The notes beneath the pieces are model-generated. The model had not been told where the DNA came from. It saw nothing but the letters and a program-made list of their open reading frames with translations, and did no database searches. The translations under genes were made by a program, and so were the position numbers. From positions 17,968 through 81,967 of IMG/VR virus record IMGVR_UViG_3300026292_000602: a DNA stretch of 64,000 bases; one strand, written 5' to 3'. Of the stretch, positions 1-64,000 are shown in pieces; positions within the stretch are counted from its first letter, which is position 1, and every line of letters starts with the position of its first letter. This DNA comes from a virus.

Positions 1-1045
1 GCCTTTCGTACATTAATTTATTCAGTTGAATTGAATAATCTAATCTACGTACTCTGTTATCCTCTGTACCTTTATTATTTTTTAGTACAAGGATATCATC
101 TATTTCATAATGCCATAAAGGGAAGTGAGTAGTTGCGTTACCACCACGTACTCCATTCTGCGTACAACATCTTACAGTTGACTCGAATTTTTTTAGAAAC
201 GGAATCAAGCCAGTGTGTGCTACCTCACCACCTCGTATCTTAGAATTGATAGCTCTAATACGTCCTGCATTAATTCCTATCCCTGCTCTTTGTGCCGTGT
301 ATCTACCAATGGCCATATCACTCGAAAAAATAGAATCAAGGGTGTCATCAGTATCAACAAGAACACATGAAGCAAACTGTCTAAGAGGAGTACGTACACC
401 GGCCATGATTGGCGTCGGGATATTGATTTTAAAAAGTGAGGTCGCATCATAATATCTCCTTACATATTGCATACGTGTTTCTTTAGGATAGTCAGCAAAT
501 AATGTTGCCGCTATCATCATATACATAACTTGTGGTGATTCGTATATTTCTCCTGTACTTCTGTCTTGTACAAGGTACTTGTCAACAATTTGTCTTAGCC
601 CTGCATAGGTAAAGTTTTCATCTCTATTATGTTTGATGTATTTGTTGAGTTGTTTTAATTCTGTTTCAGTATATTTTTCTTTAATAGACTCGTCGTAGAC
701 TCCGCCTTTTATATTTCTATCTATAATTTTAAGTAATGAAATCGGATTGTACTGACCAAACGTTTCTTTATAGATAGGGTAAAGTAATAATCTTGCCGCG
801 GCGTATTGATAGTTGGGATTTTCCAACGTAATCAGATCGTTAGCAGACTTAATAAGTATCTCTTGTATTTCTTCTGTAGACATTCCATCATAAAATTGAA
901 TATTAGCCGTCATTTCAATTTGTGAGGCACTTGTTCCTGTTAGCCCTTCGGTGGCTTCTTCAACAACAAAATGAATTTTATTAATGTCTAGGGGTTCTAC
1001 TGAACCATCGCGTTTTTTGATTTGTATACCAACGCCATTTGACAT
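1..1045 (-). CDS. nrdA: Ribonucleotide reductase class Ia alpha subunit, N-terminal part (runs off window start)
   Basis: Not in the ORF track. Manual translation from the ATG at 1045 gives MSNGVGIQIKKRDGSVEPLDINKI (ATP-cone) ... TPIMAGVRTPLRQFASCVL ... AQRAGIGINAGRIRA ... CCTQNGVRGG ... VLKNNKGTEDNRVRRLDY, matching E. coli-type NrdA motifs. Confidence 0.95.
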   Translation of the reverse strand, partial: MSNGVGIQIKKRDGSVEPLDINKIHFVVEEATEGLTGTSASQIEMTANIQFYDGMSTEEIQEILIKSANDLITLENPNYQYAAARLLLYPIYKETFGQYNPISLLKIIDRNIKGGVYDESIKEKYTETELKQLNKYIKHNRDENFTYAGLRQIVDKYLVQDRSTGEIYESPQVMYMMIAATLFADYPKETRMQYVRRYYDATSLFKINIPTPIMAGVRTPLRQFASCVLVDTDDTLDSIFSSDMAIGRYTAQRAGIGINAGRIRAINSKIRGGEVAHTGLIPFLKKFESTVRCCTQNGVRGGNATTHFPLWHYEIDDILVLKNNKGTEDNRVRRLDYSIQLNKLMYER

Positions 1046-1090
1046 TCTACGTGCTCCTAGTTAAAATTTAATTCCTAATTGATAATGTAT

Positions 1091-1516
1091 TTATTGTAGC
1101 CAGGGCATCTTATAAATGCGTTGTGAAACAAAGTTTGTGGGTAATTCAGTCTTTTGAACAACCTCATTGTAGTTGTAGCACAAAATATTATTTTCGATAC
1201 AAACAGGATAACAATACTCCTCATTATCGTGGTCTCTAACAATATGTATCTCGAAATTACTTCGAGAAAACCTATTAGTTAATTGTAAAGTGTAACATAC
1301 TCCGAGGCTATTTGTCAAGTCGCAAATGCTGTTTTGAGCAAGTAGTTCCCAAGGAGTAGGCCAAGTAGCTTGGTCCCATGGGTCAACACTTAACTTTGAA
1401 CGGGGTAATTTGTTGTAATAGTCTACAACATCTTGATATGGGTTGAGACTTACCTCTAGTTGTTCTCTAAATTTAGTCCAGTTAACGAGTTTAACCTCGT
1501 AATTGTCATTTGGCAT
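1091..1516 (-). CDS. Hypothetical phage protein
   Basis: 141-aa ORF directly downstream of the tail fibre gene on the same strand. Confidence 0.7.
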   Translation of the reverse strand: MPNDNYEVKLVNWTKFREQLEVSLNPYQDVVDYYNKLPRSKLSVDPWDQATWPTPWELLAQNSICDLTNSLGVCYTLQLTNRFSRSNFEIHIVRDHDNEEYCYPVCIENNILCYNYNEVVQKTELPTNFVSQRIYKMPWLQ

Positions 1517-1517
1517 A

Positions 1518-3146
1518 TTAAGTTTTGTATCTTACTTTGAATAATATATCGCCTGTGTCACTTGTAGTCGTGTTCTTCATTGATATAACTACTGTGTCTC
1601 TTGCTCCATTGGAGTCTTCGTCTGTTAATTCACAACTAAATGTTAAATTTAATTCGTAAGTTGATGCACCTGAGTATGTAAAGTCATCTGTAATCTTTGT
1701 TGTATTGTCTGCAAGGTTACATACAATATCTAGTGTACCTTCTCTAACTGCATTAACTAATGAACTTTTGTAAATGTAGTCAACTACAACACCTCTAGTA
1801 GAGTAACCTGGTACTCTTAAAACTCTTGTTGCAGTATTTTGTTGTGTTACAGGAAATCTGTAACTAAATTCGTTATCAAATACGCCTGGTCCTTCTACTT
1901 CTGGAACATAAGCATATCCTGACATAAAGTTTTGATCATAACTTAAACTAGATGTTCTGTCAAACCAATCAGCAGTAGATGAGTTAGAAAGAGCAGTACC
2001 ATCTGTAAATTTAATAATACTGTAAGTAGCATTACCTTCGTTACCACCATTGTTTCCAACACCTATATATCTATTATTGTGTGAAGTATTAAAGTTTCCT
2101 TTATGTACCCAAAGAGCTTGTCTATCTATGTCGTGGAATTCACTCGTTGTAACTACGTTACGTTGCGGTCCAGTCGCCATTCCTGTTTGACCTATGTTTG
2201 TAGACTCACCCCAAGCAATTCCGTATCTTAACGTATCGAACTCACACTTGTCAAAAACGTTTTCTACTACGTCGTAATCTGAACGTACTCCGTAACCATT
2301 GCTTTTAAATTTAATATTTTTAAATGTATTTCTATTACAAGAAACAGCAGTTGACAAACTAACCATTTTAATACCAATTTGGTTTGCTCCTGGTACTCCG
2401 CCACTTGCCCAAGTTCCTTGTATTTCTAAATCTTCGAATGTACTTTCTTTACATGAAGTTAGTAATATACCTGTGTTTGTAGTATTTTGTACTAAAGTCA
2501 TACCCTTTAACAAAATCTTTTGTGCTTGAGTTAACGTTGTACTTGAACTGTCTTGTGCATAACTTCCTGGTGTTGATCCTGAGTTAACAGTTTCAAATAT
2601 AGGAACGTTGCCACCTTGTGTAATTTTTACTTTATCTTTTCCTGCACCAACTAATGTTGCGTAAGGTGGAAGTTTCAAACTTGCACTTAATAAGTATTCA
2701 CCTGCTGGTATAGTTAATGTTACTCTACTTGCAGTTGAACCTTTAGTTGCAGTATTAAGATATAATTGATCAATAGCTCTTTGTAATACTACTGTTTGAT
2801 CTGATCCATCACCTGTAGCACCATAAGATTTAACACTTACTTCTTCGTCTAAACGTTCTTGTAGTGTTCTTGTAACAGGCAACATAGCAGTTGCGCCTGT
2901 TTGCATTGTAGTAATTTCTTTTTGATATGTATATTGATCTGCGAAGCTGAATAAGTTATCATGCTGAGTTAGTACTTTTGTATTACCAACTGCTGGAGAT
3001 CCTTCTGAAACAGATCCGTTACCTATGTAAAGTTCTCTAGTATCAACTGCCCAACCAAACTCACCACCTGCTAATTGTGGTACGCCTGATCCAACGTTCT
3101 TTTGACCTCTACGTACTTGTATTCTTGAAATTTGTACTATCGCCAC
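1518..3146 (-). CDS. Tail fibre/tailspike-like virion protein with pectate-lyase-like beta-helix
   Basis: N-terminal RIQVRRG...PQLAGGEFGWAVDTRELYIGNG (Mtd/hyaluronidase-N-like fibre motif). SVKSYGATGDGSDQTVVLQRAID...IPAGEY is a Pectate_lyase_3-like entry. TAAATA late promoter and AGGAG upstream. Confidence 0.75.
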   Translation of the reverse strand: MAIVQISRIQVRRGQKNVGSGVPQLAGGEFGWAVDTRELYIGNGSVSEGSPAVGNTKVLTQHDNLFSFADQYTYQKEITTMQTGATAMLPVTRTLQERLDEEVSVKSYGATGDGSDQTVVLQRAIDQLYLNTATKGSTASRVTLTIPAGEYLLSASLKLPPYATLVGAGKDKVKITQGGNVPIFETVNSGSTPGSYAQDSSSTTLTQAQKILLKGMTLVQNTTNTGILLTSCKESTFEDLEIQGTWASGGVPGANQIGIKMVSLSTAVSCNRNTFKNIKFKSNGYGVRSDYDVVENVFDKCEFDTLRYGIAWGESTNIGQTGMATGPQRNVVTTSEFHDIDRQALWVHKGNFNTSHNNRYIGVGNNGGNEGNATYSIIKFTDGTALSNSSTADWFDRTSSLSYDQNFMSGYAYVPEVEGPGVFDNEFSYRFPVTQQNTATRVLRVPGYSTRGVVVDYIYKSSLVNAVREGTLDIVCNLADNTTKITDDFTYSGASTYELNLTFSCELTDEDSNGARDTVVISMKNTTTSDTGDILFKVRYKT

Positions 3147-3170
3147 TTACTTGCTCCTTATACATTGTAT

Positions 3171-3851
3171 TTATGCGAAACGGTCATAGTACATATACAC
3201 ACGATCCCACCATTTTGACTCCCAATGTTTAAAATCGTCTGGCCATAGGTCAAATTGCTGATACTGTCCATCACGAGAACACATAAAAACGTGGCCTTCT
3301 TGTATTTTAGTACCATATACTTCATTGTGGGCTAAGGCATAGGCGGCTAACTGTAATTTATAGTCATCTACCCATTCTTCTTTTTTAGGCTTGTTTGTTT
3401 GTTTAAAGTCCATGATACATTCCACGCCGTTAAACACGCCTACGAGGTCTGTAGTACCGGCATAAATCTTCGGGTGGTATAATGCTACCTCAGAACCCCA
3501 TATTTCGTTAATATTAGCTACTGCGTTATCTTTAATAACACTAGCCATACTATTTGCTTGTTGACTAAAAGGATTACTACCTGCTTTAGGCCATTCTCCT
3601 GTGTCAATATAATCTTCTAAGAATTTGTGCATACGAGTACCAACACTTGCGGCTTCTGTAACAATCTCTTGTGCTTTTGCTTCACCTACTCTTTTACGCC
3701 AGTTATTAATAGCTGTCATATCTTTAGTTTTGCTTAATATAGTTGTTACACTTGCAACCTTATTTCCATCGGGACAAGCATAAAGCCTTTTTCCGTCTAC
3801 GGATTCTCTCTTTAACTCTTTATAGTCAAACTTCTTTTTGATTAGACTCAT
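3171..3851 (-). CDS. PD-(D/E)XK exonuclease
   Basis: SVTTIL, GTRMHKFLE, GSE, YAGTTDL, IMDFKQT and LQLAAYA motifs. Confidence 0.85.
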   Translation of the reverse strand: MSLIKKKFDYKELKRESVDGKRLYACPDGNKVASVTTILSKTKDMTAINNWRKRVGEAKAQEIVTEAASVGTRMHKFLEDYIDTGEWPKAGSNPFSQQANSMASVIKDNAVANINEIWGSEVALYHPKIYAGTTDLVGVFNGVECIMDFKQTNKPKKEEWVDDYKLQLAAYALAHNEVYGTKIQEGHVFMCSRDGQYQQFDLWPDDFKHWESKWWDRVYMYYDRFA

Positions 3852-4380
3852 TAGCCTCGCTCCATTTTGCTTTAAAATTAATTACAAGACAACGTCTTTT
3901 GTGCTTGTAAGGATAAGTTGCATGATTAACATTTCCGTTCATAATAATAGTCTTTCCTGGACTAGGTGGAAACTCATGAAATTCAATTTGTGTATTAGGG
4001 TGTGCCAACATTGTAACAAGACATCCGTCTTGTGTAAACATATCTTCTTCTTCTTTATTATCAAAATACATAACTGTACTAATTAAATTTGTTTTGTTAG
4101 TGTGATTGTGTATGCCTTGATAACCATATGGGTTATATGTAATATACCAAGACTGGTCTGGTTCAATATGTTCTATTGGAATATTTAATGCTTGTATTTT
4201 CTTTAAGACCCACATAACATAATCAAGTGATATAGAATTTAAGTCTATACTGTTTTGTGTTCTGTCTGGATACTCTGTTGTTTCTGTGAAGGAGTTTAAC
4301 ATTACCTTGTGCATAGTGTCGTAATGTTCGTATTCAGTTTCTATTAAAAACTGTCCAGAAGCAAAGTAATTATTGTCCAT
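3826..4380 (-). CDS. Putative Fe(II)/2-oxoglutarate oxygenase (TIGR02466/PF13759-like)
   Basis: W...YQGIHNH...ISTVMY...PGKTIIM...HATYP...RRCLVIN facial-triad pattern. Confidence 0.7.
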   Translation of the reverse strand: MDNNYFASGQFLIETEYEHYDTMHKVMLNSFTETTEYPDRTQNSIDLNSISLDYVMWVLKKIQALNIPIEHIEPDQSWYITYNPYGYQGIHNHTNKTNLISTVMYFDNKEEEDMFTQDGCLVTMLAHPNTQIEFHEFPPSPGKTIIMNGNVNHATYPYKHKRRCLVINFKAKWSEANESNQKEV

Positions 4381-5239
4381 CTTTCATCCAGTCGTGCCTG
4401 TCAGGGTCTAGTGTATGTACCATACCAGGAAGTGTTTCATCTGGTGCAAAGTATTCAAAGTCAAAGTCAACAACAAATGTTCTACGTGGTTTCTTTGCAG
4501 GATAAACACCATGCCATACCCTGCCGTCCATAATAACTGTTCTACCCGGATAAGGTCCAAACTGTGTCATTACCTGTGTTCCATCTGGGTTAGGCATTAA
4601 TGTATATAACATACCATTGTCTGCTGATTGTTCGTTAGTACCTGTTGTAGGTTGTGCGTCCATGGCCATTACCATACTAATACATAGTGGACCATGATTG
4701 TGTATTGCTTGATAACCTCCGTCATCATAATCAACACACCAACACTTACTAACTTTAATATTTTTTACTGGAATTCTATTTTTTCTAATTTGTTTCATTA
4801 CCCAGTCAAGTAACTTATCCCAATTAAGTTTATCAAACTTACTTTGATCTATTGGTGGAAAGTTTGATCCTTTGTTATCTTTATTAATATCAAATTCTGT
4901 TTCGTTTAATGTTTGTGAACTAGGAAAGCCTTTTTGTTCTGGCGTGTCTGGATTCATTTTATCTGAACGTACTACACTACCTCCCCACTCTGGTAAGTTT
5001 TTAGGAGTTACATCATATTGATATCCTCTAAATGTAGTTTTAATTCTAGCTTCGTCTTCTCCTCTAAATTCTTCGTTCTCAAATAATGTTAAGAACTCAT
5101 CATAAAAAGGACATTTCGTATCTATAATCCATTGATTCATTGCACTATGAAATTCCGTATTTGAATTAGGATTTCTATTTGCAAAATTCTCAGGTGCTAT
5201 GTGTTCAGTCTTTTCCGTCGCCATCTTCCCGCCTTTCAT
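4370..5239 (-). CDS. Putative Fe(II)/2-oxoglutarate oxygenase (likely start MATEK)
   Basis: CWCVDY...YQAIHNH...PGRTVIMDGRVWHGVYP...RRTFVVD; paralogous to the downstream ORF. Confidence 0.7.
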   Translation of the reverse strand: MKGGKMATEKTEHIAPENFANRNPNSNTEFHSAMNQWIIDTKCPFYDEFLTLFENEEFRGEDEARIKTTFRGYQYDVTPKNLPEWGGSVVRSDKMNPDTPEQKGFPSSQTLNETEFDINKDNKGSNFPPIDQSKFDKLNWDKLLDWVMKQIRKNRIPVKNIKVSKCWCVDYDDGGYQAIHNHGPLCISMVMAMDAQPTTGTNEQSADNGMLYTLMPNPDGTQVMTQFGPYPGRTVIMDGRVWHGVYPAKKPRRTFVVDFDFEYFAPDETLPGMVHTLDPDRHDWMKDGQ

Positions 5240-5546
5240 CTACCCAGGGGTGTTCCCAACTTGTATAATAAGGATCATTAAAGTTAGGATCGTCCATACC
5301 TTCAACTCCTTTTACTTCTGGGATATAATGTTTAAGCATATTCTCTACGCCAAGTTTTAATGTTACTGTACTACTAGCACAGCCTGAACAAGCACCACTT
5401 AACAACATAGTCGCTATTCCGGTTTCCTCATTAAAGTTTTGTAGTTCTATTACTCCTCCATGCCCTGCCACTGCTGGTTTAATTTTAGATTCTACTACTT
5501 GTTCTATCTCTTTTATTATTTCTTCTTTTGATCTATCTACTATCAT
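5205..5546 (-). CDS. nfuA: NifU C-terminal/NfuA-type Fe-S cluster carrier
   Basis: IKPAVAGHGGVIEL...LSGACSGCASSTVTLKLGVENML (CxxC Nfu domain). Confidence 0.9.
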   Translation of the reverse strand: MIVDRSKEEIIKEIEQVVESKIKPAVAGHGGVIELQNFNEETGIATMLLSGACSGCASSTVTLKLGVENMLKHYIPEVKGVEGMDDPNFNDPYYTSWEHPWVDERREDGDGKD

Positions 5547-6136
5547 AATACTATATTACTTCTGTCTCTACCATCGCAATTGATAGTAAAGGTTATTCTA
5601 TTTCCATTACTTTTACTTGCCTGTGTTTTGTGTGTTAACCAGCCAGGGAAAAGTAACACGTCATTTGTATTTACATTAACTTCTTTCCAGTAGTCATGTA
5701 TTGTTTTCTCAGGTATACGTGAGTAGTGTGTCCAGTTAGTTCTCATTAATTGTTCGAACATTAAGTTACCACTATCTTCTGGAACTTGTACATAAGCCGA
5801 AACCACTACGTTAGTTGAACCATGATCATGAGGTAATGTATGAGCATTGATATTATGTATGTTAGTCCAACTACCCGTAGCGACAACGTCTGTATACTGA
5901 ACGTCCCATTCACGTAAACAAATTTCTATCTTGGGTCGTAACCAAGTCATAAATTCTTGATTGCACTCCCACATATGAGGTGGGTTAGGATGGCCAGCAG
6001 TTGACTTGCCACCATCTGCTTCTGTTTGATGAAACTCCGCTTCTTTAGATTGGTAATCTAAAAATGAGTCTACATCGAATCCGGGTGTGTAATTATATTT
6101 CCAAACTAGGTTTGGAACGATCTTTACTTCGCTCAT
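5543..6136 (-). CDS. Putative Fe(II)/2-oxoglutarate oxygenase (TIGR02466-like)
   Basis: SWTNIH...PHDH...SAYVQVPEDSGNLMF...LLFPGWLTHKT...RITFTIN. Confidence 0.8.
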   Translation of the reverse strand: MSEVKIVPNLVWKYNYTPGFDVDSFLDYQSKEAEFHQTEADGGKSTAGHPNPPHMWECNQEFMTWLRPKIEICLREWDVQYTDVVATGSWTNIHNINAHTLPHDHGSTNVVVSAYVQVPEDSGNLMFEQLMRTNWTHYSRIPEKTIHDYWKEVNVNTNDVLLFPGWLTHKTQASKSNGNRITFTINCDGRDRSNIVL

Positions 6137-6186
6137 TGTTATACCTCATTACCTAATAGTATATAACAAAAAAACTAAAATGTCAA

Positions 6187-6528
6187 TTAAAGATTGGCGT
6201 TGGTTGCTCGTTTCGCCATTTGGTCTACTTGGTCGGGAGCATTACTTTGGACTGGTGCATCAGCATCAGCTTCTTTTTTAGTAGAAAGGCTAACACCTTT
6301 TTCATCAAAGTTCTTTACTAGATTTGCTAATTCTGGATTGGCATCATATATTTGTTTGAATCCATCATAGTCAAACTGTTGCATATCCATATTTTGCATT
6401 AATTGGTTAAGTGCTTCGAATGAAAGATAGGCAGGCTGATCTTGAGAATCAGCACTACCTATAGTGTTTCTAAAAATTTGAACGAGTGCGTCTTTGGAAT
6501 TTGTTGCCTCAGTTACTTTACTGAAGTC
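6187..6528 (-). CDS. -1 frame extension (113 aa) of the 6513-7388 protein, probably reached by programmed frameshift
   Basis: The frame is open from the GAC after A-AAA-AAG (6528) through DFSKVTEATNSKDALVQIFRN... into the listed 6187-6399 ORF. There is no ATG/GTG/TTG in the first 43 codons. Confidence 0.7.
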   Translation of the reverse strand, partial: DFSKVTEATNSKDALVQIFRNTIGSADSQDQPAYLSFEALNQLMQNMDMQQFDYDGFKQIYDANPELANLVKNFDEKGVSLSTKKEADADAPVQSNAPDQVDQMAKRATNANL

Positions 6529-7388
6529 TTTTTTTTTGAAGTTTCGTTAGTCTTTTTTTTTGAGTCAGTAAGCATTTGGCCTAAGCGTCTGCTTCTTTGT
6601 ACAGATTCACGTTTTTCTCTATCTGCAACTTCTTCACCGCCTGTTGCTGGTTCACTTGCTCCGAATTCATCTGCTACTGGTTCTTGTTCAGCACCTGCGT
6701 CCGCATCAACTGTTGGTTCCATATCTGCAACTGGATCCTCTGCAGGAGCCTCAGGGTCTGTTCCCATAGTTGCCGGAGCGCCTTCGCCTGTTACGATAGC
6801 TACGCCACCTGTCATTGCTTCTCTTGTAGTTTCAAAAACTGTATATAGATTTTCTAATGCTGGTTTTACAGTATTAATGAATTCTTCGCTCTTTTCAGAA
6901 CCAAGTTCGTCTCTGATCTTATCGCCTAATTCTAGCATTGATTCAGTTTGCATTTCTGCTGTGTCTTCCATCCAGCCTGTAATTCTGTCAACCATGTCTT
7001 TAGCCGCCATAACCAAAGTAGCTTCTTCTTCAGCACCTTCTTTTACTTCTTCTTTAGCTTCTTTGTCTTTGATTGCTTTTTTCATTGGTTCTTTTTTGTC
7101 GCCATCTTTGTCAGCGTCAATAAAGTCTGGTTTTGCTTTTGATCTTTCTGCAATTTCTTGATTAATAACGTCTAGGAACATTCTGCCTTTTTGGTAAGCA
7201 TCGCTAGTATGTACAGTATCAAAACTTTCATTAGTTTCAACTGCTGATAGCTGTGTACGTAATCTATTACGTGCATCTTCTAGCTGTTCATTAGTAAAAT
7301 CATCTAAACGTAACTTTGTTCCGAATGTTTTTGCTAGTGACTCATTTAAGTCTTTAGCTGATACAATTTTAAGTTCTGTTATTTTCAT
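6513..7388 (-). CDS. Acidic coiled-coil head-assembly/scaffold-like protein
   Basis: MKITEL...NE leader, Glu/Asp-rich helical sequence, DADKDGDKKE motif, late TAAATA promoter. Function is inferred. Confidence 0.55.
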   Translation of the reverse strand: MKITELKIVSAKDLNESLAKTFGTKLRLDDFTNEQLEDARNRLRTQLSAVETNESFDTVHTSDAYQKGRMFLDVINQEIAERSKAKPDFIDADKDGDKKEPMKKAIKDKEAKEEVKEGAEEEATLVMAAKDMVDRITGWMEDTAEMQTESMLELGDKIRDELGSEKSEEFINTVKPALENLYTVFETTREAMTGGVAIVTGEGAPATMGTDPEAPAEDPVADMEPTVDADAGAEQEPVADEFGASEPATGGEEVADREKRESVQRSRRLGQMLTDSKKKTNETSKKKTSVK

Positions 7389-7422
7389 ATCTCTTGTTCC
7401 TAACTGTTATAGTTATTTATCA

Positions 7423-7866
7423 TCAATCGTCGAATACATACTCGTCTAATTGGCAAATATAATCCCAAGTATGGTCTTTAGCTAGTTCAAACCGCATTTC
7501 CGCGGCTTCTCTACGGAATTCATCGTCTGTAGACTCTATAGTATGCTTATGGAAAATACTGTCCATATAGTGTTTACCCAGGTTTTGATCCAATCTAAGC
7601 ACCTCTACTTCTAGATTTGGGTTATTTCTAGCTCTTGCTTTAGAGTATGCTATTGCTCCACGTTTACTAAAGGTTGTAGCAATTCTTTTATGTGTCTTAA
7701 CATCAAATAGTATGAACCCACCTTCTTTTTTGGATTCTCTAAATATCGTATTCTTTATGCGTACTGACTTACCTTTACCTTTTACGTATGGCATATGAAC
7801 TCTCTTGAGTCCACTTTCCATTATGTCGTCTAAGTCTGCTTTAAGTTTAGTCGGGTTCATTAGCAA
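7423..7866 (-). CDS. Hypothetical phage protein
   Basis: 147-aa ORF in the late operon. Confidence 0.7.
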   Translation of the reverse strand: MLMNPTKLKADLDDIMESGLKRVHMPYVKGKGKSVRIKNTIFRESKKEGGFILFDVKTHKRIATTFSKRGAIAYSKARARNNPNLEVEVLRLDQNLGKHYMDSIFHKHTIESTDDEFRREAAEMRFELAKDHTWDYICQLDEYVFDD

Positions 7867-8053
7867 CTACCACAATCATTCCATTACGATTAACTTTAGT
7901 TATTAGAGCTTTTCTAATAAGTCCTTCGATAACGAATTGTTCTCTTTCAGGGAAACTGTTCATTGGTAACGGATTTTGTACTTTTGCTAGTACTTCTTTT
8001 TCTTCGTTACTTGTTTGAACGGTGAATTCTCCAACTAGATCATTTATTTTCAT
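7847..8053 (-). CDS. Small hypothetical protein with MKINDL...E leader
   Basis: Translationally coupled ORF (TAATG overlap). Confidence 0.7.
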   Translation of the reverse strand: MKINDLVGEFTVQTSNEEKEVLAKVQNPLPMNSFPEREQFVIEGLIRKALITKVNRNGMIVVVANEPD

Positions 8054-8508
8054 TAGACTACCTTACCTGCCATTGGATTAGTTCCTACGGCTTGGTCTGC
8101 TTTCTTTTTGACTATTGAATCTAGTTCTTTTCTATTATATACAAATGCTTGAGGCTCTCCTGGTTTGGCCTCTGGATTTTTCAATGTTACTTGATCTCCT
8201 TTAACATCATCTATATCGAATTCAGTTTCTTTTCCCCCTTGAGTGGGTATTGCTATTTGTTTACCTTTTTTAAGTATAGCTTGTGAAACTTTGCTTTGTG
8301 CTTGTTTTACGGCTTTCACTGCCTTTGCGCCTATGCCTTTTGCGGCGTTGGCACCGATCTTACCTAATTGAGCTCCCATCTTAACGCCAGCTTTTGCCGC
8401 CGCTGATCCCATCTTCGCACCAACACGGCCAGCAACGGCTCCTATTGCAGGTACTACTTCAACAATCTCTTGTTCTTTGATAGGTGATGTAAATTCTTTA
8501 GCTCTCAT
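8053..8508 (-). CDS. Ala/Lys/Gly-rich probable virion internal protein
   Basis: MRAKEF...IVE leader followed by an amphipathic A/G/K-rich segment. Confidence 0.6.
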   Translation of the reverse strand: MRAKEFTSPIKEQEIVEVVPAIGAVAGRVGAKMGSAAAKAGVKMGAQLGKIGANAAKGIGAKAVKAVKQAQSKVSQAILKKGKQIAIPTQGGKETEFDIDDVKGDQVTLKNPEAKPGEPQAFVYNRKELDSIVKKKADQAVGTNPMAGKVV

Positions 8509-8870
8509 TATTTTCTTCTCGGTATTTTTCTTCCAGTTCTAAATTTCTTTCTTCTTGTTGGAGCTCTTTTATATTTCTTCTGTGTCTGTGGCTTGTTAGC
8601 TTTTGTAAGTCGTTTAGTTAATGCTCCTGCTCTTTTAATACGTGCAGTCTTAACTTTCATTACACTAGCCTTACGTGCCTTAGCTCTCTTTATATTTATA
8701 GCACTTCCAACTCTCTTCTGTGCGTTACAGGTTGACGGTTGTGCTACAATTCTGCCCTTACGTGATCCACTTGTACATCTGTACTTACGAACCATTTTAC
8801 CTTTATTTCTTCCCCAGATTTGAATAACACCTTCTTTGATAGATTCAGTCATAATCTCGTTGATCTTCAT
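8508..8870 (-). CDS. Very basic (K/R-rich) small protein, paralog 1
   Basis: MKINEIMTE..E leader then QIWGRNKGKMVRKYRCTSGSRKGRIV...C. Confidence 0.75.
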   Translation of the reverse strand: MKINEIMTESIKEGVIQIWGRNKGKMVRKYRCTSGSRKGRIVAQPSTCNAQKRVGSAINIKRAKARKASVMKVKTARIKRAGALTKRLTKANKPQTQKKYKRAPTRRKKFRTGRKIPRRK

Positions 8871-9154
8871 TATCTTCTTCCGGCTTTATTCAATGCTTGT
8901 ACTCTACGTGAAGCTGGGTTAGTACGTTTTGTACGTCTAGCCTTCCTCATCATACGAGCACCTATTCTGGCTCTAGTTCTTTTTAATGTTAGTCGTGCCT
9001 TCATATTAGGAGCCGCAAAGCATTGTGACATCTGTTTAACAATACGTCCTTTACGTCTACCTACAGTACAACGGTACTTACGAACGACCTTTTTACCAGA
9101 TCGAGCCCAGATTTGTTTTTCATCTATTGGTTCGTATATCTCACGTACTAGCAT
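8870..9154 (-). CDS. Very basic (K/R-rich) small protein, paralog 2
   Basis: MLVREIYE..DE leader then QIWARSGKKVVRKYRCTVGRRKGRIV...C. Confidence 0.75.
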   Translation of the reverse strand: MLVREIYEPIDEKQIWARSGKKVVRKYRCTVGRRKGRIVKQMSQCFAAPNMKARLTLKRTRARIGARMMRKARRTKRTNPASRRVQALNKAGRR

Positions 9155-9213
9155 ATACGTATTTATGTTTGTTTTGGGTGTTTGTTTTGTTTTAGGAAGG
9201 GTGGTAAATTATA

Positions 9214-9447
9214 TTACATATTCATTAGTACGACTACTAAAGTTGAAAGTAGTCCAGCTATAATAGTGCCTGTTGCACCTATTATAACTTTTACCATTGA
9301 TTTATTTCCGTTTGTAATATCGGCGTGGATATGCTCTACTTTAGTCTCTATTTTAGAGAGACGAAGTTCTAAATTATTATATCTTTGTTCGCACAAATCA
9401 ACGTGTGCTTCTAAGTTTTCTCGTTCTAAAGTTGTGGCTCTTGCCAT
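9214..9447 (-). CDS. Coiled-coil protein with C-terminal TM helix (XhlA/holin-like)
   Basis: Heptad N-terminus LEAHVDLCEQRY...LSKIETKVE and hydrophobic C-terminus. Confidence 0.5.
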   Translation of the reverse strand: MARATTLERENLEAHVDLCEQRYNNLELRLSKIETKVEHIHADITNGNKSMVKVIIGATGTIIAGLLSTLVVVLMNM

Positions 9448-9554
9448 CTTACACTCTCCATTCCGTTAATTATCGTGGAAGGGGCCTATATTCTAATCGC
9501 CTAAAATAGATGTAATGTTTGCCTTGTGCCTTTGTATTAATATTTATTTAATAC

Positions 9555-10001
9555 CTACGTTTTGTTATCTACTAACTTAAAAATGATATTTCTTGTTGCA
9601 TCATCTTTAGTTCTAAACGCATTATTATTTATCGTAATAGACTCGGTAAGACCAGCAATTACTGGTACTAAATCAAAGTCATCTTTAAGAGCTTCTACAC
9701 TTAAAGCACCTATTTGTTCAATAGTAAATGTGAAATACCACAGTCTTTGTTTACCTGTATATTCACTGCCAAACTCGCCATTAGTAATATCAACGTCTTC
9801 AACACATTTTGGTGAAGCGTCAAAGTATGGGTTTGCTCTCAGGCCTACAACTTGTAAGAAAGTGTTCCAATTTGCTTGTTGGTTGATAGCTTTCCTATCT
9901 TCACTTCTAAATTTGGTTTGTCCTGTTTGAGTTATATCTATTAATGTAGCAATCTCAAAGTTCATACTCATACTTATAGTCATAAAAAAAGGGCGGAACA
10001 A
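9555..10001 (-). CDS. Hypothetical phage protein (true start probably near 9965-9971)
   Basis: TLIDITQTG...NQQANWNTFLQVVGLRANP; the first codons of the listed ORF overlap a terminator. Confidence 0.65.
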   Translation of the reverse strand: MFRPFFMTISMSMNFEIATLIDITQTGQTKFRSEDRKAINQQANWNTFLQVVGLRANPYFDASPKCVEDVDITNGEFGSEYTGKQRLWYFTFTIEQIGALSVEALKDDFDLVPVIAGLTESITINNNAFRTKDDATRNIIFKLVDNKT

Positions 10002-10020
10002 ATAATGAACCGCCCTTTAG
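9984..10020 (-). terminator. Rho-independent terminator
   Basis: Minus strand AAAGGGCGG-loop-CCGCCCTTTTTTT after the 10063-10425 gene. Confidence 0.8.
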
Positions 10021-10062
10021 TGTATTTGTTAACTTAATTAACGTTTACTAATTAACTATGGA

Positions 10063-10425
10063 TTACGCCGCAGTTAAAGTAGTAGCCGCAACTACGTCTG
10101 AACCAGTAACGTCGATGTTGTTTGGTCCTACAGTAGTTCCTAAGTGTCTAACAGCCGCTTGTAAAGAAGCCGCGTCCCACTGAGATGAATCAACTAACAA
10201 TGTAGCCGTTCCAGCATTAGAGTCAGTTACTGACATTCCTAATGTGTTACAAGCCATTGCGATTGCTTCAACTGTTTCGTTAGCCGCGTCGTCTTCAGCT
10301 CTGATATCTTGTGCAGAGTTAGATGCGTTTTGTACTGTTAGTAAGAAAGCGCCGATGTTAGCACTTGTTCTGTATGATCCAACAACGTAGTTGCCGAATC
10401 CGTTTACTCTTGTTATTCCAGCCAT
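10063..10425 (-). CDS. Probable abundant virion structural (head decoration-like) protein
   Basis: A/T/S/V-rich, Lys-free, MAGITRVNG start, strong AGGAG, late promoter and its own terminator. Confidence 0.5.
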   Translation of the reverse strand: MAGITRVNGFGNYVVGSYRTSANIGAFLLTVQNASNSAQDIRAEDDAANETVEAIAMACNTLGMSVTDSNAGTATLLVDSSQWDAASLQAAVRHLGTTVGPNNIDVTGSDVVAATTLTAA

Positions 10426-10512
10426 TTTATTTCTCCTATTTTCTAATGACCAACATACTTTTCTCTTGTATGATGTTACTAGTATTTATAAGATTTGGTA
10501 ATAAAGTGTGGA

Positions 10513-11379
10513 TTAACGTCTTTTTTTAGCTCGATTTTCTAGGGATCGTAGCATTTGAACGTATCCTGGCCCTGCTTTTACTATATTATCTATTATTAGT
10601 ATTGCAGGTAGGTATTGTTTAACAAATGTACTTGGAATACTTTTGCCGTCTTTTGCAAGTTCTAAAAACTTTTTAGTACCTACTAAATTCCTTGCACCAA
10701 CTAAAAATCTATACATAGATAGTTCTTGTCCTGTTACTCCTATGTCTGGACTTGATACTGTTGGCTCGTTGTCTTTAACTGTTGCTGTTTCTAAATCTCT
10801 TTCAGCAACAAGTTCTTCTAGGTAGATAATTATATCACTACTTCTAAGTTTGGCTCTAGTAGCAAGTGCTAATCTAGTTGCTACTTTTTTCTTTTCCATT
10901 GTTGATAGTCTATCAAAGTTGCCTAGGTATCTACGAGTGGCTTTATAGTCTGCATTGGAGATATTTAATGCAGTTTCTATACTCATAAATGTTTCACTAG
11001 GTCTAGATACCATTCCACTTGATAGTGTTGTTAAGTATCTATTGATATTCATTTTTGGTAGTGTAGTTCTACGTGCTATCATTCTAGCACTATCAGGATC
11101 TTTAAGTTTTAGTAGAGCTTCATCATCTCCATTTACAAAGTAAATGAAGTTATGTAAGTCAGTACCATGCATTTGAAAACGTGCATAATTTGTATCTTTA
11201 GTTTTCTTTGCATAAGCTCTCGCATATGGTACATACTTTGGATATTTGCTCAGAAGCTCAAGAACTAATAAAGACAAGTATAGTCTTTCACAGCAATCGT
11301 TATAGGTTAACTTTGCTGTATCCCCCGAGTTACGGGTCATTCTAGCTTCGTATAGCTCTGATAAGAACTCCAGTTCCAC
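10513..11379 (-). CDS. Hypothetical probable virion protein
   Basis: MELEFLSELYE|ARM leader; lies in the late block. Confidence 0.6.
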   Translation of the reverse strand: MELEFLSELYEARMTRNSGDTAKLTYNDCCERLYLSLLVLELLSKYPKYVPYARAYAKKTKDTNYARFQMHGTDLHNFIYFVNGDDEALLKLKDPDSARMIARRTTLPKMNINRYLTTLSSGMVSRPSETFMSIETALNISNADYKATRRYLGNFDRLSTMEKKKVATRLALATRAKLRSSDIIIYLEELVAERDLETATVKDNEPTVSSPDIGVTGQELSMYRFLVGARNLVGTKKFLELAKDGKSIPSTFVKQYLPAILIIDNIVKAGPGYVQMLRSLENRAKKRR

Positions 11380-11390
11380 TTAACTACTCC

Positions 11391-11849
11391 TTATACAAGT
11401 TTAGCTTGATATTGTCCTTCATATGAGCTTTTTGGTTGCTCTTTAGGACTATACATATCAAAGAACTTTGCTTTCATGTCTTCAGGTGTTTTTGCACCTA
11501 ATAAAGCACCTAGTACTTCTTTCTTTTTGTTTACATCATCTGTAAACTTTCTTTTCTGGTCTTGATTATAGTTCGAAGTTAACATAGCCGCGATCATTTT
11601 AGCCTGCCAACCAGTTATTGGAAACTTACCACCGTCTTCAGTTGAAACACTTTTAACTGGGTTAGGATTTCCTTGTGAGTCTATCACTTTGTGAACTTGG
11701 TTAATCATCGATACGTGCTTATCACTATATCCTTTATCTAAATCCCCATCATCTTTATCAGCAGGATCTATTTGTTTCTTTAAAGAATCAATAGCATCTT
11801 GATCTAAGTCATCAGCTTTGATCTCTTTAATAAAATCAGTTGCTTTCAT
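11391..11849 (-). CDS. Hypothetical probable virion protein
   Basis: MKATDFIKE leader. Confidence 0.6.
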   Translation of the reverse strand: MKATDFIKEIKADDLDQDAIDSLKKQIDPADKDDGDLDKGYSDKHVSMINQVHKVIDSQGNPNPVKSVSTEDGGKFPITGWQAKMIAAMLTSNYNQDQKRKFTDDVNKKKEVLGALLGAKTPEDMKAKFFDMYSPKEQPKSSYEGQYQAKLV

Positions 11850-11858
11850 TTTTATCTC

Positions 11859-12983
11859 CTATCGTTGTACTGCTCTGTTAGCCGCACTAAAGCCAGCACG
11901 ATTAACAAATTTAATATCACCATCTGGGTGAGCCAGTACATAGCCTTCCCCACCTGGTTTACTTCCTATTGATGCTTTAACATCAGCAGGTTGATTTTCT
12001 AGTTGAGCAATAATATTATTTTTAGTTTTCATTATACCTTCAACTACTTGCCATAGAGCACCAAAGGCTCTTATGTTCGTTTTAACATACTCAGTCATCT
12101 TAGCTTTCTTCGGAGCCGAAACTGCCGAGTTCTGTAACCATTGCATAAAGTCTTTGCCTAAGTTGTCTAATCCTGTATCTGTTTTACTATTTACATATTG
12201 ATATAAAACATTTGAGAAGTCTGTCATCTTCATACTTCTTAATTGTTCTTTGTTAAGTAATGAATCTATTGCACTTGCATTCTTTGTAACGATTGCACTA
12301 ATTTTGTTTATGCCACTCATATCTACTTGTGGTGGCTCTTGTACAGTGACTGGCGGTAAAACTAATAATTGTTTACCTTGGAATATATCATAATCGGTTA
12401 AAGGTTTTTCACTACCATCTGGGTCAACTATTCTATGAATCACAACCCCAGCTTTACTTACTTGAATACGTTTTCCTATGTCACTGTCGGCTACAACTGT
12501 ATAGGAAACTATATTTGGTTTAAAGGTATATGCTCCGTTACTTAAATCAGGTGTGTTAAAAAATAATAAGTCGCCTTTGAAGTAGCCTCTAAAGTCTTCT
12601 GGTATTGCCTTTTCAAACACAGGAAACACAGATTTCATATTACCTGCAAATGCTTTGTAATCATCTGACTTCTCAGATCCTTTTCCTCTGTTTAATAATA
12701 ATGCTTCTAAGTCATCTCCATTAGTTGCACGGCCATCATAACCTTTTGCAACAAAACCTGACTTGTCTGTAAATACAAATCTTCCTTCATCGTCTCTTCC
12801 AAATATAACTGCTGGAGAGCCGTCCCATTTAACTGTAAGTGATTGTGTGTTACCTTTTGTTAATCCAATGATTGAATCAATAACACGTTTTGCACCTGCA
12901 CTACCTTCCCAAAAGATAACGTCTTCGGCGTGTTGTATACGAGCATCTTCAAATACTGCTTTTCTAAATTCGTATAATCTCAT
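11859..12983 (-). CDS. RNA-ligase-superfamily covalent nucleotidyltransferase (DUF6267-like)
   Basis: TVKWDG (motif I KxDG), FKGDLLF (III), GEGYVL (IV), DIKFV (V); MRLYEF...FE leader. Confidence 0.6.
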   Translation of the reverse strand: MRLYEFRKAVFEDARIQHAEDVIFWEGSAGAKRVIDSIIGLTKGNTQSLTVKWDGSPAVIFGRDDEGRFVFTDKSGFVAKGYDGRATNGDDLEALLLNRGKGSEKSDDYKAFAGNMKSVFPVFEKAIPEDFRGYFKGDLLFFNTPDLSNGAYTFKPNIVSYTVVADSDIGKRIQVSKAGVVIHRIVDPDGSEKPLTDYDIFQGKQLLVLPPVTVQEPPQVDMSGINKISAIVTKNASAIDSLLNKEQLRSMKMTDFSNVLYQYVNSKTDTGLDNLGKDFMQWLQNSAVSAPKKAKMTEYVKTNIRAFGALWQVVEGIMKTKNNIIAQLENQPADVKASIGSKPGGEGYVLAHPDGDIKFVNRAGFSAANRAVQR

Positions 12984-13681
12984 TACGGTAACTTCAATCC
13001 ATCTTTTTCAAAGTAGTCTTTAGCATCTTTAACTAGGTTTTCATAGTTAGGATCTGTTTTAATTTTTGCATTAATAGTTTCAACACTTCTCATATCATCA
13101 GCACTTGCATTGTCACCTAATAAAATTTTAGCTACTTCGTTTGGATCTTTAGTTACAGGCTCGTTAGTAATTCTATCTACTAATCCGTTTGTTGGTGACC
13201 ATTTGTAACCTTGTGCTTTTGCAACAGAGGCTATCATAATCATTCTGTGTTGTCCTTTAAATTCACTGTCAGCCGCACCACGTAAAGCAAACTGCATAAA
13301 TTTAGGATCACCAAACATTAAATCTGTTTGTACAAAGCCATTCTTAGCATCTCCGTTGATAGGTGTTTTAAAGTGTACACTAATACCTGACTTTGCTATC
13401 CAGGCTCTATCATCATCTTTAGGTGCGTTCTTATCTTTCCAGGCTTTTAACTTTCCTACAAGAGCGTCTTTGTTTACTTTCTCTTTATCTACTGCAACGT
13501 CTAAATCACCACTAGTAGGTTTAATACCAGTTGAACCTAGCATAAAGTCTACGTGATTAATTCCTGTGATTTTTTCAAGCCATTTAAGTGTAGGCTCTAC
13601 ATCAGCTTGGTTTATTCGTTGAGTTGCCTCAGCACCATCTGGTCCTTTAAATACGTTACCGCCCTCATTGAGTATCTGCAT
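12983..13681 (-). CDS. DNA-pol-beta-superfamily nucleotidyltransferase
   Basis: LGSTG...SGDLDVAVD (hGS...DxD) and a third acid in VQTDLMF. Likely start MQILNE|GGNVF at 13681 (ORF track starts 13708). Confidence 0.7.
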   Translation of the reverse strand: MQILNEGGNVFKGPDGAEATQRINQADVEPTLKWLEKITGINHVDFMLGSTGIKPTSGDLDVAVDKEKVNKDALVGKLKAWKDKNAPKDDDRAWIAKSGISVHFKTPINGDAKNGFVQTDLMFGDPKFMQFALRGAADSEFKGQHRMIMIASVAKAQGYKWSPTNGLVDRITNEPVTKDPNEVAKILLGDNASADDMRSVETINAKIKTDPNYENLVKDAKDYFEKDGLKLP

Positions 13682-13943
13682 CGCCCTCGTCCTTTTGTTT
13701 AGATTCAATTATTTTGTCTATACCACGTTTAAATTTACGAGGATCGCCACTTCTAATACTATTGATAAAACGTCTTTCAATCTCTTGTGCAGTTTCTGGA
13801 TCATAGCTCTCAGTGATCCTATTTAATAAGTTAATAGCACTTTCAATAATGTTATTTCCAGTAGATTGAATAAGAGCATCATTATTGGTAGTTCTATGAA
13901 TGCTATTCAATTCTTCTAGTATTGATCTTGTACGTTTTCTCAT
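13665..13943 (-). CDS. Hypothetical phage protein
   Basis: 92-aa ORF with a late promoter upstream. Confidence 0.7.
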   Translation of the reverse strand: MRKRTRSILEELNSIHRTTNNDALIQSTGNNIIESAINLLNRITESYDPETAQEIERRFINSIRSGDPRKFKRGIDKIIESKQKDEGDADTQ

Positions 13944-14052
13944 GGCTTTTCGTTCCTTATACTGTATTTAGTGTTATCAAAATAAAAATAACTAACAAAC
14001 CGGTTGACGTAGCTACTAGTATATAGTAATATAAGTAGTATTAGACCTAAAA

Positions 14053-14126
14053 GCGGGTGTAGTATAATGGTATTATGACAGCCTTCCAAGCTGATGATAG
14101 GGGTTCGATTCCCCTCACCCGCTCCA
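14053..14126 (+). tRNA. tRNA-Gly(TCC)
   Basis: GCGGGTG...anticodon loop CT-TCC-AA...GGTTCGATT...CACCCGC-T-CCA; a TTGACG-N17-TAATAT promoter lies upstream at 14004. Confidence 0.95.
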
Positions 14127-14134
14127 TATCCTTT

Positions 14135-14211
14135 GGCAGAGTAGCTCAGGTGGTTAGAGCACCGGACTCATAAGCCGGGGGTCGCAGGTTCGAATCCTGC
14201 CTCTGCTACCA
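14135..14211 (+). tRNA. tRNA-CAT (most likely elongator Met; Ile2 not excluded)
   Basis: GGCAGAG...CT-CAT-AA...GGTTCGAATCC...CTCTGCT-A-CCA. Confidence 0.9.
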
Positions 14212-14213
14212 AT

Positions 14214-14287
14214 GTTACCGTGACAGAGTGGTTATGTAGAGGATTGCAAATCCTTGTACGGTGGTTCGATTCCGCCCGGTAACTCCA
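14214..14287 (+). tRNA. tRNA-Cys(GCA)
   Basis: GTTACCG...TT-GCA-AA...GGTTCGATTCC...CGGTAAC-T-CCA. Confidence 0.95.
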
Positions 14288-14366
14288 TATAACTTTAAGT
14301 TATATTACCTCTTGAAAAATATTATGTGTGCAGATAAATATACTTGCACAAAGGGGGCAAGAGTAT

Positions 14367-14852
14367 ATGGGAAAATTTAATAATAAAATTATGGCAGAGT
14401 TCAATCCGCCTAGAAAATGGGTGTTAGGTCGTGACTTGTCATACACTACAAAGGACCTTACAGTAGACGAAATCAAATCACTACAAGATGTTGGTGTTAA
14501 AGTTAAACGTGAAACTAATAAAACTGAAACTATTACAGTTAAAACAGGTTTTGTTACAGATTTAGCTTCTGTGCCAAGAGCTATGTGGGCCTTTATTGCT
14601 CCATTTGACGTAGCAAGAGCGGCAATTATACATGACTTATTATATAAAACAATAAGACAGTATCGTTGGAAACTTAAAGATAAAGAAGATGCAGACTTAA
14701 TAGCAAGAGCAAAGAAAGCCTCAGATAGAGTTTTTCATTTAGCTATGCTTGATGCAGATCCTAAAGTAGCAGGATGGAAAATTTACTCATCTTGGAAAGC
14801 GGTAGATTTATTTGGGAATAGCTCAATAGTACCTAACAAAGATAATATTTAA
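14367..14852 (+). CDS. DUF1353-family protein
   Basis: VKTGFVTDLASVPR...AAIIHDLLY motif. Confidence 0.8.
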   Translation: MGKFNNKIMAEFNPPRKWVLGRDLSYTTKDLTVDEIKSLQDVGVKVKRETNKTETITVKTGFVTDLASVPRAMWAFIAPFDVARAAIIHDLLYKTIRQYRWKLKDKEDADLIARAKKASDRVFHLAMLDADPKVAGWKIYSSWKAVDLFGNSSIVPNKDNI

Positions 14853-14876
14853 CTTTTAACCACAAGAGGTTCAGTA

Positions 14877-15149
14877 GTGAATGTTTGGTTGGTATTTTAT
14901 TTCTTGATTAATGGCGTTTGGACCCCGGGTGACTTTGCTCAACCAGATGGATGGTCGAGCATGAAGTATGAGTCATTTGAAAAGTGCGAAGAACGTAAAG
15001 TATTTGCACAAGAGAATTTTATTCCAACTTTAGAAAAAGAAATGCAAGGACTAGTTAAAGTTACTTGTCAAACTAATGATCCTAAAATCTTTTGGAAACG
15101 TAAAGTACAAATCCCCCAGTTACCTGCAAGTCTTACCAATTCAGAATAG
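14877..15149 (+). CDS. Small hypothetical protein
   Basis: GTG start, hydrophobic N-terminus, two Cys. Confidence 0.6.
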   Translation: MNVWLVFYFLINGVWTPGDFAQPDGWSSMKYESFEKCEERKVFAQENFIPTLEKEMQGLVKVTCQTNDPKIFWKRKVQIPQLPASLTNSE

Positions 15150-15321
15150 CAAACTTTTGTTTGTTCCAATGTTCTTCAGTAAAGCAACCAAAGGCCTTAT
15201 GATTAGGTTGTAGTTGCTCTGCTATTTTTTTTCCTGTATCACAATCTTCTACTGAACCTATTATAACAGGGTTCTCGTAGTTATATGATAACCAAACGAT
15301 AACAATAAATTTACTTAACAT
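15133..15321 (-). CDS. Small hypothetical protein
   Basis: 62-aa ORF coupled to the upstream small ORF. Confidence 0.5.
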   Translation of the reverse strand: MLSKFIVIVWLSYNYENPVIIGSVEDCDTGKKIAEQLQPNHKAFGCFTEEHWNKQKFAILNW

Positions 15322-15469
15322 TTGGAAAAGGTGCTACAGGTTTAGGTGCGACAACAACTTGTTCATTGTCTTGACCGTCAAAGGATTCAGCTAACCAGTC
15401 GTGTATCTCTACAAATATATTATATGCTAACCAGCCGAATATAACTAATTCTAAACTATAAAGTTTCAT
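15311..15469 (-). CDS. Small membrane protein (52 aa, below ORF-track cutoff)
   Basis: Manual translation MKLYSLELVIFGWLAYNIFVEIHDWLAESF...PNVK*. Confidence 0.55.
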   Translation of the reverse strand: MKLYSLELVIFGWLAYNIFVEIHDWLAESFDGQDNEQVVVAPKPVAPFPNVK

Positions 15470-15784
15470 TTTATACGCCTTTCATAAAAAAAGGAGCCTT
15501 CCCTATTGTGGGTTGGCTCCGAGTTAATATTATAATAATACTATCAATGTATTATAATGTCAACCTATATTTCAGCACAGGCATAAGAATTAATTTCTAA
15601 TCCAATACATACCTCTACGATTTGTGGAGTGTTCCATTGCATCGTATGTCTCCAAGTTAGAAGTTACGTGCCGGTTGTCTAACGACCGCGGTCCACAGTA
15701 CAATAAATGTACTAATAATATATATCTTTTTTAAAATGAACGTCTTATGAACAGAAAGGATATATACTATACAGGAGAAGAAAA

Positions 15785-16378
15785 ATAGTTTTTGCACATT
15801 TATCAACTGTTGCGTTTCTAATTCTTGGCTTTGCATTTGTACGTATGATGACAAGCATAACAAGTTTAATAGCAATCAATAACAGCACTAATAATGAGAA
15901 GGTCACTTTTTACTGGCCACATACATTGTTTTGCTTTATAACAATATTCACGATGATACTATTCTGGTGGACAGCAACACCACTTCAAGATGTAAACTTC
16001 TATCCTGATAGCAACTGGAATCTATTCACATACATATTATTTCTTGCAGTTCCAATGCTTATGTTTCTTATAGCAGAAGTAAGTATACCATATAACCACG
16101 ATAATAAAAGTGTTAACTTACAAGACCATTACTATCAATATCACAAAGTAATACTAGGACTTGCTTGGGTATTACAAATATTCTTAATAGCTAACTTCTT
16201 TGTATTTTATAACGAAGGTGATATAATAAGTGCTAAAGTAATAGGTCGTGTTGCTATGTTAATAATAATGTTACCTATGGTGCTATCTCCTAATAAACAG
16301 GTACACAGAATAGGAATGAGTATATTCTTTCTAGGATTTATATATACTATACTAAAGTATCACGTCTTTATAGCATAA
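15785..16378 (+). CDS. Multi-pass membrane protein; probable ATA start
   Basis: AGGAG at 15773 lies 7 nt before an in-frame ATA at 15785, which adds a TM-like segment ahead of the listed ATG at 15845. Confidence 0.6.
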   Translation: MVFAHLSTVAFLILGFAFVRMMTSITSLIAINNSTNNEKVTFYWPHTLFCFITIFTMILFWWTATPLQDVNFYPDSNWNLFTYILFLAVPMLMFLIAEVSIPYNHDNKSVNLQDHYYQYHKVILGLAWVLQIFLIANFFVFYNEGDIISAKVIGRVAMLIIMLPMVLSPNKQVHRIGMSIFFLGFIYTILKYHVFIA

Positions 16379-16418
16379 GAAAGGGTGCCGATAAACGACA
16401 CCCCGAGATGTTTAACAA

Positions 16419-17483
16419 TTAGAATTGTTTAGCTATTTCTCTCTCTGCTTCTGTGGCAAAGTTTTTATCCCAGTCGTCTAACTTGTCTTTCATAAACTTA
16501 TCAAACAACGGAGGTATTAGTGCAAGTGCAAACAAGGTGAAGTATCCTACTCCTGTGTTTGGTGCACCTACTTCATCTAGTTCCCAGAAGTGAGTTTCTC
16601 CTCTGTCATGATGATCAGCTTGACGACCAATCTCTATAAAGAACCATGAAGTAAACAATGTTGAGTTATCCCAACTGTGTCTATAGTCTATCGGTTGATT
16701 TTTAACACGAATTAAACCATAGTGTTCTAAATAGTTAAGTGCTTCTAACTCAAAGTTTGATATAACCCAAACAAGAGCCACACACGCAACACCTAACCAT
16801 CCGCCTGCATAAAAGAATAATGCAAGTGTTGGTATACTCATAAAGTAACCTCTAATCCATCTGTTACTTAACGTCAGGAAAGGTTTACCTAAACGTTTCA
16901 ATCTAGCTCTTTCCATATCAAACAAGAACTTTGATTGTCCTAGATGTGATTTGACATAGTGTGAATAGATATCGCGTCCACGAGGTGCAGTTGCAGGATC
17001 ATCTTCAGAAGCTAGTTCTAAATGATGATTGTAAACATGAGCATAACAGAAATGTGCTGAACCACTTAACGCCATCATCCAACGACTTATAATAAAGCTA
17101 AAGCCTTTGGTGTGTGATAGTTCATGCCCATAGATTATACCTATGCCTGCAAATATACCTGTTGATAATACAGCACCTAAAAGCTCTGCTCCGTGCATAC
17201 CATTATATATTTGATAAGCTAGAGCAAGTTGAAGTGCTACAAAGACTGGTAACATCAAATACATTACTGCATTTTGTAACCAGGGGATCCCTAAGGTATC
17301 ACCGTTCTCATCAAAACCTACACCACGTGTTTGGTGTGTGATAAGAGTGTCAAGTATAATGCCTGCTCCCAACAAGCCTACACCTGTCCATACCCAAACG
17401 CCTCCTGCTAACACTCCTGCGAGTGTTACTAATATCAACGTTGGTGCTATGAAGTACCTTATGTTTAATAGAAGTTTTCTCAT
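16419..17483 (-). CDS. alkB: Alkane 1-monooxygenase (membrane di-iron hydroxylase)
   Basis: His boxes GHELSH, HVYNHH and QADHH, the AlkB-diagnostic NYLEHYG, DDPATA, HSWD and several TM helices. GGAG precedes the ATG at 17483. Confidence 0.9.
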   Translation of the reverse strand: MRKLLLNIRYFIAPTLILVTLAGVLAGGVWVWTGVGLLGAGIILDTLITHQTRGVGFDENGDTLGIPWLQNAVMYLMLPVFVALQLALAYQIYNGMHGAELLGAVLSTGIFAGIGIIYGHELSHTKGFSFIISRWMMALSGSAHFCYAHVYNHHLELASEDDPATAPRGRDIYSHYVKSHLGQSKFLFDMERARLKRLGKPFLTLSNRWIRGYFMSIPTLALFFYAGGWLGVACVALVWVISNFELEALNYLEHYGLIRVKNQPIDYRHSWDNSTLFTSWFFIEIGRQADHHDRGETHFWELDEVGAPNTGVGYFTLFALALIPPLFDKFMKDKLDDWDKNFATEAEREIAKQF

Positions 17484-17627
17484 TGTGTTCTCCCGGCTCT
17501 TAACCTGTAGTTTCACAATGTATTACTATGTTAGCACAATAACAAATAATGTCAAGTGCATATTATTATTTATATTACCAAAAAGGAAAGTTTGTTCTTA
17601 TAAGGATATTAGCATATTATAATATGC

Positions 17628-17876
17628 TTATGGCTTTAGCCACTTCTTAGATAGTTCGTACCAATACTGTCCACCTTCACGTAAAGCTTCGTTGTCTTTA
17701 CGTAACTTTTCCATTCGACGCATTATAACATCGTGCTGGAATTGTGATAAAGTTTTGTTAGTGGATTGTAGTTTTTCTAAACGTGATAGCACATCGTCAA
17801 TCGAGGGACAGGTTATATCAGGAACCTTAGGAGCCTTCCGCTTAATCTTTTGCCATACCTTTTTTTCGAGTGCCAT
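17628..17876 (-). CDS. Hypothetical protein
   Basis: KAPKVPDITCPSID...MEKLRKDNEALRE; late promoter upstream. Confidence 0.65.
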   Translation of the reverse strand: MALEKKVWQKIKRKAPKVPDITCPSIDDVLSRLEKLQSTNKTLSQFQHDVIMRRMEKLRKDNEALREGGQYWYELSKKWLKP

Positions 17877-17918
17877 TAATATTATTTAAAGGCTTACTTC
17901 GCCAAGTTAAAAAGTAAT

Positions 17919-18881
17919 TTAATGAAGTCCGTTTGGAACTATTATATAATGTATTGCTAAAACTATTCCTACTGAAGCACCTAAGCCAATCATCATCTTA
18001 AAGAAGTCTTTTGCAATAAAAGGAAACACACCTTTGAACTTTGTTTTGTCTGTAAATGTAGCAATAGCAAGTTCACGTCCTGTTAACAATCCTACAAAGA
18101 CCCAAGTAGTTGACATAGGTATATCGTTAATCTCTTTAAAGAATAAAAGTATTACAAAGTAAAACAAGTCTATAAGACAAGCACTTCTAACATATCTTGT
18201 ATTGTGTTTCTCTATGACTATCTGTTGTATCTTACCGCCACGTTCTCTAAACATATAACCTAGCCCTAGTACAAATATTAATGATACCATTATCATCATA
18301 TCTATAGGAACTTGTCTAGGTAGGTAAACTGCTATGTTGGCCATGTCATGACTTAACCAAGTCCACCACAATACTCCTGTGGTAATCCATTGTCCTACTC
18401 GCCAATATGCTTTATGACTTTCTTTAACTGAAGCAGACTCGTCCATCACTTTAGTAATACCGTACCATATAGCATAAGCTGATACACCTGCTACTGCATA
18501 ACCCATCATGCTTTTCATAAGCATCTTCTCTAATACAAATGTACTAGCGAAAGCACTTAATACTAAAAATGATGTACTTACTGGAACGCCTAGTCTTGTT
18601 AATATTAATAGTAGTCCTGGAGCGGCCGCATGATACCATTGTACTTCCTGCCACGGTATCCTGTTCAGTCGTCCATATGAAATATCCCCTCCATTAGTAT
18701 ACCAACCATACCATAGAGCCCATAGCAGGACAGCACTTGCGGCTCCCCACATGATTTTCCAGTCATATCGTTCATTGTTGGATGCAATCCACGTACCTAG
18801 GGTTTGTACGGAATCGTTTGCGATGACGGAGTAGGCCGCGAATAAAAAGCCTATGGCCATCCATAGTGTTAATACTTCCAC
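17919..18881 (-). CDS. PiT-like (phosphate/sulfate permease) membrane transporter
   Basis: About 9 TM helices with internally repeated IANDSVQ/SHDMANI and PVSTS/PMSTT motifs resembling PHO4/PiT signatures. Confidence 0.6.
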   Translation of the reverse strand: MEVLTLWMAIGFLFAAYSVIANDSVQTLGTWIASNNERYDWKIMWGAASAVLLWALWYGWYTNGGDISYGRLNRIPWQEVQWYHAAAPGLLLILTRLGVPVSTSFLVLSAFASTFVLEKMLMKSMMGYAVAGVSAYAIWYGITKVMDESASVKESHKAYWRVGQWITTGVLWWTWLSHDMANIAVYLPRQVPIDMMIMVSLIFVLGLGYMFRERGGKIQQIVIEKHNTRYVRSACLIDLFYFVILLFFKEINDIPMSTTWVFVGLLTGRELAIATFTDKTKFKGVFPFIAKDFFKMMIGLGASVGIVLAIHYIIVPNGLH

Positions 18882-19141
18882 ATATACTCCTGTCTGAAGT
18901 TCGTATTCAAATATTAATTTACACTCTTATTTACGTAAAGTCAAGAAAAGTTTTGTTGCAGTTTGATTACAATGTTGCCAAAAGTCATTAGTTACAAATT
19001 TGCAATTCAGAGTTGCAAAAAAAGTGTAGCTTATTTGCTCAACTAACGCACAGATTTTATACGCAGATTATAAATAGCTATGTCGACGCAAGAGCTTGTC
19101 AAGTTTTTCCGATGACACACATACACACTGGGATTGACCAG

Positions 19142-19240
19142 GGAGTTGAGAGCACTCCTAAAATAGCAAATGACGATGTCCAAAGTGACATTGACGGTGG
19201 AAAAGACCACTGACGCCTAGAAAAGACTAGGGGTATTGCT
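19142..19240 (+). ncRNA. Candidate structured 5' leader RNA with three modular hairpins
   Basis: TGACG-ATGTC-CAAAGT-GACAT, TGACG-GTGG-AAAAGA-CCAC and TGACG-CCTAG-AAAAGA-CTAGG, closed by AGCAA/TTGCT and preceded by a GGAGT/ACTCC hairpin. Confidence 0.65.
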
Positions 19241-19272
19241 TTCCTTAAGCATCCATGATATAGGAGATAAAA

Positions 19273-19473
19273 ATGTCACACTTTTGGAGTGGCCTTGTGT
19301 CTTGGATGAATCACAAGTCTGTGAGTAATAGACGAAGTGAAGAGTTTGAGAAATGGGCCAAAACTGAATATAAGAACGATTGGTACTATGCATATAATCA
19401 TATGTTAGCCACCAATGGTAAACCACCCAAAACTACACTTGAACTTAGAAAGGATTATGTCAAATGCTTATAA
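19273..19473 (+). CDS. Small hypothetical protein
   Basis: Strong AGGAG RBS; WAKTEY..DW.YAY motif. Confidence 0.75.
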   Translation: MSHFWSGLVSWMNHKSVSNRRSEEFEKWAKTEYKNDWYYAYNHMLATNGKPPKTTLELRKDYVKCL

Positions 19474-19715
19474 TTAGACGTATAGTAAACTTTTGTGAGA
19501 TAGTAGGCTACGCCAGAGCGGCTAGTGAATTATCACGCCAAGGGTTTCATGATGAAGCTAAACACTTATTAATTAAGAAACTTGAGCTTCAAACTAAAAA
19601 AGAAACAGCGATTGTACGTTTAGAGAAGTTAAAAGCTATTAAGCGAAGTTATGATCCTTCAAAACATTATTTGAGAGGCAAACAAGTTGCTTTTTGGAAA
19701 GGTAAGGCGGCGTAA
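19464..19715 (+). CDS. Small hypothetical protein
   Basis: GYARAASELSRQGF; overlaps the upstream ORF. Confidence 0.7.
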   Translation: MLIIRRIVNFCEIVGYARAASELSRQGFHDEAKHLLIKKLELQTKKETAIVRLEKLKAIKRSYDPSKHYLRGKQVAFWKGKAA

Positions 19716-19716
19716 T

Positions 19717-19770
19717 ATGTGGCCTTATACTAACGAAGAAGCCGAATGGCTATCAGGTAAGAAAAAATAA
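19717..19770 (+). CDS. 17-aa peptide MWPYTNEEAEWLSGKKK
   Basis: ATG one base after the previous stop, ending just before the terminator. Confidence 0.45.
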   Translation: MWPYTNEEAEWLSGKKK

Positions 19771-19791
19771 ATTTATTTGTGTAAATTGAAT

Positions 19792-19823
19792 ATAGGGCAG
19801 TAGAAATACTGCCCTATTTTTTT
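19792..19823 (+). terminator. Rho-independent terminator
   Basis: ATAGGGCAGTA-GAAA-TACTGCCCTAT-TTTTT. Confidence 0.85.
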
Positions 19824-19830
19824 GATTAGA

Positions 19831-19941
19831 TTATTGTGCTACTTCTGGAGCAGGTTGACCTGTCCACATAGTATATCCGAATATAATTACAACTACTGCA
19901 ACTGCTATCCAGAACTTTTTTGATTTCATCATGTCTTTCAT
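19831..19941 (-). CDS. 36-aa single-TM protein
   Basis: Manual translation MKDMMKSKKFWIAVAVVVIIFGYTMWTGQPAPEVAQ* with a GGGGA RBS. Confidence 0.55.
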   Translation of the reverse strand: MKDMMKSKKFWIAVAVVVIIFGYTMWTGQPAPEVAQ

Positions 19942-20007
19942 GTTTTTCCCCTATAAGATAAAAAAAGGAGCAGTAAAACTACTGCCCCTAAATTAATTTA
20001 AGTTAAA

Positions 20008-20613
20008 TTAAAACGATACTGAAAATCCTACTGAAGCTTCAGTGTCTGTGGCGTTCCAATCCTTATCCATCTCTCTGTTAACACTCACTCTGATTGAGCT
20101 TGTTTCACTCAATGAAATTGAAGTTCCAACAGATGCGTATGAATCAGCTTGGTCAAAGTCTCTGTAATCACCTTCAAGTGATTTCCAGTCATAACCTAAT
20201 TCAACGAATGGTGTAAGGTTTGTACCCATTGATGTTTCAGCACCAACGAACGGAGATAATCTCAACTCGTCTTTAGCCATTGTGTCACCAGTGGTAAAGT
20301 GAACGTCACCACCACCGTATACATTCATACTGCCAATTGTGCCTAAATCTTTTTCGCCACCAGCTGTATATCTGTAATCAGTGTTAGTTCCATCATCGAT
20401 GTAAGCAACACCTACGTCAATAGTGTTACCGTTAGTGTGGATTTCAATAACTTGAGCATTATCGGCAAAATCACGAGTCGCTCCAGTACCAATTGAAAGT
20501 CCATATTTTTCTCCCTCAGCACTCATTGAGTAACCAGTATTATCATAGTTCTTTGATAACGCCGGAAAACTAAACAATGCAAGAGAGAGCATTACAAATA
20601 ATAATTTTTTCAT
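20008..20613 (-). CDS. Outer-membrane beta-barrel (porin-like) protein
   Basis: Signal peptide, alternating beta-strand pattern and C-terminal VGFSVSF (BAM-signal Phe). Confidence 0.7.
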   Translation of the reverse strand: MKKLLFVMLSLALFSFPALSKNYDNTGYSMSAEGEKYGLSIGTGATRDFADNAQVIEIHTNGNTIDVGVAYIDDGTNTDYRYTAGGEKDLGTIGSMNVYGGGDVHFTTGDTMAKDELRLSPFVGAETSMGTNLTPFVELGYDWKSLEGDYRDFDQADSYASVGTSISLSETSSIRVSVNREMDKDWNATDTEASVGFSVSF

Positions 20614-20775
20614 TATTATATTTCTCCTTAAGTCTTACTTTAATAAATTATATAAGTTATTGTTTGTGAGGATTTCTTGAAAACATCTTCACTACTATTT
20701 AGCCTATATAATATTTCGGCTGTGGCAAGATGGTTATTACCCGCTCGCCACAACCTGTTTTAGATTGTTCTTATA

Positions 20776-21009
20776 TTATTTTTTTGTGTAAATTGAATAT
20801 AGAACCCAAACTGCAACTAACCCAACTAAACCTTGTGCTGAGAAACCTGCAATTATTTGTTGAACGTTAGAAATAACGCTAATGTTTGGCCAGAACGGTA
20901 TGTTCTGTCCAGAAAATAGAACTTCTAGTACTATTCCTAATGCAAGTAAACTAACACCTACATCAGCTAATGCTGAAGCCCAATTTTTTACTTTAGTTAA
21001 GATATCCAT
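20776..21009 (-). CDS. Small two-TM membrane protein
   Basis: 77 aa, hydrophobic, AGGAG RBS. Confidence 0.7.
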   Translation of the reverse strand: MDILTKVKNWASALADVGVSLLALGIVLEVLFSGQNIPFWPNISVISNVQQIIAGFSAQGLVGLVAVWVLYSIYTKK

Positions 21010-21212
21010 ATGGATCTCCTTTCTAACTGTTATACAAATTCACTCTAACGTGAATTCGTGTAATATTTAAATACCAAATTCTCGAAGTAAACTGACCATA
21101 AATGGTCTAAGGTATCAGTTTTGGTGATCTAAATTGTTGATTTTTATAAATAAAAGTGTTATATTAGTATATAATATAGCAACACACACAAACACAGAAA
21201 AAGGAGACAGCT

Positions 21213-21503
21213 ATGTCAAATCAGAAAGATAATGTATCATCTAAGGTACAATTCAATAAAAACGGATACGAAATAAGAACAGATGTTTTGGAGATGGCCA
21301 AACAGTTCACAGAATTTGAATTTTCAAACAAGTGGATGGGCTGGGAACAAACAACTAAACGTAACAAGGAGACAGGCCAATTGGAAATTAATGTCAAGAT
21401 GCCTGATGTTCCAACAACTGATCAAGTTTTGGAAAATGCGGAGAAGTTTTACAATTTCGTAAACGGTAATCCAAAAGAAGAAACAAGCAACAAGAAAGAC
21501 TAA
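21213..21503 (+). CDS. Hypothetical phage protein
   Basis: NGYEIRTDVLEMAK...AEKFYNFV; AGGAG RBS preceded by a CA-rich tract. Confidence 0.75.
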   Translation: MSNQKDNVSSKVQFNKNGYEIRTDVLEMAKQFTEFEFSNKWMGWEQTTKRNKETGQLEINVKMPDVPTTDQVLENAEKFYNFVNGNPKEETSNKKD

Positions 21504-21704
21504 CGAAGAACAAAGGACCAACGGTATATTAGCATAATGACTAAAGAACTTTTATTAACGCCAACGTAGTAAAGACACGTAGGCATACGACTTAAAAAAC
21601 AGAATGCAAACCTACTCATAGAGAGGTCTATATATACATATAAAGGCGGGAGGCCTGTTTCATTTACTTGGAGCAGGCCTTTAATTTTCTATAAGTATTT
21701 AACT

Positions 21705-22523
21705 ATGGGAACACGCGGTATTAGTTCATTAAATAAAAAACAACAAGCTGAATTATTTGCTAAACTTACTTCAGCAAGGTCAGACATTAAAGACATACGA
21801 GCAACTAAAACACAGCTCAACAATCCCCCTATAAACTTATCTAACAACGAACTATTCGAAGAATATGTAAAAGATTTATCGTGGAAACCTATGCAGAATC
21901 ACGGCCTAAATGATTCTAAGATTGTACTTAATGCAGAAGACATGGATTGGCCAATGCAAGTCAGGGCTTACCTTAACCTAGTTAAAGACGTAGATATAAG
22001 TGCTAAACGTATCGTTGATATGGGTTGTGGTTGGGGTCGCGGTGTTAATACTATTGCAAAATATCACAATGTTAGTATAACAGGTATTGACAACGAAGAA
22101 CAATGTATTGAATATGCTAGACAACATTATCCACAACAAAGATTCCTACAAGGCGAAGAACTAAACCAACAATACGATATTATACTATCGATGTGTTCAG
22201 CTCACTTGTTATTTGAAAAGGGGTTCTTTAATACAAAGTATAATAGTACAATTATTGTTAGCGACTTCTTTGATAGAACTAGTATCAATGAGTTTAAAGA
22301 TGCAGTTGAAAAGAATTATACAATAGAATTAGAAGAAGATCAAACACAAGAAACAATTTCAGCTATGGAATATGATATAGCAACTATTGATGGTAGGTTC
22401 AAGGATACAATACCACAAGAAGCAATTAATATTTTTAGAGATATTCAACAAAGCAGACTCCATTTATTTAGAATGGGTGGGCAAAGACAATATAAATATA
22501 TACTATATGCTAAAATGGTTTAA
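21705..22523 (+). CDS. Class I SAM-dependent methyltransferase
   Basis: IVDMGCGWGRG motif I and ITGID motif II. Confidence 0.8.
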   Translation: MGTRGISSLNKKQQAELFAKLTSARSDIKDIRATKTQLNNPPINLSNNELFEEYVKDLSWKPMQNHGLNDSKIVLNAEDMDWPMQVRAYLNLVKDVDISAKRIVDMGCGWGRGVNTIAKYHNVSITGIDNEEQCIEYARQHYPQQRFLQGEELNQQYDIILSMCSAHLLFEKGFFNTKYNSTIIVSDFFDRTSINEFKDAVEKNYTIELEEDQTQETISAMEYDIATIDGRFKDTIPQEAINIFRDIQQSRLHLFRMGGQRQYKYILYAKMV

Positions 22524-22716
22524 AGTTTTAAAAGATTTTTGGAAACAATGCGATCAAGTCAGTAAAGAATTGCACCAGAATGGCTATCAAGTCCACTATC
22601 ATCACGGAGGAGTGTTTGTTCATCATATAGAGCCTCCAAAGAAAACTACCCACATAAATACTACAGATGATAGACTTAACAAAGTTCAAAGAAAAGATAC
22701 AAGAACTAAAAGATAA
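22507..22716 (+). CDS. Small His-rich hypothetical protein
   Basis: MLKWFKVL...HQNGYQVHYHHGGVFVHH; overlaps the hemA start. Confidence 0.4.
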   Translation: MLKWFKVLKDFWKQCDQVSKELHQNGYQVHYHHGGVFVHHIEPPKKTTHINTTDDRLNKVQRKDTRTKR

Positions 22717-23845
22717 CGGTAATTACCGTGTCTTTAACGATATACTCCGCGAGAGGGGAGATTATCCCAATGCGATATGGTACGGGAAGTACGCAATTAA
22801 AAACATTGTAAATTGGTGTTCTAATGATTATCTTGGAATGGGACAACACAAAGTGGTGCTCGATGCCATGCATACCGCCCTTGATCAAACAGGTGCCGGT
22901 TCGGGTGGAACTAGAAACATCGCTGGAACAAGTCATTATCATGTAGCACTAGAGCACGAGTTAGCCAAATTGCATAGCAAACAGTCAGCTCTACTCTTTA
23001 CATCAGCTTATGTGGCAAATGAATGGTCACTAATTGCTTTGAAACGTATCATTCCCGACATTGTGTTTTTAAGTGATAGCAAGAATCATGCTTCTTTAAT
23101 ACAAGGAATAAGACACAGTGGTGCTGAAAAGAAAATTTTCAAGCACAATGATCTAGAGCAATTAGAGGAACTACTGCGAGACGTCAAAGGAACACCTTGC
23201 ATAGTCTTTGAGTCCGTGTATAGCATGGATGGATACGTCAGTAAATTACCAGAAATTGTTGCATTGGCTAAGAAGTACAATGCCATCACGTACCTCGACG
23301 AGGTTCACGCCGTTGGCCTGTATGGTGAAACAGGTGCTGGATATTCAGCAAAGCTAAGATCACAGGATCAAATCGACATACTGAATGGCACATTAGGTAA
23401 AGCCTTTGGAGTTCAGGGCGGATACATAGCAGGGAAGTCTGACGTTATAGACGCAATTCGTTCTGTCTCCTCTGGCTTTATTTTTACAACATCAATGAGT
23501 CCAGTTATTTGTGCAGGAGCATTGGCAAGTGTCAAGTACTTAAAAGATCACAACGACCTAAGAGAAAAACATCAAGAACGTGCTAAAAGATTAAAGAATT
23601 TATTTAGAAACAGAGGAATTCCAATAATGGAGAACGAAACACACATTGTTCCGGTTACTGTGGGCGATGCCAAAAAGTGTAAACAGATTAGTGATGAATT
23701 AATAAATGAATATGGAATATATGTTCAGGCAATAAATTATCCAACTGTTGATGTAGGCACAGAACGTCTACGTTTTGCTCCGACTCCATTCCACACGAAT
23801 GCAATGATGCATTCACTATGCGATGCTCTAGAAAAAGTATTGTAG
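22667..23845 (+). CDS. hemA: 5-aminolevulinate synthase (PLP-dependent, C4/Shemin pathway)
   Basis: YRVF, WCSNDYLGM, GSGGTRNIAGT, NHASLIQGIR, FESVYSMDG, DEVHAVGLYG, GTLGKAFG, FIFTTS, INYPTV, ERLRFAPTP. Confidence 0.95.
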   Translation: MIDLTKFKEKIQELKDNGNYRVFNDILRERGDYPNAIWYGKYAIKNIVNWCSNDYLGMGQHKVVLDAMHTALDQTGAGSGGTRNIAGTSHYHVALEHELAKLHSKQSALLFTSAYVANEWSLIALKRIIPDIVFLSDSKNHASLIQGIRHSGAEKKIFKHNDLEQLEELLRDVKGTPCIVFESVYSMDGYVSKLPEIVALAKKYNAITYLDEVHAVGLYGETGAGYSAKLRSQDQIDILNGTLGKAFGVQGGYIAGKSDVIDAIRSVSSGFIFTTSMSPVICAGALASVKYLKDHNDLREKHQERAKRLKNLFRNRGIPIMENETHIVPVTVGDAKKCKQISDELINEYGIYVQAINYPTVDVGTERLRFAPTPFHTNAMMHSLCDALEKVL

Positions 23846-23862
23846 CAACACGAAAGAAAACA

Positions 23863-24282
23863 ATGAATAAAATAAAGAAGTATATGTATATGGGAATAGG
23901 TTTCCTGTGTGTGGGTATTGCTTACATAGGATTTATTACTCCTGGCATACCATTTAGTATATTCTTAGTCATTGCCGCTTGGGCATTTGCCAAAAGTTCT
24001 CCACGTATGGAGGCTTGGTTATATAATCACCCTTGGTTTGGCAAGTTTCTAACTAACTGGACTAAGAAAAGAGTATTCCCTACTAAAGGGAAATATGCAA
24101 TGATTCTAGTCATGGCATCAACCTTGGTGTTTACCTGGTTCGCAACAGAGAATCTTAAAGCTATTATGTGGAGCGGAGGCTTTATGGCACTCGTGGCTAT
24201 ATGGGCTTGGAGATACCCCGGCTCTGTCGAGGAACACTCACGTAGAATAAAAGCAGGCGAAAAAGTTGCCTGGTTAAAGTAA
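23863..24282 (+). CDS. ybaN: YbaN/DUF454 inner-membrane protein
   Basis: GIAYIGFITPGIPFSIFLVIAAWAFAKSSPRMEAWLYNHPWFG. Confidence 0.85.
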   Translation: MNKIKKYMYMGIGFLCVGIAYIGFITPGIPFSIFLVIAAWAFAKSSPRMEAWLYNHPWFGKFLTNWTKKRVFPTKGKYAMILVMASTLVFTWFATENLKAIMWSGGFMALVAIWAWRYPGSVEEHSRRIKAGEKVAWLK

Positions 24283-24528
24283 AGAGTATTTCTTTAACTT
24301 TTTAATTAAATTAGTCCTGCCAATGCCTAATGCAATGGCTGTTTTTGTTCTATTACCATCATAATGAGCAAGGTTATCTTCAATAGCCCTGCGTTCTAGT
24401 TTTTCTAATTCTTCAGGTAATGTTTTTTCTTGAAAATCGGGACCTGTAAACCACTTATCGAATTCATCAACGATTTCGTTCTGTTCACGGTAGTTTTTAG
24501 CTAGATCTGTCCACGAGATTTTAGACAT
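24274..24528 (-). CDS. Fis-like HTH_8 DNA-binding protein
   Basis: LEKLERRAIEDNLAHYDGNRTKTAIALGIGRTNLIKKLKKY. Confidence 0.8.
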   Translation of the reverse strand: MSKISWTDLAKNYREQNEIVDEFDKWFTGPDFQEKTLPEELEKLERRAIEDNLAHYDGNRTKTAIALGIGRTNLIKKLKKYSLL

Positions 24529-24691
24529 AATGCCTCCTTAATATGTGCCTCTAAGGGTCGCTAATAATATTTAGTCTATTAAGTACGCATTTAAATTAAA
24601 TAGGTACTAAACGGTGTAACTTTTGTTACATCTGATAAATAATAATACGAAGGGCACAACTCTACCAGATTAGGGATTACACGGAAAATAT

Positions 24692-25243
24692 ATGAAAATT
24701 AAAATGTTAAAACTTATATTGACAGTAGCAATACTTGGTTTATTTACGAGCAACCTAGCTTATGCTGAAAATACAGTAACATCTACTGTTACAGGAACAA
24801 CAACTGTCGATAAGACTCCACCAACTGCATCAGCACCAAACGTAATGATTAATAATCAAGATGTTTGTTCAACTGGTACAAGTGCCGCAGTACAAACCCA
24901 GGTGTTTGGTATTGCAGGTGGAACTACAATAAGAGACTTAAACTGTGAAAGACTGAAACTATCTAGATCATTATATGGTATGGGTATGAAGGTTGCGGCG
25001 GTCAGTCTATTATGTCAAGATGCACGAGTATTTAATGCTATGGAAATGGCAGGAACACCTTGTCCGTATAAAGGAAAGATTGGTATTGAGGCCGCTAAGG
25101 CTTGGGCTGAAAATCCAGAGAAACGTCCTGATTATGAGAAATGGTTAAAAGAAAATGATCTTGAAGCATACGAAAAAGAATGGAAGAATAAGGCAACTAC
25201 TTGGAGCATCGGTATTGGTGCTATTCTGTTGCTTTTACTCTAA
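24692..25243 (+). CDS. Secreted/membrane-anchored Cys-containing protein
   Basis: Signal peptide; PPTASAP...DVC...NCERLKL...LLCQD...GTPCP; C-terminal TM. Confidence 0.7.
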   Translation: MKIKMLKLILTVAILGLFTSNLAYAENTVTSTVTGTTTVDKTPPTASAPNVMINNQDVCSTGTSAAVQTQVFGIAGGTTIRDLNCERLKLSRSLYGMGMKVAAVSLLCQDARVFNAMEMAGTPCPYKGKIGIEAAKAWAENPEKRPDYEKWLKENDLEAYEKEWKNKATTWSIGIGAILLLLL

Positions 25244-27221
25244 TCCAACCCTAGCATACGATCAACAATATACAGTCGGAGGCACAGGACCCAATGGCGG
25301 TGTTGTAACTTCTGTGGCTGTAACTAGTGAAGTTACAGGAACTTCTACTTCACAGGTTGGTGATAACTTAGAAACTATTACTACAAACAAATATACAGAA
25401 ACAGTTGTAGAAAATGTAACTACAACTAACCAAATAACTCAAACGGTCATTACTGTAACTGAAGAAGATAAGTCTACAGGTGATATTATTACAAGTTCTA
25501 ACCTTAATAGTACTGGAGTAAACAGTCCAGCTAATGCTAAAGTAAATTGTCAATACGGTGATCCAAGTGCCCCGCAATACGGAGTTTTTTATAATGATCC
25601 AGCAGGTTGTGGACGACATACTGCCGCTTGGGACGACCTTCATGTTAAACAAGGTCCAGGGTCACACGTATATACAACTGACATGGATCATTGGATGACT
25701 CAGGAGGAAATGAATTATGGCTTTAGTGCTACTGCTAATGCAGAAATTAGAGATTCCTATCCCAACACAACTAACCCTACAACTTTTACAATTTCGTTAA
25801 AACTTTATGATCCAGACACAGGTGCTAATACAATAGAAACTAATACTTGGAACATAACGCACTCCTCCCACCAAACATATAGTACAACTTTAGATATTAC
25901 TACTAATACCTATGGTGAAAATTCACAGCTAATAGCAACATACCTTGCACAAGATCCAAGTTGGTCTACTCAGTACGGAAATCATGGCTGGTCCACAGAT
26001 GTAGAAAACTTTAACCTGATCTTAACTTATGATGTAATAGAATCAGTAGTACAAACAATTAATCAGACTATTGTAAATAGTGTAAGTTCTGCTTTAGAAA
26101 CAATAGAAAATGACACTTCTTTAGTTTATAGTCCTATTATACAACCAGGTACAGATACAAATACAACTCCAATGACACAACCAGTTGAGTCATTTGAAGT
26201 AGAAATAGCTAGTACCGAAGGTAGTGGAATGAATTTAGAATTCACTGTTGAGGTTGACGAAACAGCTGGTAATGTAAATGTTGAGATGGCTTCAACAAAC
26301 TTAGAAACAGGTGTAGTTACAATTGATGCAGTTGCGTCAATAAGTTTAGATTTTAGTGCTGACTCAGGTGGAACAACAACAACTGAAATGCAAGTTGAAG
26401 TGGCAACTGTTGAAGCATCAGTTGGAGCACAGGTAGGTGGAGCAATTGAAAGTGCAGTTGCAGAAGCAACAACTGAAATGCAAGTTGCAGAAGCAACAAC
26501 TGAATCAACATCAACAGAATCAACAACGTCGGCGACAAGTGAGGTAAGTACAAGTGAGGGGAATAATAATGAGTCGTCAACGCAAGAGAATGTTTCCGAA
26601 AGCGAAAGCTCAGAGAGTACAGAAACGTCTGAGTCGTCAACAGAAAACGTACAAGAGTCCAGTGAAAATGCTGAACAGCCAGTGGAAAGTAGTAACAGTG
26701 AATCAGAGGAATCAGCAGAGGGAGATACTGACGCTGATGGAGATTCCAGTGAATCAGAAACCGAATCCGAAACCGAAGATACAGGAAATACAGAATCCGA
26801 CGGGGACAAAGACGAATCTTCTTCCAGGGGAGAAAAGTCTGAAGGAAAAGACGGAGATTCTAAATCAGACAAAAATAACAAGGGGAAAAACGAAAAATCC
26901 AAGTCTGAGAAGAAAAAGATTATAGCAAAGAAAGTAGAAGAAGCTAAACAGAAGATTGCTACTAAAATACTAGCCGCAATGGCAGATACTTATAGTGCTA
27001 TTAACGAAACAACTAAAATTGCACTTATATCTAGCTTAACAGATACTAAATCATTCAAAGCATATCTAGACAAACAAAATTCATTACCATTAGATTGGTA
27101 TACTGATGTGCAAGTATATCAAGATATGCCTATGCTATTAGATCCAGCAGGCATACTATATGATATGGCACAAGACAAAATTATGGACGAAATGATCATG
27201 ATGCAATACGATTTGAACTAA
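25155..27221 (+). CDS. Large exported protein with Ser/Glu/Thr-rich low-complexity linker
   Basis: Signal-like segment, Thr-rich beta region, acidic tract, duplicated TTEMQV. Confidence 0.7.
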   Translation: MILKHTKKNGRIRQLLGASVLVLFCCFYSNPTLAYDQQYTVGGTGPNGGVVTSVAVTSEVTGTSTSQVGDNLETITTNKYTETVVENVTTTNQITQTVITVTEEDKSTGDIITSSNLNSTGVNSPANAKVNCQYGDPSAPQYGVFYNDPAGCGRHTAAWDDLHVKQGPGSHVYTTDMDHWMTQEEMNYGFSATANAEIRDSYPNTTNPTTFTISLKLYDPDTGANTIETNTWNITHSSHQTYSTTLDITTNTYGENSQLIATYLAQDPSWSTQYGNHGWSTDVENFNLILTYDVIESVVQTINQTIVNSVSSALETIENDTSLVYSPIIQPGTDTNTTPMTQPVESFEVEIASTEGSGMNLEFTVEVDETAGNVNVEMASTNLETGVVTIDAVASISLDFSADSGGTTTTEMQVEVATVEASVGAQVGGAIESAVAEATTEMQVAEATTESTSTESTTSATSEVSTSEGNNNESSTQENVSESESSESTETSESSTENVQESSENAEQPVESSNSESEESAEGDTDADGDSSESETESETEDTGNTESDGDKDESSSRGEKSEGKDGDSKSDKNNKGKNEKSKSEKKKIIAKKVEEAKQKIATKILAAMADTYSAINETTKIALISSLTDTKSFKAYLDKQNSLPLDWYTDVQVYQDMPMLLDPAGILYDMAQDKIMDEMIMMQYDLN

Positions 27222-27239
27222 ATACAAACGGAGAAAAAT

Positions 27240-27710
27240 ATGGCAGAAATAGAATATAAGGGCATAAAAGTTGGTGGTAGTAAACTATTATTAGTACTGC
27301 CATTAGTAGGTACTATTATTGGTGGTCTTTGGGGAGGCTTTGAGCTTTTCAATAGATACCAAATGATGGAAGAAAAGATTAATACCTATGTTGCTCCTGA
27401 TTTAAGCACCTTTGATAAGAAGTTAGCAACTGTACAAGCAGAGCTTGATATGGTACTAGAAGAAGTAACACTAGTGGCTGATGTAGCCAAAGAGCTTAAA
27501 AACGACTTACGTGGTGATGTAAGACGTATCGAAAAGATCGTAGAAGATGTTGAAAGTAGAGTTAAGAACGACAGTAGAGAACTTAACACAGACATCAGCG
27601 ATGCAATTAAAGACATCAAACAAGAAATGGCTGACCTTGAAGCGAAGATCGAAAAGCAAATTAAAACTGCTTTAGAAAATCCTTTAAGTAATATGGCTAC
27701 TACGAAGTAA
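27240..27710 (+). CDS. TM-anchored coiled-coil protein
   Basis: N-terminal TM, heptads, ALENPL C-terminus. Confidence 0.7.
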   Translation: MAEIEYKGIKVGGSKLLLVLPLVGTIIGGLWGGFELFNRYQMMEEKINTYVAPDLSTFDKKLATVQAELDMVLEEVTLVADVAKELKNDLRGDVRRIEKIVEDVESRVKNDSRELNTDISDAIKDIKQEMADLEAKIEKQIKTALENPLSNMATTK

Positions 27711-27719
27711 CTTTAAACT

Positions 27720-28121
27720 TTACGTACCGCTATTAGGATTAACTGGGGTAATACCTATCCCATTCTGTAAGACACAGGCTCCATTAGTTTCTGGAAATAA
27801 AGCAACTAAAGTCCAAGTTAATGTTCTAGTATTCATAAACATAACTCCTGGCTGTTTTAGTATTGATCCACCTGGTATTTGAATTGATACTTCCATCTGT
27901 AAGAAGGGCACTTCTTCGTACCTTTTAATCATATCTAATGTTGCTTCTGCACTACTACAATCAATTAGCATAGGCAATTTTTGAAATGGCCCTGCTTCAG
28001 GTTGTGGTCCTAGTTCAGGTGTTGGTGTTGGATTAACATTATCTTCTTCGTCTGTATGACTGGCTAATGCACTAAATGATATGGTGGACACTAGAAATAG
28101 TATTGTTAAGAATTTAAACAT
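27720..28121 (-). CDS. Secreted hypothetical protein
   Basis: Signal peptide, two Cys, GGAGG RBS. Confidence 0.65.
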   Translation of the reverse strand: MFKFLTILFLVSTISFSALASHTDEEDNVNPTPTPELGPQPEAGPFQKLPMLIDCSSAEATLDMIKRYEEVPFLQMEVSIQIPGGSILKQPGVMFMNTRTLTWTLVALFPETNGACVLQNGIGITPVNPNSGT

Positions 28122-28147
28122 GGTAATATACCTCCTACGTATATTTC

Positions 28148-28729
28148 CTAAATGTATTTAGAAAATGTTTGTCTACTGCACAGTTCAAGAGCTTTTAAGT
28201 ATTGCTCTTCTTCATTAAAGTCAAACACACTATGGTTACTAGGCTGTGCAAACAACCAAGCACCTTGTCGTATTTCATTAGCTAATTGGTCTTCAGTCCA
28301 TACACTCATACCAGCAAACATTCTCCAACCCTTAGGAGTGTTACCAGTTGATAGTTTTTCTATCATAAGCATATCACTTGTCATAGCTAATTCATTGCCG
28401 CTCTTTAATGTGTTAGTACTTTGCCATTCATTCGTATGTAACAACAGAACTGATGTATCATTAACAGGTCCGCCTTTGTGAACAAATGTTTCTTCCAATG
28501 CAGGATCAAAAGGTATATCTTTAAGAAGTCCTAGACTTGAACATCTAAACTGACTTGGCTTATTTAAAATGACTCCCATGACTTCGCCGCCGTCTACTCT
28601 ATGCTCGTAGATATAAACTACAGAACGAGCAAACACGGGACTACTGTTTAGTACAGGGCCAGCAATTAATAACTGCCCACTATATTTCGTATTCACGTTT
28701 CTAACTCCAGTCTGGTAATGGTCCGCCAT
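28148..28729 (-). CDS. YqgE/AlgH (DUF179) family protein
   Basis: GQLLIA...FARSVVYI.EH...GVILNKP...GGPV...FAGMSVW..QL..EI..GAW. Confidence 0.85.
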   Translation of the reverse strand: MADHYQTGVRNVNTKYSGQLLIAGPVLNSSPVFARSVVYIYEHRVDGGEVMGVILNKPSQFRCSSLGLLKDIPFDPALEETFVHKGGPVNDTSVLLLHTNEWQSTNTLKSGNELAMTSDMLMIEKLSTGNTPKGWRMFAGMSVWTEDQLANEIRQGAWLFAQPSNHSVFDFNEEEQYLKALELCSRQTFSKYI

Positions 28730-28940
28730 ACTTTTTGCCTTTTATTTTCTTTCCGCCTACCGTTACACGTTTCTTGCCAACCTTATGGCTTTTACTTCCT
28801 GATCGTGTTCGTAGACCTTGCGACTTACAAGAAGCTAAATTCGATGCACCTAATGAACTATCAGGTCTAGAAGACCTACATAGTTTCTTCGATGCTTGAG
28901 CTTCGAGCTCTGCCTTAGTGTCTAAATCAACTATTTTCAT
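28701..28940 (-). CDS. Small basic probable virion protein
   Basis: MKIVDL...ELE leader followed by a K/S/G-rich body; late promoter upstream. Confidence 0.6.
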   Translation of the reverse strand: MKIVDLDTKAELEAQASKKLCRSSRPDSSLGASNLASCKSQGLRTRSGSKSHKVGKKRVTVGGKKIKGKKYGGPLPDWS

Positions 28941-28951
28941 TGCAAATATAT

Positions 28952-29167
28952 TTATCTATATTTGTCTGCTGGGTTGTCGTATCTGTCTCCATCGTCACAT
29001 AGTTTAAATGTTAGCACTTTACGAGGACCTTTCGTTGTATTAATAGAAATGTCTCCTGATTTCTCGAAGTATTCGATCTTTGTAATCTTTGCTTTGTCAT
29101 TGTATTTCCCCACTTGTATTTCTTGCCCAACCTCTAGGTTGATTGCTAGGTTTCTTAACTGTGTCAT
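28952..29167 (-). CDS. Small hypothetical protein
   Basis: 71-aa ORF with AGGAG RBS. Confidence 0.65.
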   Translation of the reverse strand: MTQLRNLAINLEVGQEIQVGKYNDKAKITKIEYFEKSGDISINTTKGPRKVLTFKLCDDGDRYDNPADKYR

Positions 29168-29305
29168 TGGAGTTCTCCTTCCGGTACTACTAGAACGTAG
29201 TACTGTCTTTCTTGTATTAGTATTTAACCAAGGCCCCGCTGTACGGTTTTCAAATAACCTATTTTAGTTGTTTAACCTAGAACTTGTAGCTAAATATTTC
29301 AGCAT

Positions 29306-29893
29306 ATGATAGTTTATACACAAATAAACGAACCAAATAACCTAAAAGAGGGTGAAATTTGGCTACCTTGCTTGGAAACTAGCCCAACTAAACACCGACA
29401 GAGTTGGAAACAACCACTATTAATTACTCATATTGATGCAATTAAGCACTATGACTACGATATAGTACCGTTGTTAGATCAAGTAGTACATTGTATAGGT
29501 CCTAAAACTTACGATAGATTAAAGGATATGGGCTTTACACAAGTACACTTACACGGTCTAGTTGCAGAGGACATCAAGATAAACCAAATGCCTATAACAC
29601 CTTGCACGTGGTTACACGGCGATCGTTACAGTAAAGACTTTAGTACCTATAATGGGGTCACTGCTATAAAAACCTTCACTACTTCATTATGTGAGGGGTC
29701 ACTGTCCAAAATAAAAGAGATGGTCACTACTGGAAAACCACCATCTAAAATTTTTGTCTACTCAGATTTAGTTTGCCAGGCCCTCCAAGAATTTGGTGAC
29801 TGGCCCCAGACTGAATTGGGCTTGACAGAGAGTTGTGAAGCAGATTCGTCTAAGTGGTTGAAATTAAACACTTTTTACCCCGGCGAAGAATAA
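29306..29893 (+). CDS. Divergent uroporphyrinogen-III synthase-like protein
   Basis: VHCIGPKTYDRLKDMGF matches the HemD hhaIGxxTaxxLxxxGf motif. WLPCLE, LLITH, WLHG and VYS fall where HemD P, FTS, xRG and FxS elements are expected. Confidence 0.5.
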   Translation: MIVYTQINEPNNLKEGEIWLPCLETSPTKHRQSWKQPLLITHIDAIKHYDYDIVPLLDQVVHCIGPKTYDRLKDMGFTQVHLHGLVAEDIKINQMPITPCTWLHGDRYSKDFSTYNGVTAIKTFTTSLCEGSLSKIKEMVTTGKPPSKIFVYSDLVCQALQEFGDWPQTELGLTESCEADSSKWLKLNTFYPGEE

Positions 29894-30060
29894 TTTTACC
29901 AAAAGGCCCCGCTGTAAGGGTCACCGCCTGAGACCAAAAACCTTCCATTTTATGGGCGGTACAGCAGGTCAAGGTGTCATCCACAGCCTCTCGATTTATT
30001 TTTAACTAACCTTGCCAAAATAGGTTGACTTTTTTAGACGGTGAGCTTATTATAAAGTAT

Positions 30061-30282
30061 ATGATGAGAACACTTATGATTCTGACATTTGCGGTAGTCG
30101 TTGGTATTGCAATGATTTCAAATGTAAATGCAGAAGAGGAAAACTGGTCTAACAAGATCAATAATTGGGTCGTCACTGAAAAACAGGAGATTATAGAGTA
30201 CCAAAAAAATAGCTGGGCAGAAGGTAAAGCTCAATTGGCTAGAAACTGGACTCAAATAAAATCCTTATTTCAAGGCAAATAG
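30061..30282 (+). CDS. Small secreted hypothetical protein
   Basis: Signal peptide MMRTLMILTF...VNA. Confidence 0.6.
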   Translation: MMRTLMILTFAVVVGIAMISNVNAEEENWSNKINNWVVTEKQEIIEYQKNSWAEGKAQLARNWTQIKSLFQGK

Positions 30283-30329
30283 GCTCAATTAAATTAAACT
30301 ACTATAAAAGAGGCATTAGGAGGCCCGTA

Positions 30330-30587
30330 ATGAAAAAATATATTGCAATAATATTGTTAGGAATCTTCACTACGGGTTGCTCCGTTTCCACTATGTCCAC
30401 TAACCCCAAATATGAATGGCTCACTGGCTCAACAGCCGCCTATGGTGACAAAGAAGGCGATGTCTGTTATACTTGTGGAGAGAATTTTATCTTTATTCCA
30501 AATGAAGATTTAGGCTCTCTGAAGTCAGCGAAGCGAAACGGCTTCCAATGGGGTTGCAATTCAAAAGATTGTGTCCCAGGTTATTAA
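30330..30587 (+). CDS. Small lipoprotein
   Basis: Lipobox-like TTGC after a hydrophobic stretch; CxxC. Confidence 0.6.
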   Translation: MKKYIAIILLGIFTTGCSVSTMSTNPKYEWLTGSTAAYGDKEGDVCYTCGENFIFIPNEDLGSLKSAKRNGFQWGCNSKDCVPGY

Positions 30588-30592
30588 GTTAA

Positions 30593-30666
30593 GGGGGAGT
30601 GGTATAATGGTATTACACGGGTCTCCAAAACCCTAGATCAAGGTTCGATTCCTTGCTCCTCTGCCA
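30593..30666 (+). tRNA. tRNA-Trp(CCA)
   Basis: GGGGGAG...CT-CCA-AA...GGTTCGATTCC...CTCCTCT-G-CCA. Confidence 0.9.
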
Positions 30667-30793
30667 AATCTTTTTTTAATCTTTTTTCAATTATCCAATA
30701 AAATCAATGGTTTACAAGGCCAAAAAAAGGTTGACCTTTTGGATCTTTGACCTTATACTATATATAACAATTAGGAAAAAGAGGGCTTAAAAT

Positions 30794-33700
30794 ATGTTAG
30801 AATTACTTCAAGAAATTAAATCCAGAAACATTAAAACAAAGGCTTGGATCGCGGAAGATCCTAAAAACCGTTGGGCTGGTTTATACCCTGAAGATAAGGC
30901 GTATTGGGTGGAAAGAAAAATCACTACTCTTGATGAGTTAGAGAGAGATGAGTTGGCCACTTATATATATGATGCCCACAAGACTGCCTTTGGCTGTAAA
31001 GGTCGTCATTATGATTTTAATGCTATGAGCCTTCAAGAGTTGAAGGACGAAGCCGACTATATTTCTAAGGCTTGTGATGAGCAAATGGAACTTGAAGCCA
31101 AGATGGAAAAAGAGGCGGTCGAACGATTTGAAACTTCTATCAAAGAATATCTTCCAATGGCAGGTAGCAGGGAAGATGCTATTCGTTGGATACTTCAAGC
31201 AGAAGATTTAGATAAGGAATGGGATGCCGGTTATATTTGTTATAACTTAGGTCTTCCATATAGCATGGAGAAAGAATTTCAACCATTAATAACCAAGGAG
31301 GTAGCATAATGGCATTTGAAAGAGAAGCGATGGATTTCGTGAAATTTGATGTGGCTATGGAACATGGCCAAAGAATTAAACCCTGGTTCGAATATGGAAC
31401 TATGTGGTGCGATCACATTAATGAAGAAGAGGCAGATACAATAGTTTCTTCATTAGAAACTTTCACTGGCTACAAGGTGAAAAAGTCTTTACTGAGACCT
31501 AGCAAGACAGAACCATGGAATCAGTGGGCATTTGATATTACCAATTTCAATTTACTCGCATAGATATTGGTAAAATAATGGTTGACTTTTATAGCGACTG
31601 GCTTTATTATTAAACAATAGGCAAACAAAAAAGAGAGGCAAAAATATATGATACAAGGGCAAACAATAACACCAGACATGGTACCAAGCATAACTAACGA
31701 AGCAGAAATGGCGGCGAAAACAGCCATTCTAAATTATCTTAATGATTGGAATGAAAAGACGGGCGGAAACGAATACGGCGAACCAATGTATTGTGGTTTT
31801 GCCTGGGTTGAACTTCCACAGATGAAATTGTCAACGAAATTAGGCAAGGCATTTGAGGCAGTAGGTTTTAAGAAGTCTTATTCAAGAGGCGTCACTAAAT
31901 GGAACCCGGGTAATCACAACGGTCAATCAATGGATTGTAAAGAAGTTGGTGCTCAGGCTTATGCTGAGGTTTTAGAAAAATACGGCGTGAAGGCGTATAT
32001 GGGATCGAGGGCAGACTAATGTCAGTAGATACCGAAGTATATTATAATGTCGAAGACCTAGGTAAGAATCTTTACAGAAAGAAAACTTATTATACGGTCT
32101 GCGTCGAACAAGATGTTCTTGCTAAAGACAAGGACGAAGCTGATCAAAAATTCCTAGATGGCGGTGGAATTAATCATAGCGAAATATCTAGAAACATCAC
32201 AGAAGAAAAAGACGGTGTTGAAACTTATATGGTTGATACCAACTATCAGGAATCAGGCGATACTGAATTCATAGGCAAGGTTGCATATGAAGATGATGAA
32301 TATGCTAAAGAAGATGGCATGGTTGAAATAGATACCTATGCTGAGGAGCATGAAGCATCGCCAATGAAAGACTTTAAAGAAAAAGTTTTAGAGGGAGAAA
32401 CAATATGATTAGATCGAAAACGACACCAAAAGAATTAGTCATCGACTTAACAGGTCCTCAAGGTAATGCTTTCTTCTTGTTAGCCAATGCATCAAAGTTG
32501 GCCAAACAATTAGGGCTGAATCCATTCCAAGTTTTAGAGGAAATGAAGGAAGGTGACTACGAACATTTAATACAAGTCTTTGACAAATATTTCGGAGACT
32601 ATGTGGTATTAGAAAGGTAATTGTATGTGGGAAGATGAATTATTTGATGAAATTCGAAAAGGCGATACCGTTTGGTATAAAGACTCGTCAGGATCGAATC
32701 TAAAAGGCAAGGCAATTTTGTTTGGCCCTATGGGTTGGGTTCTAAAAACTGAATTTGGCACTTCACAGGTAGTAATGGAAGGTGACAATTATTTAGGCCA
32801 TACACCTGGCAAAGGCGAACGAGTTGACGACCACTTGGGAAAGTTCTTAAATGCCTGATTGGATTATGCTTATATTATATTCCATCTTAATAGTTGGGGT
32901 ACCATATGGGTTTATAAGTTTATTATTATTAAGTTGGAACAAGGAGGACCCGAGTGATAGAAAGTGATATAAATTTACTTTTTAAGGTTTTTATATATTC
33001 AAGTCTTTTAGTAGGTTGTGGATATTTACTAGGAAAAGATAAAGGCGTGAAAGTAGGAGCCGGAAGAGCGGTTGATAGTCTATGTGAGAATGGATATTTG
33101 AAGCATAAGAAACAGCCAGACGGAAATGTCGAATTAATCAAACTGAACGGAGAAATAGAATGAAATGGTTATTGATTTCGATGGCACTAAATCTACAAGT
33201 GACTTATCCAGACCAAAAGGTTTGCATGACAGCCCTTGAGCAAGTTAAGACTCAAGATATGGCGGCGATATGTATCCCGGCAGGAGAGGATAAGATTGAA
33301 ACTCAAATGAACTCTGTTTTCACTAATTTTTTAGGATTGGTTAAAGAATTACAGAAAATGGAATTGGAAAACTCCAAAGAAAATGGCACAAATTAGGGGT
33401 TGACCTTTTGAGCAAGAGGCCTTATACTTAAAGAATAATAAGGCATATTAACATTATGAAAAAGAGAGGCACAAATAATATGAACAATCTAGTCACAAAG
33501 GCAAGCGAACTAATATATCAAATGGACAACGATCAGTTGAACCAGGTTATCGATGCAATTAAATTGAAAAGAACTCACATAGCCAAACAGGCTGTAAGGT
33601 CTTTTAGAATTGGTGATATTGTAGGATTCACTGGTAAGAGAGGGAACCAGGTTTCAGGTAAGGTTAAAAAGATTAATCAAAAATATGTTTTGATTGATTG

Positions 33701-34139
33701 TGGTACACAGGGTCAATGGAGAGTTCCAGGAAACCACCTTACTAAATTAGGCATCGGAGAAGAGGCCTAATATGGATAAATTGGAATTACTAAATCAAAT
33801 TAGATTGAACGGTATCGACGGTGTCGATGGTATTATTGATATGATTATAGACACTATTGATGATGGTGATAAGGAAGGAGCCAAAGATTGGCTTCTTCAA
33901 TTAAAAGACGAAATTTACGAGGCAAGTTTATAATGGGACCTTTCTCAGAAGAGAAACAATTTCAAAGAGCCAAGGCTATCGAAAGGCTCATAAAAAATAA
34001 TCCAGATCTTGATGAGATGACTCTCAATATGTGGAAGACCAAACTTAAGAATCTCGCTCTAGACGAAGAACGATATAATGCTAGGGTGAGATCTATTTTT
34101 GAAAATATGAAAAAACACCCACTGGTCAAATGGAACTAA
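30794..34139 (+). CDS. Cluster of early hypothetical genes (30794-31309, 31309-31563, 31648-32019, 32019-32408, 32405-32620, 32625-32858, 32954-33163, 33160-33396, 33480-33770, 33772-33933, 33933-34139)
   Basis: Tightly coupled small acidic ORFs with RBSs downstream of sigma70 promoters; no recognisable family. Confidence 0.7.
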
Positions 34140-34549
34140 AAGAAAATCAATTCATTAAGGTTAAGGTAGAAAATGTAATGTATCCTTATAGGGATCGTTA
34201 TGCTTTTCATATTCCAGAATTTAATTATTACGAAGGTAAGGTAATATATCAACAATGGTTCAAACCCGGAGAGGTTGGAATCACAACCGGAGATCCTAAT
34301 TTTGAATTTAGGGTTATCCAAAAAGAAAGGATTGTGGAGGTGAACGATGAAAAATCCGAATTCCCCAAACAATCGCTTTCGGCACGAAAAGATAGTGAAG
34401 GACAAAGAATCTCTGTTAAGGGTAAGACAGGAAATCTATACGAAGTCCAAATCGGAGGGAGATGGGGATCATCTTGCTCTTGTAAAGGCTATCAATTTCG
34501 TAGGACTTGCAGACACATCGCCGAAGCGGAATCACAGATCGCGGCGTAA
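34130..34549 (+). CDS. SWIM zinc-finger protein
   Basis: YEVQ...SCSCKGYQFRRTCRHI (CxC...CxH). Confidence 0.8.
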   Translation: MELKENQFIKVKVENVMYPYRDRYAFHIPEFNYYEGKVIYQQWFKPGEVGITTGDPNFEFRVIQKERIVEVNDEKSEFPKQSLSARKDSEGQRISVKGKTGNLYEVQIGGRWGSSCSCKGYQFRRTCRHIAEAESQIAA

Positions 34550-34952
34550 AAAAAACCGAAATTAATGGTTGACTTTATCGGTCAGTGACCTTATAATAAA
34601 AGAATAATAAGGAAGAGGCAAAATTATGGCAAACGAATTAGTTGAACAAATTGCAAGAATGAACTTGGAGCAAAGAGACGATTTTGTAAAGACTCTCGTA
34701 AGAAAATGGCCACATATGGCAGAGAGTTTAGGTAATGGTATCGGTCTAGAACTGATGATCAAATTTAACCAACAAGAGAAGGAGGCATCAAGTGATTAGA
34801 GCAATCATTTTTATGGGCTTAGGCGCTTTGGCTTTTTATCTTTATCAGAACCCGGGTGAAATGGACACGGTAGTTCAACAAGGTAAAGATTTATTGAACC
34901 AAGGGGCAACGATAGTTCAAGAAAAAACTAATTAAGAACCAGGTAAGGGCAA

Positions 34953-35387
34953 ATGGATATAATATTCGACATCGATGGGACTTTGATGAATATCGAACAT
35001 CGTAAGAAGTTCGTAGAGCAGAGACCAAAAGACTGGAAGAGCTTTCGTGAGCTTACGAAAGACGATACTCCAAACGAAGATGTCTTTGCGATAGCCATTG
35101 CCTTGCAGAAACAGGGTCATAATATCTTAATCGCTAGTGGGAGGAACAAGAGTCAACGAGCAATCACTTTGATGCAATTGATGGGCCAGAAGTTGGTCTT
35201 CAGAGATATTAAATTAAGAAGTGATAAAGACTTTCGTCCAGATCATTTTGTGAAGAAAGATATGTTAGATCAGTTTCGAGCAGAAGGATGGAAACCTGAG
35301 TTGGTCTTTGATGACAGAACTTCTGTCGTTGAGATGTGGAGAGAAAACGGTCTTCGTGCAGTTCAAGTCGCACCAGGAGACTTTTAA
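34953..35387 (+). CDS. HAD phosphatase resembling the T4 PNK 3'-phosphatase domain
   Basis: FDIDGTL, ASGR, DFRPD...K and FDDR..VV.MWR..GL...QV..GDF. Confidence 0.85.
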   Translation: MDIIFDIDGTLMNIEHRKKFVEQRPKDWKSFRELTKDDTPNEDVFAIAIALQKQGHNILIASGRNKSQRAITLMQLMGQKLVFRDIKLRSDKDFRPDHFVKKDMLDQFRAEGWKPELVFDDRTSVVEMWRENGLRAVQVAPGDF

Positions 35388-35508
35388 TCGGTAGTGGAGT
35401 AGAAACCCTGTTAGACCTAACACCTATGTCAGAAATTAAGTTAGGCGAGTCACAGGGGGGCGACTTTCTAGGAGAGGCCCCCCACCTTTTAACTGAGAGA
35501 GGCAACCA

Positions 35509-37454
35509 ATGGCATATTATATCCTACCGTCAATAGACACCAAAAGATACACGAAGATTCCAAATCTAGAAGGACCCTTTATGTGGCGATCCGGAAAGGT
35601 GGTCTACTACGACCCAATGGAAGGTAAGTATTACGATAGAGATACAGATATGTATCTAGACGATTCAGAACGAGAAGCCCACGATGGGTTTGATAGTTTC
35701 TTTAAAGGAGAGACCAATGCTTAAACCAGAAGATATTAAACCAGGCAAATCTTATGCTTGTAAATTTAAGGCTGAGATGATGTTAGACATCTATGGTCGC
35801 CCACCAGGATTAAGTGATACACCTTTGGCTGGCCCAGGGTGGTATGAGAGTTTTGGCTTGATTACAATCCGAGATATGAATACCAAGTTATTCAAAATCA
35901 CTGATCTAGAAGGTGAAGCGAAGGGTAAGACATATACCGTTCCTTTCGATCAATGCTGGGATATAGACGAAGCGAATTTGGTAAAATAAGAAGTTGACAT
36001 TTGAGCTTTCTGGCTTTATAAATTAAGAATATAAAAAATTAACAGAAAGGCAAGAATGTCAATCCAACCACCAGTAGGCCCATTAGAGCTAGAAGAAAGA
36101 CAAAGAAAACTTGATGCGATGTTGAAGGACTTCATCAAGAAGGGCGGTAAAATAGAAATAATCCCACCAGGAATGACCGGCGAAATGTACCGGGAAAATC
36201 AAAAAGGCACAAAAAAGAAAAAAGGAAGGAAAACTAGGAAATGAGAATTGTCCTAAATAGACCTAAACTCTTCATCTTTGAGATCGAAGGTAATGAAGAA
36301 ATAGAAGTCAATGCGATGGATTTCAAAGATGCTTGTCTTACATTAGAAGAACAGGCTCCAGATCTTAAAATTAATGACATAATTTCAATCCAGGAGATTC
36401 ATTCTCCTATTCCAGGTGTTGATACTATTCATTAATTTTGGTAAAATAGTGGTTGACTATATGAGTCAAAGGCTATATTATAATATTAACAATAAGGCAA
36501 ACAGAGAGGCAAAAATATGTCAACAAGGGCAAGAATAGGGTTTCAAAAAGCAGACGGATCAATCATAGGTGCTTATCAGCATTTCGACGGATATCCAGGT
36601 GGACTTGGATACCTTTTAGTAGATCATTGGGAAGATAGCAAAAAGACAGAATCGGCTATTAAGTTAGGCGATGCATCTTTTTGGAGATATCATGAAGGTA
36701 AGAAAATAGACTTTGATGATAGAGGTCATCCTATGTATGAGATTCAGAATCTTTACTATGGTAGAGATAGAGGCGAAAAAGATGTAGGAGCAAAAACCTA
36801 TAAAGACGAGAAAGAATATTTGTCAAAGGGTTTTAATAGTGGAGAAGATTATATCTATCTCTTAAAGGATGTAGGCGAGCAAGATTTTTTAGGTAAGCCG
36901 AAATATACTTGGTTCTATACGAAGTATGACCAAACGGATAGTCTTAAACCTTTAGAAGCTGATGCGATTAAAGATAAGATTGAAATGTTAAAATATCATC
37001 TTAAGGAGAACAAATAATGTCAGACCATTATGAAGTTAAAGAATTAAGACATACCGACGGAAATTTTGATGTGAAGGTTGGATACTTTTATGAAGACATT
37101 CACCCATCGGACTTATTTGATAATTCACCTAACCCAGACAATGATGGCAAGCCATATTATGACACGGACGAGATGGCAAAAAGAATTGATTCGGGCAACG
37201 ATGCTTGGTTTGGCTTTTGGGCGAAATATTTTTATAAAGGTCACGAAGTAGGTTATGCTAACCTAGGTGGTCTTTATTATGAGAATGATCATGCAGAAGG
37301 CGTTATTGAAAAAGAAGCCAAGTCAGGAGATCATTGTTGGTATAAAGATGTGGTCGAAGAAGCAAAAGATCAAGCGATTAAGGAAGTTGGTGATCTGCAT
37401 AGGCAGATGGAGTTAGACTTCGGTAAAGGATTTTCGACTCAGGCTGTTGGTTAG
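35509..37454 (+). CDS. Cluster of early hypothetical genes (35509-35724, 35717-35989, 36056-36244, 36241-36435, 36517-37017, 37017-37454)
   Basis: Coupled ORFs after early promoters; 36517 starts MSTRARIG...YQHFDGYP. Confidence 0.7.
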
Positions 37455-37736
37455 TCTGGGAAGGAAGGTTTTCGTCCGATGCGGACGGTTTCCCCAGAGC
37501 ATAGCTCAAATAAACCATAAAGCGGCGAAGTAGAAGTAGGAGAATGGCATTGAACGAACGGATTCTACCAACAGAAGAAGGGGGAGATATTGCTAGAGCT
37601 GGGGATACCCAGGGCGACTTCAAAAACTCAAGATCCTACAATTATTTTGGTAATATGGCCAGTTGACTATTAGAGTGAAAGGTTATATTATAAAAGAGTA
37701 ATAAGGCAAACAAGGCACAAATAAAAGGAGGGCAAT

Positions 37737-38399
37737 ATGCCAAATTGGTGTAATAATAATATTAAAATTGAAGGACCTAAAGAAAAGATCAAAGCGATCT
37801 GGGATAAGGTTCAAGCAGACGATGACAAGGGATTTTTCAATCATCTTGTTCCGATGCCAAAAGAACTAGATAACACGACTAGTCCAACCCCTGAAAAAGG
37901 ATCAGCGAATTACAAAGGACCACAGCCGAAGATAGATGGCTTTGATAATTGGTACGATTGGAGAGTTGACCAATGGGGAACTAAATGGGATATTTCAACA
38001 GACGATTCAGGATTGCAGTATAGAGAAGATGGTGACTTAGGTTTCATAGAAGGTTGGTATGATACGGCTTGGGCACCGGCTTTGAATTGTTTTGATACAT
38101 TCCAAAGAAAGCATAACGACATCTATATCACTAATTGGTATTATGAAGGTGGTTGTGATTTCGCAGGGTGTTATACCGATGGTAGTGACGATTGTATTAA
38201 CCCAAGCGATCATCCTAAAAGCGAAGAGTGGTTAGATGCTGACAGAGATAGTTTCATAGGTCAGTTAGATGATATGTTTGGAATAGGTGAGTCAATAGCT
38301 CAATATGAAGAAGAACAAGAAACAGAAGCGGAGCGAAAGGTTAGAGAACTGGTAGTTGAGAAGAAAGCTCAAAATATGCCAGAAGGAGAATTAGCCTAA
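37737..38399 (+). CDS. DUF1281/YubB ferredoxin-like domain protein
   Basis: MPNWCNN...LVPMP...WYDWRVDQWGTKWD...DTAWAP...YYEGGCDFAG. Confidence 0.75.
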   Translation: MPNWCNNNIKIEGPKEKIKAIWDKVQADDDKGFFNHLVPMPKELDNTTSPTPEKGSANYKGPQPKIDGFDNWYDWRVDQWGTKWDISTDDSGLQYREDGDLGFIEGWYDTAWAPALNCFDTFQRKHNDIYITNWYYEGGCDFAGCYTDGSDDCINPSDHPKSEEWLDADRDSFIGQLDDMFGIGESIAQYEEEQETEAERKVRELVVEKKAQNMPEGELA

Positions 38400-41193
38400 T
38401 GCCAGATAACTTACCGAGCATTCAGAGAGATGGGGGTCAACAGACTTCCACTTCTCACGATTATATTCACACTGACAAACACGATATGGAATTGAGTCAT
38501 TATGTAATGGCTGAAAGATGTATGTTAGTTGAATACCATACGATTAAAAATGAAATAGAAACAGATGGAACTTCTGATACATTGATTTATATCCTAGAAG
38601 GCGGTCATAGAGGGTTTCACAAATATATGGATGCCCACTTGATAGAAGAATATAATGATGTTGAAGATAAGTTTTATCAGCTTCATGCAGATGGAGAATT
38701 ACCATATAGTCTTTATGACGGTGATCCACTTGTAGAAGACGAACCAACAGAAGGGCAGGTATCAAATGGCTAAATTTAGATTGAATTGTGATGTGGATTC
38801 TATCGTAGAAGAAGCAGAACATTTAGAAGATCTATTTAAGGACGGCGTAGAAGCAGAGTCCGAAGAAGAAGCCGAAAGAATTGTTTCGGCAAAGGTTAAA
38901 GAGCTTATGTATGGCGGACCTTATTATAACTTAACCGAGGAGGGCAACGATGAGTAAGAAGATAATAGGAATCAATGAAGATTTCAATAACAGAGATAAG
39001 GAAACGGTATCCGAAATTATATGGGAAGCCGTTAGGGAACATCCTGACTTTCAGGACACCCCTGGTATAACTGGAATCAGTTATCAAATAAATGTGACAG
39101 TCACGGAGGAGAAATGAGTTGGTTTGATGATGCGACTTGGACTTGTCCTATATGTGATTACACTCTACACGGCGAAGAACCGGCTGTTCATGTGATCTGT
39201 GATAATTGTAAAGAGGGAGTTGAGGAAGTGGCATTTCCTTTCCCGGGAGATTGCTAATGGAATTCTATCCTAAAGACAAAGATCCTAGACTAGACGAGAG
39301 AACGGCTAGGTTCCATGGTAGGGTTATGAAAGAAGACCTAGCGACTCTTTCTTATGTTCCTAACACTCCTAATAGAGATATCAATGTTCAAAGAGCGACA
39401 AATCATGTGACTTGGGACTACGACAAAGATATGTGGTGCGAAGTTGATCATTTAATGATTGGTCTTTATATTAAAGCGAAGACAACCGATACAAGAGAGT
39501 TCCTAGAAGATAGGTTGTGTCGTGATGTCGTTAAGCTGATCAAAGGACCTAGGTACTATGAACAAGCGAAGGTCTATTGCATGATTGATATGTTTTATCC
39601 AGAAGATGAAAGCATCTATGATATCGTTAAGAAGCCAAAGAAAGATAGAGAGGCTCATAGCATATCAGGAAACGAAGGTGAAGTCACTTATTATGTGACA
39701 CTTCATATTCAAGAATGTAATGCAATGGATTTGATTGTATATGAATCTAGAAATAAAGACGGGTCCGAAAGAGGCGACTATTTTAATCTACACGGAACGA
39801 ATTTAGAAGGAAAGGTGGCGGCATGAATAAAGATATGAAATGTCTTGATTGCGGAACCGATATACCAGCATCAACAGATCATTCATCAGATGAACCTTAT
39901 ATGTTTGTCTGTAATGATTGCAGAGATGAGATAGGTAATGGTAAGCCCTATGAAGAATAAGAAATACTCAATAGGGCATACCTATACGGTCTGGAAAGAT
40001 GTGACAGCAAAGAACGAAGAAGAAGCAATCGATATCGCTTGTAATTCGAATTATTCTGTGAATGTCTACATAGGTAAACAGGATCCTAGATGCACGGTGA
40101 AAGCGACAGCAGAGCTGAACGAATACGAAGATCCCAAAGTCCACGAATACGACAAATAGACCAGATAAATACTCGTATAATAGGAGTAAGACAAATGGTT
40201 AAATTATCAGTTCATTGGAAGGATATGCTTTCAGTCAAGAATGCTATGGCAAGAGCTGACGCAGGTCTACCAGTCAAAGAAGCTCAGAATAGATACAGAG
40301 TTAAGTGGGATCACCCTGATTGGGACAAAGGCGAAAAGGTTGAAGAAAAGATATTCAGCAGTATGGAAGACGCCAAAGAGTATGGTGCTTGGGTGGCTCG
40401 TAATTACGATCTCAGAAGAGAAGGAAAAGACGAGAACTCATTAGATGTTAGAACAGGATATAACACCGTACCTGAACCTAGTTCAAATGTACCAGTCGCA
40501 ATAGAAACTCCATTCGGCCTATACGAGCTTACAGAGATAGATGTCTTTGGGCAAGACTCAGGCAAGTGGAGTCTAGTAGACGCCTTGGTTAAAGAAGGCG
40601 CCATCAAGAAGGTCGAAGACAATTTTAGATCAGGATAATAGCGGAGGCGAGAAAAGCCATTTAGAGCCTACGGTCGGAAAGCCAAAATTTCAGACCAGGG
40701 TTATAAACAGAGTGCGAAGCACGGACGGTCGCGATTTTTGTTCCGGAGTCTACGCCTCCTACACCAAAAGTCGCTCCGCTGATCCTATTCCACATAGAAC
40801 CACCACATCATTTACCTTACATACCACCGACCCCCAGGAGTTTTATCTACTATGGCTGATAAACCTATTCTCTACTCGATAGACGACGAGACAAAAGAAC
40901 TCTTAACCGAAATGCTTAATCTGTTAGAAGGCCTCGCGGACCTACAGATGACAGATGAAAGCACCGAAGAAATGCGACTCCTTAATCGTAGTGTCGGGGA
41001 ACGGTTCGGGATAGAGTTCCGTGATATCGTGCTAGAGAGTGATCAAGATAGTGACGGCAATCCTAGGTTCACGGTAATGTCCTATAAAGAGCCTTCGTCT
41101 AGGAGAGACCCCTCGGAATACCTAAGGCTTGTTTCTAATCGTGACTTAGAAGGTGCGTCTGATGGGGTGCCTAAGAATGACAATAATGAGTAA
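38399..41193 (+). CDS. Cluster of hypothetical genes (38399-38773, 38766-38957, 39251-39826, 39938-40159, 40195-40638, 40852-41193 and short CxxC ORFs)
   Basis: Plus-strand ORFs with RBSs; the 40195 gene has a TAAATA late promoter. Confidence 0.65.
40640..40780 (+). repeat. Conserved non-coding element copy A
   Basis: Collinear similarity to the reverse complement of 54009-54126, including an exact AAAGCCATTTAGAGC. Confidence 0.7.
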
Positions 41194-41830
41194 GGGTAGA
41201 TCTAGAGTGACACCTACGGTGCTCTATTGGCTGTTAGTCTTTTAATCCTTTCTACTACACGCCAGGAATTTTAGAATTTCCATATCACATAGATTAAGTT
41301 TTGTCTATCATTTGCATAATAGAATAGGTCAGCTACGCCAACCTATCGTGTTATCTTACTATTTTTAAGAGTCAGATTGCTAAAAAAAGCATAGGCCCCG
41401 CTGTAAGTATAGTAGATGAACGAACAAGAACAGATTAGATTCCGTTGGTACAAGAGTGATGATGCACGGTTTTGGATTGTGGATGAAGTCTTGGGTATCA
41501 ATATAGGGTCTTGTCGCAGTCAGTCGGTTGCTGAACGACTATGTGAGAAGCTGAACTTGTTAGAGCAAGAGGTAGTTTGGAATTGAATGGCAGAGTATTC
41601 AAACTATGCCTGTCGCCACCGTCCCCAATCCTTTTTTTATATTTTTTGAAACCTATTTCCACCGTATAAGAACGGTCCAAAACCGTGGGGCCATGGTCGG
41701 CCTCGAGAGCGGGTGCTAGGGATGCCTCGGCCTTTATTAACCATTTAAACGGTGCTTCTACGGTTGGGCCTTCGGCCCCTTATAGTATTAAATGTGGCTA
41801 GTCGCTGAGCTCTACTACTATAAGCTTCGC

Positions 41831-41928
41831 CTCACTAGCTATATAGGGCTCACTGACGCTTATATAAGCTCACTAGCCGTCATTAGTCACTACGAAGCTC
41901 ACTAGGTATTCACTACCGTTCACTATTG
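41831..41928 (+). repeat. Seven short TCACT(A) repeats
   Basis: ctcactag, ctcactga, ctcactag, gtcactac, ctcactag, ttcactac and ttcactat in about 100 bp of non-coding DNA. Confidence 0.75.
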
Positions 41929-41940
41929 GATCTTCTTTAT

Positions 41941-42159
41941 CTACTTCTTTTTGGATTTCTTTGTGATCTCTTTGGAGCCCCAGATTCTTCTCAGGTTCGC
42001 TATAAGTTCTTTGGTCTCTTCTATTGGAATATCTTTGACCGGTTCTTTCGTGGTCGATCCAGGATTTTTCAGATGTAAGTCTTTGAAATCCTTAGACTTT
42101 TTGGCCGAACTTAATTCATCTTTCAAGCTCTTTTTGAATGGTACATTCTTTAATCTCAT
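41941..42159 (-). CDS. Small Lys-rich hypothetical protein
   Basis: 72 aa, with a sigma70 promoter at 42194. Confidence 0.55.
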   Translation of the reverse strand: MRLKNVPFKKSLKDELSSAKKSKDFKDLHLKNPGSTTKEPVKDIPIEETKELIANLRRIWGSKEITKKSKKK

Positions 42160-42621
42160 GGTACCTTATATTATGGCATCATTATTGATAAAAGTCAAGG
42201 AGGAGGTTTACCAAAAATTCTCTATATTTTTCAAGAGGTTAGGACCCTGAGCCTCAGGTCAGAGTTCGGCCCACCCTTTGAGTATCGAAGTTTTTCTGTC
42301 CTGGTTTGTCTTAACCTTACCCTTTTTTTGGTGGGCGGATCTCTTGCTCCGGCTTATACTATTATAATATGATCTCTTGGGGGATTTGTCAACCATTTTC
42401 TTTGTTTTGGCCCCATCTTTTTTTGGCACTAGATCTAGTGGGTGGGGGAGGTATAAACCACAAGCGGAAATCAGCCCATCGGGAGCGTGGCAGTCTTTAT
42501 TATAGCATATTTTGGATTGGATGTCAACCAAAAAAAAATGGTATTTTTTGGAAAAAAGAGGTTGACCTTTTGGATTAGAGACTGTATTATAATATTAACA
42601 ATAAGGAAATAGGAGGGCTAC

Positions 42622-42978
42622 ATGGCTAGAGAAATTACTTTAAAACCTAATATACAAATAAGTCTCGATGGGACTAGCATTTGGGATAGAGCAGGGACCA
42701 ACCCTGAGACCGTAAATGTCAGCAGTATTACATTGAGGGAAGAGACCTACGATGATGATAGCTGGTGGGACATGGTTATAGAACACGATGGTCCCTGGGA
42801 GATCTATACTGATAAGGGATTCGTTAAGGGGATCTCGGATTTAGTAGGTCCCGGTTGGGATGTTGACTTTAGTGAGCAAGGTCTACAAGAGGATGGTAGA
42901 GCTCATTTTGACGTGCATTCTACACCCGATGAGATCACGCATGAGGTTAAAGAATCGCTAGAAATGGAAGGAAATTAG
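42622..42978 (+). CDS. Early hypothetical acidic protein
   Basis: IYTD.GF...FSEQGLQ motif; own promoter. Confidence 0.7.
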   Translation: MAREITLKPNIQISLDGTSIWDRAGTNPETVNVSSITLREETYDDDSWWDMVIEHDGPWEIYTDKGFVKGISDLVGPGWDVDFSEQGLQEDGRAHFDVHSTPDEITHEVKESLEMEGN

Positions 42979-43032
42979 GGGTTGACAGATCCCTATTTTG
43001 GTTATATTATAATAGTATAAAGAGAGGGCAAT

Positions 43033-43698
43033 ATGAATAAAAGAACTAAATTTTTCGCAACCGTGGCATTGATGGCAGGCATGAGCTCCTATGGGGTGGC
43101 CGCTGATAAGTTAGATTCATTTGATCACGCCGCAGAGTTGACATCGCAGGCCAAGACTATATTATTTCAAGAATTAAACGAAGCAAAGGCTCCTAACCAC
43201 AGCCACCAGGCTATTGTATGTTTAGCAGAGAACATCTACTTTGAAGCTAGAGCAGAATCAATGGAAGGCAAGGCGGCTGTGGCAAACGTCACAAGGAACA
43301 GGGTAGAGGACAAGAGATGGCCTGGTACCTACTGTGAAGTGGTTCAAGAGGGACCTGTTAGGGAGAGCTGGAAGACCAAGAAGGATCCAGATCTAGCAAA
43401 GGAAGACAGAATTTATTATCCTAGAAAGCATAGATGTCAGTTCAGTTGGTATTGTGATGGTAAGAAAGATATCATATGGGCCAACAAGGAGAAGTCAGGC
43501 CAGACCATAGAGGCCAATGCAAGGGCTTGGAGAGATGCAGTGAAGGTGGCTATCTATACTCTAGGTTATGGATCGTATAGGGTCAACGATAATACCCACG
43601 GGGCTGTGTTCTACTATAATCACCACCTGGTGACACCTAGTTGGAGCCACGAGAAAGAGTTCATTAATATCATTGGCAACCACACTTTTATGAAGTAA
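43033..43698 (+). CDS. SleB/Hydrolase_2 cell-wall hydrolase
   Basis: CLAENIYFEARAE, AVANVTRNRV, WPGTYCEVV, CQFSWYCDG, GAVFYY, IGNHTF; signal peptide. Confidence 0.9.
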   Translation: MNKRTKFFATVALMAGMSSYGVAADKLDSFDHAAELTSQAKTILFQELNEAKAPNHSHQAIVCLAENIYFEARAESMEGKAAVANVTRNRVEDKRWPGTYCEVVQEGPVRESWKTKKDPDLAKEDRIYYPRKHRCQFSWYCDGKKDIIWANKEKSGQTIEANARAWRDAVKVAIYTLGYGSYRVNDNTHGAVFYYNHHLVTPSWSHEKEFINIIGNHTFMK

Positions 43699-43783
43699 AA
43701 TAAGGGGAAAATAATGGTTGACAAATTGGATAAAAGAGTGCATAATATACATATAATAAGAAATAACAGAAGGGCAAAAATAT

Positions 43784-44822
43784 ATGAGTAAAACAGGGCA
43801 ATGGGTATTAGAGATGCAAGAAGACAGTTGGCATCTTAACAGAGATCAGTTCATAGAGAAGCATGGTATCAACCAAGTTGATGTATGGGATGATGAGCAT
43901 AAGAAGATGGAGGACGAGGGGTTCTCTAAAGAAGAAATCAATCAAATGTATATGACGAAGGGAGTGTAAGTATGAAGTTGAATCAACAAGGGTCGAATAT
44001 GACCGAGATAGTGACTAATGCAGGCAAGAGGATTTTATTCAGTTATGAAACTCCTGTCGCAGGATGGTGTGAGCAGGGTGCTTTCAGAACAGAAGATAAG
44101 TTTTCTGTCACAACGTCGAAACACATTAACAAATACCTAGGTGGCAAAGACGTAGGTAGGGTAGTTCCCCAGGCTTGGATAGAAGGGTTGGTGAGCTAGT
44201 GAAGAAGATTCTAATCTTGATTATGATGGTCCCCTTATTGGGGGCCTGCACTATGACAGGGAAGGATATGATCAAGACAGCGAACTTGATCAAGAATACC
44301 TCTAAACTAACCAAAAGCGGTGTATCGGAATCGATCATCGTTAAGACGAAAGACATTTTGGATCCGAATAGAGGTGGAGGCAAGTGGTAGACATTTTGGA
44401 AAGATAATGGTTGACATTTTCAATCCAATGTGTTATTATATATAAACTAATGAATAGGCAATTTTCTAATAAAAGGAGGCATTATGTCTACAAGTAAAAT
44501 GTATACCGTAGCAGGTACAAGTACCTTTAATGGTAAAACAAAAGTAAGATTCGCGAATGACTATGTGAGTAGGTTCAAGATCCTTACTAAGAACGGTCAC
44601 GATAATATCGAGATCCTGGAATTGGATCATCCAATGTCCAAAGGTGATGTGTGTAAATTCTTATCCACGCACGAAAAATTCCAAAACGAAGCACAACAAT
44701 CTGCAATCGCAGAGTTCGTCGTTAGGAATGTTAAAGTTGACACGACTCCAGCAGTTGAACCAGCTCTTAACGATATCGTTAAGCAAGAAGCTGAGGCAAC
44801 ACCTGAAGTAGAGTCTGCTTAA
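43784..44822 (+). CDS. Early hypothetical genes (43784-43969, 43972-44199, lipoprotein-like 44199-44390, 44484-44822)
   Basis: ORFs with RBSs after sigma70 promoters. Confidence 0.7.
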
Positions 44823-44912
44823 TCTAGCACAGCAATCAATCGAATAAGTCCCGGGGTGAACCTCCGGGCATCGATCCCCAGAACAGAAGAAGGACCAGGA
44901 CAGTAATCTATC

Positions 44913-44997
44913 GCTCCCATGATGGAATAGGTAGACATAACAGACTTAAAATCTGTGGCCAATTGGCGTCCCGGTTCGAGTCCGGGTGGGAGTACCA
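44913..44997 (+). tRNA. tRNA-Leu(TAA)
   Basis: GCTCCCA...CT-TAA-AA, long variable arm, GGTTCGAGTCC...TGGGAGT-A-CCA. Confidence 0.95.
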
Positions 44998-45008
44998 ACC
45001 TTTGATAT

Positions 45009-45085
45009 CTACCCGTAGCTCAGCAGGATAGAGCAACGGTCTTCTAAACCGTGGGTCGGGGGTTCGAATCCCTCCGGGTAGGCCA
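45009..45085 (+). tRNA. tRNA-Arg(TCT)
   Basis: CTACCCG...CT-TCT-AA...GGTTCGAATCC...CGGGTAG-G-CCA. Confidence 0.95.
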
Positions 45086-45314
45086 AAGGTGTTGCAAAAA
45101 TACAACAAAAATAATGGTTGACAAAATGGATAAGATCTGCTATTATTATAATATGAAACAATTAAAAGAGATCATAAAAGAAACCTTAGATTTTTGGCCT
45201 ATGACGATCGTAGTGCCAGGTCTATTAATTCTTATTCTTTTTAATAATATTGGTTGACATTAGGTCAATTAGGTGTTATATTAAGAGTATAATAAGAAAC
45301 AGAAAGAGGGCAAA

Positions 45315-46112
45315 ATGTTATCACTAATAGGTTTATTCGCAATCGCGTTCGTAGTAATCAAGTATTTTCCAGACATATTGATGTTCTGTGTGAAGGCGGC
45401 TATCGTATTGATTGGCTTGTACTTTTTACTTGGAGCTCTATTGTGGATATTTGGGGCTTCGATCGCTATACACATGAATGGCGTTTTATTAGGATTATAG
45501 AAAAATAATGGTTGACAAATTGGTTTGTTGACTGTATACTGTAAGTATAACAATTAGGAAAGAGGGCAAAAATGAGTCAAGATTTTAAAAGTAGAAATCC
45601 AAAGTTCGTAGGCTTAACCAGGTTTTGGGGAGGTCAGAAGAGAGGTTCTTGTGTGCAGGTGACTGTTGCAAGGAACTGGAGAAAAGAAGGTGACGTAGGT
45701 CCCGCAGATAAGTTCTTCAACTCCATAACATTGTCGAAGCAAGAAGCAGTGGCGTTGGCCCAGGACTTGTTGGACTTCGCAAGTGGGACTGAAGTAGACG
45801 AATTCGACGCACCAGTTTTGGAGTGTCAGACAGACTTTACACCAGCAGATAAACCGAGGGCAAATTAGGGGTTGACAAACCAATCCCTATATGCTATTAT
45901 AATATAATAATAAGGAGGGCAACTTGAAACAAGTAATTCAAATTTTAGGATATTTTTTAATCGCACTAGGCTTGATGGCAGTAGCAGGATCAGGCGGAGA
46001 CTGTGATGGAAGATGTGGCCCAGGGAATTCAATCATCGAGATGATGCAGATCGCAGGTATCGGTCTAGCTATGATGATCACAGGGTTCTACTGTGCTATG
46101 CAGAAAAGTTAA
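45315..46112 (+). CDS. Early small genes (45315-45500 membrane, 45572-45868, 45924-46112 membrane)
   Basis: Each has its own promoter and a GAGGGC RBS. Confidence 0.65.
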
Positions 46113-46193
46113 ATTAGGGGTTGACTTCTAGATACTCAGAAGTTATACTGTAAGAACAATAAGGCAATAACAACATTTAAAAGCGAGGGCTAA

Positions 46194-47198
46194 ATGACAC
46201 AACAAATAAAAATCAAATCAGGCAGTTACAAGATTAGAGGCAAGGACGTCGAACTTGCTGGCATGGTCTTTCCAATGGTAGAAGAGTTCAAAGTAGGAGC
46301 TCAAGGTGGTTACGTAACTGTTGACGGAAAGGCTATTGCAGGCTTTCCAGATCGTAACATTAAGATCAAAGTTGACTCAGCAGATGACTACGAGTTAACA
46401 CGTGCCAAAACAACTGTTAGAGAAGAAACAGACGAAGAGACAATCGAACGTTTACGTGAACGATTCCAAATCCTAGAAGATATGACAAGAGCTTGTAAGA
46501 AAGGCGATGTACGTGCCATGATAGTTACAGGCCCTCCAGGAGTTGGTAAGTCATTCGGAGTAGAGAAAGTACTTGGTAAGCATGAGCTGATCGCTGAGTT
46601 AGGTGACAGACCTGCGAAGTATCAAGTTGTTAAGGGTGCGATGAGTGCCATAGGTTTATACTGTAAACTGTACAACTACGCCGACAAAGACAATGTACTA
46701 GTTTTTGATGACTGTGATAGTATACTACAAGAAGACTTGAGCTTGAACATTTTGAAAGCGGCTCTAGACTCTAAGAAGACTAGACGTATACATTGGAACA
46801 CAGATTCCTTCAAGTTACGTAACGAAGGTGTTCCGGACAGTTTCGAGTTCAAAGGTAGTGCAATCTTTATCACGAACATCAAGTTCGATAACGTTAAGTC
46901 TAAGAAGATGAGAGATCACTTAGAAGCTATTGAGAGTAGATGTCACTACATAGACTTGACGATTGATACTGAACGTGAGAAGATGTTACGTATCAAGCAG
47001 ATCGTTACTGATGGTATGCTGAATGAGTATGCATTGGGTGAAGAACAAGTCGAGAGAGTAATGGACTTTGTCGACATTAATAAAAAGAACTTAAGAGAGC
47101 TGTCATTAAGAACAGTACTTAAGATTGCGGACTTGGCTAAAGCATTTCCAAACAATTGGGAAGCTATGGCGGAGAATACAGTACTACGTAGAGCCTAG
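46194..47198 (+). CDS. P-loop/AAA ATPase
   Basis: Walker A GPPGVGKS, Walker B LVFDDCD, IFITN sensor-1 and SRC arginine finger. Confidence 0.85.
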   Translation: MTQQIKIKSGSYKIRGKDVELAGMVFPMVEEFKVGAQGGYVTVDGKAIAGFPDRNIKIKVDSADDYELTRAKTTVREETDEETIERLRERFQILEDMTRACKKGDVRAMIVTGPPGVGKSFGVEKVLGKHELIAELGDRPAKYQVVKGAMSAIGLYCKLYNYADKDNVLVFDDCDSILQEDLSLNILKAALDSKKTRRIHWNTDSFKLRNEGVPDSFEFKGSAIFITNIKFDNVKSKKMRDHLEAIESRCHYIDLTIDTEREKMLRIKQIVTDGMLNEYALGEEQVERVMDFVDINKKNLRELSLRTVLKIADLAKAFPNNWEAMAENTVLRRA

Positions 47199-47268
47199 CC
47201 CTCAACTTGCTCCGTGTACTGTACGCCCCTGGTAGAGTTGTGCCCTCGGCTCTCCAGGGGCACTTTTA
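47180..47268 (+). terminator. Double hairpin ending in a terminator; both hairpins carry GCCCTC at the loop
   Basis: GCCCCTGG-T-AGAGTTG-[TGCCCT]-CGGCTCT-CCAGGGGC-ACTTTT, preceded by AGTAC..GAGC..[GCCCTC]..GCTC..GTACT. Confidence 0.7.
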
Positions 47269-47388
47269 TGGCTAAAACCTCGCACAAATACACACAAAAA
47301 AGATTGAAAAATACCACACATTTTGGTTGACCTTTGCTCTAGTAGACTGTATACTGTAAGTATAATTAATTAAAGAGGGCTACACAAT

Positions 47389-47733
47389 ATGAACTATAAA
47401 CTATACCAAATACACTTAACAGACGCAGAGGTTGATCTTATTAATAGCAAGGGTCACAATGCAGTAGAGTCGCATAAGATGAAGCTTGATATGAGCTTTG
47501 ATAAGGCTCCACATAAGCTGGCTAAAGCGGCTATGGATAAGGGCTACTATACACACGTAGCCAACATAGAAGCAGAGGGCTTAGAGGGTGTGTTCGAAGT
47601 AGGTAACATAGGTCCAGAGGCTAACATACAGAGGCTGGCTCCTATGCACTCTGTTAGTGTTGCGGACGTAGTAGAGACTCCAGAGGGTGTGCGTCACGTT
47701 GTAGCTAGTGTAGGGTTCAAAGAACTAGCTTAA
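47389..47733 (+). CDS. Early hypothetical protein
   Basis: YKLYQI...MHSVSVADVV...VASVGF (YodL-like ending). Confidence 0.7.
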   Translation: MNYKLYQIHLTDAEVDLINSKGHNAVESHKMKLDMSFDKAPHKLAKAAMDKGYYTHVANIEAEGLEGVFEVGNIGPEANIQRLAPMHSVSVADVVETPEGVRHVVASVGFKELA

Positions 47734-47755
47734 GACACAGTAGAAATAAAATAAT

Positions 47756-47781
47756 AAAAAGGTCCTTCGGGGCCTTTTTTT
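47756..47781 (+). terminator. Terminator closing the early region
   Basis: AAAAAGGTCC-TTCG-GGGCCTTTTTTT. Confidence 0.9.
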
Positions 47782-48092
47782 ATGAAAAAAATTTCTGAGG
47801 GGCGAGGGGCGTAGTATATTATTTTACGAGTACAGTTTAGCAGTGAGCAGGGGTAAAATCACCACCTCAAAAGCAAAAGTACTTCTATTAAAAAAACTGT
47901 AATCCAAATTTTTTGGCTTAAAGACCCTTTTCGTTTACTGCCCAAACTATAAGCATTAATAGTACTAACAGTATCACATAGGGTAGGAAAGTGTAATACT
48001 TGTAGCTTATAATGGTTAATTGCTCAATATACGTATGCATACTAGTATTTAAACTTGACTTTTATCCACTTATATAGTAGTATAAGTACAGT

Positions 48093-48359
48093 ATGAAAGC
48101 AATACGTGTATTAGTATTATTATTTGTGTGTTTGAGCTCTTCTGCTTGTAGTAGCAGTTTAGTATTAAGCTCATTAGGGCTTGGAATGGGTGTTGCCCAG
48201 AAGTCCGTTGCTAGTACAGTATATTCGGGTGTTGATGTAGGGGTTAGTGCAACCACTGGTAAGTCAATACGTGAACACGTACTAGAACCAGCAGAAGAAG
48301 AAAACAAAACATTACAACCCAACAATAATAGACATATAGAATGGGTCACGCCGAAATAG
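48093..48359 (+). CDS. Small lipoprotein-like protein
   Basis: Hydrophobic leader ending SSAC. Confidence 0.55.
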   Translation: MKAIRVLVLLFVCLSSSACSSSLVLSSLGLGMGVAQKSVASTVYSGVDVGVSATTGKSIREHVLEPAEEENKTLQPNNNRHIEWVTPK

Positions 48360-48462
48360 ATTTCTAGGTCTAAATTTTTTTGCGATCATTTTTTCTGCTC
48401 ATAATAACCTTTTTGTGTAAGTCCAAATAAATACAAGTGACGACCAATAGAGGAGAAACATT

Positions 48463-48993
48463 ATGGATCAAAACTCCAATAACAAAATTGATGAACTACT
48501 AGCTATCATGGACGAGGTTAGAGCAAAGCTCGATCATGTTGAAAGTGTTTTATTACCTACTATGGAGTCAGACTACGACCCGGCTATGGCAGATGCAGAA
48601 GATACTATGATGGATCCTATGCATGACGACACAGCAGACGACAGCGACGCAGAACTATTTCACCCAGCAGACCCAGTACCACCTATGCATACAGAGACTA
48701 TGCCAGAGATGCCTACTGATATGCCATTGTTTGATGATACAGTAACTGAAGAGCCAACGCCTGCTAACGATGATATGCACACTCACGAAGATGGTACTAC
48801 CCACGAACACGAAGGTGGCGATGTACCGCATACACACGATGAGCCAATGCCAGCAGTAGCACCTGACCCAAATATGCCAGCTCCAATGCCTGATGAAGTA
48901 GCGATGCCTCAAACAGAAGCAGAAGAGATAGCAGACCAAACTATGTACGACTCATTACCAAGTGATACTGAGCCTACAAAAGAATCAGAGTAA
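48463..48993 (+). CDS. Acidic Met/Pro/His-rich disordered protein
   Basis: N-terminal coiled coil and HTHEDGTTHEHEGGDVPHTH; late promoter and AGGAG. Confidence 0.7.
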   Translation: MDQNSNNKIDELLAIMDEVRAKLDHVESVLLPTMESDYDPAMADAEDTMMDPMHDDTADDSDAELFHPADPVPPMHTETMPEMPTDMPLFDDTVTEEPTPANDDMHTHEDGTTHEHEGGDVPHTHDEPMPAVAPDPNMPAPMPDEVAMPQTEAEEIADQTMYDSLPSDTEPTKESE

Positions 48994-49127
48994 CACCTCT
49001 GTATAGGACTTTGTAACCGACGACCGCACTAGAGCGGGGAAGAAGCGAGAGTAGAGATCCCCGCAAGTCCTTTTAAACTAATACTTAATTCCCTACACAC
49101 GAACTTAAATAATACTGCACAATATTT

Positions 49128-50046
49128 GTGCAACTTATGAACTTTAAAAACTTAATAACCTGGTTACCTATAATGGCCGCTTTAATCGGTTCGCTATACA
49201 CGGGTATCAACGTTGTGTCAAAAATGAATAATACGTTGGAGGCACACACAATAGCTATTTCAGAAATGACGTCAACACTTAAAAGTATTGATGAGAAGTA
49301 TGAAATAGAAATTAAAAATCTAACACAAAAGTACACAGAAGCAAGAGAAGAACTATTCCAAGAGATGACTAGAGTTTGGACTGACGTTAATAGAAATGAC
49401 GCTAATCTAGATGCTATGAATCAATCATACTACAAGTTAGACGATGCAATACGCCAATTCGGATATGACCTTAAAGATCTGAAACGTGAGCTAGAAGGTG
49501 GATATTAAGTGAATGAGTTTTTTAATTCTTGGAAGTTTGCTTTAATAATAGGCATACTCCTTGCACTACTGGCAGTATTTGGAGGACCTAATGGATAGAA
49601 ATGTATTCACAGGTGTACTAATTCTTATTATAGTACTAGTGGCTTTCTTCGTTAAGCCTGCAAATGCACGTAATGAATACTTGCAGTACGATAGTCATTG
49701 TGACGGACCAACACTTGAACCATATGTAGAGTACAGTCAAAGTGAAAGTACGTCAACAGGTTCTAGTACATACGGATCCAATGATGACAGAGGTACTATA
49801 GGTTTAAGATTACGTATACCATTAAGCTCAACTTGTAGTAAAACATACAAGAAAACAATGGAAGAGAATGCATTACTAAGACAACAATTAGAAATGCTTA
49901 AGATGTGCGGTCGTTACAAAGATCTAGAGCTTGGTGAAGAATTTGCTATGGTACGTGAAAAGTGCAAGGGTGTTAAACGTAAAGCAGGTACTGAAGACGA
50001 GGAACGTGAAATTCCTGAAACTCTACTTACTCCTTTAAAAGATTAA
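49128..50046 (+). CDS. TM/coiled-coil protein (49128-49508) and secreted Cys protein (about 49591-50046)
   Basis: Hydrophobic leaders, heptads, Cys pairs. Confidence 0.6.
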
Positions 50047-50218
50047 TTATTCAAAAAACTTGCGAGACCAAATAAGTCCGCCAACACTAGTAACCATTAT
50101 AATAATGCCTGTTAGGAATGGAGCATAAAGTCCACCTAGCATTAATAATAATCCTAATATGATAATAGGCACGATGATCTTCATGCCTTGTAGTAATAAT
50201 ATTATTTCGTCCACTATA

Positions 50219-50584
50219 TTATTTTAAGCTAACAGTTCCGCCAGCTTCTTCTAGTTTCTTTTTAACTTCTTCTGCTTTTTCTTTATCAGCGTCTTCAACT
50301 ACAGGCTTAGGTAATGCTTCAACAAAAGTCTTTGCCTCCATTAAACCTAATCCCATTATTTCTTTAACTGCTTTAAGCACGTTAATCTTCTTTTCGCCAA
50401 AGCCTTCAAGCACAACTGTTGCTGTTGCTTTTTCTTCTGCTACTGCACCTGCTACTGCTGGTGCTCCTGCAACCATGTTGTCCAAATCAATGTTCCACTC
50501 TTTAGCTAATCTTTTTGATAGCTCTAAGGCTTCCATTACGTTTAGTTGACCTAAGTCTTTAACTAATGATTCTAATTTTTCCAT
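50219..50584 (-). CDS. rplL: Ribosomal protein L7/L12 (bL12)
   Basis: [16 protein letters not shown], Ala-rich hinge, [26 protein letters not shown]...[21 protein letters not shown]. Confidence 0.95.
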
Positions 50585-50589
50585 GTTTC

Positions 50590-51398
50590 CTATTCTGAAA
50601 GGATAAGTTTTTTAATCGTAATCGAACCGTCTATGTTCTTTTCCAACTCAGCCTTAGATTTGATACACTGATACTTAATGCCTTCTGAGTATTGTCTTTC
50701 AGCTGTACGTTTGCCTCTTAAACAAGCACCCATGCTATCTTGTATTCTGTGTTCCTTGATTTCATTGTTCATGAACATCAATAATGCTACTACCACGTCA
50801 ATCATCATCAACCCTTTCTATATTCTTAACAATTTTTCTAACCAAGTCTTAGGTTCTACGTCACCTGTTCTAAAGCAACCCCATTCAAAAATATCAATAG
50901 CTACGTAGTAGCCCATATAGAAAGCAATCACTAATAGTGTTGCAAAGAATAATCCTAGTAGCATAGCTTTAAACATTAGTGGTCTCCGTTACCATTCTTG
51001 TAGTGCATATCTCTACTTGCGTCTTTTAGTTTCTCTATATCGCTTGACATCTTCTCTACTTGTTTTGAAAGGAAGTCGATATTAACTTTGTTAGTCATAT
51101 TAGATTCAAGAACCTTTTCCATCTTCTCTACTGCTTTGTAAAGTTCCTCAATTAACATAAATTGTTCTAGGTCGTTTTGGGATTGGCCTAATTCGCCACG
51201 TGGGTACTTGATTCTAAATTCTGTATTTGCTTCAAGGTCTTTTTGCATTAATGTTAATGTATTGCTATGTTGGTTTAACTTTTCAGTTATTCCAAAGTAT
51301 GCCCAAACACCCATACATATAGCACCAATGATTGCGATCATGTTTCTGATCGGCATACTAATATTTGTGTTATCGTTTAGTTTAACATCTTTACTCAT
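50590..51398 (-). CDS. Small hypothetical genes (50590-50811, 50976-51398 TM + coiled coil)
   Basis: Coupled minus-strand ORFs after a late promoter. Confidence 0.6.
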
Positions 51399-51619
51399 AA
51401 ACCCTTTTTAATGAGTATTTATCGATCTTTGTTAAACAACTCGAATAATGTACGTACTTTTTCTTGTAGCACCTCTATTGCAGTATGCATTTTAGCTAAT
51501 ACTATTACTAGTGAGATAAAGCCCAAAGCAATAGGCCATAGCTGAGAGATTTCGTTAAGATTCATTTGATCGCCCTCCAGGAGTCGGTAGCAACTGTATT
51601 TATTACGTTAAATACAGAT

Positions 51620-51826
51620 ATGAAGACCAAGTACAAAACAAGTGCCATACAAGCATTAATAGTATTAGTTCCAACATATCTAGTAGCCTTTGCAACAGAA
51701 AAAATGGTCTATACTATACCTATGTTAGCGGCCGCAAGTTTTGTAGCCGCGGCGTTTAGTAAAGACGATATACCAAATCGTTTAGATGATATATCTAAAG
51801 ACTCACGTGAAGACGGCGGAAGTTAA
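51620..51826 (+). CDS. Small two-TM protein upstream of hemF
   Basis: MKTKYKTSAIQALIVLVP..., after TAAATA. Confidence 0.5.
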   Translation: MKTKYKTSAIQALIVLVPTYLVAFATEKMVYTIPMLAAASFVAAAFSKDDIPNRLDDISKDSREDGGS

Positions 51827-51844
51827 TTACACTCGGATTATACA

Positions 51845-52636
51845 ATGAAGCAACAAGCACTAACGTGGTTCCATAAGTTGCAAGATGATATTTGGAATGT
51901 TTGGAAACAAACAGACGGAAGCGGAAAAGTAAACGAATGGGGCTCAGGTGAATATAGAATTTGGACAGGTGACGTGTATGAAAAGGCCGGTGTCGCATTT
52001 AGTAACGTAAAGAATACCTTGCCAGCCCAGCTAGGTGATTTGGCAGGACAACCATTTGAATCATTTGGTGTGTCCGTTGTAGTTCACACAGGCAATCCAA
52101 ATACTCCAGGACTTCATTTCAATACAAGATATATTACTACACCTAACAAGGCTTGGTTTGGTGGCGGAATGGATATAACACCTTACGTAGACAACCACCC
52201 ATTAATAAATTGGTATCATAATAAACTGATGACTATGTGCGACAAGCATAACGAAAACTATTACGAAAAGTTTAGCAAAGACTGTGATGACTATTTCTAT
52301 TTGCCACATAGAGAAGAACATAGAGGAGCAGGTGGAATATTTTTTGATTACCTCCCAGCACCAATAGGTGATACACAAGGTTGGCCACAAACACAAGAGA
52401 ATTGGAAATTTGTACAAGACGTTGGCACAACGTTTATAGAAGTTATGCAGTATGTTGTTGACAACACAGCTAATATAAAATTTACACACGAAGATAAAAA
52501 CAAACAATTAATTAAACGTGGACGATATGTAGAATTTAATTTGTTATACGATAAAGGCACACGTTTCGGTTTAGAAGCCGGCGGTCATACAGAAGCAATA
52601 TTAATGAGTATGCCTCCTAATGCGAGATGGACATGA
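51845..52636 (+). CDS. hemF: Oxygen-dependent coproporphyrinogen III oxidase
   Basis: EKAGVAFS, GVSVVVH..NP..P.LHFNTRY, WFGGGMDITP, CDDYFYLPHR.E.RG.GGIFFD, RGRYVEFNLLYDKGTRFGL, ILMSMPP...W. Confidence 0.95.
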   Translation: MKQQALTWFHKLQDDIWNVWKQTDGSGKVNEWGSGEYRIWTGDVYEKAGVAFSNVKNTLPAQLGDLAGQPFESFGVSVVVHTGNPNTPGLHFNTRYITTPNKAWFGGGMDITPYVDNHPLINWYHNKLMTMCDKHNENYYEKFSKDCDDYFYLPHREEHRGAGGIFFDYLPAPIGDTQGWPQTQENWKFVQDVGTTFIEVMQYVVDNTANIKFTHEDKNKQLIKRGRYVEFNLLYDKGTRFGLEAGGHTEAILMSMPPNARWT

Positions 52637-53451
52637 GATTAATCCAGCCTATATTTTTAACACAAGGTAACACCTATCCTCTAGATGGTATGGGTGAAGA
52701 AAACAAAGCCTACGCACTTATAGATGTACACGAACGTATAATAAGAGATATAGCAGATGGCGTTACTGACTTTCTTATATTCCCCGTCCCCCTAGCTAAA
52801 GAAGTAGATCCTAATTGGGGTTGGCAGGGCGATGCTATTAACGAAATAAAAAATCGTTATGCATACGACAGCAATTTAATAGTTGACGTATGCTTATGTA
52901 GTACAATGCCAGATGGCCATTGTAAAGTTACAGGTGACGAAGAAGCAACACGTGAGCTACTATTACAACAAGCACTTATATTAGATAAAGCAGGTGCAGA
53001 TGTTTTAGCACCAAGCGATTGCCAAGAGCATACAGTAAAAGATATACGAAAGGCCCTGCTAGGTAAAAAAATTATGAGTTACAGTACAAAGTTTAGAAGT
53101 ACGTTTTACAGCGGCTACCGTAAAGCAGTTAACGTAGAAAAGGGTATACATAGAGATTACCAATTAGAAGTTAGCGATCGCCAAGGCGCAATAGAACGTA
53201 GTATAAAGTATGCTAAAGATGGAGCGGACTACTTAATGGTTAAGCCCGGCATGACTAGTATAGATTTAATACACGACATTAAAAAGTCTGTGAGAGATGC
53301 AACACATGGAATAGAACTTCCTGTGGGCGTGTTCCAGACGTCAGGCGAGTGGTCTGCACTAGAAAGCACAGAACAATTAAAAGAAACTTATAACATCTTT
53401 AAACGTGCTGGTGCTGACTATATGATTAGTTATGGTGCTAGATTACTTTAG
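52627..53451 (+). CDS. hemB: Porphobilinogen synthase (ALA dehydratase), compact Zn-type
   Basis: LIQPIF, DVCLCS..PDGHC, GAD..APSD, IMSYSTKF.S.FY, DYQL, LMVKPG, FQTSGE, RAGAD..ISY. Confidence 0.92.
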   Translation: MDMRLIQPIFLTQGNTYPLDGMGEENKAYALIDVHERIIRDIADGVTDFLIFPVPLAKEVDPNWGWQGDAINEIKNRYAYDSNLIVDVCLCSTMPDGHCKVTGDEEATRELLLQQALILDKAGADVLAPSDCQEHTVKDIRKALLGKKIMSYSTKFRSTFYSGYRKAVNVEKGIHRDYQLEVSDRQGAIERSIKYAKDGADYLMVKPGMTSIDLIHDIKKSVRDATHGIELPVGVFQTSGEWSALESTEQLKETYNIFKRAGADYMISYGARLL

Positions 53452-53670
53452 TTTAGCTACTTGCTTTACTATTTTAGCTTTGGTTTCACGACGATCAACT
53501 TCAAATCCAAACTTACGACCGTAAGCTTCAAGTTCCGTTTTAGTCATTTTGTCTAGCTTTGCTTTAGATAGCTTTTTAGACTTAACTTCATCTTTAAGTA
53601 TCAAAGGCTTTAGCTTCTTAGACTTAACTTCGCTTATACCAAAAACGTTCTTTTTAATCCAATTAAACAT
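53443..53670 (-). CDS. Small basic protein with Rho-N-like helical end
   Basis: LDKMTKTELEAYGRKFGFEVDRRETKAKIV. Confidence 0.6.
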   Translation of the reverse strand: MFNWIKKNVFGISEVKSKKLKPLILKDEVKSKKLSKAKLDKMTKTELEAYGRKFGFEVDRRETKAKIVKQVAKLK

Positions 53671-54008
53671 TGTATATTCTCCAACTGTATTTATCTACGC
53701 AGTTAACCAATTCTCGGGCGTGTTATGGAATGTGTGCAACGGAGTTTACACACGGGTTAAACTACGTATATAAGGTGTCTTAAACGCACACAGACGTCAT
53801 TATAGCAACGATTAGTACCTAACTAGTGTCAAAGTACTTAAAGGCGAAATAAGAGCCATTTAGACGGTAAAAACCATTGTTTTAGGTGTCTACAAGCACT
53901 ATGGTTAAAAGAGGGTGTAGCTCGTATAAAGAACCAAATTGCTAGTATGGTGTATACAAAATTTACAAAACGAAGGTATAAATTTACAAACTTTACATTG
54001 TTTACACT

Positions 54009-54126
54009 CGGCGTAGAGAGCCAAAAACCTCGCTACTTTTTTGCTTACCGCTAGTCGCTCTGCGACTTGAAAAATTTCCGCTACCGATTGCTCTAAATGG
54101 CTTTACCGCTCCGCGGTCGCTCCGCT
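54009..54126 (-). repeat. Conserved non-coding element copy B (inverted relative to 40640-40780)
   Basis: GCTCTAAATGGCTTT at 54090-54104 plus flanking collinear blocks. Confidence 0.7.
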
Positions 54127-54181
54127 CTCTTAATTCTCGCATATCTGACCTGCGAATATAAATACCTCTGAATTGACCTAA

Positions 54182-54574
54182 ATGGCCCTCGTACATAAAC
54201 ACGTGATTATAAGAGCGGAAGTACTTAATCCGCCACAAGATGAAAACAAAGCAAGTAACCAAGTAAAAGATCTCATTAATAAAATAGGTATGAAAATACT
54301 TATGGGTCCTTACGCAAAGTATTGTACTATGGTAGGGAACAGAGGATTAACAGTTGCCGCTATTATAGAAACAAGTCATGTTGTAATGCATAGTTGGGAC
54401 GAGAACGCACCAGCACTAGTTCAATTAGATGTATATACTTGCGGACCATTTGACAAGAGTATAGTGTTTAAATGGTTAGAGCAATTTGAACCTACCGATA
54501 TAAAATTCAAATACTTGGATCGTGAATATGGTCTGAGAACTCTGAGTACCAGTCGCAATAAATATACTATATGA
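54182..54574 (+). CDS. speD: S-adenosylmethionine decarboxylase proenzyme
   Basis: GLTVAAIIETSHVVMHSWDE...QLDVYTCG (pyruvoyl self-cleavage motif). Confidence 0.85.
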   Translation: MALVHKHVIIRAEVLNPPQDENKASNQVKDLINKIGMKILMGPYAKYCTMVGNRGLTVAAIIETSHVVMHSWDENAPALVQLDVYTCGPFDKSIVFKWLEQFEPTDIKFKYLDREYGLRTLSTSRNKYTI

Positions 54575-56104
54575 AAGCAACGTTTAAAAAGTTTTGTAAG
54601 TGGCAAGAGGATCACTGTGAACGTATGAGAAAGCTAACAGGCATAACTCATATGCAAATGGCGTGGATCAGTTTCACTAAAGGTTTACTACTAGGTATGC
54701 TTTTAATGTTACTAGTGTCTTGTGCAAATACAAAATCAGCTGACGTTGGTTATGAAGAACAACCAAGAAACCTTCCAACACTATTCAAACTTGATGCTAT
54801 GTCAAAAGTTTTAACTTGTATGTTTGCACCTGAAACAGAGGAATGCAAAAAGTTAAGAGAAGAAACTAAGAACATGGACAAAGAGTGGGACGAACAAGAA
54901 GAAACTCAATACGATAATAAAGCAAAGTAATCTTGTTGACAAGATGTTTTTTTGAGGTATAAAAATAAAACATCTCGATAAATACTATTGTAGATGAAAG
55001 CAAGTTGAGGGCTTTCAAATAGTAACATAGATGGAGAGGGTAATAGTAGATCCATTTACTGCAATAGCCGCCGCGACAACGGCATTCAACACAGTCAAGA
55101 AATTTGTTCAAGCTGGCCAAGACTTCGAAAACACAGTCGGGCAGATGGGCAAGTGGTACACAGCAATATCAGATTTCCGCAAAGGACAACAGATGCAAAA
55201 GAAGCCTCCGTTGTTCAAAAAACTTTTCAATGCAGGGTCAGTAGAAGAAGAAGCACTAGCATTGTTAATGCACGAAAAGAAAATCCTAGAACAAGAAAAA
55301 GAATTACAAGCACTATTAAACTTTCGTTATGGTTATGGTACTTGGGACGAGCTTAAAGAGATGCGTCGTAAGATTAAAGACCAAAGAGAGAAAGCAGTTT
55401 ATAAACAAGCACAAATGAGAGCAGACTTCATAGAGACTGCACAAATTGGTACAGCAGTTTTAGTACTGTTAGCAATAGTAGGTGGATTTCTTTATTGGAT
55501 ATTCAAATCAAAAGGAATTATATGATCTATGCCGCGACACTTTTTGGATTTATGGTTACTGCTTTACTACCTACAACTAGTGTTCTTGCCAAGGGTGCCA
55601 AAACCTATGGTGGCACTAAACCTTATACTTATGAGCAACAAATAAGAAGAGGTGAAAGAGTACAACCCAAATTAGTTACAGCACGTAGAGTTTATATGGG
55701 CTTTATTGGAGACAGTTTAGTATGCGTATACGTTGGTGCCAAAAACTCAAATGAAGTTATTGTAACTGGACGAGACGATAGATGTATGGGTAGTATGCAA
55801 GTACCTTATGCACCAGATCCTGACTTTAATTGGCGTAAAACCATTGAAGTAATGAAAAAGGATATGGATTAGTTCTATCTTGTCGAGACTGCTCGAATAC
55901 GTTCTTTTCCGTCTATCTTCTTTGGAAAAATTCTACTGTATTAGTTAGCGATTTAATTTGAGTTTCTAGAAAATGAATTCTCTTTTCTGCTTGTTTAATT
56001 ACATCAACAGTTTTGAATCTACCTTTACCATCACGTTTACAAGTTTCTTCTAACAACTTCCTAAACTCACTTTTGAATTTAGTCATTATAGGCCTCCTCC
56101 ACAT
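54571..56104. CDS. Hypothetical genes (54571-54930 +, 55031-55525 +, 55522-55872 +, 55913-56104 -)
   Basis: ORFs with TM or signal segments; 55031 has a DPFTAIAAA N-terminus. Confidence 0.6.
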
Positions 56105-56232
56105 TTTAGTAGGTGCAAAGTATTGGCATCATATAGTCATAGACCATAACTAATGCGTGTGATAAAAACCATATTCCGATACTAACTAAAACAAATGTTA
56201 CTGCCCAGTTTGGTATATGTTCTTCTATCATG

Positions 56233-56943
56233 TTAAATCTCCTTTAACTTTTTCCATGTATCTTTGTAATTACTAACACTATAACAAAAACCCAAGTCAT
56301 TGTCAAGTATCTTTTTGCTTAATGGATAATCGTTTCCTGCTTCATCCATTCTGTCTCCGTAAAAATGTAACACGTCAGTTGCCTTAAAGTCTTTTGTTAT
56401 TTGACCTTTATCGTTGCCTCTAGGAAAAATATCTATTCCTGTTTCTCCTCCTACTACTGCTTGTATTGTAGGAAACAACATTTGAAATTCTTTTGCTATT
56501 CTATTTCTTTCATTCTCAGCTCTATCAAACTCAACGTACATTTTTCTTTCGCCTAGTGTTGCGTTACGTCCGACCACACTAAAGTTAACCATGCCAGGGC
56601 GTTCTTCAATATGTAAACCTGTGCGTAAAGGAAACTCACTAATGCGACACTCTGATATTAACCAACGTTCAGCTTCGTTGGGTAATTTCCATTCGCTTGT
56701 ATGTAAATGCGTACTGCCTTCCCAAACATCAGCACCACTACAATTATAAACACGTTGAGCTAAACTATAAATCTCTTCGCCTATTTGTTCTATAGTTTTT
56801 TCTCTATCACTACCTGTTATAAGATATACATCTTGTTCTGCACAAAACGTTGAAAAGAAAATTGCAAAGTCTGTGTTTATCTCACGTCGACTTGGCGTTA
56901 GTGTTCCGTCTACATCAAAAATATATTTGTTTAACCTAGCCAA
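56233..56943 (-). CDS. HAD-IIB phosphomannomutase-like enzyme
   Basis: FDVDGTLTPSR, TGSD, HIEERPGMVNFS..GR, GGETGIDI.P.G.DK, FYGDRM...GNDYPL. Confidence 0.85.
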   Translation of the reverse strand: MARLNKYIFDVDGTLTPSRREINTDFAIFFSTFCAEQDVYLITGSDREKTIEQIGEEIYSLAQRVYNCSGADVWEGSTHLHTSEWKLPNEAERWLISECRISEFPLRTGLHIEERPGMVNFSVVGRNATLGERKMYVEFDRAENERNRIAKEFQMLFPTIQAVVGGETGIDIFPRGNDKGQITKDFKATDVLHFYGDRMDEAGNDYPLSKKILDNDLGFCYSVSNYKDTWKKLKEI

Positions 56944-57725
56944 TGCTTTACACCTTTGGGAGAGTCTTTGTAAAGTTCATTGCTGGTCTCAACTAATTTT
57001 GGACCAATTTGTTTATGCGTAAGTCTTTCATTACCTTTAAGTATGTGTCTACTAAATCCTGTTGTTAGATCTAATGTGTTACCTGTTAGCACACTATTAA
57101 CACACTTGGTTGCCATAACTTCATGATTGTCTTTTATCATATGATTATAGCGAGTATCTATTCCATCACTATACCATTGCTCATCATCTTTCTCACTAAC
57201 AAACTCTGCGTTGCTAACACTACCAGTCATATCTCCATACACTTTTATAATGTCTGTGTAATCAATATCAACTGTAAAGCCTGGTATTAATAGTAAAGTA
57301 AATCCTATATTTCTTTTTAATTCTTTAAGCCAAGCTACCTGTTGCTCCACTCTAAATGAGTCTAGTTCGTCTCTTTGTAAGTAATTCACGTAACCCATAA
57401 CAGCATCAACATGACCCTTTTCGTTCTCTGAGGCGAAGTTATTCCAGTTTGCAATACGATAATTGGATAGTTCAGGCTTGTCTTTAAAGAACCAATACCT
57501 ATATGGACTTGTTAATACTACAACAACTATATCATCTTTAGTAAGTTTTTCACGTTGCTCTTTAACTTTAGTTAGTATCCATTCGTTGCTACAACCAATG
57601 ATACTGTCGTTAAGCATAGCATCTACTCGTAGCTTACTTGCTAACTGTCTTGTCCAAGTCCAGTCTGTTTTATAGTCTACTGTAAATGAATCTCCAAATA
57701 TATAAAGTGTTCTCATTACCACCAA
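56931..57725 (-). CDS. SGNH-like hypothetical protein
   Basis: IFGDSF block I, GCSN, RYNH. Confidence 0.55.
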   Translation of the reverse strand: MVVMRTLYIFGDSFTVDYKTDWTWTRQLASKLRVDAMLNDSIIGCSNEWILTKVKEQREKLTKDDIVVVVLTSPYRYWFFKDKPELSNYRIANWNNFASENEKGHVDAVMGYVNYLQRDELDSFRVEQQVAWLKELKRNIGFTLLLIPGFTVDIDYTDIIKVYGDMTGSVSNAEFVSEKDDEQWYSDGIDTRYNHMIKDNHEVMATKCVNSVLTGNTLDLTTGFSRHILKGNERLTHKQIGPKLVETSNELYKDSPKGVKHWLG

Positions 57726-57925
57726 CCTATTGCTTTTGCGTTACCTAATATAATCATTAAGCACGTTAGTATGTGTAGTACAATCCAAAACGTTCTGGCC
57801 GCTAAAGCCTTCTTTACGTCTTTCATTGATATTGGTAGGAACTCTGGTTTATCTTCATCGTTGATGCCTATTGGCATACCAACTGTTCTAGCCCACGTTT
57901 TTAGAAAACGCCTTTGTCCGCTCAT
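57716..57925 (-). CDS. Small membrane protein
   Basis: 69 aa, coupled to the helicase stop. Confidence 0.6.
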   Translation of the reverse strand: MSGQRRFLKTWARTVGMPIGINDEDKPEFLPISMKDVKKALAARTFWIVLHILTCLMIILGNAKAIGWW

Positions 57926-59364
57926 TACTCGTCCTCGTCATTGCCTAAGTTTTGTAAAAATGATCTTAACTTTGTGCTATCTGTTTCTGCTTGTATAGGT
58001 TTAACTGCTGAACCTATTCCAGGTTCTTTAGGTGTGTCTGGTTCTTTATCTTGTGTTACATTACTAGATCTTTTTAGTCCTGCTATAACACTTGAACCTG
58101 TTGATTGACTATAACTGTTATCTTCATCTTCTGCTAAATCTGTAATACGCAAACAGTCTATATCAAACTCTAAATCTATCTTTGCACCAACACCAGAACT
58201 ACTTCTAGTTTTCATAAGTTGTATTTGATATCTACCACGTTCACGCATAGCTCTACTTGTAAAGATACCTATAACATTATCAGCAGTTTGTATTTTACTT
58301 AAACCACCTGCTATATGACTGTGATCAAATTCTATTTCTTCTACACTAGCTCTGTTTAACTGTGAAGCAGTTACAAATATACATTGTAGTTCCATTGCCA
58401 AGTTACGTAGTTCTTCTGATACAAACTTATCTTTAACAAACAAATCACTTGGACTTACTTTTTTACTTAATGGCATCATTAAGTCTAAATAATCTATTAA
58501 CAATACATCAATCTTTTTATTGTTTTTAACTTCATACTCTTTAACAAAACTTCTAATATCGTTTGCAGTCTTACCACTTGGCATATATTTTATCTGCATA
58601 CCACCTGCTTTTTTACCTACAAGTTTAACTTTCATTTCAACTGTATCTAAATCTCTAAATATTTCTCTACTTGGTATATCAGTCATCATACTATCTATAC
58701 GCATAGCTACCAAGTTCTCACTTAATTCAAATGTTAGATATACAACGTTCATTCCGTTCAATGCCCAGTTGCAACCTAAGTTTGCTAAAAATAAACTCTT
58801 ACCTGCACCACTACCACCTGCAAATATATTAAGTTCACCTTTGTTAAATCCACCAAACAGTTTCTTATCTAAACTTTCCCAACCTGTACTTACTTGTCCA
58901 TTGTTATCTTTCAAACCCATAAGTCTACCTTTTGGATCTGCAAAGTAATCTATACCTAAGTCTTTTTGTAAACCTATTTGTACTGCTTCTTTAATTTTAG
59001 TTTCAACTGGACCATACTCACCTTTTTCAAGTAAGTCTGCACTTTCTAATATTGCACGTTCTAATGCTTTATGTCTACTAAATGTTTCAAAGTCGCTTAA
59101 CAACCAATCATAATGTTGTTCATTAAGTCCTTGTGGTACTTCTAATTTAACTTGAGTACAAGCACTATTAACAATCTTTTGTGTAGGTAATGTATTGTGT
59201 TCTTCAACAAAGTTTTTAATAAACTCCGCCGATGGTGCTAGTTTACGATCAAAATTCTGCGGATCAAAGACAGCTTGGCAACGCACAAAAGTTTGTGCAT
59301 CACTTAACATTATTTCCAAATAAGTTTTTTGGATATCGAATCCGTAATCAGTATTTTGCTTCAT
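57925..59364 (-). CDS. dnaB: Replicative DnaB/T4 gp41-like helicase
   Basis: STGW..LD, FAGGSGAGKS, LLIDYLDLM, TASQLNR, KTR. Confidence 0.93.
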   Translation of the reverse strand: MKQNTDYGFDIQKTYLEIMLSDAQTFVRCQAVFDPQNFDRKLAPSAEFIKNFVEEHNTLPTQKIVNSACTQVKLEVPQGLNEQHYDWLLSDFETFSRHKALERAILESADLLEKGEYGPVETKIKEAVQIGLQKDLGIDYFADPKGRLMGLKDNNGQVSTGWESLDKKLFGGFNKGELNIFAGGSGAGKSLFLANLGCNWALNGMNVVYLTFELSENLVAMRIDSMMTDIPSREIFRDLDTVEMKVKLVGKKAGGMQIKYMPSGKTANDIRSFVKEYEVKNNKKIDVLLIDYLDLMMPLSKKVSPSDLFVKDKFVSEELRNLAMELQCIFVTASQLNRASVEEIEFDHSHIAGGLSKIQTADNVIGIFTSRAMRERGRYQIQLMKTRSSSGVGAKIDLEFDIDCLRITDLAEDEDNSYSQSTGSSVIAGLKRSSNVTQDKEPDTPKEPGIGSAVKPIQAETDSTKLRSFLQNLGNDEDE

Positions 59365-60356
59365 GATTTATTATACCATATTTTTTCATTAAAGTCAATA
59401 TGTTTTTCTTTCAAAGCCAAAACAGCCCCAACACAACTTCCAGGATCACCTGGGTTCTTAGGAACATATATGTTGTTCCAATTTCTTTTAATTTGATTTA
59501 CTGCTACACTATTTAAAGCACAACCTCCTGTTAGTATTAAGTTACGACTTGGTAAGTTATTCAAGCACCATTTACTATTTGATTTAAGTATTATTTCAAA
59601 TACAAATTGAGTAGCATTTGCTAATCTTTTCATATCACCTTCTGTACTTAATTCAGGCTTATACCAATTTGCGCCTTTATGTAAATTGTGTTTAAACTTA
59701 ACTCCAGGTTTAGTTCCATTTACAGGACCTTTAAGAAACGTTGCAACCATATCATTAATTAGATGTAAGTTTTCTGCTGACTCAATATCTCTACCACCTG
59801 GTTCAACTTGATACTCATCTCTGTTTGCTTTTAGTCCCATACGTTGCGTCATAGCACTATAAAATAATCCAACACTATGCGGATAACCTTGTGAGTATAT
59901 TTTCTTTAGCTTGTCGCCTTTACCTTGCCATATAGTAAACGTTTCGTATTCGCCAATTGAGTCTAAACACATTATAGTTGCATTACGAAATCCACTTGTA
60001 TAGTAACCATAGGCGGCGTGTGATTTATGATGCTTTACATACTTAATAGGTTGTTTGAATCCCCATTTAGCTAGATACTCTTTAATATTATTTTCTTTAA
60101 ACAACCAACCTTGTCCTGCTTGTAGTTGTCTTAAACTTTTCAAGAAAGGTTTTTCGTACCAAACAATTTCATCTGGGTAAGGGCAATTTGCTTCTATAAA
60201 TTTAAGCATTGGTTTGTTCAAATGTGCATCGTTCTCAATGCCACTAAAGTCCTTAGACATTCCTGCCCAATCACACGTTAGCTTACCGTATCTGTCTTCT
60301 TCAAATACTGCCACACTTGCATCATGACTGTTACCTACTATACCCCAAGTTATCAC
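59361..60356 (-). CDS. Carbamoyltransferase (NodU/CmcH) N-terminal Kae1-like domain only
   Basis: SHDASV, HHKSHAA, LDSIGE, HSVGLFYS, GGCALN, PGDPGSCVGA; ends at 331 aa. Confidence 0.8.
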   Translation of the reverse strand: MITWGIVGNSHDASVAVFEEDRYGKLTCDWAGMSKDFSGIENDAHLNKPMLKFIEANCPYPDEIVWYEKPFLKSLRQLQAGQGWLFKENNIKEYLAKWGFKQPIKYVKHHKSHAAYGYYTSGFRNATIMCLDSIGEYETFTIWQGKGDKLKKIYSQGYPHSVGLFYSAMTQRMGLKANRDEYQVEPGGRDIESAENLHLINDMVATFLKGPVNGTKPGVKFKHNLHKGANWYKPELSTEGDMKRLANATQFVFEIILKSNSKWCLNNLPSRNLILTGGCALNSVAVNQIKRNWNNIYVPKNPGDPGSCVGAVLALKEKHIDFNEKIWYNKS

Positions 60357-60934
60357 TATCGTTTCTCCTCGATGCTATCTATAAGGCCAAACTCCTTTGC
60401 ATCTTCTGGGTTCATAAAGTTATCACGTTCCATTGCATCACAAATCTCTTCATAAGATTTACCTGTATGCTTTGCGTATATTTCGTTTAAACGTTTCTTT
60501 GTATCTATAATATCTTGTGCGTGTATTTCAATGTCAGTTGCTTGTCCACTAAATCCTGCACTAGGTTGGTGTATCATTATTTTACTATTAGGTAAACTAA
60601 TACGTTTGTTACCTGCCATTAGTAATAACGATCCTGCACTTGCGGCCAATCCAATACAAACAGTTGTTACATCACATTTAATATATTGCATAGTATCATA
60701 CATTGCCAAGCCTGCACTTACTAAACCACCTGGAGAATTAATATACATTGATATAGGTTTCTCTGGTGCTTCACTTTCTAAAAATAACAGTTGGGCACAT
60801 ACAGTACTAGCCATTGTCATATCAATTGGACCTGTTACAAAAACAATCCTATCTTTTAACAAACGACTATAAATGTCGTATGCTCTTTCTCCTTTGTTGG
60901 TAGACTCTACTACCATCGGTATTAAGTTGCTCAT
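60356..60934 (-). CDS. clpP: ATP-dependent Clp protease proteolytic subunit
   Basis: [29 protein letters not shown] (Ser), IMIHQP (His), MERDNFM (Asp). Confidence 0.97.
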
Positions 60935-61170
60935 TATCTCTCCTTAAATTTTTTCCAGCTACTATGTAATACGTAAAACCAAACTCCATTTATCATCGGT
61001 TCTACCAACGCATCAATGGCCGCTAACTCTATACTTGCTCCTGTAATCATTGTTACACAGGCAATAGCAATTATAAAATGTCCTATTGTATACACAATGG
61101 CTAGAGATAAAGAAGAACTATATAGAATACTTTTTGTGGAATTATAAATTCCTCTAGTTAGTTCTGTCAT
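60934..61170 (-). CDS. DUF2061-like small membrane protein
   Basis: YTIGHFIIA...[17 protein letters not shown]. Confidence 0.7.
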
Positions 61171-61808
61171 TGTACTGCTCCTTCCATTTGCATACCCATT
61201 ACATTAAAGCTCATACTAATTCTTGTTGTATCACTTTTGAAAGGATATACTGTGTGTTTAAGTCCGGCTTGAAACAATAAGAAGTCACCAGTCTTTGGTA
61301 TTATCTTATGTGTTCCGTTAGCCCCTACGACATCTGGTCCATACATAAATTCGATCTGTCCAGGACAGTTCATATTAGTATCTTTAGTATGTTCCTCGTT
61401 AGCTATAACTTCAGGAACGTCTATGTATACAACTGCACTCAACATTCCTGAATGACTGTGTATAGGATTAAATTCATGCTTTGTTTGAAAGTTAATCCAC
61501 GGTCCTGTACCTAAGTTAAAATTAACGTGGTCGTAATTTTTTTCAGCCATTGGAGTAATTAGATGACTGTTAAACCTTTCGTCTTCGAATTTCATAAAGT
61601 TTACAATATGTGGCGTTACCATTTCCATAAACCATTTTTGATCTTTTACTACTATGCCTAATTGTTCTTTTATATTACCTGCCAAATCGTACCCAACATT
61701 GTTACGTGCTATTCTTGTTTCTTCAGCAATCTCTTTCATAGACTTTATTTCGTCGTCTGACAGTCTACCATGATATATTGTTGGGCCGAATGGTCTTATG
61801 AATTTCAT
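61167..61808 (-). CDS. Putative Fe(II)/2OG oxygenase (TIGR02466-like)
   Basis: WINFQ..EFNPIHSH.G.LS.V.Y...GQIEF...PKTGDFLLF...LKHTVYPF...RISMSFN. Confidence 0.85.
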   Translation of the reverse strand: MKFIRPFGPTIYHGRLSDDEIKSMKEIAEETRIARNNVGYDLAGNIKEQLGIVVKDQKWFMEMVTPHIVNFMKFEDERFNSHLITPMAEKNYDHVNFNLGTGPWINFQTKHEFNPIHSHSGMLSAVVYIDVPEVIANEEHTKDTNMNCPGQIEFMYGPDVVGANGTHKIIPKTGDFLLFQAGLKHTVYPFKSDTTRISMSFNVMGMQMEGAVQ

Positions 61809-62044
61809 TAGTGCTTCGTAGGTCCTTTTAATTGTGTCTCGTTTCTAGACATAAAAATTGCATCCATGATGTCATCAAAGTCATCTGGACGTAAAGTTGC
61901 TTTATAAATTTTAATTGCCTGAGCACACATTACTCCTGCAATCTCTAAAGGATCATACATACCTTCTTTGTCTGTTAACAACTCGTTAACTTTAGACTCG
62001 ATAATTCTGTATGCTTCTTCAGTTCTATCTTTGTGTTCATCCAT
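61808..62044 (-). CDS. Hypothetical protein
   Basis: 78 aa, coupled to the downstream ORF. Confidence 0.6.
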   Translation of the reverse strand: MDEHKDRTEEAYRIIESKVNELLTDKEGMYDPLEIAGVMCAQAIKIYKATLRPDDFDDIMDAIFMSRNETQLKGPTKH

Positions 62045-62162
62045 ATTATATCCTATTTGTAAATAAATGGGTCCTTCTTTTGTAACTCTTTGATTCTCTT
62101 TTTGAACTTTCTACGTTCCTTCCAATTCTCAAAGAAGCCAATAAAATTACGCCATAGTTTTT

Positions 62163-63173
62163 TTAACCAAACCATTTTTTGCTCCTTAACTTAATTTTTA
62201 ATTCTGTATCTTCTGTACTTGAAACTATTGTGTGAAGTGTGTACATTCTGCCATACTTGATTACTGCGTCATTAACATCTTTAACGTCTTCGTCCCAATC
62301 TGGCATACTTACTGACCAACCTAATTCTATTGCTTGTTCCATTAGTTTATGTCCGTTATCATCACGATCCGGAACTAGTATTACTTTCTTATTTAACGCA
62401 TTGATGGCCAGGGCCTGTTGATCTTTGACTTCGCTACCTAATAGTGCAACACCGTCTACACCAATAGCATCAAATGGACCTTCTACAACAATAGTAAACA
62501 CTCTATTATAACTTTGTGAATCCATATTAAACACATAGCCAACTTGTTGTTCACTCATATACTTTGGACTACCTTGTCCTATTTTACGTGCGGTCCAACC
62601 TACAATTCTAGTTGTAGGATTATCCCAGTCCCTATGATAAAACGGAACAATCAATCTATCTTTATAACCTAGTTTAGGTGTCCAATGAAAATTATAATCG
62701 TCTATGAATAGCTGTCTAGTTTTCATATACTCTAATATTTTAATTAGATTATCATCTATCATACCAGGCATTATTTGAGTAATTGGAACTGCACCTTCTG
62801 GTAGTTCTTTGTCGACGAACTTTGGCAACTCTACTATTGTTTGTTTGAAACCTTGAGTTTCATTAAACTGTAAAACTGCCAAAGCCAATTTAGTAATTGT
62901 ATCGTCTGAAGCACCTAGCCATTGTAACAGTCTTTTCATCTTGCCAGATAGCTTACGGCCACTCTGCCAAGATGCCTTGAACCCGCAATTAAAACAATGA
63001 TAGCTTACACCATCGTTCATGTTGTTCTTTATTAATCCGCCACGTTGTCTTGAGTCTTGAGTAGTCCCATTATGGTGACAACACGGAGCATTAAACGAAG
63101 TCCAACCTGATGGCGTTGTTTTCCGTTTGCTGGGAAGATGTGAAAATACTGTATCAAAAACTAGACTACTCAT
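62163..63173 (-). CDS. DNA primase (T4 gp61-like)
   Basis: Zn-binding APCC...YHCFNCG; TOPRIM VVEGPFDA, PDRD, KDVNDA. Confidence 0.9.
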   Translation of the reverse strand: MSSLVFDTVFSHLPSKRKTTPSGWTSFNAPCCHHNGTTQDSRQRGGLIKNNMNDGVSYHCFNCGFKASWQSGRKLSGKMKRLLQWLGASDDTITKLALAVLQFNETQGFKQTIVELPKFVDKELPEGAVPITQIMPGMIDDNLIKILEYMKTRQLFIDDYNFHWTPKLGYKDRLIVPFYHRDWDNPTTRIVGWTARKIGQGSPKYMSEQQVGYVFNMDSQSYNRVFTIVVEGPFDAIGVDGVALLGSEVKDQQALAINALNKKVILVPDRDDNGHKLMEQAIELGWSVSMPDWDEDVKDVNDAVIKYGRMYTLHTIVSSTEDTELKIKLRSKKWFG

Positions 63174-63208
63174 AATACTATTATAGTATATTATGAGATA
63201 AAAGTCAA

Positions 63209-63997
63209 CTAGTTTCTTACCAGAACTTTATCTATTGTACCGTTTTTCTTTTCGTATTGGACACGTAAATGGTTATAAACACCGTTGAAGTTTATATACA
63301 TTGGAGTACTAGGATCGGACAAAGTTAGTGTTCCAATGTTGCCCCAATATGTACTTCCTGTTACTGCATTATCCAAAGTAGCTTGTATATGAACATCGCC
63401 AGTGAAGTCTGTTGAATATACTGCCGCAGTATGTAATGCTTCGTTACCATTTTTAGCCGGTTCGGCTGTGATTGTTTCACTTACATAGATATCTGTATCA
63501 ATACCTGTTTCAGTAAATGTTTTAATGTTGTATGTTTCAGCTGGACCAGGAAAAGCTTCACCTTCAACTTTAATAACACCTTTAGCACCGTAATGAGAAT
63601 TTGCGTATGTTAAAGTCTTGTCACCACTCGTCGCAACCAAGTAAACGTTGTAGCTACAAAATTGTTCTTTAATGTTTAAAAGATCGTTTTCAGTTACGTT
63701 AACTGTAAACTGTCCTTTATAACTAGGTGTTGATGTTTCTTTAATAGTTCCGTCACGTTCTACGATTAAGTTATTGTTTTCGTCGAACATAACAAACTTA
63801 GGCGTATAAGTGTTTAATATACTTATAGGCTTCTGGTCTGGGTTTTTAATCTCAAAGGTTAGAGTATTATCTATGCCTCTGTAGACTGTCATATTTCTTG
63901 TGTACACTGGTCTATACTCCGTTATGTTATTAGTCAGATCTGCTATCAGTACTGACTTATTGGTTGCTAAATATCGATATGTTAACTGCATATACAT
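63209..63997 (-). CDS. Hypothetical beta-rich probable virion structural protein
   Basis: VYRGIDNTLTFEIKNPDQKP (BppU-N-like) and a beta-sandwich-like C-terminus. Confidence 0.5.
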   Translation of the reverse strand: MYMQLTYRYLATNKSVLIADLTNNITEYRPVYTRNMTVYRGIDNTLTFEIKNPDQKPISILNTYTPKFVMFDENNNLIVERDGTIKETSTPSYKGQFTVNVTENDLLNIKEQFCSYNVYLVATSGDKTLTYANSHYGAKGVIKVEGEAFPGPAETYNIKTFTETGIDTDIYVSETITAEPAKNGNEALHTAAVYSTDFTGDVHIQATLDNAVTGSTYWGNIGTLTLSDPSTPMYINFNGVYNHLRVQYEKKNGTIDKVLVRN

Positions 63998-64000
63998 ATT

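Follow-up and report, generated by a model that had tools for sequence, protein, structure and literature searches.

A conserved A run at the end of a marine jumbo phage gene is predicted to programme a -1 frame switch

Among described systems, a close parallel to the gene examined here is E. coli dnaX, in which tRNA-Lys decodes the same in-phase A_AAA_AAG heptamer and one gene yields two products, gamma and tau, at a set ratio. Some bacterial dnaX genes carry a zero-frame stop directly past the site, such that the shifted form is the long one (PMC5009743), and the phage cassette is arranged alike. The two nonetheless differ: the gene families are unrelated, the E. coli run has six A's and the phage run nine, and the E. 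coli site is flanked by an SD-like element (10 nt upstream) and by a stem-loop (6 nt downstream), whereas no universal stimulator was found in the phage family. RNA polymerase offers a further precedent, as a run of nine A/T is the length of efficient bacterial RNA polymerase slippage (PMC5009743). A homopolymer of nine is a feature that the phage family shares with the transcriptional slippage of Thermus thermophilus dnaX and Roseiflexus IS630, and one phage clade also carries a 5' hairpin; unlike those systems, the window analysed here and many clades lack the hairpin, and variants with only six A's exist. Within a set of homologous genes, either mechanism may be in use.

Phages themselves provide instructive comparisons. 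In T7 and T3 (10A/10B), Lactobacillus phage A2, and Listeria phages A118, A500 and PSA, a frameshift at the end of a structural gene gives rise to a minor, C-terminally extended form, as is predicted for the present gene, and the direction of the shift is -1 in T3/T7, A2, A118 and A500. The proteins extended in those phages are coat or tail proteins, which often acquire Ig-like domains outside the virion; the carrier described here, by contrast, looks internal and bears a leader, and the domain added to it is winged-helix-like with a stand-alone, leader-bearing alternative. In lambda gpG/gpGT, too, a short ORF leads by a -1 shift, shortly before its end, into a downstream frame without a start, and this is conserved across very divergent phages, but the system differs in gene family, in slippery sequence and in position, the present gene not lying between tail tube and tape measure. 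We found the present cassette described nowhere in the literature searched.

The gene occupies the minus strand of a 64-kb stretch of DNA (the window) from an uncultured marine giant phage. Its features, by window coordinates, are the following.

6513..7388, minus strand: main ORF, 291 aa, the zero-frame product
7341..7388, minus strand: N-terminal leader MKITEL...LNE of the main ORF, from invariant columns of the homolog alignment
6552..6563, minus strand: site 1, TCA AAA AAA AAG, codons 276-279 of the main ORF
6547..6549, minus strand: TAA, the -1 frame stop met after a shift at site 1, read from the sequence
6528..6539, minus strand: site 2, TCA AAA AAA AAG, codons 284-287, the putative productive slippery run and the homolog of the one run that relatives conserve
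6513..6515, minus strand: zero-frame stop TAA, four codons past site 2, read from the sequence
6507..6526, minus strand: small hairpin CTTCAGT / ACTGAGG, predicted by RNAfold
6190..6531, minus strand: -1 frame extension, 114 codons with the slip Lys as the first, from alignment, codon-position test and AF2
6187..6399, minus strand: 'orphan' ORF of 70 aa, a gene-calling artefact beginning where the extension frame has its first internal ATG

The 3' end of the gene reads TCA AAA AAA AAG, ACT AAC GAA ACT, TCA AAA AAA AAG and ACT TCA GTA AAG TAA, with TCAAAAAAAAAGACT present twice at a spacing of 24 nt and the 12-mer TCAAAAAAAAAG constituting each of the two sites. At both, the heptamers A_AAA_AAA and A_AAA_AAG lie in zero-frame phase. 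Past site 1 the -1 frame is GAC TAA, for a predicted product of 280 aa ending ...SKKKD; past site 2 it stays open until the stop at 6187-6189, adding 113 residues for a predicted trans-frame product of 400 aa. The twin sites, the immediate stop after the first and the start-less frame that leads from the second into the orphan ORF had all been noted in the preliminary description, and the sequence confirms each of them. Only three A/T runs of nine occur in the whole window, sites 1 and 2 being two of them. The third, at 42530-42538, was considered as a possible second cassette and ruled out, as it is intergenic and sits beside a promoter-like TTGACC/TATAAT. No tRNA-Lys gene is encoded in the window.

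The preliminary description had asked for the run lengths to be checked. Both A9 runs recur in an independent IMG/VR contig (L001) and in a contig from an independent DNA run (X14 record 1), which spans 6150-7104 gap-free; an RNA-library contig (X16 record 17; 6487-6660) is also gap-free across both and reads A9/A9, although contigs hide minor variants. Because independent DNA and RNA-library contigs carry both runs, an assembly error is excluded as the source of their lengths. The twin-run genotype is present in many marine data sets; a scan of metagenome contigs for the twin-site pattern with variable run lengths gave no match, near-identical records possibly lying outside the scan. As a separate matter, the RNA-library contigs cover the main gene and leave 6150-6486 uncovered, and in two of them the last position coincides with the edge of an A run (6529 and 6553). 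Oligo-dT internal priming, homopolymer graph branching or a filter could each cause this, and we draw no conclusion from it.

Comparison with relatives places site 2 in a wider family. From IMG/VR marine phage contigs we collected 168 loci, representing 122 distinct junctions at 35-100% protein identity. An A run stands at the end of the main ORF in 117 of the 122 (99 A9, 11 A10, 2 A8 and 5 A6), and all 117 carry a homologous extension of ~100-130 codons in the -1 frame. Two others have A11 and the domain in the +1 frame. In the other three the domain is a gene of its own, with its own ATG and an M-K-I-x-E leader; own-start homologs that lack a slippery site had been anticipated as evidence against a frame switch, and we read these three instead as an alternative architecture. 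Tallied over the 119 run-bearing sequences, 101 have a third codon position directly past the run, which makes an AAG codon and hence the A_AAA_AAG phase, and the zero-frame stop lies no more than one codon from the slippery codon in 96. Elsewhere in the genes, KKK tripeptides occur 79 times and are encoded by A alone in only five instances, all of them belonging to the second A9 runs that five sequences carry close to the junction (considered below); away from these five, the 119 gene bodies contain a single run of eight or more A's, alongside 44 A7 runs. Three singleton proteins (P0109, P0151 and P0152), which may stem from natural A10 alleles, RNA-derived contigs or homopolymer errors, represent exactly the predicted fusion as one ORF, the junctions being ...SKKK followed by VNE.. 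and ..SKKK followed by GLTE...

In the extension itself, a linker connects a winged-helix-like domain to the V..MA..A motif at the C-terminus, which is invariant in a 61-sequence alignment whose conservation starts at the junction (K-V-x-E...), well upstream of any start codon. Within the start-less part, differences by codon position number 805/441/1491, and codons with a single difference are synonymous in 964 cases versus non-synonymous in 434; the stretch past the first ATG follows the same pattern. By these codon statistics, purifying selection acts on the extension already before its first ATG is reached. This selection, along with a run and frame relation kept in 117 of 122 junctions, supports the earlier proposal that site 2 joins the 291-aa protein to the downstream frame. 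The winged-helix topology tested, alpha1-beta1-alpha2-alpha3-beta2-beta3, may be set beside an AF2 model with the order H-E-H-H-E-E and a core pLDDT of 85-90, in which helix 1 and strand 1 are built from the first 35 extension residues. The 70-aa orphan ORF lacks precisely this first helix and strand. Winged-helix domains make up nearly all of the best Foldseek and VIA matches, but these are weak (E 0.08 or worse, Z 6.3 or lower). The domain is acidic, and DNA binding is therefore not implied.

Matches to the extension domain amount to 623 cluster representatives (50% identity clusters). Pfam yielded nothing significant for the extension or the main protein, and for the extension neither PHROGs nor a tblastn search of 50,697 phage records gave a match; an Atlas search returned only the truncated 70-aa form, in unnamed viral clusters as 'hypothetical protein'. 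The downstream-ORF calls in relatives begin at many different internal profile positions, and because gene callers choose so many of them the downstream ORF can be said to have no conserved start.

The main protein, acidic and for the most part helical, is a member of a family from uncultured marine jumbo phages. It matches PHROG 14154 'virion structural protein' (E 1.2e-8), and its AF2 model comprises long helices at 119-200 and a disordered acidic stretch at 204-256. In an alignment of 52 homologs, L14, N15 and E16 of the leader MKITEL...LNE, which ends in an (L/I)xE motif, are invariant. The same M-[KR]-x-x-[ED]-hydrophobic start recurs in seven genes neighbouring the main ORF and, among 150 homologs in which the extension domain stands alone, in 37. 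By analogy with T4, where a gp21-like protease cleaves such leaders after Glu, the leader is a candidate capsid-targeting or propeptide segment. The label 'head/scaffold-like' given to the protein in the preliminary description survives in part: the PHROG match, the helical acidic model and the T4-CTS-like leader favor it, while in a 330-kb relative (G001), which encodes a gp21-like prohead protease (PF03420, E 1.3e-26), the gene lies ~110 kb from the protease gene. No head gene was seen in the window's own 82-kb fragment, which is 23% complete. A tblastn search of the main protein against the 50,697 phage records found only a hypothetical protein of Sinorhizobium phage Phosso. Other candidate similarities were discarded, namely a blastn match to P-TIM68 confined to an 83-nt D-x-D-K-D-G-D-K-K-E-P-M-K-K motif, and weak calmodulin/EF-hand rows from a PDB profile search (E 0.04-0.6).

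Taken together, we consider it very probable that site 2 is a conserved programmed -1 frame switch, whichever machine slips. The data establish the site, its phase and conservation, the coding character of the start-less frame and both A9 runs; the shift itself, its rate and the machine behind it are what we infer. Most expression would end at the zero-frame stop and yield the 291-aa acidic, helical, virion-associated protein, and a fraction would shift -1 on the A9 of site 2 to produce a ~400-aa form that gains the ~110-aa winged-helix-like domain and the V..MA..A motif.

Several rival accounts fare poorly. The three singleton proteins that run through the junction as one ORF are what a homopolymer error splitting a single ORF, or a recently frameshifted pseudogene, might leave behind, yet the recurrence of this frame relation and run length in many independent assemblies, which contribute 117 distinct sequences at 35-100% identity, together with the agreement of independent DNA and RNA-library contigs on A9+A9, reduces the likelihood of either to almost nothing. 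Internal initiation, at the ATG at 6399 or at a non-canonical start, would make the A run an accident of Lys-Lys-Lys coding, and can point to the three of 122 relatives with a separate, ATG-bearing gene, to a relative (L116) in which AGGA is followed after 6 nt by an ATG in the -1 frame, and to the 70-aa ORF that databases hold as a hypothetical protein. It is nevertheless very unlikely: ATG, GTG and TTG are absent from the first 43 codons of the window's extension frame, the ATG at 6399 has no SD in front of it, purifying selection acts on the start-less part, which belongs to the predicted fold, all-A encoding of KKK is restricted to the junction, and true stand-alone homologs all begin with an additional leader, M-[KR]-[ILF]-x-[ED], of which the window has none. 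A further proposal of the preliminary description, that the twin sites are a two-stage recoding device with a truncating site ahead of the productive one, is not supported in that form, and we think it improbable that they were selected to set the ratio of 280-, 291- and 400-aa products. Both runs are real and the genotype is widespread in marine data sets; moreover, A9 is otherwise excluded, yet a second A9 occurs in 5 of the 119 run-bearing sequences (the window, L001, L062, L075 and L088), 15-48 nt upstream of the productive run, always with a -1 stop 2-3 codons later and always without an adjacent upstream hairpin. But the twin run is not conserved. Among close relatives only the window and L001 have site 1, sister lineages at 81-89% protein identity having one site, and in L062, L075 and L088 the second run takes a different position. 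From alignment, site 1 is a lineage-specific 24-nt insertion rather than a conserved device, and such an insertion between ancestral 5' and 3' contexts accounts for its origin. A shift there would produce the 280-aa protein ending ...SKKKD, practically the normal short form of the relatives (...SKKK-stop), such that selection against A9 at this position may simply be relaxed, and would likely lower the flux reaching site 2 only modestly. Because of this resemblance site 1 looks tolerated, not designed, and we found no evidence for the second A9 as a selected tuning device.

Which machine slips at site 2 is a closer contest, and the present data cannot distinguish ribosomal slippage on A_AAA_AAG from RNA polymerase slippage on A9. 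Ribosomal -1 slippage is in our view the most likely main mechanism, and we assign it about half of the weight. Here tRNA-Lys would slip -1 on the in-phase A_AAA_AAA/A_AAA_AAG heptamers, aided in most relatives by a zero-frame stop at or beside the slippery codon, whose closeness plays no role in the polymerase model. In the five A6 sequences, for which one would expect hardly any polymerase slippage, the in-phase heptamer is preserved exactly and the downstream folds are more stable than those at control positions of the same genes (mean percentile 0.06), a combination that fits the ribosomal mechanism. A universal downstream stimulator was sought and not found: the 45-60 nt downstream fold only modestly better, at a mean of -7.7 kcal/mol versus -5.7 kcal/mol in controls, and the folds vary among lineages, ranking high only in the A6 and A11 variants. 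For the window, RNAfold gives -8.7 kcal/mol (z about -1.2) for the 60 nt downstream of site 2, and the hairpin at 6507..6526, which begins 1 nt past the site and encloses the zero-frame stop, is weak and too close for a canonical stimulator, a stem-loop or pseudoknot at 5-9 nt. As a candidate SD-like sequence, an AGG lies 6-24 nt upstream of the run in 82 of 119 sequences, where it belongs to conserved Leu-Gly codons. Counted against the ribosome are the maintenance of nine A's when the heptamer requires six, a covariation-backed hairpin that abuts the run on its 5' side in one clade, a geometry known for promoting slippage of the transcriptional and not the ribosomal kind, and the two A11 relatives with the domain in +1. 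Transcriptional slippage as the main mechanism is accordingly a serious contender, somewhat less probable than ribosomal slippage: host RNA polymerase, its 9-bp hybrid wholly on A9/T9, would add one A, standard translation of the A10 mRNAs would give the fusion, and in some clades a 5' nascent-RNA hairpin of the IS630 type, which A9 does not require, may promote the event. In its favor, the run is held at nine (99/122) or ten (11/122), far above the needs of a heptamer, with a sharp cut-off elsewhere (A7, n=44; A8, n=1; A9 confined to the second runs of five sequences). The hairpin, present in one clade with 20 sequences, ends 1 nt before the run and has 92.5% paired cells and 5 of 8 pairs compensatory, and 0 of 500 shuffles reach its score; across the set, the 26 nt upstream average -3.7 versus -2.0 kcal/mol in controls (Wilcoxon p 5e-7, the sequences not being independent). 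A one-base deletion would likewise serve the A11 variants, and in vivo precedents exist at nine A/T, in Thermus dnaX and in hairpin-dependent slippage (PMC5009743). Beyond the A6 sequences and the neglected stop, this account must contend with the absence of the 5' hairpin upstream of both window sites and in many clades, and with the A9/A9 reading of the sole RNA-library contig over both runs, a weak objection given that minor variants are hidden in contigs. To both machines acting comparably, or to something else, we assign only a small share.

As to the purpose of a fusion, the logic may match that of retroviral Gag-Pol or of T4 capsid-targeting cargo, in which a fusion or a leader brings a cargo domain in. 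The clade does include a prohead protease of the T4 type; the comparison as a whole rests entirely on inference. It is thus a tentative reading, possible and on the whole doubtful, that the cassette is a Gag-Pol-like device by which a minority fusion brings the winged-helix-like domain into the prohead. The fusion would ride on the leader-bearing core protein, and the junction K-V-x-E would serve as a prohead-protease site that frees the domain; on this view the stand-alone gene, with M-K-I-x-E as its capsid-targeting leader, could take the place of the frame switch or of the rare in-frame fusions, all three solving one packaging problem.

An abundant family of 623 clusters is at present annotated as an ordinary gene plus a truncated 'hypothetical protein' of 65-100 aa, and the predicted long product is therefore missed in marine phage catalogues. 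The family also constitutes a natural series, with runs of A6, A8, A9, A10 and A11, with or without a 5' hairpin or an adjacent stop, with one run or two, and with the domain stand-alone or fused, from which one could learn whether ribosome or polymerase slips, and by what steps such sites are gained and lost. These observations point to a conserved minor form of a virion-associated protein in uncultured jumbo phages related to PA5oct, Atu_ph07 and SCTP-2.

The main ORF (6513-7388, minus strand; 291 aa) ends in two closely spaced runs of nine As, reading TCA AAA AAA AAG ACT AAC GAA ACT TCA AAA AAA AAG ACT TCA GTA AAG TAA. The 12-mer TCAAAAAAAAAG has just two copies in the 82-kb contig, both of them here.

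6552-6563, minus strand: site 1, the upstream copy of the 12-mer; a -1 shift leads to GAC TAA
6528-6539, minus strand: site 2, the productive copy; a -1 shift gives access to 114 open codons, the slip Lys being the first
6187-6189, minus strand: stop of the extension frame opened at site 2

The twin slippery runs, the immediate stop behind the first and the start-less frame behind the second are as the preliminary description had them, and the predicted products are of 280 aa (shift at site 1), 291 aa (main ORF) and 400 aa (shift at site 2). The earliest ATG, GTG or TTG in the extension frame is the ATG at 6399, which heads a 70-aa "orphan" ORF and is preceded by no Shine-Dalgarno sequence. 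The run lengths of the window recur in L001, an independent IMG/VR contig, in the DNA-run contig X14 (6150-7104, gap-free; not flagged as the source) and in the RNA-library contig X16 (6487-6660, gap-free), so they do not stem from misassembly. Another two RNA-library contigs, X15 and X17, from separate studies, end precisely at the run edges (6529 and 6553), and the extension is covered by no RNA-library contig; internal oligo-dT priming could account for this, as could branching of the assembly graph at the homopolymer. The 64-kb window holds three A/T runs of nine in total. The third (42530-42538) is intergenic; on the plus strand it is placed just 5' of a promoter-like TTGACC ... TATAAT pair and of AGGAG, the ribosome-binding site of ORF 42622-42978.

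The proposed A-AAA-AAG signal is borne out by homologs. Two IMG/VR scans and one extension-peptide search gathered 168 loci with 122 distinct junctions. In 117 of these the extension homolog is read in -1 with respect to the main ORF, whose extreme end carries an A run (A9 in 99, A10 in 11, A8 in 2 and A6 in 5). Of the 119 run-bearing sequences, 101 place the base 3' of the run at codon position 3, giving A_AAA_AAG in the zero frame; the A9 runs contain an additional in-phase A_AAA_AAA, and in 96/119 a zero-frame stop comes immediately after the slippery codon or one codon later. Homopolymer error or a recent pseudogene is excluded, since the same arrangement spans 35-100% protein identity and many independent samples. 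Sequence comparison further indicates that selection on the run is at the nucleotide level, beyond Lys-Lys-Lys. Elsewhere in the 119 genes there are 79 KKK tripeptides, nearly all with an interrupting AAG, and the five encoded by As only are the five second A9 runs; outside the junction run, the genes contain 44 A7 runs, a single A8 and no A9 apart from those five.

Conservation and modelling likewise argue that the start-less extension is a translated coding sequence, as had been anticipated from its frame. In an alignment of 61 extensions, conservation starts with the first post-run residues (consensus K-V-x-E, then L..VLR...) and closes on the motif V..MA..A, whose four columns are invariant. 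Among 137 sequence pairs at 75-97% nucleotide identity, the part 5' of the window's first ATG differs 805/441/1491 times at codon positions 1/2/3, and its single-difference codons are synonymous in 964 cases versus 434 non-synonymous; the part 3' of the ATG follows the same pattern. AlphaFold2, given this alignment, predicts a confident core (pLDDT 85-90, residues 11-80) of helix-strand-helix-helix-strand-strand, the first helix and strand being encoded 5' of the ATG. Searching 1.84 billion cluster representatives with a profile yielded 623 matches, of which the best 150 are mostly gene calls of 65-100 aa starting at various internal positions, the expected outcome of an unannotated frameshift. 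Similarity to winged-helix domains (ESCRT-II, kleisin, SelB, cullin WHB, Cdt1, MCM) is weak, with Foldseek E 0.08 or worse and VIA Z 6.3 or lower, and DNA binding is not inferred because the extension is acidic.

How the shift would be made is more finely balanced. Ribosomal -1 slippage on the in-phase heptamers at site 2 would give the 400-aa form, and we give this as the main mechanism roughly an even chance: in its favor are the in-phase heptamers, the close zero-frame stop and the five A6 sequences, which keep an exact A_AAA_AAG and whose downstream folds are stabler than control positions (mean percentile 0.06). Slippage chiefly by RNA polymerase on the run is a less probable though serious alternative. 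The run is held at nine, the length of efficient in vivo bacterial polymerase slippage and that used by Thermus dnaX (PMC5009743); runs of A8 or longer are sharply avoided elsewhere in the genes; A11 variants (L162, L164) carry the domain in +1; and one clade, the window's closest relatives included, has a 5' hairpin ending 1 nt ahead of the run, a geometry like that of the Roseiflexus IS630 cassette (PMC5009743). In the alignment of this clade (20 sequences), 92.5% of cells are paired, compensatory double changes occur in 5/8 pairs, and the covariation score was reached by 0/500 shuffles. The hairpin is of 8 bp (L002, L004, L011, L012, L017, L029, L035, L038, L039, L041, L043 and others), and its compensatory changes cross amino-acid replacements (Q/L, T/A). 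Taken over the whole set, the stretches flanking the run (26 nt on its 5' side, 45 nt on its 3' side) fold only modestly better than control positions. In the window itself the 5' hairpin has been lost, and the sole downstream hairpin begins 1 nt after the heptamer. The small remaining probability falls to both mechanisms together or to another; in dnaX, with which the cassette shares its heptamer, either mechanism is possible among homologous genes (PMC5009743).

Site 1 had been seen as the truncating half of a two-stage tuning device, a view that the relatives do not favor. Against sisters L002 and L011-L013 (81-89% identity) the window has 24 extra nt, lying between the ancestral 5' context (ACTGACTC plus A9) and the ancestral 3' context (CAGTAAAGTAACTGAGG) and shared only with near-identical L001; moreover, the site 1 product (...SKKKD-stop) approximates the short form of most relatives (...SKKK-stop). 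On the simplest reading, a shifted product that does no harm would allow the extra A9 to persist near the C-terminus, and the effect of site 1 would be a modest drain on flux to site 2. A selected tuning role is unlikely, and nothing in the present data requires one. A second A9 is also found in L062, L075 and L088, where it lies 38-48 nt upstream within another insertion; there too a -1 shift runs into a stop within 2-3 codons. The window lineage has lost the 5' hairpin and has a second A9 instead; these three are likewise without an adjacent hairpin.

Other architectures exist. Three distinct relatives, L083, L085 and L087, lack the A run; in them the domain is a gene in its own right, starting at an ATG of its own and bearing an MKIFEL or MKISDI leader at the N-terminus. 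In addition, 37 of the best 150 representatives are stand-alone or N-terminal domain forms starting M-[KR]-[ILF]-x-[ED]-hydrophobic, including proteins of 261, 463 and 771 aa. Three singleton in-frame fusions, known here as protein sequences (P0109, P0151, P0152), have the exact predicted trans-frame junction (SKKK|VNE.., SKKK|GLTE..). In L116 the run has shrunk to A6 (TCA AAA AAG AAA TAG), followed by AGGA, 6 nt and a -1-frame ATG, possibly a halfway stage between the frameshift and separate-gene forms. L162 and L164 have a 6-bp hairpin ending 2 nt 5' of the run, plus a stable downstream fold.

No Pfam family matches the main protein significantly, but PHROG 14154, "virion structural protein", does so at E 1.2e-8. 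With 66 D+E against 43 K+R the protein is acidic; its model combines long helices (119-200) with a disordered acidic stretch and, just ahead of the Lys tail, a short C-terminal helix. The structural neighbours in BFVD come from uncultured phages, Atu_ph07 and RaK2, and are uncharacterised. The N-terminus of the main protein, MKITEL...LNE, has invariant L14, N15 and E16, and seven neighbouring genes, itself included, share an M-[KR]-x-x-[ED]-hydrophobic start. The T4 capsid-targeting sequence is cleaved after (L/I)xE, and we take the leaders here to resemble it. The looser M-[KR/L]-x-x-[ED]-[ILF] start is found in eight genes (6513-12983 plus 28701-28940, minus strand) as MKITEL, MKINDL, MRAKEF, MKINEI, MLVREI, MKATDF, MRLYEF and MKIVDL; two of the leader-bearing genes, 8508-8870 (41 K+R) and 8870-9154 (31 K+R), encode very basic paralogous proteins with a common V-R-K-Y-R-C-T..G.RKGRIV. 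Residues 85-113 (7051-7133, minus strand) hold a calcium-loop-like DxDxDG motif, D-x-D-K-D-G-D-K-K-E-P-M-K-K, also present at 11391-11849 (minus strand) and in PHROG 24078 and common, at the nucleotide level, to a Prochlorococcus phage P-TIM68 hypothetical protein; it is an indel, present or absent across homologs.

The source contig (81,967 bp, viral in IMG/VR) is 23% complete by CheckV, implying a genome of roughly 350 kb; its DnaB-like helicase is nearest those of jumbo phages PA5oct, Atu_ph07, Phosso and SCTP-2 (42-52% identity), and the sequencing runs containing the stretch are marine or seawater metagenomes. A relative of the main gene lies on a 330-kb contig (93% complete); the same contig has a gene for a prohead protease of T4 type (PF03420, E 1.3e-26), but some 110 kb away, so the main protein is probably not the major scaffold. 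The "head/scaffold-like" label finds partial support in the PHROG match, the acidic helical model and the T4-like leader.

Databases label the cassette's pieces hypothetical proteins, and neither the phage records nor the literature searched yielded an account of this gene family or of its frameshift. The arrangement is like T7/T3 10A/10B, Lactobacillus A2, Listeria phages and lambda G/GT, where recoding adds a C-terminal extension to a minor fraction of a phage structural protein. Tentatively, the fusion might serve a Gag-Pol-like loading of the domain into the prohead; K-V-x-E at the junction would then be cut by a protease, and stand-alone genes with a leader would be the alternative solution.

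What the first reader, a model, noticed from the sequence alone, without database searches (positions are those of the whole stretch)
19142..19240. Modular three-hairpin RNA leader with internal covariation
Seen: three consecutive units, each UGACG + stem + (C/A)AAAG(U/A) loop + complementary stem. The stems differ completely (AUGUC/GACAU, GUGG/CCAC, CCUAG/CUAGG) yet all pair, while linker and loop are conserved. The array is closed by AGCAA/UUGCU, lies downstream of a TATAAATA promoter (19069) and about 20 nt before the RBS of a three-small-protein operon with its own terminator. I do not recognise it as a known RNA family. Inference: a multivalent protein-binding RNA (sponge or autoregulatory operator, possibly an antitoxin-like repeat RNA) or a new cis-regulator paired with the small proteins.
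Basis: partly seen in the sequence, partly recalled or inferred. Interest (0 to 1): 0.78.

Follow-up and report, generated by a model that had tools for sequence, protein, structure and literature searches.

The report
Modular hairpin leader RNA of phages
The three hairpins are real and are part of a larger, previously undescribed structured RNA leader that uncultured marine phages place in front of a late operon of very small proteins; it most likely controls that operon, but what binds it is unknown.

Summary
Observation confirmed and enlarged. The window lies in an uncultured marine phage contig (IMG/VR; complete relatives are 328-343 kb). Positions 19082-19272 (+) are the 5' leader of a three-ORF operon.

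About 80 distinct relatives carry the same architecture with 1-6 modules, one copy per genome. Stems covary strongly: 96.9% of cells paired against 78% in shuffles, and 30 of 34 pairs change on both sides. Conserved G.U pairs fix the strand. No Rfam family matches.

Metatranscriptome contigs from three studies cover 19082-19792 only, starting 6 nt after TATAAATA.

The operon is conserved: an unnamed 'WAKTEY' protein, then DUF3563 or DUF1127, an 'ARAAxELxRQGYH' protein and an MWPYT peptide. One small alphaproteobacterial genome has the WAKTEY-DUF3563 pair without the leader.

Best reading (about 0.45): a cis-acting translational control leader, with repeated hairpins as a multivalent protein platform coupled to a UUGCU switch beside the SD. 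The binding partner is untested. The closest analogue is the cuckoo/CcsR-DUF1127 locus, but this RNA is not a member of it. The antitoxin reading is not supported.

The parts
19069..19076 (+). TATAAATA box, read as a T4-type late-promoter -10 element
   Evidence: Present in the window. An exact TATAAATA lies upstream of 61 of 84 distinct leaders. An RNA-library contig starts at 19082, the sixth base after the box. The promoter class itself is inferred from textbook T4 biology.
19082..19116 (+). 5'-terminal hairpin of the transcript (GUCG.CG.AAGAGCUU...AAGUUUUU.CG.UGAC)
   Evidence: Predicted in the window and in relatives. Other subfamilies have a different hairpin at the same place, directly after TATAAATA.
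19117..19127 (+). CA-rich spacer (ACACACAUACA)
   Evidence: Conserved as CACACAUAGACAC or similar in most leaders. It is also present in leaders that lack the hairpin array.
19128..19141 (+). Module M1: CUGG-GAUUGA-CCAG (GAAAGA loop in most relatives)
   Evidence: All 4 pairs change on both sides; 96% of cells paired (helix 1).
19142..19158 (+). P2, a variable hairpin: GGAGU-UGAGAGC-ACUCC
   Evidence: All 5 pairs change on both sides, for example to GGCAU/AUGCC (helix 2).
19159..19170 (+). Linker with AGCAA (19165-69); family consensus UUACAAGYRRU
   Evidence: It can pair with (A)UUGCU(U) over 5-8 bp in 60 of 76 leaders, mean 5.7 against 4.4 for shuffles. Changes are on one side only.
19174..19193 (+). 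Module H1: CG-AUGUC-CAAAGU-GACAU-UG
   Evidence: Helices 3-4; U-A to C-G change. This module is absent in many relatives.
19195..19212 (+). Module H2: CG-GUGG-AAAAGA-CCAC-UG
   Evidence: Helix 5. Conserved G.U at the base (GU 33, AU 17, GC 6). GUGG/CCAC changes to GUAG/CUAC or AUGG/CCAU.
19213..19234 (+). Module H3, the last and universal one: AC-G-CCUAG-AAAAGA-CUAGG-G-GU, with a purine-G mismatch
   Evidence: Helices 6-7: 99.5% paired, with more than 10 different inner stems.
19232..19254 (+). Invariant 3' element GGUAUUGCUUUCCUUAAGCAUCC. It holds the hairpin UGCUU-UCCUU-AAGCA (19237-51), whose loop resembles an anti-SD sequence.
   Evidence: 19 invariant columns in 63 sequences. The stem never varies (helix 8). 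In models, the SD pairs with the loop or with the following UCC.
19262..19275 (+). SD AGGAG (19262-66) and start codon (19273-75) of ORF1
19273..19473 (+). ORF1, 66 aa, the 'WAKTEY' family (no Pfam, PHROG or NCBIfam match)
   Evidence: It is the first gene after the leader in 65 of 75 loci. AlphaFold2 gives two helices, pLDDT 71.
19464..19715 (+). ORF2, 83 aa: an 'ARAAxELxRQGYH' domain plus a C-terminal YDPSKHYLRGK motif
   Evidence: The two halves occur as separate small ORFs in other loci.
19717..19770 (+). ORF3, 17 aa: MWPYTNEEAEWLSGKKK
   Evidence: An MWPY peptide is found in 49 of 75 operons.
19792..19824 (+). Intrinsic terminator of the operon
   Evidence: 11-bp stem followed by TTTTTTT. 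RNA contigs end at 19758 and 19792.

Best explanation
Positions 19082-19272 are a cis-acting structured 5' leader of a late phage operon of small proteins.

Shown:
- The RNA folds into a 5' hairpin, then a row of 1-6 near-identical hairpin modules: a C-G and G.U base, a 4-5 bp free-varying stem, and an N-AAAG-A loop.
- One invariant 3' hairpin lies about 10-20 nt before the SD.
- The RNA occurs once per genome and, in every genuine instance inspected, directly upstream of a small ORF of this operon type.
- It is present in environmental RNA libraries.

Inferred:
- The repeated modules are a multivalent platform for several copies (or an oligomer) of one RNA-binding protein.
- Occupancy of the platform shifts a switch. 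The invariant UUGCU(U) pairs either with the upstream linker AAGYRRU, which closes the hairpin junction and frees the CCU-rich segment to pair with the SD, or with the downstream AAGCA, which forms the local hairpin and leaves the SD more open.
- The output would be translation of ORF1, and by coupling the rest of the operon.
- The binding protein is not identified. An operon product (a feedback loop) or another phage or host RNA-binding protein are the candidates.
For: - Structure: 96.9% of cells paired against 78.1% in shuffles and 27-49% when partners are slid. 30 of 34 pairs change on both sides. A structure-blind MAFFT alignment of 13 close relatives gives 99.1% paired and 10 pairs changed on both sides.
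- Strand: the conserved G.U pairs work only on the + strand.
- Repetition: the loop is the same in all modules (AAAAGA 59, GAAAGA 31, CAAAGA 28 occurrences). Copy number is 1-6, including an exact tandem duplicate in L127.
- Cis linkage: the model finds one hit per locus and per genome, including two complete genomes. The genuine hits listed sit 20-35 nt, rarely about 80 nt, before a small ORF of the conserved operon. No similar hairpins of significance occur elsewhere in the 82-kb contig.
- Switch: the linker pairs with UAUUGCUU over 5-8 bp in 60 of 76 leaders. Where the linker was correctly assigned, the two conformers differ by only about 1-2 kcal/mol. The modelled SD is more paired in the closed form in 33 leaders, against 2 the other way. 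The SD's modelled partners are the CCU loop or the following UCC.
- Transcription: RNA-library contigs from 3 studies cover 19082-19792 and nothing in 18700-19081. They include a variant carrying the compensatory changes.
Against: - No binding partner is identified.
- The operon proteins occur without this leader in some phages and in one alphaproteobacterial genome. A protein-specific feedback operator is therefore not obligatory.
- The closing helix and the 3' hairpin have no covariation, because the shared strand is invariant. The switch rests on conservation and thermodynamic models only.
- For the window itself the model favours the 3'-hairpin form (-61.9 against -58.3 kcal/mol), and the SD is largely paired in both forms.
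- A few family members have a long spacer or an extra hairpin between the 3' element and the SD (L104, L143, L145, L203). This does not fit simple SD occlusion.
- Contig depth hints that the leader may be more abundant than the coding part. That would fit a stable separate RNA, but contig depth cannot rank parts of a transcript.
Confidence: 0.45

Rival explanations
1. The leader is processed from the mRNA into a stable trans-acting RNA. It would act either as a sponge that captures a host or phage RNA-binding protein on its repeated hairpins, or as an sRNA whose C/U-rich 3' loop pairs with SD sequences. This would be analogous to the cuckoo/CcsR RNAs that are co-transcribed with DUF1127 genes.
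For: - It is a multi-hairpin RNA with identical loops.
- The invariant loop NNCCUNA resembles an anti-SD sequence.
- DUF1127 ORFs are present in 20 of 75 operons. CcaF1 (DUF1127) binds RNA, and CcsR RNAs lie in the 5' or 3' UTR of DUF1127 genes (PMC8034643).
- Leader contigs have higher word depth than coding-region contigs in two RNA runs. This is only a weak hint.
- An A/U-rich single strand follows the 3' hairpin.
Against: - There is no terminator between leader and ORF in most members.
- The fixed short distance to the SD argues for a cis role.
- The window's own operon has no DUF1127 gene.
- Contig depth cannot rank parts of a transcript (warning).
- No processing site is shown.
Confidence: 0.2
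2. The leader is a passive element with no specific ligand. The 5' hairpin and the compact hairpin row protect the late mRNA from 5'-end-dependent decay, or hold the ribosome-binding site in a favourable context.
For: - A 5'-terminal hairpin directly after the predicted start is present in all subfamilies.
- Leaders that lack the array keep the 5' hairpin and the CA-rich spacer.
- The number of modules is free to vary.
Against: Simple stabilisers do not need invariant loop sequences, a conserved G.U and purine-G mismatch at each stem base, or a 20-nt invariant 3' element.
Confidence: 0.15
3. It is a riboswitch, sensing a small molecule or ion at the multi-helix junction, with the UUGCU alternative pairing as its expression platform.
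For: - Conserved unpaired nucleotides at the junction (UUACAAG, GGUAU).
- Two near-isoenergetic conformers that differ in SD access.
- The hosts are likely SAR11-type bacteria, which are described as relying on riboswitches (PMC7029224).
Against: - A variable number (1-6) of repeated identical modules, including recent tandem duplication, is not how known ligand pockets are built.
- The minimal members keep only one module plus the 3' hairpin (L150, L212, L214).
- The operon gives no metabolic clue to a ligand.
Confidence: 0.1
4. It is a type III toxin-antitoxin-like repeat RNA.
For: Tandem units of about 20 nt sit next to small ORFs.
Against: - The units differ in stem sequence and are hairpins, not identical processed repeats.
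- The neighbouring proteins give no Pfam or PADLOC hit to ToxN/AbiE-type or any defence family.
- The element is expressed from a late-promoter-like box in a lytic-type phage genome.
Confidence: 0.02

Closest known systems
Cuckoo / CcsR sRNAs of CIN1 loci with the DUF1127 protein CcaF1 (Alphaproteobacteria; PMC8034643)
   Same: Both are tandem hairpin RNAs co-transcribed, in the 5' or 3' UTR, with genes for very small proteins of the DUF1127 type. Both have a C/U-rich, anti-SD-like hairpin loop. Both have an alphaproteobacterial connection: here, alpha-type tmRNA genes in related phage contigs and a host WAKTEY-DUF3563 pair.
   Different: Cuckoo loops are CCUCCUCCC in every hairpin. Here the repeated loops are purine-only NAAAGA, and only the last hairpin is C/U-rich. 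There is no Rfam match. This RNA is phage-borne. Its first gene is the unnamed WAKTEY family; DUF1127 is present in only about a quarter of operons and not in the window.
Csr/Rsm sponge RNAs (CsrB/C, RsmY/Z) and CsrA-bound leaders
   Same: Both have a variable number of hairpins that each present the same short loop motif. In CsrA-bound leaders, one site lies near the SD.
   Different: The GGA loop motif is absent. The only CsrC-like hit is sub-threshold and lies on the terminator, not the leader. This RNA is a 5' leader, not a free-standing sRNA. No CsrA link is known.
Phage translational operators (T4 gene 32 pseudoknot, gp43 hairpin, RegA sites) and lambda boxB/N
   Same: Both are phage mRNA leader structures bound by a phage protein to set translation or transcription. 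boxB also has a purine-rich loop.
   Different: Those are single sites, each tied to a known protein. Here there is a multi-copy module array, an unknown partner, and 6-nt loops that are not GNRA-like in most modules (the first loop base is A or C).
Guanidine-II (mini-ykkC) riboswitch
   Same: Both have two or more similar small hairpins in tandem upstream of an SD.
   Different: Guanidine-II has ACGR tetraloops that kiss. The purine-only loops here cannot pair with each other, and their copy number is variable.
ToxI-type antitoxin RNA
   Same: Both are tandem short units.
   Different: ToxI consists of identical direct repeats processed by an adjacent ToxN. Neither feature is present here.

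Membership tests
Any Rfam 15 family | Covariance-model score at or above the family's gathering threshold | tested here: not met
   No hit on the leader at gathering score in the window or in 16 diverse related loci. At E up to 10, no hit lies over the hairpin array or the 3' hairpin. Only two chance-level matches reach the 3' end of the leader: Flavi_CRE 19217-19320 and Mu-gpT-DE 19243-19275.
Cuckoo / CcsR (CIN1) | Each hairpin loop carries CCUCCUCCC | tested here: not met
   The repeated loops are AAAAGA, GAAAGA or CAAAGA. Only the 3' hairpin loop is C/U-rich (NNCCUNA).
Cuckoo / CcsR (CIN1) | Adjacent to, and co-transcribed with, a DUF1127 ORF | tested here: inconclusive
   A DUF1127 ORF (PF06568, E = 1.4e-11) is present in 20 of 75 operons. 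The window's operon has none.
Csr/Rsm sponge or CsrA leader | GGA (A(N)GGA) in the hairpin loops | tested here: not met
   The loop census shows no GGA-centred loops. The CsrC hit has 20 bits against a 61-bit gathering score and lies at 19682-19831.
Type III toxin-antitoxin (ToxIN-like) | Identical direct repeats plus an adjacent ToxN-type endoribonuclease | tested here: not met
   The units have different stems. The neighbours give no PADLOC or Pfam hit to such proteins.
Riboswitch (generic) | A ligand-binding aptamer with a fixed architecture and ligand-dependent switching | not testable with these tools
   The architecture is not fixed: 1-6 modules. Alternative pairing is plausible. Ligand binding needs a bench test.
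Guanidine-II riboswitch | Two hairpins with ACGR loops | tested here: not met
   Loop census; no Rfam mini-ykkC hit.
T4-type late transcript | TATAAATA at about -10 and a gp55-type late sigma factor in the genome | tested here: inconclusive
   The box is present in 61 of 84 leaders, and an RNA contig starts 6 nt after it. TATAAATA is not enriched in the window as a whole: 7 found against 9 expected. No gp55 homologue was searched for. The window's replication genes are DnaB/primase-type.

The most novel reading that the evidence does not exclude
The cassette is a phage-borne counterpart of the alphaproteobacterial cuckoo/CcaF1 riboregulatory module. The leader would be cut off the late mRNA and accumulate as a multivalent decoy RNA that captures a host RNA-binding protein (or host SD sequences, through its C/U-rich loop). 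The co-encoded host-derived small proteins (WAKTEY, DUF3563/DUF1127, ARAA, MWPYT) would rewire host stress or phosphate signalling. Hairpin copy number would be tuned by tandem duplication as a dosage control.
Probability: 0.15. Interest if true: 0.85.

Novelty: new variant of a known kind. Interest (0 to 1): 0.66.

Why it matters
- It is a well-supported new structured RNA family in abundant, uncultured marine phages with genomes up to 343 kb, probably of SAR11-like Alphaproteobacteria. A published survey of pelagimyophages found no regulatory RNAs in that group (PMC7029224).
- Its grammar is unusually clean: a fixed loop and stem base, a freely varying stem, and a copy number of 1-6. That makes it a tractable natural model for multivalent RNA recognition.
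- It gives an experimental handle on five families of very small proteins whose roles are unknown or barely known: WAKTEY, DUF3563, DUF1127, ARAA and MWPYT.
- It also shows a phage adding its own RNA control layer to a gene pair that one small alphaproteobacterial genome carries without it.

Tried and rejected
- GenBank phages (INPHARED): no match to the region, the leader or two WAKTEY proteins.
- Bacterial and archaeal genomes: the invariant 3' pattern gave about the number of hits I would expect by chance. Of the 80 loci listed, only one (L293, a 12.5-kb MAG contig with the same small-protein operon) is a true instance by model R1.
- R1 found nothing in 151 sampled alphaproteobacterial genomes. 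This means 'not found in those searched', not 'absent'.
- NAAAGA-loop hairpins elsewhere in the 82-kb contig: 17 found against about 7 expected. The two most convincing ones, which I inspected, lie inside coding regions (an IMP-dehydrogenase/GMP-reductase-like gene by eye, and bL12); the others have short A/T-rich stems. I rejected them as further sites.
- A loop-loop or loop-3'-element pseudoknot (GAAAG with CUUUC): by eye, the variable positions of the 3' loop do not covary with the invariant module loops. Rejected.
- Pairing of H1's 3' arm with the start codon, which is in the window's MFE fold: not conserved in relatives. Treated as incidental.
- The automatic choice of the closing-helix partner picked wrong segments in many sequences. 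I used only the correctly assigned cases for the energy comparison.
- ESM Atlas gave no usable neighbour for the 66-aa protein. The AlphaFold2 model is a two-helix hairpin, too simple for a fold search, so none was run.
- The supplements of the viral csRNA catalogue (PMC10690425) are not held. I could not check whether this motif is among its more than 10,000 unnamed candidates.
- No complex-prediction job was sent, because no protein-protein claim is made.

Full report
**What is in the window.** AGCAA is followed by three units of UGACG + stem + (C/A)AAAG(U/A) + complementary stem, then GGUA-UUGCU. A TATAAATA box lies at 19069-76. The SD AGGAG is at 19262-66 and the ATG at 19273. Three small ORFs follow: 19273-19473, 19464-19715 and 19717-19770. 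A strong intrinsic terminator lies at 19792-19817. The unit pattern occurs twice, against 0.00 expected in shuffles. The region folds better than shuffles, z = -3.1. No Rfam family matches at gathering score. At E up to 10 nothing lies over the hairpin array; only two chance-level matches touch the leader's 3' end.

**Where the window comes from.** It is part of an 82-kb IMG/VR viral record estimated 23% complete. Relatives carrying the same element include two complete genomes with terminal repeats, of 343 and 328 kb. The window also encodes AlkB-like, ALA-synthase-like, DnaB/primase and ribosomal bL12 genes. No GenBank phage has the region, the leader or the first ORF.

**The element is a family.**
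- Homologues of the 66-aa ORF led to more than 110 loci in viral and metagenome contigs.
- Nearly all of these show the same leader. The order is: TATAAATA; a 5' hairpin; a CA-rich spacer; a first module (CUGG-GAAAGA-CCAG type); a variable hairpin P2; a linker UUACAAGYRRU; 0-3 or more further modules; a last module; then GGUAUUGCU-NN-CCU-N-AAGCA(UCC); about 10-20 nt; and the SD.
- I counted 84 distinct leaders with 1-6 modules. The loops are AAAAGA (59), GAAAGA (31) and CAAAGA (28), plus minor variants. TATAAATA is present in 61 of 84.
- L127 carries two identical adjacent modules, which points to a recent tandem duplication.

**Structure is supported by covariation.** I built a covariance model from 13 window-type sequences. 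It found one match per locus in 80 of 95 loci searched, with no second genuine match in any locus.
- On the resulting alignment, 96.9% of cells form standard pairs. Column shuffles give 78.1%, and sliding the partners gives 27-49%.
- 30 of 34 pairs change on both sides. There are 363 such cells, against 84 in shuffles.
- That alignment is fitted to the model. However, the structure-blind MAFFT alignment of the 13 seeds gives the same answer: 99.1% paired and 10 pairs with double changes.
- The last module alone shows more than ten different inner stems, including CCUAG, CCCUG, CCGAG, CCAGG, CCGG, CUGAG, CCGUG, CCAUG, GCGG and CUGG.
- The 'linker' UGACG is really the stem base. C-G and a conserved G.U (GU 33, AU 17, GC 6) close each module, and a single A separates modules.
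- The last module has A-U, C-G and then a purine-G mismatch. The conserved G.U pairs mean the RNA is read from the + strand.
- The 3' hairpin UGCUU/AAGCA never varies, so covariation says nothing about it. A divergent pair of loci (L093, L101) has GGAUG-CUUUCCCAAAAA-CAUCC at that place: a different stem showing the same CUUUCC loop.

**It is transcribed.** Four metatranscriptome runs from three studies hold contigs that cover 19082-19259 and 19230-19792. Nothing covers the 380 nt upstream (18700-19081), where a gene lies on the other strand. That argues against DNA carry-over. The most 5' contig starts at 19082, the sixth base after TATAAATA, where a T4-type late transcript would start (textbook knowledge, from memory). 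One RNA contig carries the L003-type variant with both arms of H2 and H3 changed together. Contigs cannot prove ends or relative levels, so the higher depth of the leader contigs is only a hint.

**Genomic logic.** There is one copy per genome, in the window's own contig and in five large relatives. Other NAAAGA hairpins in the contig are either inside coding regions or short and A/T-rich.

The operon behind the leader is conserved:
- A 'WAKTEY' protein is the first gene in 65 of 75 loci. It has no family in Pfam, PHROGs or NCBIfam, and it models as a two-helix hairpin.
- Next comes DUF3563 (PF12086) or DUF1127 (PF06568).
- Then an 'ARAAxELxRQGYH' protein. The window's ORF2 is this domain fused to a YDPSKHYLRGK tail.
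- Often there is a small membrane peptide.
- Then an MWPYTxEE peptide, which is the window's ORF3.
- Sometimes there is a cupredoxin.

In a few loci the leader precedes a DUF1127, a DUF3563 or the YEPxxHYM peptide directly. More distant operons of the same proteins have other leaders that keep the 5' hairpin and CA-rich spacer but lack the array.

Among 301 sampled alphaproteobacterial genomes, one of 1.4 Mb has a WAKTEY-DUF3563 pair between host transporter genes. It has a short plain leader. The RNA model found nothing in 151 sampled alphaproteobacterial genomes. Only one phage-like MAG contig was a true hit among the genome hits of the 3' pattern. Two related phage contigs encode alpha-type two-piece tmRNA. 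Together these point to alphaproteobacterial, probably SAR11-like, hosts. They also suggest that the RNA is a phage-side addition to a host-type small-protein cassette. Both points are inferences.

**How it probably works.**
- The repeated unit has an invariant loop, an invariant stem base and a free stem. Its copy number varies, and minimal members keep only one module plus the 3' hairpin. This fits repeated recognition by one protein better than a single ligand pocket.
- The invariant UUGCU(U) can pair with two nearly identical segments. One is the upstream linker AAGYRRU: 5-8 bp in 60 of 76 leaders, AGCAA in the window. The other is the downstream AAGCA.
- Where the linker was correctly assigned, the two forms are within about 1-2 kcal/mol. 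The modelled SD is more paired in the closed form in 33 leaders, against 2 the other way.
- The SD's modelled partners are the CCU loop or the UCC after the hairpin.
- I therefore favour a protein-operated translational switch. This is inference. The window's own model is not clear-cut, and a few members have long spacers before the SD.

**Rivals.** They are a processed trans-acting decoy or sRNA (the cuckoo/CcsR-CcaF1 precedent, PMC8034643), a passive stabiliser, and a riboswitch. The ToxI-like idea fails on repeat type and on the absence of any toxin-like neighbour.

**Novelty.** No described family fits. The nearest analogue is the cuckoo/DUF1127 arrangement, and its defining loop motif is not met. 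A catalogue of more than 10,000 unnamed viral structured-RNA candidates exists (PMC10690425). It may already list this motif, but I could not check. A pelagimyophage survey found no regulatory RNAs with a riboswitch scanner (PMC7029224).

Noticed in passing
window 50219-50584 (-): The phage encodes a ribosomal protein bL12 (L7/L12), with both Pfam domains (PF00542 at 1.9e-25, PF16320 at 3.9e-09).
   Followed up: partly
L364:1435-1796 (a 1.4-Mb alphaproteobacterial genome, G036): A chromosomal WAKTEY-like ORF is followed directly by a DUF3563 ORF (PF12086, 1e-07). The pair lies between LysE-type transporter genes (transporter type judged by eye, not scanned) and has no hairpin leader. It is probably the host-side counterpart of the phage cassette.
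   Followed up: partly
L136:4102-4404 (-) and L123:12888-13275 (+): Related phage contigs carry an alphaproteobacterial two-piece (permuted) tmRNA gene (RF01849, RF04321). This is a clue to the host class.
   Followed up: no
L127:12128-12269: Two identical adjacent modules (UGACG-GUAG-CAAAGA-CUAC, twice) point to a recent tandem duplication of a hairpin unit.
   Followed up: no
L093 and L101, leader upstream of the WAKTEY ORF: A divergent version of the leader has other internal hairpins. Its 3' hairpin has a different stem (GGAUG/CAUCC) but the same CUUUCC loop. Model R1 did not detect L093 (L101 was not searched).
   Followed up: partly
L136, L147, L149, L221 and others, about 0.7-1.2 kb downstream of the leader: A 144-aa cupredoxin (PF00127, pseudoazurin-like) sits inside or just after the small-protein operon in about 10 of 75 loci.
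   Followed up: no
window 14053-14284, 30593-30663, 44913-45082 (+): Six tRNA genes lie in three places, which is typical of large phages.
   Followed up: no
C-termini of WAKTEY, DUF3563 and DUF1127 proteins in many loci (e.g. L046, L028, L120): Small proteins of unrelated families in the operon share the C-terminal ending N-L-(K/R)-G-W-V. Other WAKTEY members end in KEVA or G-V-(Y/T)-x. I have no explanation for this shared tail.
   Followed up: no

Follow-up and report, generated by a model that had tools for sequence, protein, structure and literature searches.

Tetrapyrrole genes are known from several described bacteriophages. In aquatic phages, valaS, which encodes a 5-aminolevulinate synthase (ALAS), occurs alone or together with hemO and pcyA/X (Wegner et al. 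2024, Nat Commun, PMC11480375). An E. coli ALA auxotroph is complemented by one such phage ALAS, and valaS was read as an auxiliary gene whose role is to maintain tetrapyrrole synthesis (PMC11480375). In the SAR11 pelagimyophage 'deep ecotype', coproporphyrinogen oxidase and porphobilinogen deaminase were named as heme genes in one sentence (Zaragoza-Solas et al. 2020, mSystems, PMC7029224). Cyanophages have the pigment genes ho1, pebS, and pcyA, and other phage tetrapyrrole genes include cobS, cobL, and bchE (Chen et al. 2020 preprint, 10.1101/2020.02.13.942896). Phage ALAS is already published, phage hemF/hemC has been mentioned once, and no paper on a multi-step phage heme set was found in the literature.

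The window, i.e., the whole stretch of DNA analysed here, takes in 64 kb of a viral contig in IMG/VR that is 82 kb long and comes from an uncultured marine bacteriophage. The contig covers about 23% of a phage genome of roughly 350 kb (CheckV estimate). Five genes (ALAS, DUF454/YbaN, hemD-like, hemF, and hemB) are present as uninterrupted ORFs on the + strand. They form three loci, with 5 kb and 22 kb of phage genes in between, and the neighbours of these loci encode a class Ia RNR, an exonuclease, a DnaB helicase, a primase, a tail-fibre-like protein, and 6 tRNAs. Both the positions and the dispersed arrangement among bona fide phage genes, first proposed in a sequence-only reading, were confirmed, with family or fold matches for each product. 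The contig is probably part of a ~350-kb marine phage that keeps a long-resident tetrapyrrole-synthesis set as auxiliary metabolic genes. The sequence-only reading had also listed steps 1, 2, 4, and 6 of the pathway; ALAS, HemB, and HemF are backed by family scores, and step 4 is assigned by fold only.

The first locus contains the gene for ALAS (HemA/AlaS; 22667-23845, + strand), the enzyme of step 1 in the Shemin route. The protein matched the equivalog model TIGR01821 with 580.2 bits (cut-off 338.55), and the paralogue models BioF and Kbl gave 320 bits, under their own cut-offs. Its PLP lysine lies in GTLGKAFG, the counterpart of GTLAKAFG in the solved ALAS 7X98, to which it aligned with 442 bits over residues 7-391, covering the alpha-oxoamine synthase core. 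Many proteins from marine metagenomes and viral contigs share 82-94% identity with the phage ALAS, the adjoining genes being much less conserved among relatives. ALAS is the usual control point of the tetrapyrrole pathway, and the phage protein stops short of the C-terminal heme-ligand cysteine found in regulated bacterial ALAS. Catalysis by this ALAS is predicted by analogy with another phage ALAS, shown to be active by complementation (PMC11480375).

The likely start of the next gene, ATG 23863, lies 17 nt past the ALAS stop. The gene (23863-24282, + strand; longest ORF 23818-24282) encodes a small inner-membrane protein of the DUF454/YbaN family, which matched the whole PF04304 profile with 98.7 bits (cut-off 35.1). 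At about 14 viral loci, DUF454 adjoins ALAS or is close to it, and in L015 it is placed between HemF and HemB. Directly upstream of hemA is a class I SAM methyltransferase gene (21705-22523, + strand) with generic methyltransferase Pfam matches only; all NCBIfam scores were far under the cut-offs (e.g., 22 bits against 158.9 for BchM/ChlM). The gene is kept beside hemA at 39-75% in the closest relatives (L156-L162), and any part it plays in tetrapyrrole synthesis would be hypothetical.

The third locus is the hemF-hemB pair. The oxygen-dependent coproporphyrinogen-III oxidase (HemF, step 6; 51845-52636, + strand) matched PF01218 with 261.8 bits (cut-off 31.8), NF003727 with 288.6 bits, narrowly below the equivalog cut-off of 297, and the solved HemF 8T7W with 181 bits. 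It aligned over its full length with SAR11 HemF, including the identical end PPNA(R/K)W, and 93 invariant columns are common to the phage, SAR11, and viral HemF proteins. The hemF stop overlaps a second possible hemB start (ATGA at 52633-52636; start 52633). The product of hemB, a short predicted porphobilinogen synthase (HemB/ALAD, step 2; 52627-53451, + strand), matched PF00490 with 165.5 bits (cut-off 24.6) and NF006762 with 156.4 bits against an equivalog cut-off of 297. Its motifs DVCLCSTMPDGHC, SYSTKF, and MVKPG correspond to the zinc cysteines and the two Schiff-base lysines of E. coli HemB (1B4E). At 272-274 aa, the protein lacks the N-terminal arm, which builds the usual octamer of HemB, and its PF00490 match begins at profile position 26 of 317. 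Viral HemB proteins are 262-286 aa long versus 306-343 aa for cellular ones.

The second locus encodes a minimal HemD-fold protein of 195 aa (29306-29893, + strand), a candidate uroporphyrinogen-III synthase (U3S, step 4). Neither Pfam nor NCBIfam gave a match at 0.01: HEM4 (PF02602) scored 10.8 bits (E=0.26), below its cut-off of 27.5, and a six-frame search of the contig with PF02602 found no match. The AlphaFold model (pLDDT 94.6) retrieved U3S structures as all of the top 12 Foldseek hits (E 3.5e-6 to 6e-4) and all of the best five in VIA (Z 11.7-13.2, 179-195 residues aligned), both HemD domains being covered by both aligners; the next best VIA match, an unrelated structure, had Z 7.0. 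The fold points to the conversion of hydroxymethylbilane to uroporphyrinogen III as a candidate function. A rather unlikely alternative is that the protein is not a U3S and has a tetrapyrrole-binding or unrelated role, leaving the phage with steps 1, 2, and 6 only. A common fold does not prove function, the HEM4 score is under the Pfam cut-off, and the protein is ~50 residues shorter than known U3S; yet HEM4 was weakly matched in 10 of 16 family members (best E=7e-5) and was the sole Pfam family matched repeatedly. The family, for which 1.84 billion representative proteins yielded only 32 relatives, is present on at least 80 IMG/VR contigs, and at 73 of 80 family loci a heme gene within 10 kb is absent (at least 73 members on phage contigs). 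A search of 25 records with a family member, each a fragment of 37% or less, turned up no HemC, the source of the unstable substrate of U3S. On the other hand, the gene lies ~5-7 kb from ALAS-DUF454 in the seven closest relatives, and one contig (G038) carries it together with ALAS, HemF, and heme oxygenase. The U3S assignment is retained here as a candidate.

Promoter-like motifs directly precede hemA and the hemD-like gene. The T4-late-promoter-like heptamer ATAAATA (22654-22660, + strand) stops 6 nt short of the hemA ATG, and a TAAATA hexamer (29291-29296, + strand) stops 9 nt short of the hemD-like ATG. The proposed late-type promoter ahead of every locus is only partly borne out: for hemF, the hexamer at 51609-51614 precedes a small ORF (51620-51826, + strand; 68 aa from ATG 51620) located upstream of hemF and kept only in the near-identical contig L002. 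In five other contigs (L016, L056, L065, L066, and L067), (T)ATAAATA occurs 5-8 nt ahead of the ALAS ATG. Across the window, ATAAATA was found upstream of ORFs in the sense orientation 10 times versus 3.4 +/- 1.8 in shuffles (antisense, 2), and TAAATA upstream of genes 16 times versus 8.9 +/- 2.9, a modest enrichment. The T4-type late promoter octamer TATAAATA was not enriched in the window (7 versus 9 expected). The hemD-like gene is flanked by two copies of the 13-mer AGGCCCCGCTGTA, one 62 nt upstream of the ATG (29231-29243, + strand) and one 10 nt past the stop (29904-29916, + strand). Three exact copies are present in the window against 0.01 expected, and only the 13-mer core is common to them.

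The phylogenetic data support the view that the heme genes are diverged, resident phage genes and not fresh host DNA or a transduced operon, in agreement with the sequence-only reading. In the HemF tree, a virus-only clade (100% support, stem of 0.62 changes per column) is nested in the SAR11/Pelagibacteraceae radiation, and therefore its ultimate source is cellular. All HemB proteins of up to 290 aa, which are arm-less, form one clade (support 99.5) separate from cellular HemB; HemF and HemB of this phage sit in virus-only clades. Recently acquired host DNA, whether transduced, flanking a prophage, or joined on by a chimeric assembly, could be suggested by the position of HemF inside the Pelagibacteraceae radiation and by the possible presence of host DNA on IMG/VR contigs. 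Such an origin is extremely improbable and already close to refuted: in place of near identity to host clades, the best identity to cellular HemF was 50% (593 GTDB matches), the stem to the viral HemF clade is long, and the flanks of cellular HemF shared no other gene with the window. The three loci are kept apart by phage genes, and the arrangement recurs in related viral contigs. An independent assembly (L002) is identical over 50976-59400, and the contigs L156-L158 are syntenic with the window. Across 13 studies, 19 marine DNA runs contained the stretch in near-identical form, with contigs bridging hemF-hemB, and in place of coverage breaks the read depth was even in four runs from four studies.

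Long residence of the heme genes in phages is consistent with their distribution in relatives. Among 73 IMG/VR contigs with HemF, many of which also carry non-heme genes of the window, HemB was nearby in ~25, ALAS in ~15, and DUF454 in ~9. Related viral records contained HemC (30 of 45), HemE (26 of 45), HemH (2 of 45), HemJ (2 of 70), and heme oxygenase (12 of 70). Their genes are arranged in compact clusters (hemF-hemC-hemE-hemB or hemE-hemF-hemC) or, in a 43.6-kb relative (G007), dispersed along the contig (HemH, HemE, HemF, ALAS, and HemC). On the 82-kb contig itself, hemC, hemE, hemJ, and hemH had no match, and no hemY-type oxidase, hemO, or bilin reductase was present (including PF01126 and PF05996 searches). 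The suggestion that hemC, hemE, hemJ, and hemH may lie outside the window gains no support from the rest of this contig; it fits the group because related phage contigs carry all four. Four steps are encoded in this phage and the others in its relatives, so that the group as a whole equips an infected cell with most of the pathway.

In the proposed scheme, in which the activity of the enzymes, the time of their expression, the host, and the final use of the product are all inferred, ALAS would form 5-aminolevulinate from glycine and succinyl-CoA, the short zinc-type HemB would produce porphobilinogen from it by condensation, the minimal HemD-fold protein may close hydroxymethylbilane to uroporphyrinogen III, and the oxygen-dependent HemF would convert coproporphyrinogen III to protoporphyrinogen IX. 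HemC, HemE, protoporphyrinogen oxidase, and ferrochelatase could be supplied by the host or, as they are in related phages, be encoded by the phage itself, in the three quarters of its genome that are unsequenced. Porphyrin and heme output would be raised or sustained while host gene expression fails. An earlier suggestion that the genes supply B12 precursors fits poorly, because HemF commits flux to the protoporphyrin branch.

A possible but less probable reading is that respiration is not the main purpose of the pathway and that a phage heme oxygenase (with bilin reductase in some phages) breaks heme down, yielding biliverdin or bilins together with free iron, or that porphyrins have another phage-specific use. 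Heme oxygenase occurs in close relatives (G001, G061, and G063), which makes the release of bilins or iron no less plausible an outcome than respiration, and it also occurs in a complete 177-kb genome (G005). The published valaS-hemO-pcyA/X cassette (PMC11480375) is a precedent, and many iron-dependent enzymes are encoded in the window, among them a fatty-acid desaturase, class Ia RNR, and at least five 2OG-Fe(II) oxygenases. Against this use, the 82-kb contig has neither hemO nor bilin reductase, ferrochelatase is scarce in the group, and no bilin-binding protein was identified. More speculatively, the ~350-kb phage lineage might collectively encode every heme step, with an arm-less HemB of 262-286 aa and a 195-aa U3S not described from cells, and ALAS might supply the committed step to SAR11-type hosts. 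No recognisable ALA-forming enzyme was found in five Pelagibacter genomes tested; if ALAS is supplied to such hosts, the phage would install the entry to the pathway and not a mere boost.

Compared with the alphaproteobacterial protoporphyrin-dependent pathway (HemA/ALAS, HemB, HemC, HemD, HemE, HemF, HemJ/Y/G, and HemH), the enzyme families and reaction order are alike, including oxygen-dependent HemF and zinc-type HemB. The phage genes, however, are scattered and the set on the contig is incomplete; HemB is 50-60 residues shorter and arm-less, and the 195-aa HemD is not recognised by sequence models. With the valaS phages (PMC11480375), this phage shares an ALAS with an intact PLP site, a partly missing heme-feedback site, a marine T4-like or large phage background, and hemO in relatives. 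It differs in that its ALAS has DUF454 as a partner and is joined by HemB, HemF, and a HemD-fold protein, whereas hemO and pcyX are absent from this contig; hemB, hemF, coproporphyrinogen, and DUF454 are unmentioned in the text of the valaS paper. As in the pelagimyophages (PMC7029224), HemF derives from the SAR11 HemF radiation; those genomes are roughly 150-180 kb with two heme genes named, whereas this contig, from a genome of roughly 350 kb by the CheckV estimate, adds ALAS, HemB, and the HemD-fold protein. Like the cyanophage pigment genes and the other phage tetrapyrrole genes such as cobS (10.1101/2020.02.13.942896), the genes described here are phage auxiliary genes acting on tetrapyrroles; the former act after heme or in side branches, whereas those of this phage belong to the trunk of the biosynthetic pathway.

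The source record (81,967 bp) has no terminal repeats, and its CheckV completeness of 23% implies a whole phage genome of about 350 kb. The G+C content of the window is 33-44%, and a simple ORF call yielded 156 ORFs. The phage context claimed for the heme genes by the sequence-only reading is real, since phage-type functions are plentiful: the large and small subunits of a class Ia ribonucleotide reductase (RNR), an exonuclease, a DnaB-type helicase, a primase, a weak virion-protein match, a pectate-lyase-like protein with an Mtd_N domain, ClpP, a cell-wall hydrolase, and six tRNA genes (Gly, Met, Cys, Trp, Leu-UAA, and Arg-UCU; 14053-14287, 30593-30666, and 44913-45085). The Leu/Arg tRNA pair accounts for a depth spike at 44.5-45.1 kb in the metagenome contigs mapped on the window. 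Between 30 and 48 kb, many small plus-strand ORFs follow sigma-70-like TTGAC...TATAAT sequences, so that this block looks like an early region. Phosphomannomutase-like, carbamoyltransferase-like, and ClpP genes are located near the helicase and primase (56233-56943, 59361-60356, and 60356-60934 (-)). A phage ribosomal protein bL12 (L7/L12) is encoded at 50219-50584 (-), with two Pfam domains (89 and 36.5 bits), and is 39-53% conserved in the HemF-HemB-HemC myophage contigs L007-L015. The fatty-acid desaturase family gene (16419-17516 (-)) is 87-90% identical over seven other viral contigs and its 320-aa neighbor (17919-18881 (-)) 79-80% identical in other viral contigs, a conservation far above that of the surrounding genes. 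A cyanophage-type outer-membrane beta-barrel protein (20008-20613 (-)) scored under the Pfam cut-off, and an AlgH/YqgE-like protein was found at 28148-28729 (-). Paralogous genes for 2OG-Fe(II) oxygenases number at least five on the contig (window 3826-6136 and 61167-61808; L001 3832-4431).

The ALAS gene (hemA, 22667-23845) was identified by the NCBIfam equivalog TIGR01821 (580 bits, cut-off 338.6), while the paralogues BioF and Kbl stayed under their own cut-offs on this protein. It aligned end to end with the solved ALAS 7X98 (442 bits), and the PLP lysine is conserved. Regulated bacterial ALAS has two heme ligands, among them a C-terminal cysteine (Wegner et al. 2024, PMC11480375); because the phage protein ends at residue 392, it is predicted from its length to stop short of this cysteine. 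The homologues formed more than 120 clusters at 82-90% identity from marine metagenomes, none bearing an organism name among the matches listed. No true relative of ALAS or HemF was found in GenBank phages (INPHARED), where the matches were rejected as BioF/Kbl paralogues or host-contaminated records. The DUF454/YbaN gene, if it starts at ATG 23863, begins 17 nt past the ALAS stop, and the recurring ALAS-DUF454 pair offers an initial clue to the function of this widespread family of membrane proteins, whose role is unknown. A methyltransferase upstream of hemA was considered as a tetrapyrrole methyltransferase and rejected, as no specific family matched. Directly after DUF454, a Fis-family HTH protein is encoded on the opposite strand (24274-24528 (-)). 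Two genes sit between the ALAS-DUF454 pair and the HemD-like gene: one for a 688-aa protein (25155-27221 (+)), which had no Pfam, PHROG, or NCBIfam match and is 83-93% conserved in the compared loci L156-L162, equal to ALAS, followed by one for a 156-aa coiled-coil-like protein (27240-27710 (+)), 79-95% conserved in the same loci.

The HemD-like ORF (29306-29893) encodes a 195-aa product without a Pfam or NCBIfam match at 0.01, without a hit at E up to 10 in a sequence search of PDB chains, and without a relative among GenBank phages (INPHARED). Only 32 relatives, all of about 180-198 aa, turned up when 1.84 billion representative proteins were scanned in full with HMMER. When 16 family members were scanned singly, ten gave weak matches to HEM4, the Pfam family of uroporphyrinogen-III synthase (U3S), with a best E of 7e-5 and 0.26 for the window protein; HEM4 was the sole family matched repeatedly. 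The AlphaFold2 model from the 16-sequence alignment (pLDDT 94.6, pTM 0.83) had 12 significant Foldseek matches in PDB, all U3S from five organisms, followed by unrelated Rossmann-type structures at E > 0.03. With VIA-align, which is independent of Foldseek, the top five of 48,161 chains were U3S (Z 11.7-13.2, 179-195 of the 195 residues aligned), and the next match, to a single domain, reached Z 7.0. As U3S structures rank first in both aligners, the label "hemD-like" is borne out at the level of the fold, and the protein is a candidate U3S. The neighborhoods of the family, which occurs in at least 80 IMG/VR contigs (scan with a 5-member alignment), lend some weight to a role other than U3S catalysis: only the seven closest contigs have ALAS-DUF454 near the HemD-fold gene, the other 73 have no heme gene within 10 kb, and HemC was detected in none of the 25 records with the family, all of them fragments of 37% or less. 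However, record G038 joins the HemD-fold gene with ALAS, HemF, and heme oxygenase, and such a different role is considered unlikely, though still worth weighing; U3S activity remains the preferred assignment for the modeled protein. The exact 13-mer AGGCCCCGCTGTA occurs three times on the plus strand (29231, 29904, and 41393; 0.01 expected), with two copies bracketing the HemD-like ORF; it was rejected as a mobile-cassette repeat, the flanks being unlike, and is a short motif.

The HemF gene (51845-52636) was assigned by PF01218 (262 bits) and the HemB gene (52627-53451) by PF00490 (165.5 bits). At 263 aa, HemF is not truncated, as SAR11 HemF proteins have 267-269 aa and the same terminal motif. 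Compared with E. coli HemB, the phage protein retains the two Schiff-base lysines (SYSTKF and MVKPG) as well as the zinc motif DVCLCSTMPDGHC, whereas the first ~25 positions of the profile and, close to the C-terminus, a stretch of nine residues are missing. The hemF stop and a hemB start overlap as ATGA, a classic arrangement for translational coupling, which may operate here. Among 593 relatives from one-genome-per-species GTDB contigs, the best HemF (50% identity) belonged to a Pelagibacteraceae single-cell genome, and the flanks of these cellular genes had nothing else in common with the window. In the HemF tree (134 rows), the window protein belonged to an eight-member clade (100% SH-aLRT, stem 0.62) consisting solely of viral contigs and unlabelled metagenome proteins and nested among Pelagibacteraceae, which points to a SAR11-type origin of the gene and is not proof of the host. 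Viral HemFs required at least five label changes over the whole tree, which implies several acquisitions or exchanges. The nearest HemB relatives, about 80 in number, were metagenome proteins of 262-286 aa that bore no name, in part from contigs of 333-372 kb; alphaproteobacterial forms of 306 aa came next, at ~41% identity. In the HemB tree (n = 82; a small cellular sample, with unlabelled rows of presumed viral origin), a branch with 99.5% support had all 62 short forms on the same side. Evolution in these phages appears to have produced compact enzyme forms of their own, and the short HemB, like the minimal HemD-fold protein, offers a natural test of how much of the enzyme activity depends on.

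The window HemF was also found on a 186-kb contig, the window HemB on a 138-kb contig, and the nearest relative on a 372-kb contig. The HemF of the IMG/VR contig L003 (3300009593_000028) is identical to protein P0006, which carries the NCBI label "MAG: Euryarchaeota archaeon" and is encoded on a 372-kb contig; this contig is probably a near-complete relative of the phage misbinned into an archaeal MAG. An IMG/VR contig from a different sample (L002) showed 98-100% protein identity over ~50976-59400, and the loci L156-L158 and L159-L162 were syntenic with 19-41 kb of the window, with ALAS 85-94% and the HemD-like protein 51-74% identical. The hemF-hemB stretch was near-identical in 19 DNA runs from 13 studies of marine metagenomes, and the phage is therefore widespread. 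The listed runs with the stretch included none of RNA. In four of the DNA runs, from four studies, all bins were covered at even depth, and single contigs spanned hemF-hemB with its flanks. Taken together, the independent assemblies and the even depth overturn the refuting outcome named by the sequence-only reading (near identity to host genes with coverage breaks), and host DNA is a very unlikely explanation of these genes.

A conserved-motif scan of IMG/VR revealed 73 viral contigs with HemF, which within 10 kb also had HemB in ~25, ALAS in ~15, and DUF454 in ~9. Many share RNR, exonuclease, fatty-acid desaturase, and other genes with the window contig, and most represent 5-50% of genomes near 350 kb according to CheckV. 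In whole-record searches of 45 HemF records, HemC was present in 30 (one of them a complete genome of 177 kb that has terminal repeats), HemE in 26, and ferrochelatase in two; canonical HemD above the cut-off was found in none. Compact clusters were observed as hemF-hemC-hemE-hemB (G028) and hemE-hemF-hemC (G021). Heme oxygenase was found in 12 of 70 records, including the close relatives G001, G061, and G063, and HemJ in two. The 43.6-kb contig G007, whose genes in common with the window contig are 60-75% identical, has HemH, HemE, HemF, ALAS, and HemC spread along it. An ORF between its ALAS and HemC was rejected as HemD, being a 2OG-Fe(II) oxygenase that overlaps its neighbors at both ends. 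The hemC, hemE, hemJ, and hemH genes, proposed as possibly lying outside the window, were thus encountered in related phages and not on this 82-kb contig, where HemC, HemE, HemJ, HemH, a HemY-type oxidase, heme oxygenase, and bilin reductase were all absent. From the finds in relatives, every pathway step therefore appears to be present somewhere in the phage group.

The putative TAAATA late-type promoters proposed for all three loci were retained in part. The distance from the end of the element to the start codon is 6 nt for hemA (ATAAATA) and 9 nt for the HemD-like gene (TAAATA); the hexamer in the hemF region precedes a small upstream ORF (ATG 51620), not hemF, and the T4 octamer TATAAATA showed no enrichment, with 7 copies in the window where 9 were expected. 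In the regions ahead of the 156 ORFs, TAAATA occurred 16 times against 8.9 +/- 2.9 in shuffled upstream regions (antisense 6), and ATAAATA 10 times against 3.4 +/- 1.8 (antisense 2). Five other phage contigs (L016, L056, and L065-L067), whose ALAS is no more than 66-72% identical, also have (T)ATAAATA at 5-8 nt upstream of the ALAS ATG. The enrichment of ATAAATA and this recurrence make a conserved oriented element likely. No Shine-Dalgarno sequence lies between the element and the ALAS ATG in these six diverged phage contexts (window 22654-22669 and the five contigs); if the element is a T4-type promoter, its closeness to the ATG without a Shine-Dalgarno sequence suggests a near-leaderless or leaderless ALAS transcript.

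The observation of the heme genes is thus confirmed and its interpretation partly supported. In the best-supported reading, they constitute a resident auxiliary gene set that would push flux from glycine and succinyl-CoA to protoporphyrinogen IX. Neither siroheme nor B12, the latter suggested as a purpose through its precursors, can be the reason for HemF because this enzyme lies past the uroporphyrinogen III branch point. The end product could be heme for respiration; biliverdin or bilins with iron release could also be the use, given the heme oxygenase in close relatives and the published cassette of the viral ALAS gene valaS with hemO and pcyA/X. The many iron- and oxygen-dependent enzymes in the window (class Ia RNR, at least five 2OG-Fe(II) oxygenases, desaturase, and HemF) indicate an aerobic host. 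Five Pelagibacter genomes (G071-G075, two of them complete chromosomes) encode a canonical HemB of 330-340 aa and a canonical HemF (loci L102, L124, L139, L149, and L077). In none of them did the ALAS model match at E up to 0.001 or a glutamyl-tRNA reductase score above the cut-off, so that these two models revealed no recognised ALA-forming enzyme. As a lead only, if Pelagibacter-like cells are the host, the phage ALAS would supply them with a new first step and not with a second copy of an existing one. The phage group carries the pathway trunk, with steps 1, 2, 4, and 6 here and 3, 5, 7, and 8 in relatives, which suggests that heme or porphyrin supply may limit the replication of large marine phages.

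Most of the phage genes described as acting on tetrapyrroles serve to degrade heme or to make pigments; the first step of synthesis was added to these in 2024. The gene valaS, alone or with hemO and pcyA/X, has been established as a phage gene, with complementation, in a text that makes no mention of hemB, hemF, coproporphyrinogen, or DUF454 (Wegner et al. 2024, PMC11480375). Coproporphyrinogen oxidase and porphobilinogen deaminase were reported in one pelagimyophage group (Zaragoza-Solas et al. 2020, PMC7029224), and ALAS, bchE, cobS, and cobL in large freshwater phages (Chen et al. 2020, 10.1101/2020.02.13.942896). Searches of the literature on phage hemE, hemF, hemB, uroporphyrinogen decarboxylase, or DUF454 returned nothing relevant beyond these papers; the multi-step set, the short HemB clade, the minimal HemD-fold family, and the ALAS-DUF454 pair appear unreported in the literature searched. 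The set itself belongs to a known kind of gene, the auxiliary tetrapyrrole genes of phages.

Follow-up and report, generated by a model that had tools for sequence, protein, structure and literature searches.

What is the function of two stable hairpins that stand directly behind an early gene of a phage and expose in their loops the complement of that gene's own ribosome-binding site? This question is raised by a 64,000-nt stretch of viral DNA (positions 17,968 to 81,967 of the IMG/VR record IMGVR_UViG_3300026292_000602), hereafter called the window. The source phage is uncultured, marine and T4-like. The features considered below are listed in Table 1, with positions counted from the first letter of the window.

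Table 1. Coordinates of the ATPase gene, its 3'-end hairpins and their predicted partner sites in the window.
Feature	Position	Strand	Remark
t1 leader, 18-nt perfect complement of the H2 5' arm and loop (47229-47246)	24651..24668	+	t1 leader
t1, ORF	24692..25243	+	signal peptide, hydrophobic C-terminus; phrog_20531, no Pfam family; predicted high-affinity H2 partner
Block of early genes with GAGGGC(A/U) at the ribosome-binding site	30781..47380	+	
Tag positions in the block	30781, 32007, 37728, 38940, 42613, 43024, 45306, 45562, 45915, 46185, 47375		
Sigma-70-type early promoter, TTGACT-17-TATACT	46121..46149	+	upstream of the ATPase mRNA
GAGGGC tag on the ATPase ribosome-binding site	46185..46190	+	3 nt before ATG 46194
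P-loop ATPase gene, homologue of T4/T2 NrdC.10 (phrog_1250)	46194..47198	+	
Hairpin H1	47177..47223	+	apical loop 47199-47205 (CCCUCAA); GCCCUC at 47198-47203, overlapping the stop codon
Hairpin H2	47225..47261	+	15-bp stem with one bulge; loop UGCCCU 47241-47246
t2 leader, 15-nt perfect complement of the H1 loop and 3' arm (47197-47211)	54999..55013	+	t2 leader
t2, ORF	55031..55525	+	164 aa, C-terminal membrane helix, no known family; predicted high-affinity H1 partner

The early promoter upstream of the ATPase gene drives the hairpins too, since no further promoter lies between them. When the region 47170-47290 was folded, two hairpins were obtained with a free energy of −45.6 kcal/mol (z = −3.8), and none of 200 shuffled sequences folded as well. 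Folded alone, H1 reaches −16.5 kcal/mol (z −3.7) and H2 −28.1 kcal/mol (z −5.7). The + strand carries GCCCTC at 47198-47203 and TGCCCTC at 47241-47247, exactly where the initial annotation had placed them. The apical loop of H1 tops a weak 2-bp helix, and the ATPase stop codon TAG (47196-47198) contributes the G of GCCCUC. The 5' arm of H1 consists of the last ATPase codons and lies within the ORF; H1 is therefore not purely 3'-UTR, and the description of the element as a 3'-UTR double hairpin is accurate as to the two stable hairpins directly behind the ATPase but not as to the position of this arm. In H2, the final C of UGCCCUC is paired to G47240. Together with UUUU at 47264-47267, H2 forms the intrinsic terminator of the ATPase gene, as had been proposed: its G+C-rich stem precedes a U tract where the transcription unit ends. 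The tract has only four U, compared with 6-8 U in the terminators of relatives. As in 3'-UTR-derived sRNAs, the element has no promoter of its own and has its 3' end in common with the mRNA.

In RNA libraries of three studies, assembled contigs run from near 45914-45942 to 47056-47228 and include the ATPase ORF and H1. None of them crosses 47229-47340 or covers H2, which is weak evidence for the terminator; assembled contigs reveal neither ends nor strand nor level, may contain carried-over DNA, and speak neither for nor against a stable small RNA.

Comparison with relatives revealed a family of such elements. Behind the orthologous ATPase genes of IMG/VR relatives (65-97% ATPase identity), 52 distinct arrays were found, each with one to five hairpins that have the loop in common and stems unrelated in sequence. 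The loops conform to (U/A/C)GCCCUC(A/G), the sole exception being the distant locus L052 with its CCCUCCC-like loops. In these arrays, 136 of the 146 loop motifs are unpaired in the MFE fold, and the unpaired probability is 0.92 for the loop motifs versus 0.34 for the rest of the array. In the 41 distinct H2-type hairpins, 85% of cells pair, versus 34-50% with the partner slid, and 71 double changes were counted versus 22.5 in shuffles (0/500). The 3' arm of H1 covaries with the C-terminal codons of the ATPase. RNAalifold gave no structure for H1, the 3' arms of unequal length being misaligned, and per-sequence folding was used instead. Loops that remain invariant while the stems covary, seen in more than 50 relatives, agree with what the initial annotation had expected, and the hairpins are almost certainly a selected RNA structure.

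The array family is widespread among uncultured jumbo phages that abound in marine and fresh waters. It is absent behind the gene in two further ATPase clades and in the cultured phages D479 and PA5oct; in cultured relatives, a plain terminator is found where the array would be. The element is described by no Rfam family and by no paper found: in the window, tRNAs alone score above the gathering threshold of the Rfam covariance models, no match with E < 0.2 came from the arrays of five loci, and a literature search returned no paper describing the hairpin array or its tag.

The complement of the loops, GAGGGC, occurs in the window in 22 copies, against 10.4 ± 3.6 in shuffled sequences (0 of 100 reach 22), and 11 copies on the + strand sit 3-8 nt upstream of a start codon. 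Several tags of the early block stand directly behind TTGACA-17-TATNNT promoters, and GAGGCA and AAGGGCA variants are interspersed among them. The initial annotation had pointed to this exact complementarity at many early starts, including that of the ATPase itself, and to the different ribosome sites of late genes. Both observations were borne out: the ATPase tag GAGGGCU is the complement of the H1 loop AGCCCUC, and the late genes of the window use AGGAG or GGAG. The computed duplex energies are −12.0 kcal/mol for the 7-bp tag:loop duplex, −6.3 kcal/mol for the tag with the 16S tail and −2.4 kcal/mol for AGGAG with the loop. The UGCCUC-loop siblings that had been suggested, which would correspond to the GAGGCA tags, were not found in the window; the only intergenic + strand TGCCTC (41723) folds no better than shuffles.

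In five relatives of 256-357 kb, gene-strand GAGGGC clusters in one block of 10-15 kb, inside which the GCCCUC hairpin array is present in a single copy per genome. GAGGGC tags on ribosome sites are confined to this block of roughly 10-15 kb around the array. Every array-bearing locus has 1-12 GAGGGC tags ahead of an ATG; in the nearest array-less clade (L065-L082, 18 loci), the number per locus is 0-1. Most genes of this clade are preceded by AGGCAA (56 copies in 62 kb versus 3-6 for a control word), and no UGCCU-loop hairpins were detected in two fragments of it, which amount to only 12-17% of a genome. After the tag, the next letter is A in 244 cases, U in 49, G in 20 and C in 6; the letter before the loop motif, counted as its complement, ranks alike (84, 46, 18 and 1). 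The expected covariation of loop and leader motif is weak at the level of single loci (r = 0.26, 0.12 and −0.12 for the flanking letters), and neither a clade with an altered loop nor one in which the loop and the tag had both changed was found.

Besides the short tags, the hairpins have two much longer complements in the window, both on the sense strand and both in leaders (Table 1). For the t1 site, the distance is 10 nt from the upstream GATAAATA (24634-24641) and 24 nt to the ATG; the t2 site is located 15 nt after GATAAATA (54977-54984) and can occupy the loop of a small leader hairpin. Both lie just downstream of a late-promoter-like TAAATA, a word that is not enriched in the window (16 observed versus 19 expected in shuffles) and whose assignment to late promoters rests on its position and its conservation in orthologous leaders. 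Among 3000 random 101-nt genome segments, six had an inverted match of at least 18 nt and 12 had a second match of at least 15 nt. The net cofold gain is −16.1 kcal/mol for t1 and −13.5 kcal/mol for t2, versus −0.6 to −6.2 kcal/mol for core-tag sites and about −3 kcal/mol for late controls. Family searches on t1, t2 and the neighbours of the ATPase yielded no functional name.

The orthologues of t1 keep a long complement to their own array via different hairpins. It comprises 19 nt with one G·U pair in G011, 15 nt matching the loop and 3' arm of a hairpin in G002, and 12 nt together with a second tag in G004; the G021 orthologue has the core tag GAGGGU only. The 18-mer is kept in t1 leaders despite diverged flanks. 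For four t1 leaders, the cognate array ranks 1st, 1st, 2nd and 16th of 53; the long tag of the G002 type is not genome-specific, because its hairpin class is common to many arrays. An RNAduplex matrix of t1 leaders against arrays was set aside, its energies being inflated by long interior loops. The t2 leader and H1 change together through three states (CAAGUU/AACUUG, CAAGUUAG/CUAACUUG and CAGGGU/ACCCUG), and the cognate H1 scores best in four of five contig pairs. Judged by their sequences, orthologous leaders that match their own, differing hairpins represent covariation between separate RNAs. The initial reading of an early regulon with a private ribosome-site code thus stands in part. The tag is confined to the early block and co-occurs with the array; the targets, however, are not early genes only, and the early-only reading has to be revised, since the partners predicted to be strongest resemble late genes.

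We propose that the 3' end of the early ATPase mRNA would be a base-pairing regulatory RNA with two hairpins, the second of which also serves as the terminator. The loops (A)GCCCUC(AA) and UGCCCU would pair with the GAGGGC(U/A) tag that covers the Shine-Dalgarno core in some dozen early genes and, with far higher predicted affinity, with two late-type 5'-terminal leaders of envelope-protein genes; the latter duplexes would measure 18 bp for H2 and t1 and 15 bp for H1 and t2. Most probably, pairing would block the ribosome site or lead to cleavage by an RNase, and translation of the partners would fall as the structured RNA accumulates. Because its 5' arm and loop overlap the stop codon, H1 would form only once ribosomes stop finishing the ATPase ORF, and its activity would thereby be coupled to translation of its own tagged mRNA. 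Pairing against ribosome sites is well supported, and it is probable from the sequence comparisons that the hairpins work by pairing with tags and leaders. Given such pairing, repression is the somewhat likelier net effect. Taken as a whole, the statement that the ATPase 3'-end RNA pairs with the early tags and with the t1 and t2 leaders and lowers their translation has, in our estimate, an even chance of being correct. Several facts weigh on it. With two loops and a single promoter, the array is unlikely to keep pace stoichiometrically with 12 or more early mRNAs that are strongly transcribed; to titrate them, the RNA would need much greater stability or catalytic action. The core pairing spans only 6-7 nt, and no chaperone is known. 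Simple occlusion of the ribosome site fails to explain the long sites of t1 and t2, because these are located 17-24 nt upstream of the start codon.

The same pairing may have another outcome. An RNA that covers the 5' ends of t1 and t2 could stabilise or activate them, or the tagged early mRNAs could sponge the RNA until the early transcripts decay, in which case the tags would be a timer and the late leaders the real targets. The long sites, by far the strongest predicted partners, do lie at predicted transcript 5' ends, 8-17 nt after TAAATA and off the start codon, and the stoichiometry speaks against titration of all early mRNAs. Nevertheless, we consider this outcome rather unlikely: the core tags are exactly on the Shine-Dalgarno core, 3-8 nt before the starts, which is the classic position for repression, and the late-promoter assignment draws on a motif that is no more frequent than in shuffles. 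It is less likely still that the array is bound by a protein of the phage or the host, possibly the upstream ATPase, which would recognise the GCCCUC loops and make the match to the tag secondary. Recognition would resemble that of the GGA loops of CsrB by CsrA. Protein-binding sites typically combine invariant loops with variable stems, the array is always behind the same ATPase gene, and CcaF1, which binds the CcsR RNAs from its own 3' UTR, is a precedent for an upstream protein that acts on the hairpins of its own 3' UTR. However, family searches revealed no recognisable RNA-binding domain in the ATPase, and protein binding leaves unexplained both the confinement of the complement to the array's own gene block and the co-occurrence of array and tag across clades. 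In addition, the complementarity to t1 and t2 extends 8-12 nt into the variable stems and changes along with them.

The hairpins could also be purely cis-acting 3'-end structures, H2 a terminator and H1 a stabilising or translation-coupled hairpin of the ATPase mRNA. Termination or resistance to RNases would then constrain the loop, which would match the tag by chance, both being G+C-rich motifs. The stem and U tract of H2, the ends of the RNA contigs of three studies between 47056 and 47228 (none crossing 47229-47340) and the plain terminator at the same place in cultured relatives are all in keeping with this. Terminators, however, need neither a fixed loop nor two to five tandem copies, and termination gives no account of the invariance of the loop over 146 hairpins, of a complement confined to neighbouring genes or of the remote 18-nt and 15-nt complements; we regard this explanation as improbable. 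An explanation at the DNA level, in which mobile cassettes of promoter and stem-loop (PeSL-like) shuffle genes by recombination and the inverted 18-mer and 15-mer are scars, seems very improbable. It would suit the many recurrences of promoter-leader cassettes in the early block and the exact match of each long partner to an inverted half-hairpin. Against it, the array occurs once per genome and is not repeated with each promoter, G·U pairs and strand-specific covariation indicate selection on RNA, and scars would not persist and change in step in orthologous leaders of diverged genomes.

The regulatory RNA proposed here can be compared with several known systems. The c4 antisense RNA of phages P1 and P7 acts on a single operon, at two sites. 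It resembles the element in being a phage RNA from the transcript that it controls, with exposed loops that pair with short sites including the ribosome-binding site; the element here differs in its 6-7-nt regulon-wide tag, two long remote partners and variable hairpin number, and the Rfam C4 model had no match in the threshold scan. OppZ and CarZ of Vibrio cholerae are autoregulatory 3'-UTR-derived sRNAs that share the terminator of the mRNA. Here, too, there is no own promoter, the regulator would be the mRNA 3' end and could target its own operon, the ATPase being tagged itself; OppZ and CarZ, however, use a single-stranded seed and Hfq, whereas the present element has repeated hairpin loops. 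In Firmicutes, the UCCC hairpin loops of RsaE/RoxS and RNAIII pair with G-rich ribosome-binding sites over 6-9 nt. These C-rich loops on G-rich sites are similar, but the RNAs are host-encoded, have generic Shine-Dalgarno targets and lack a private tag. In T4, proteins, namely the endoribonuclease RegB (GGAG) and the translational repressor RegA, pick early messages by a short Shine-Dalgarno motif and spare late ones; in the present phage, the recogniser would be an RNA. Searches for RegA (PF01818) and RegB (PF10715) gave no match in five large relatives, and control genomes were likewise unmatched.

In the Cuckoo or CcsR RNAs of Alphaproteobacteria (RSs0680a-d, alpha-r14, SmelA075/A099), two to four adjacent hairpins share an identical C-rich, anti-SD-like loop motif on stems that differ widely (PMC4615179; PMC8034643). 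The 52 arrays found here likewise have adjacent hairpins, variable stems and a common loop motif, and the cuckoo analogy drawn by the initial annotation holds for the architecture. The differences are in the loop (CCUCCUCCC in cuckoo RNAs versus GCCCUC here), in the location (an alphaproteobacterial chromosome, behind a DUF1127 (ccaF) gene, versus a phage, behind an NrdC.10-like ATPase gene) and in the target (the generic Shine-Dalgarno sequence versus a tag restricted to the phage's early genes). In the window and in the five loci, the arrays matched no Rfam family, including alpha-r14 and the sRNA families. Two further candidates were rejected: the PeSL cassette of T4-type phages, where promoters repeat but the GCCCUC hairpins are single-copy per genome, and a sponge of the CsrB/RsmZ type for CsrA/RsmA, since the loops here are C-rich and without GGA.

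Temporal control of the T4 type is known to rest on proteins: sigma-factor appropriation, RegA and RegB. The element described here would be an RNA regulator of a virulent phage that recognises its own messages by a dedicated ribosome-site tag. A more ambitious model, which we put forward only tentatively and consider doubtful, is that the array reads a tag private to the phage's early genes while hairpin-specific extensions address individual late envelope-protein messages. The timing of infection would then be set by the balance between many early tags of low affinity and a few late leaders of high affinity, and the array would be an RNA-only counterpart of T4 RegA/RegB that evolves through gain, loss and retargeting of hairpins. 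Reporters could test the hypothesis directly, both partners being short and defined, and the hairpin-specific long partners are natural compensatory pairs. These long partners also suggest a route by which targets may be recruited: an inverted copy of half a hairpin would be placed in a leader.

The two GCCCUC loop motifs that the initial annotation had reported behind the ATPase gene were both located at the positions assigned to them, and the region folds into two hairpins, H1 and H2, as claimed (-45.6 kcal/mol, z -3.8). In H1, CCCUCAA is exposed on top of a weak 2-bp helix; the last ATPase codons constitute its 5' arm, and the G of GCCCUC comes from the stop codon. H1 would form only once ribosomes cease finishing the ATPase ORF, and its activity would hinge on translation of the ATPase's own tagged mRNA. 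H2 is terminator-like, since UUUU follows it.

The source record is an 82-kb IMG/VR virus with an estimated completeness of 23%; the window has a G+C content of about 37% and six tRNA genes. The ATPase shows 33% identity to NrdC.10 of T2/T4 over its whole length and 46% identity to Pseudomonas jumbo phage proteins, and the phage is therefore an uncultured marine relative of the T4-type and jumbo phages. The tag GAGGGC is located 3 nt upstream of the ATPase ATG. The early promoter block contains the tRNA-Leu(taa) and tRNA-Arg(tct) genes, some 1 kb ahead of the ATPase gene; two to three tRNAs occupy the equivalent position in relatives.

Coordinates of the features in the window and of the recurring word in relative G003
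Feature	Position	Strand	Remark
Promoter, sigma-70-type	46121-46149		upstream of ATPase gene
Promoter, consensus	45872-45900		
P-loop ATPase ORF	46194-47198	+	weak AAA_16 match; phrog_1250
Hairpin H1	47177-47223		-16.5 kcal/mol, z -3.7
Hairpin H2	47225-47261		-28.1 kcal/mol, z -5.7; exposes UGCCCU
Perfect 18-nt complement of H2 5' arm and loop (47229-47246)	24651-24668	+	24 nt upstream of t1 ATG
Perfect 15-nt complement of H1 loop and 3' arm (47197-47211)	54999-55013		17 nt upstream of t2 ATG
TAAATA-type motif, t1 leader	24634-24641		
TAAATA-type motif, t2 leader	54977-54984		
Two GAGGCA words (GAGGCACATATTAAGGAGGCATTATG)	24531-24551	-	leader of ORF 24274-24528, divergent neighbour of t1
tRNA-Leu(taa) and tRNA-Arg(tct)	44913-45085		
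Recurring word of G003	C1 11600, 17066, 17654, about 19935		one copy directly 3' of hairpin array

An IMG/VR query with the ATPase yielded 271 relatives, the best 80 of which were fetched. Among these, all loci with 65-97% identity (L003-L064) carry hairpins immediately 3' of the ATPase stop codon; their stem sequences are unrelated, while the loop is invariably (U/A/C)GCCCUC(A/G). The 52 distinct arrays folded contain one to five motifs, with the window-like two-hairpin form in 20 of them. The minimum free energy structure leaves 136 of the 146 motifs unpaired, and the mean unpaired probability is 0.92 for the motif versus 0.34 for the remainder of the array. For the H2 type (G-UGCCCU-C), the six loop-adjacent pairs were scored in 41 distinct hairpins: 85% of cells are paired, versus 34-50% when the partner is slid, and there are 71 double-sided changes versus 22.5 in shuffles (0/500). 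The 3' arm of H1 tracks changes in the final ATPase codons of relatives, whether synonymous or non-synonymous. Loop constancy with stem covariation, for which the initial annotation had proposed to check relatives, is thus borne out in the 65-97% loci, and the array structure is under selection at the RNA level. No Rfam family matches the array.

GAGGGC occurs 22 times in the window versus 10.4 times in shuffles, and none of 100 shuffles reaches 22. The reported occurrence of this word at many early starts holds: eleven + strand copies lie 3-8 nt upstream of a start codon, seven of them directly preceded by a TTGACA-17-TATNNT promoter. According to a crude gene list, the ribosome-site words of the + strand block at 30-48 kb are GAGGGC(A/U), GAGGCA or AAGGGCA, and those of structural and late genes on either strand are AGGAG or GGAG. 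Two GAGGCA words stand in the leader of t1's divergent neighbour, so the variant tag is also found outside the early block.

Five relatives (256-357 kb, one rated complete) have gene-strand GAGGGC concentrated in a single 10-15-kb block around the ATPase gene, and the GCCCUC hairpin array is present in one copy within this block; outside it, tag and loop words are scattered at the control level. The complete relative G003 also has a 13-15-nt word (AAATCAATGACTTAGC and its complement) in four copies in the early block. GAGGGC tags ahead of ATG codons number 1-12 at each array-bearing locus, versus 0-1 in the 18 loci of the nearest array-less clade (L065-L082). This clade, which includes G006-G010, instead places AGGCAA 1-9 nt ahead of the majority of its start codons, a ribosome-site word that is different and genome-wide: the gene strand of the 61.8-kb G006 carries 56 copies, versus 3-6 for the reversed control word. 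The array is likewise absent behind the ATPase gene in additional ATPase clades and in the cultured phages D479 and PA5oct. As to covariation of loop and leader motif, another proposed check, counts pooled over loci give the same ranking for the letter 3' of the tag (A 244, U 49, G 20, C 6) and for the complement of the letter 5' of the loop motif (84, 46, 18, 1); locus by locus, the correlation is weak (r = 0.26).

Each window hairpin has one long sense-strand partner in a gene leader, H2 that of t1 (ORF 24692-25243) and H1 that of t2 (ORF 55031-55525). Among 3000 random 101-nt segments of the same genome, an inverted match of at least 18 nt elsewhere was seen for six and a second match of at least 15 nt for 12. 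A small hairpin loop in the t2 leader can display AAGUUGAGG in the fold and would be a kissing partner of the H1 loop. At 10-15 nt upstream of both complementary stretches lies GATAAATA (24634, 54977), which resembles the T4 late promoter TATAAATA; (A/T/G)TAAATA is found 8-17 nt ahead of the complementary stretch in these leaders and those of orthologues (L111, L188-L206, L349-L416). The motif shows no enrichment as a word in the window (16 observed, 19 expected). Since the leaders follow this motif, the complementary stretches would, judging from position and conservation, be the extreme 5' ends of late-type transcripts. The t1 protein combines a signal peptide with a hydrophobic C-terminus, the t2 protein has a C-terminal membrane helix, and family searches assigned neither to a named family. 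The partners with the strongest predicted pairing resemble late genes encoding envelope proteins.

The t1 leader was compared with those of orthologues in four other array-bearing records. In G011, 19 nt are complementary to the same H2, and the single C-to-U change preserves pairing as G.U; in G002, 15 nt match the loop and 3' arm of a different hairpin; in G004, 12 nt match the last hairpin and a second tag lies on the SD; G021 has the core tag GAGGGU only. The three t1 proteins share 55-57% identity (E 8e-50 and 3e-6) and are orthologues. Among 53 arrays, the cognate one ranks 1st, 1st, 2nd and 16th for the t1 leaders, the last low because many arrays share the matched hairpin class. Eight more contigs retain the 18-mer in their t1 leaders despite differing flanks. 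Upstream of the G011 t1 orthologue, AAAAATTTGACGGTG occurs as three direct repeats in a 100-nt stretch (L111:1345-1445), which may be promoter elements or bind a regulator.

Three matching combinations of t2 leader and H1 are seen: AGCAAGUUGAGGGC with GCCCUCAACUUGCU (window and L015), CAAGUUAG with CUAACUUG (L004 and L005), where an extra UAG is matched by a CUA insertion in H1, and CAGGGU with ACCCUG (L006 and L007). The cognate H1 has the top score in four of five contig pairs. More distant t2 leaders have either a 16-nt tag matching the common CGCCCUCACGCUCUAC hairpin class or a tag in a leader-hairpin loop. In L403, L404 and L408, GAGGGCA is in the loop of a perfect hairpin (GACAG-AGGGCAAUA-CUGUC), which would permit loop-loop kissing with the array. 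The complete genome G003 has a 14-nt complement of one hairpin 10 nt upstream of the ATG of a gene for a membrane protein of 92 aa.

The 7-bp tag:loop duplex is predicted at -12.0 kcal/mol, the tag with the 16S tail at -6.3 kcal/mol and the loop with AGGAG at -2.4 kcal/mol. When hairpins are permitted to open, the cofold gain is -16.1 kcal/mol for t1 and -13.5 kcal/mol for t2; it is about -3 for late controls and -0.6 to -6.2 kcal/mol at core-tag sites, where it is underestimated, loop-only contacts being beyond cofolding.

Three studies have RNA-library metatranscriptome contigs over the ATPase ORF; these end at 47056-47228, and none crosses 47229-47340. These ends are a weak hint of termination, and the assemblies are silent on any small RNA. 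Contig starts at 45914 and 45942 in one sample, just past the consensus promoter, fit a transcript start behind it, which assemblies cannot prove.

The closest architecture is that of the cuckoo/CcsR family, which likewise has 2-4 variable-stem hairpins with a single anti-SD-like loop motif, originates in the 3' UTR of the upstream gene and ends with a terminator; however, loop motif, host and gene context differ, and the phage array is not a member. In function it also resembles P1 c4 RNA and autoregulatory sRNAs derived from 3' UTRs and, in its logic, T4 RegB and RegA. No description of a phage GCCCUC hairpin array was found in the literature.

The array had been proposed to target the early regulon and spare AGGAG-type late genes. 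The AGGAG/GGAG words of late genes agree with this, but the strongest predicted partners are late-like. On stoichiometric grounds, simple titration of every early mRNA by an RNA with two loops is unlikely; an early shut-off timer is thus one among several outcomes compatible with pairing. Because the loops, and for two genes also the stems, stay complementary while both sides change, base pairing with defined messages is the best explanation of the array.
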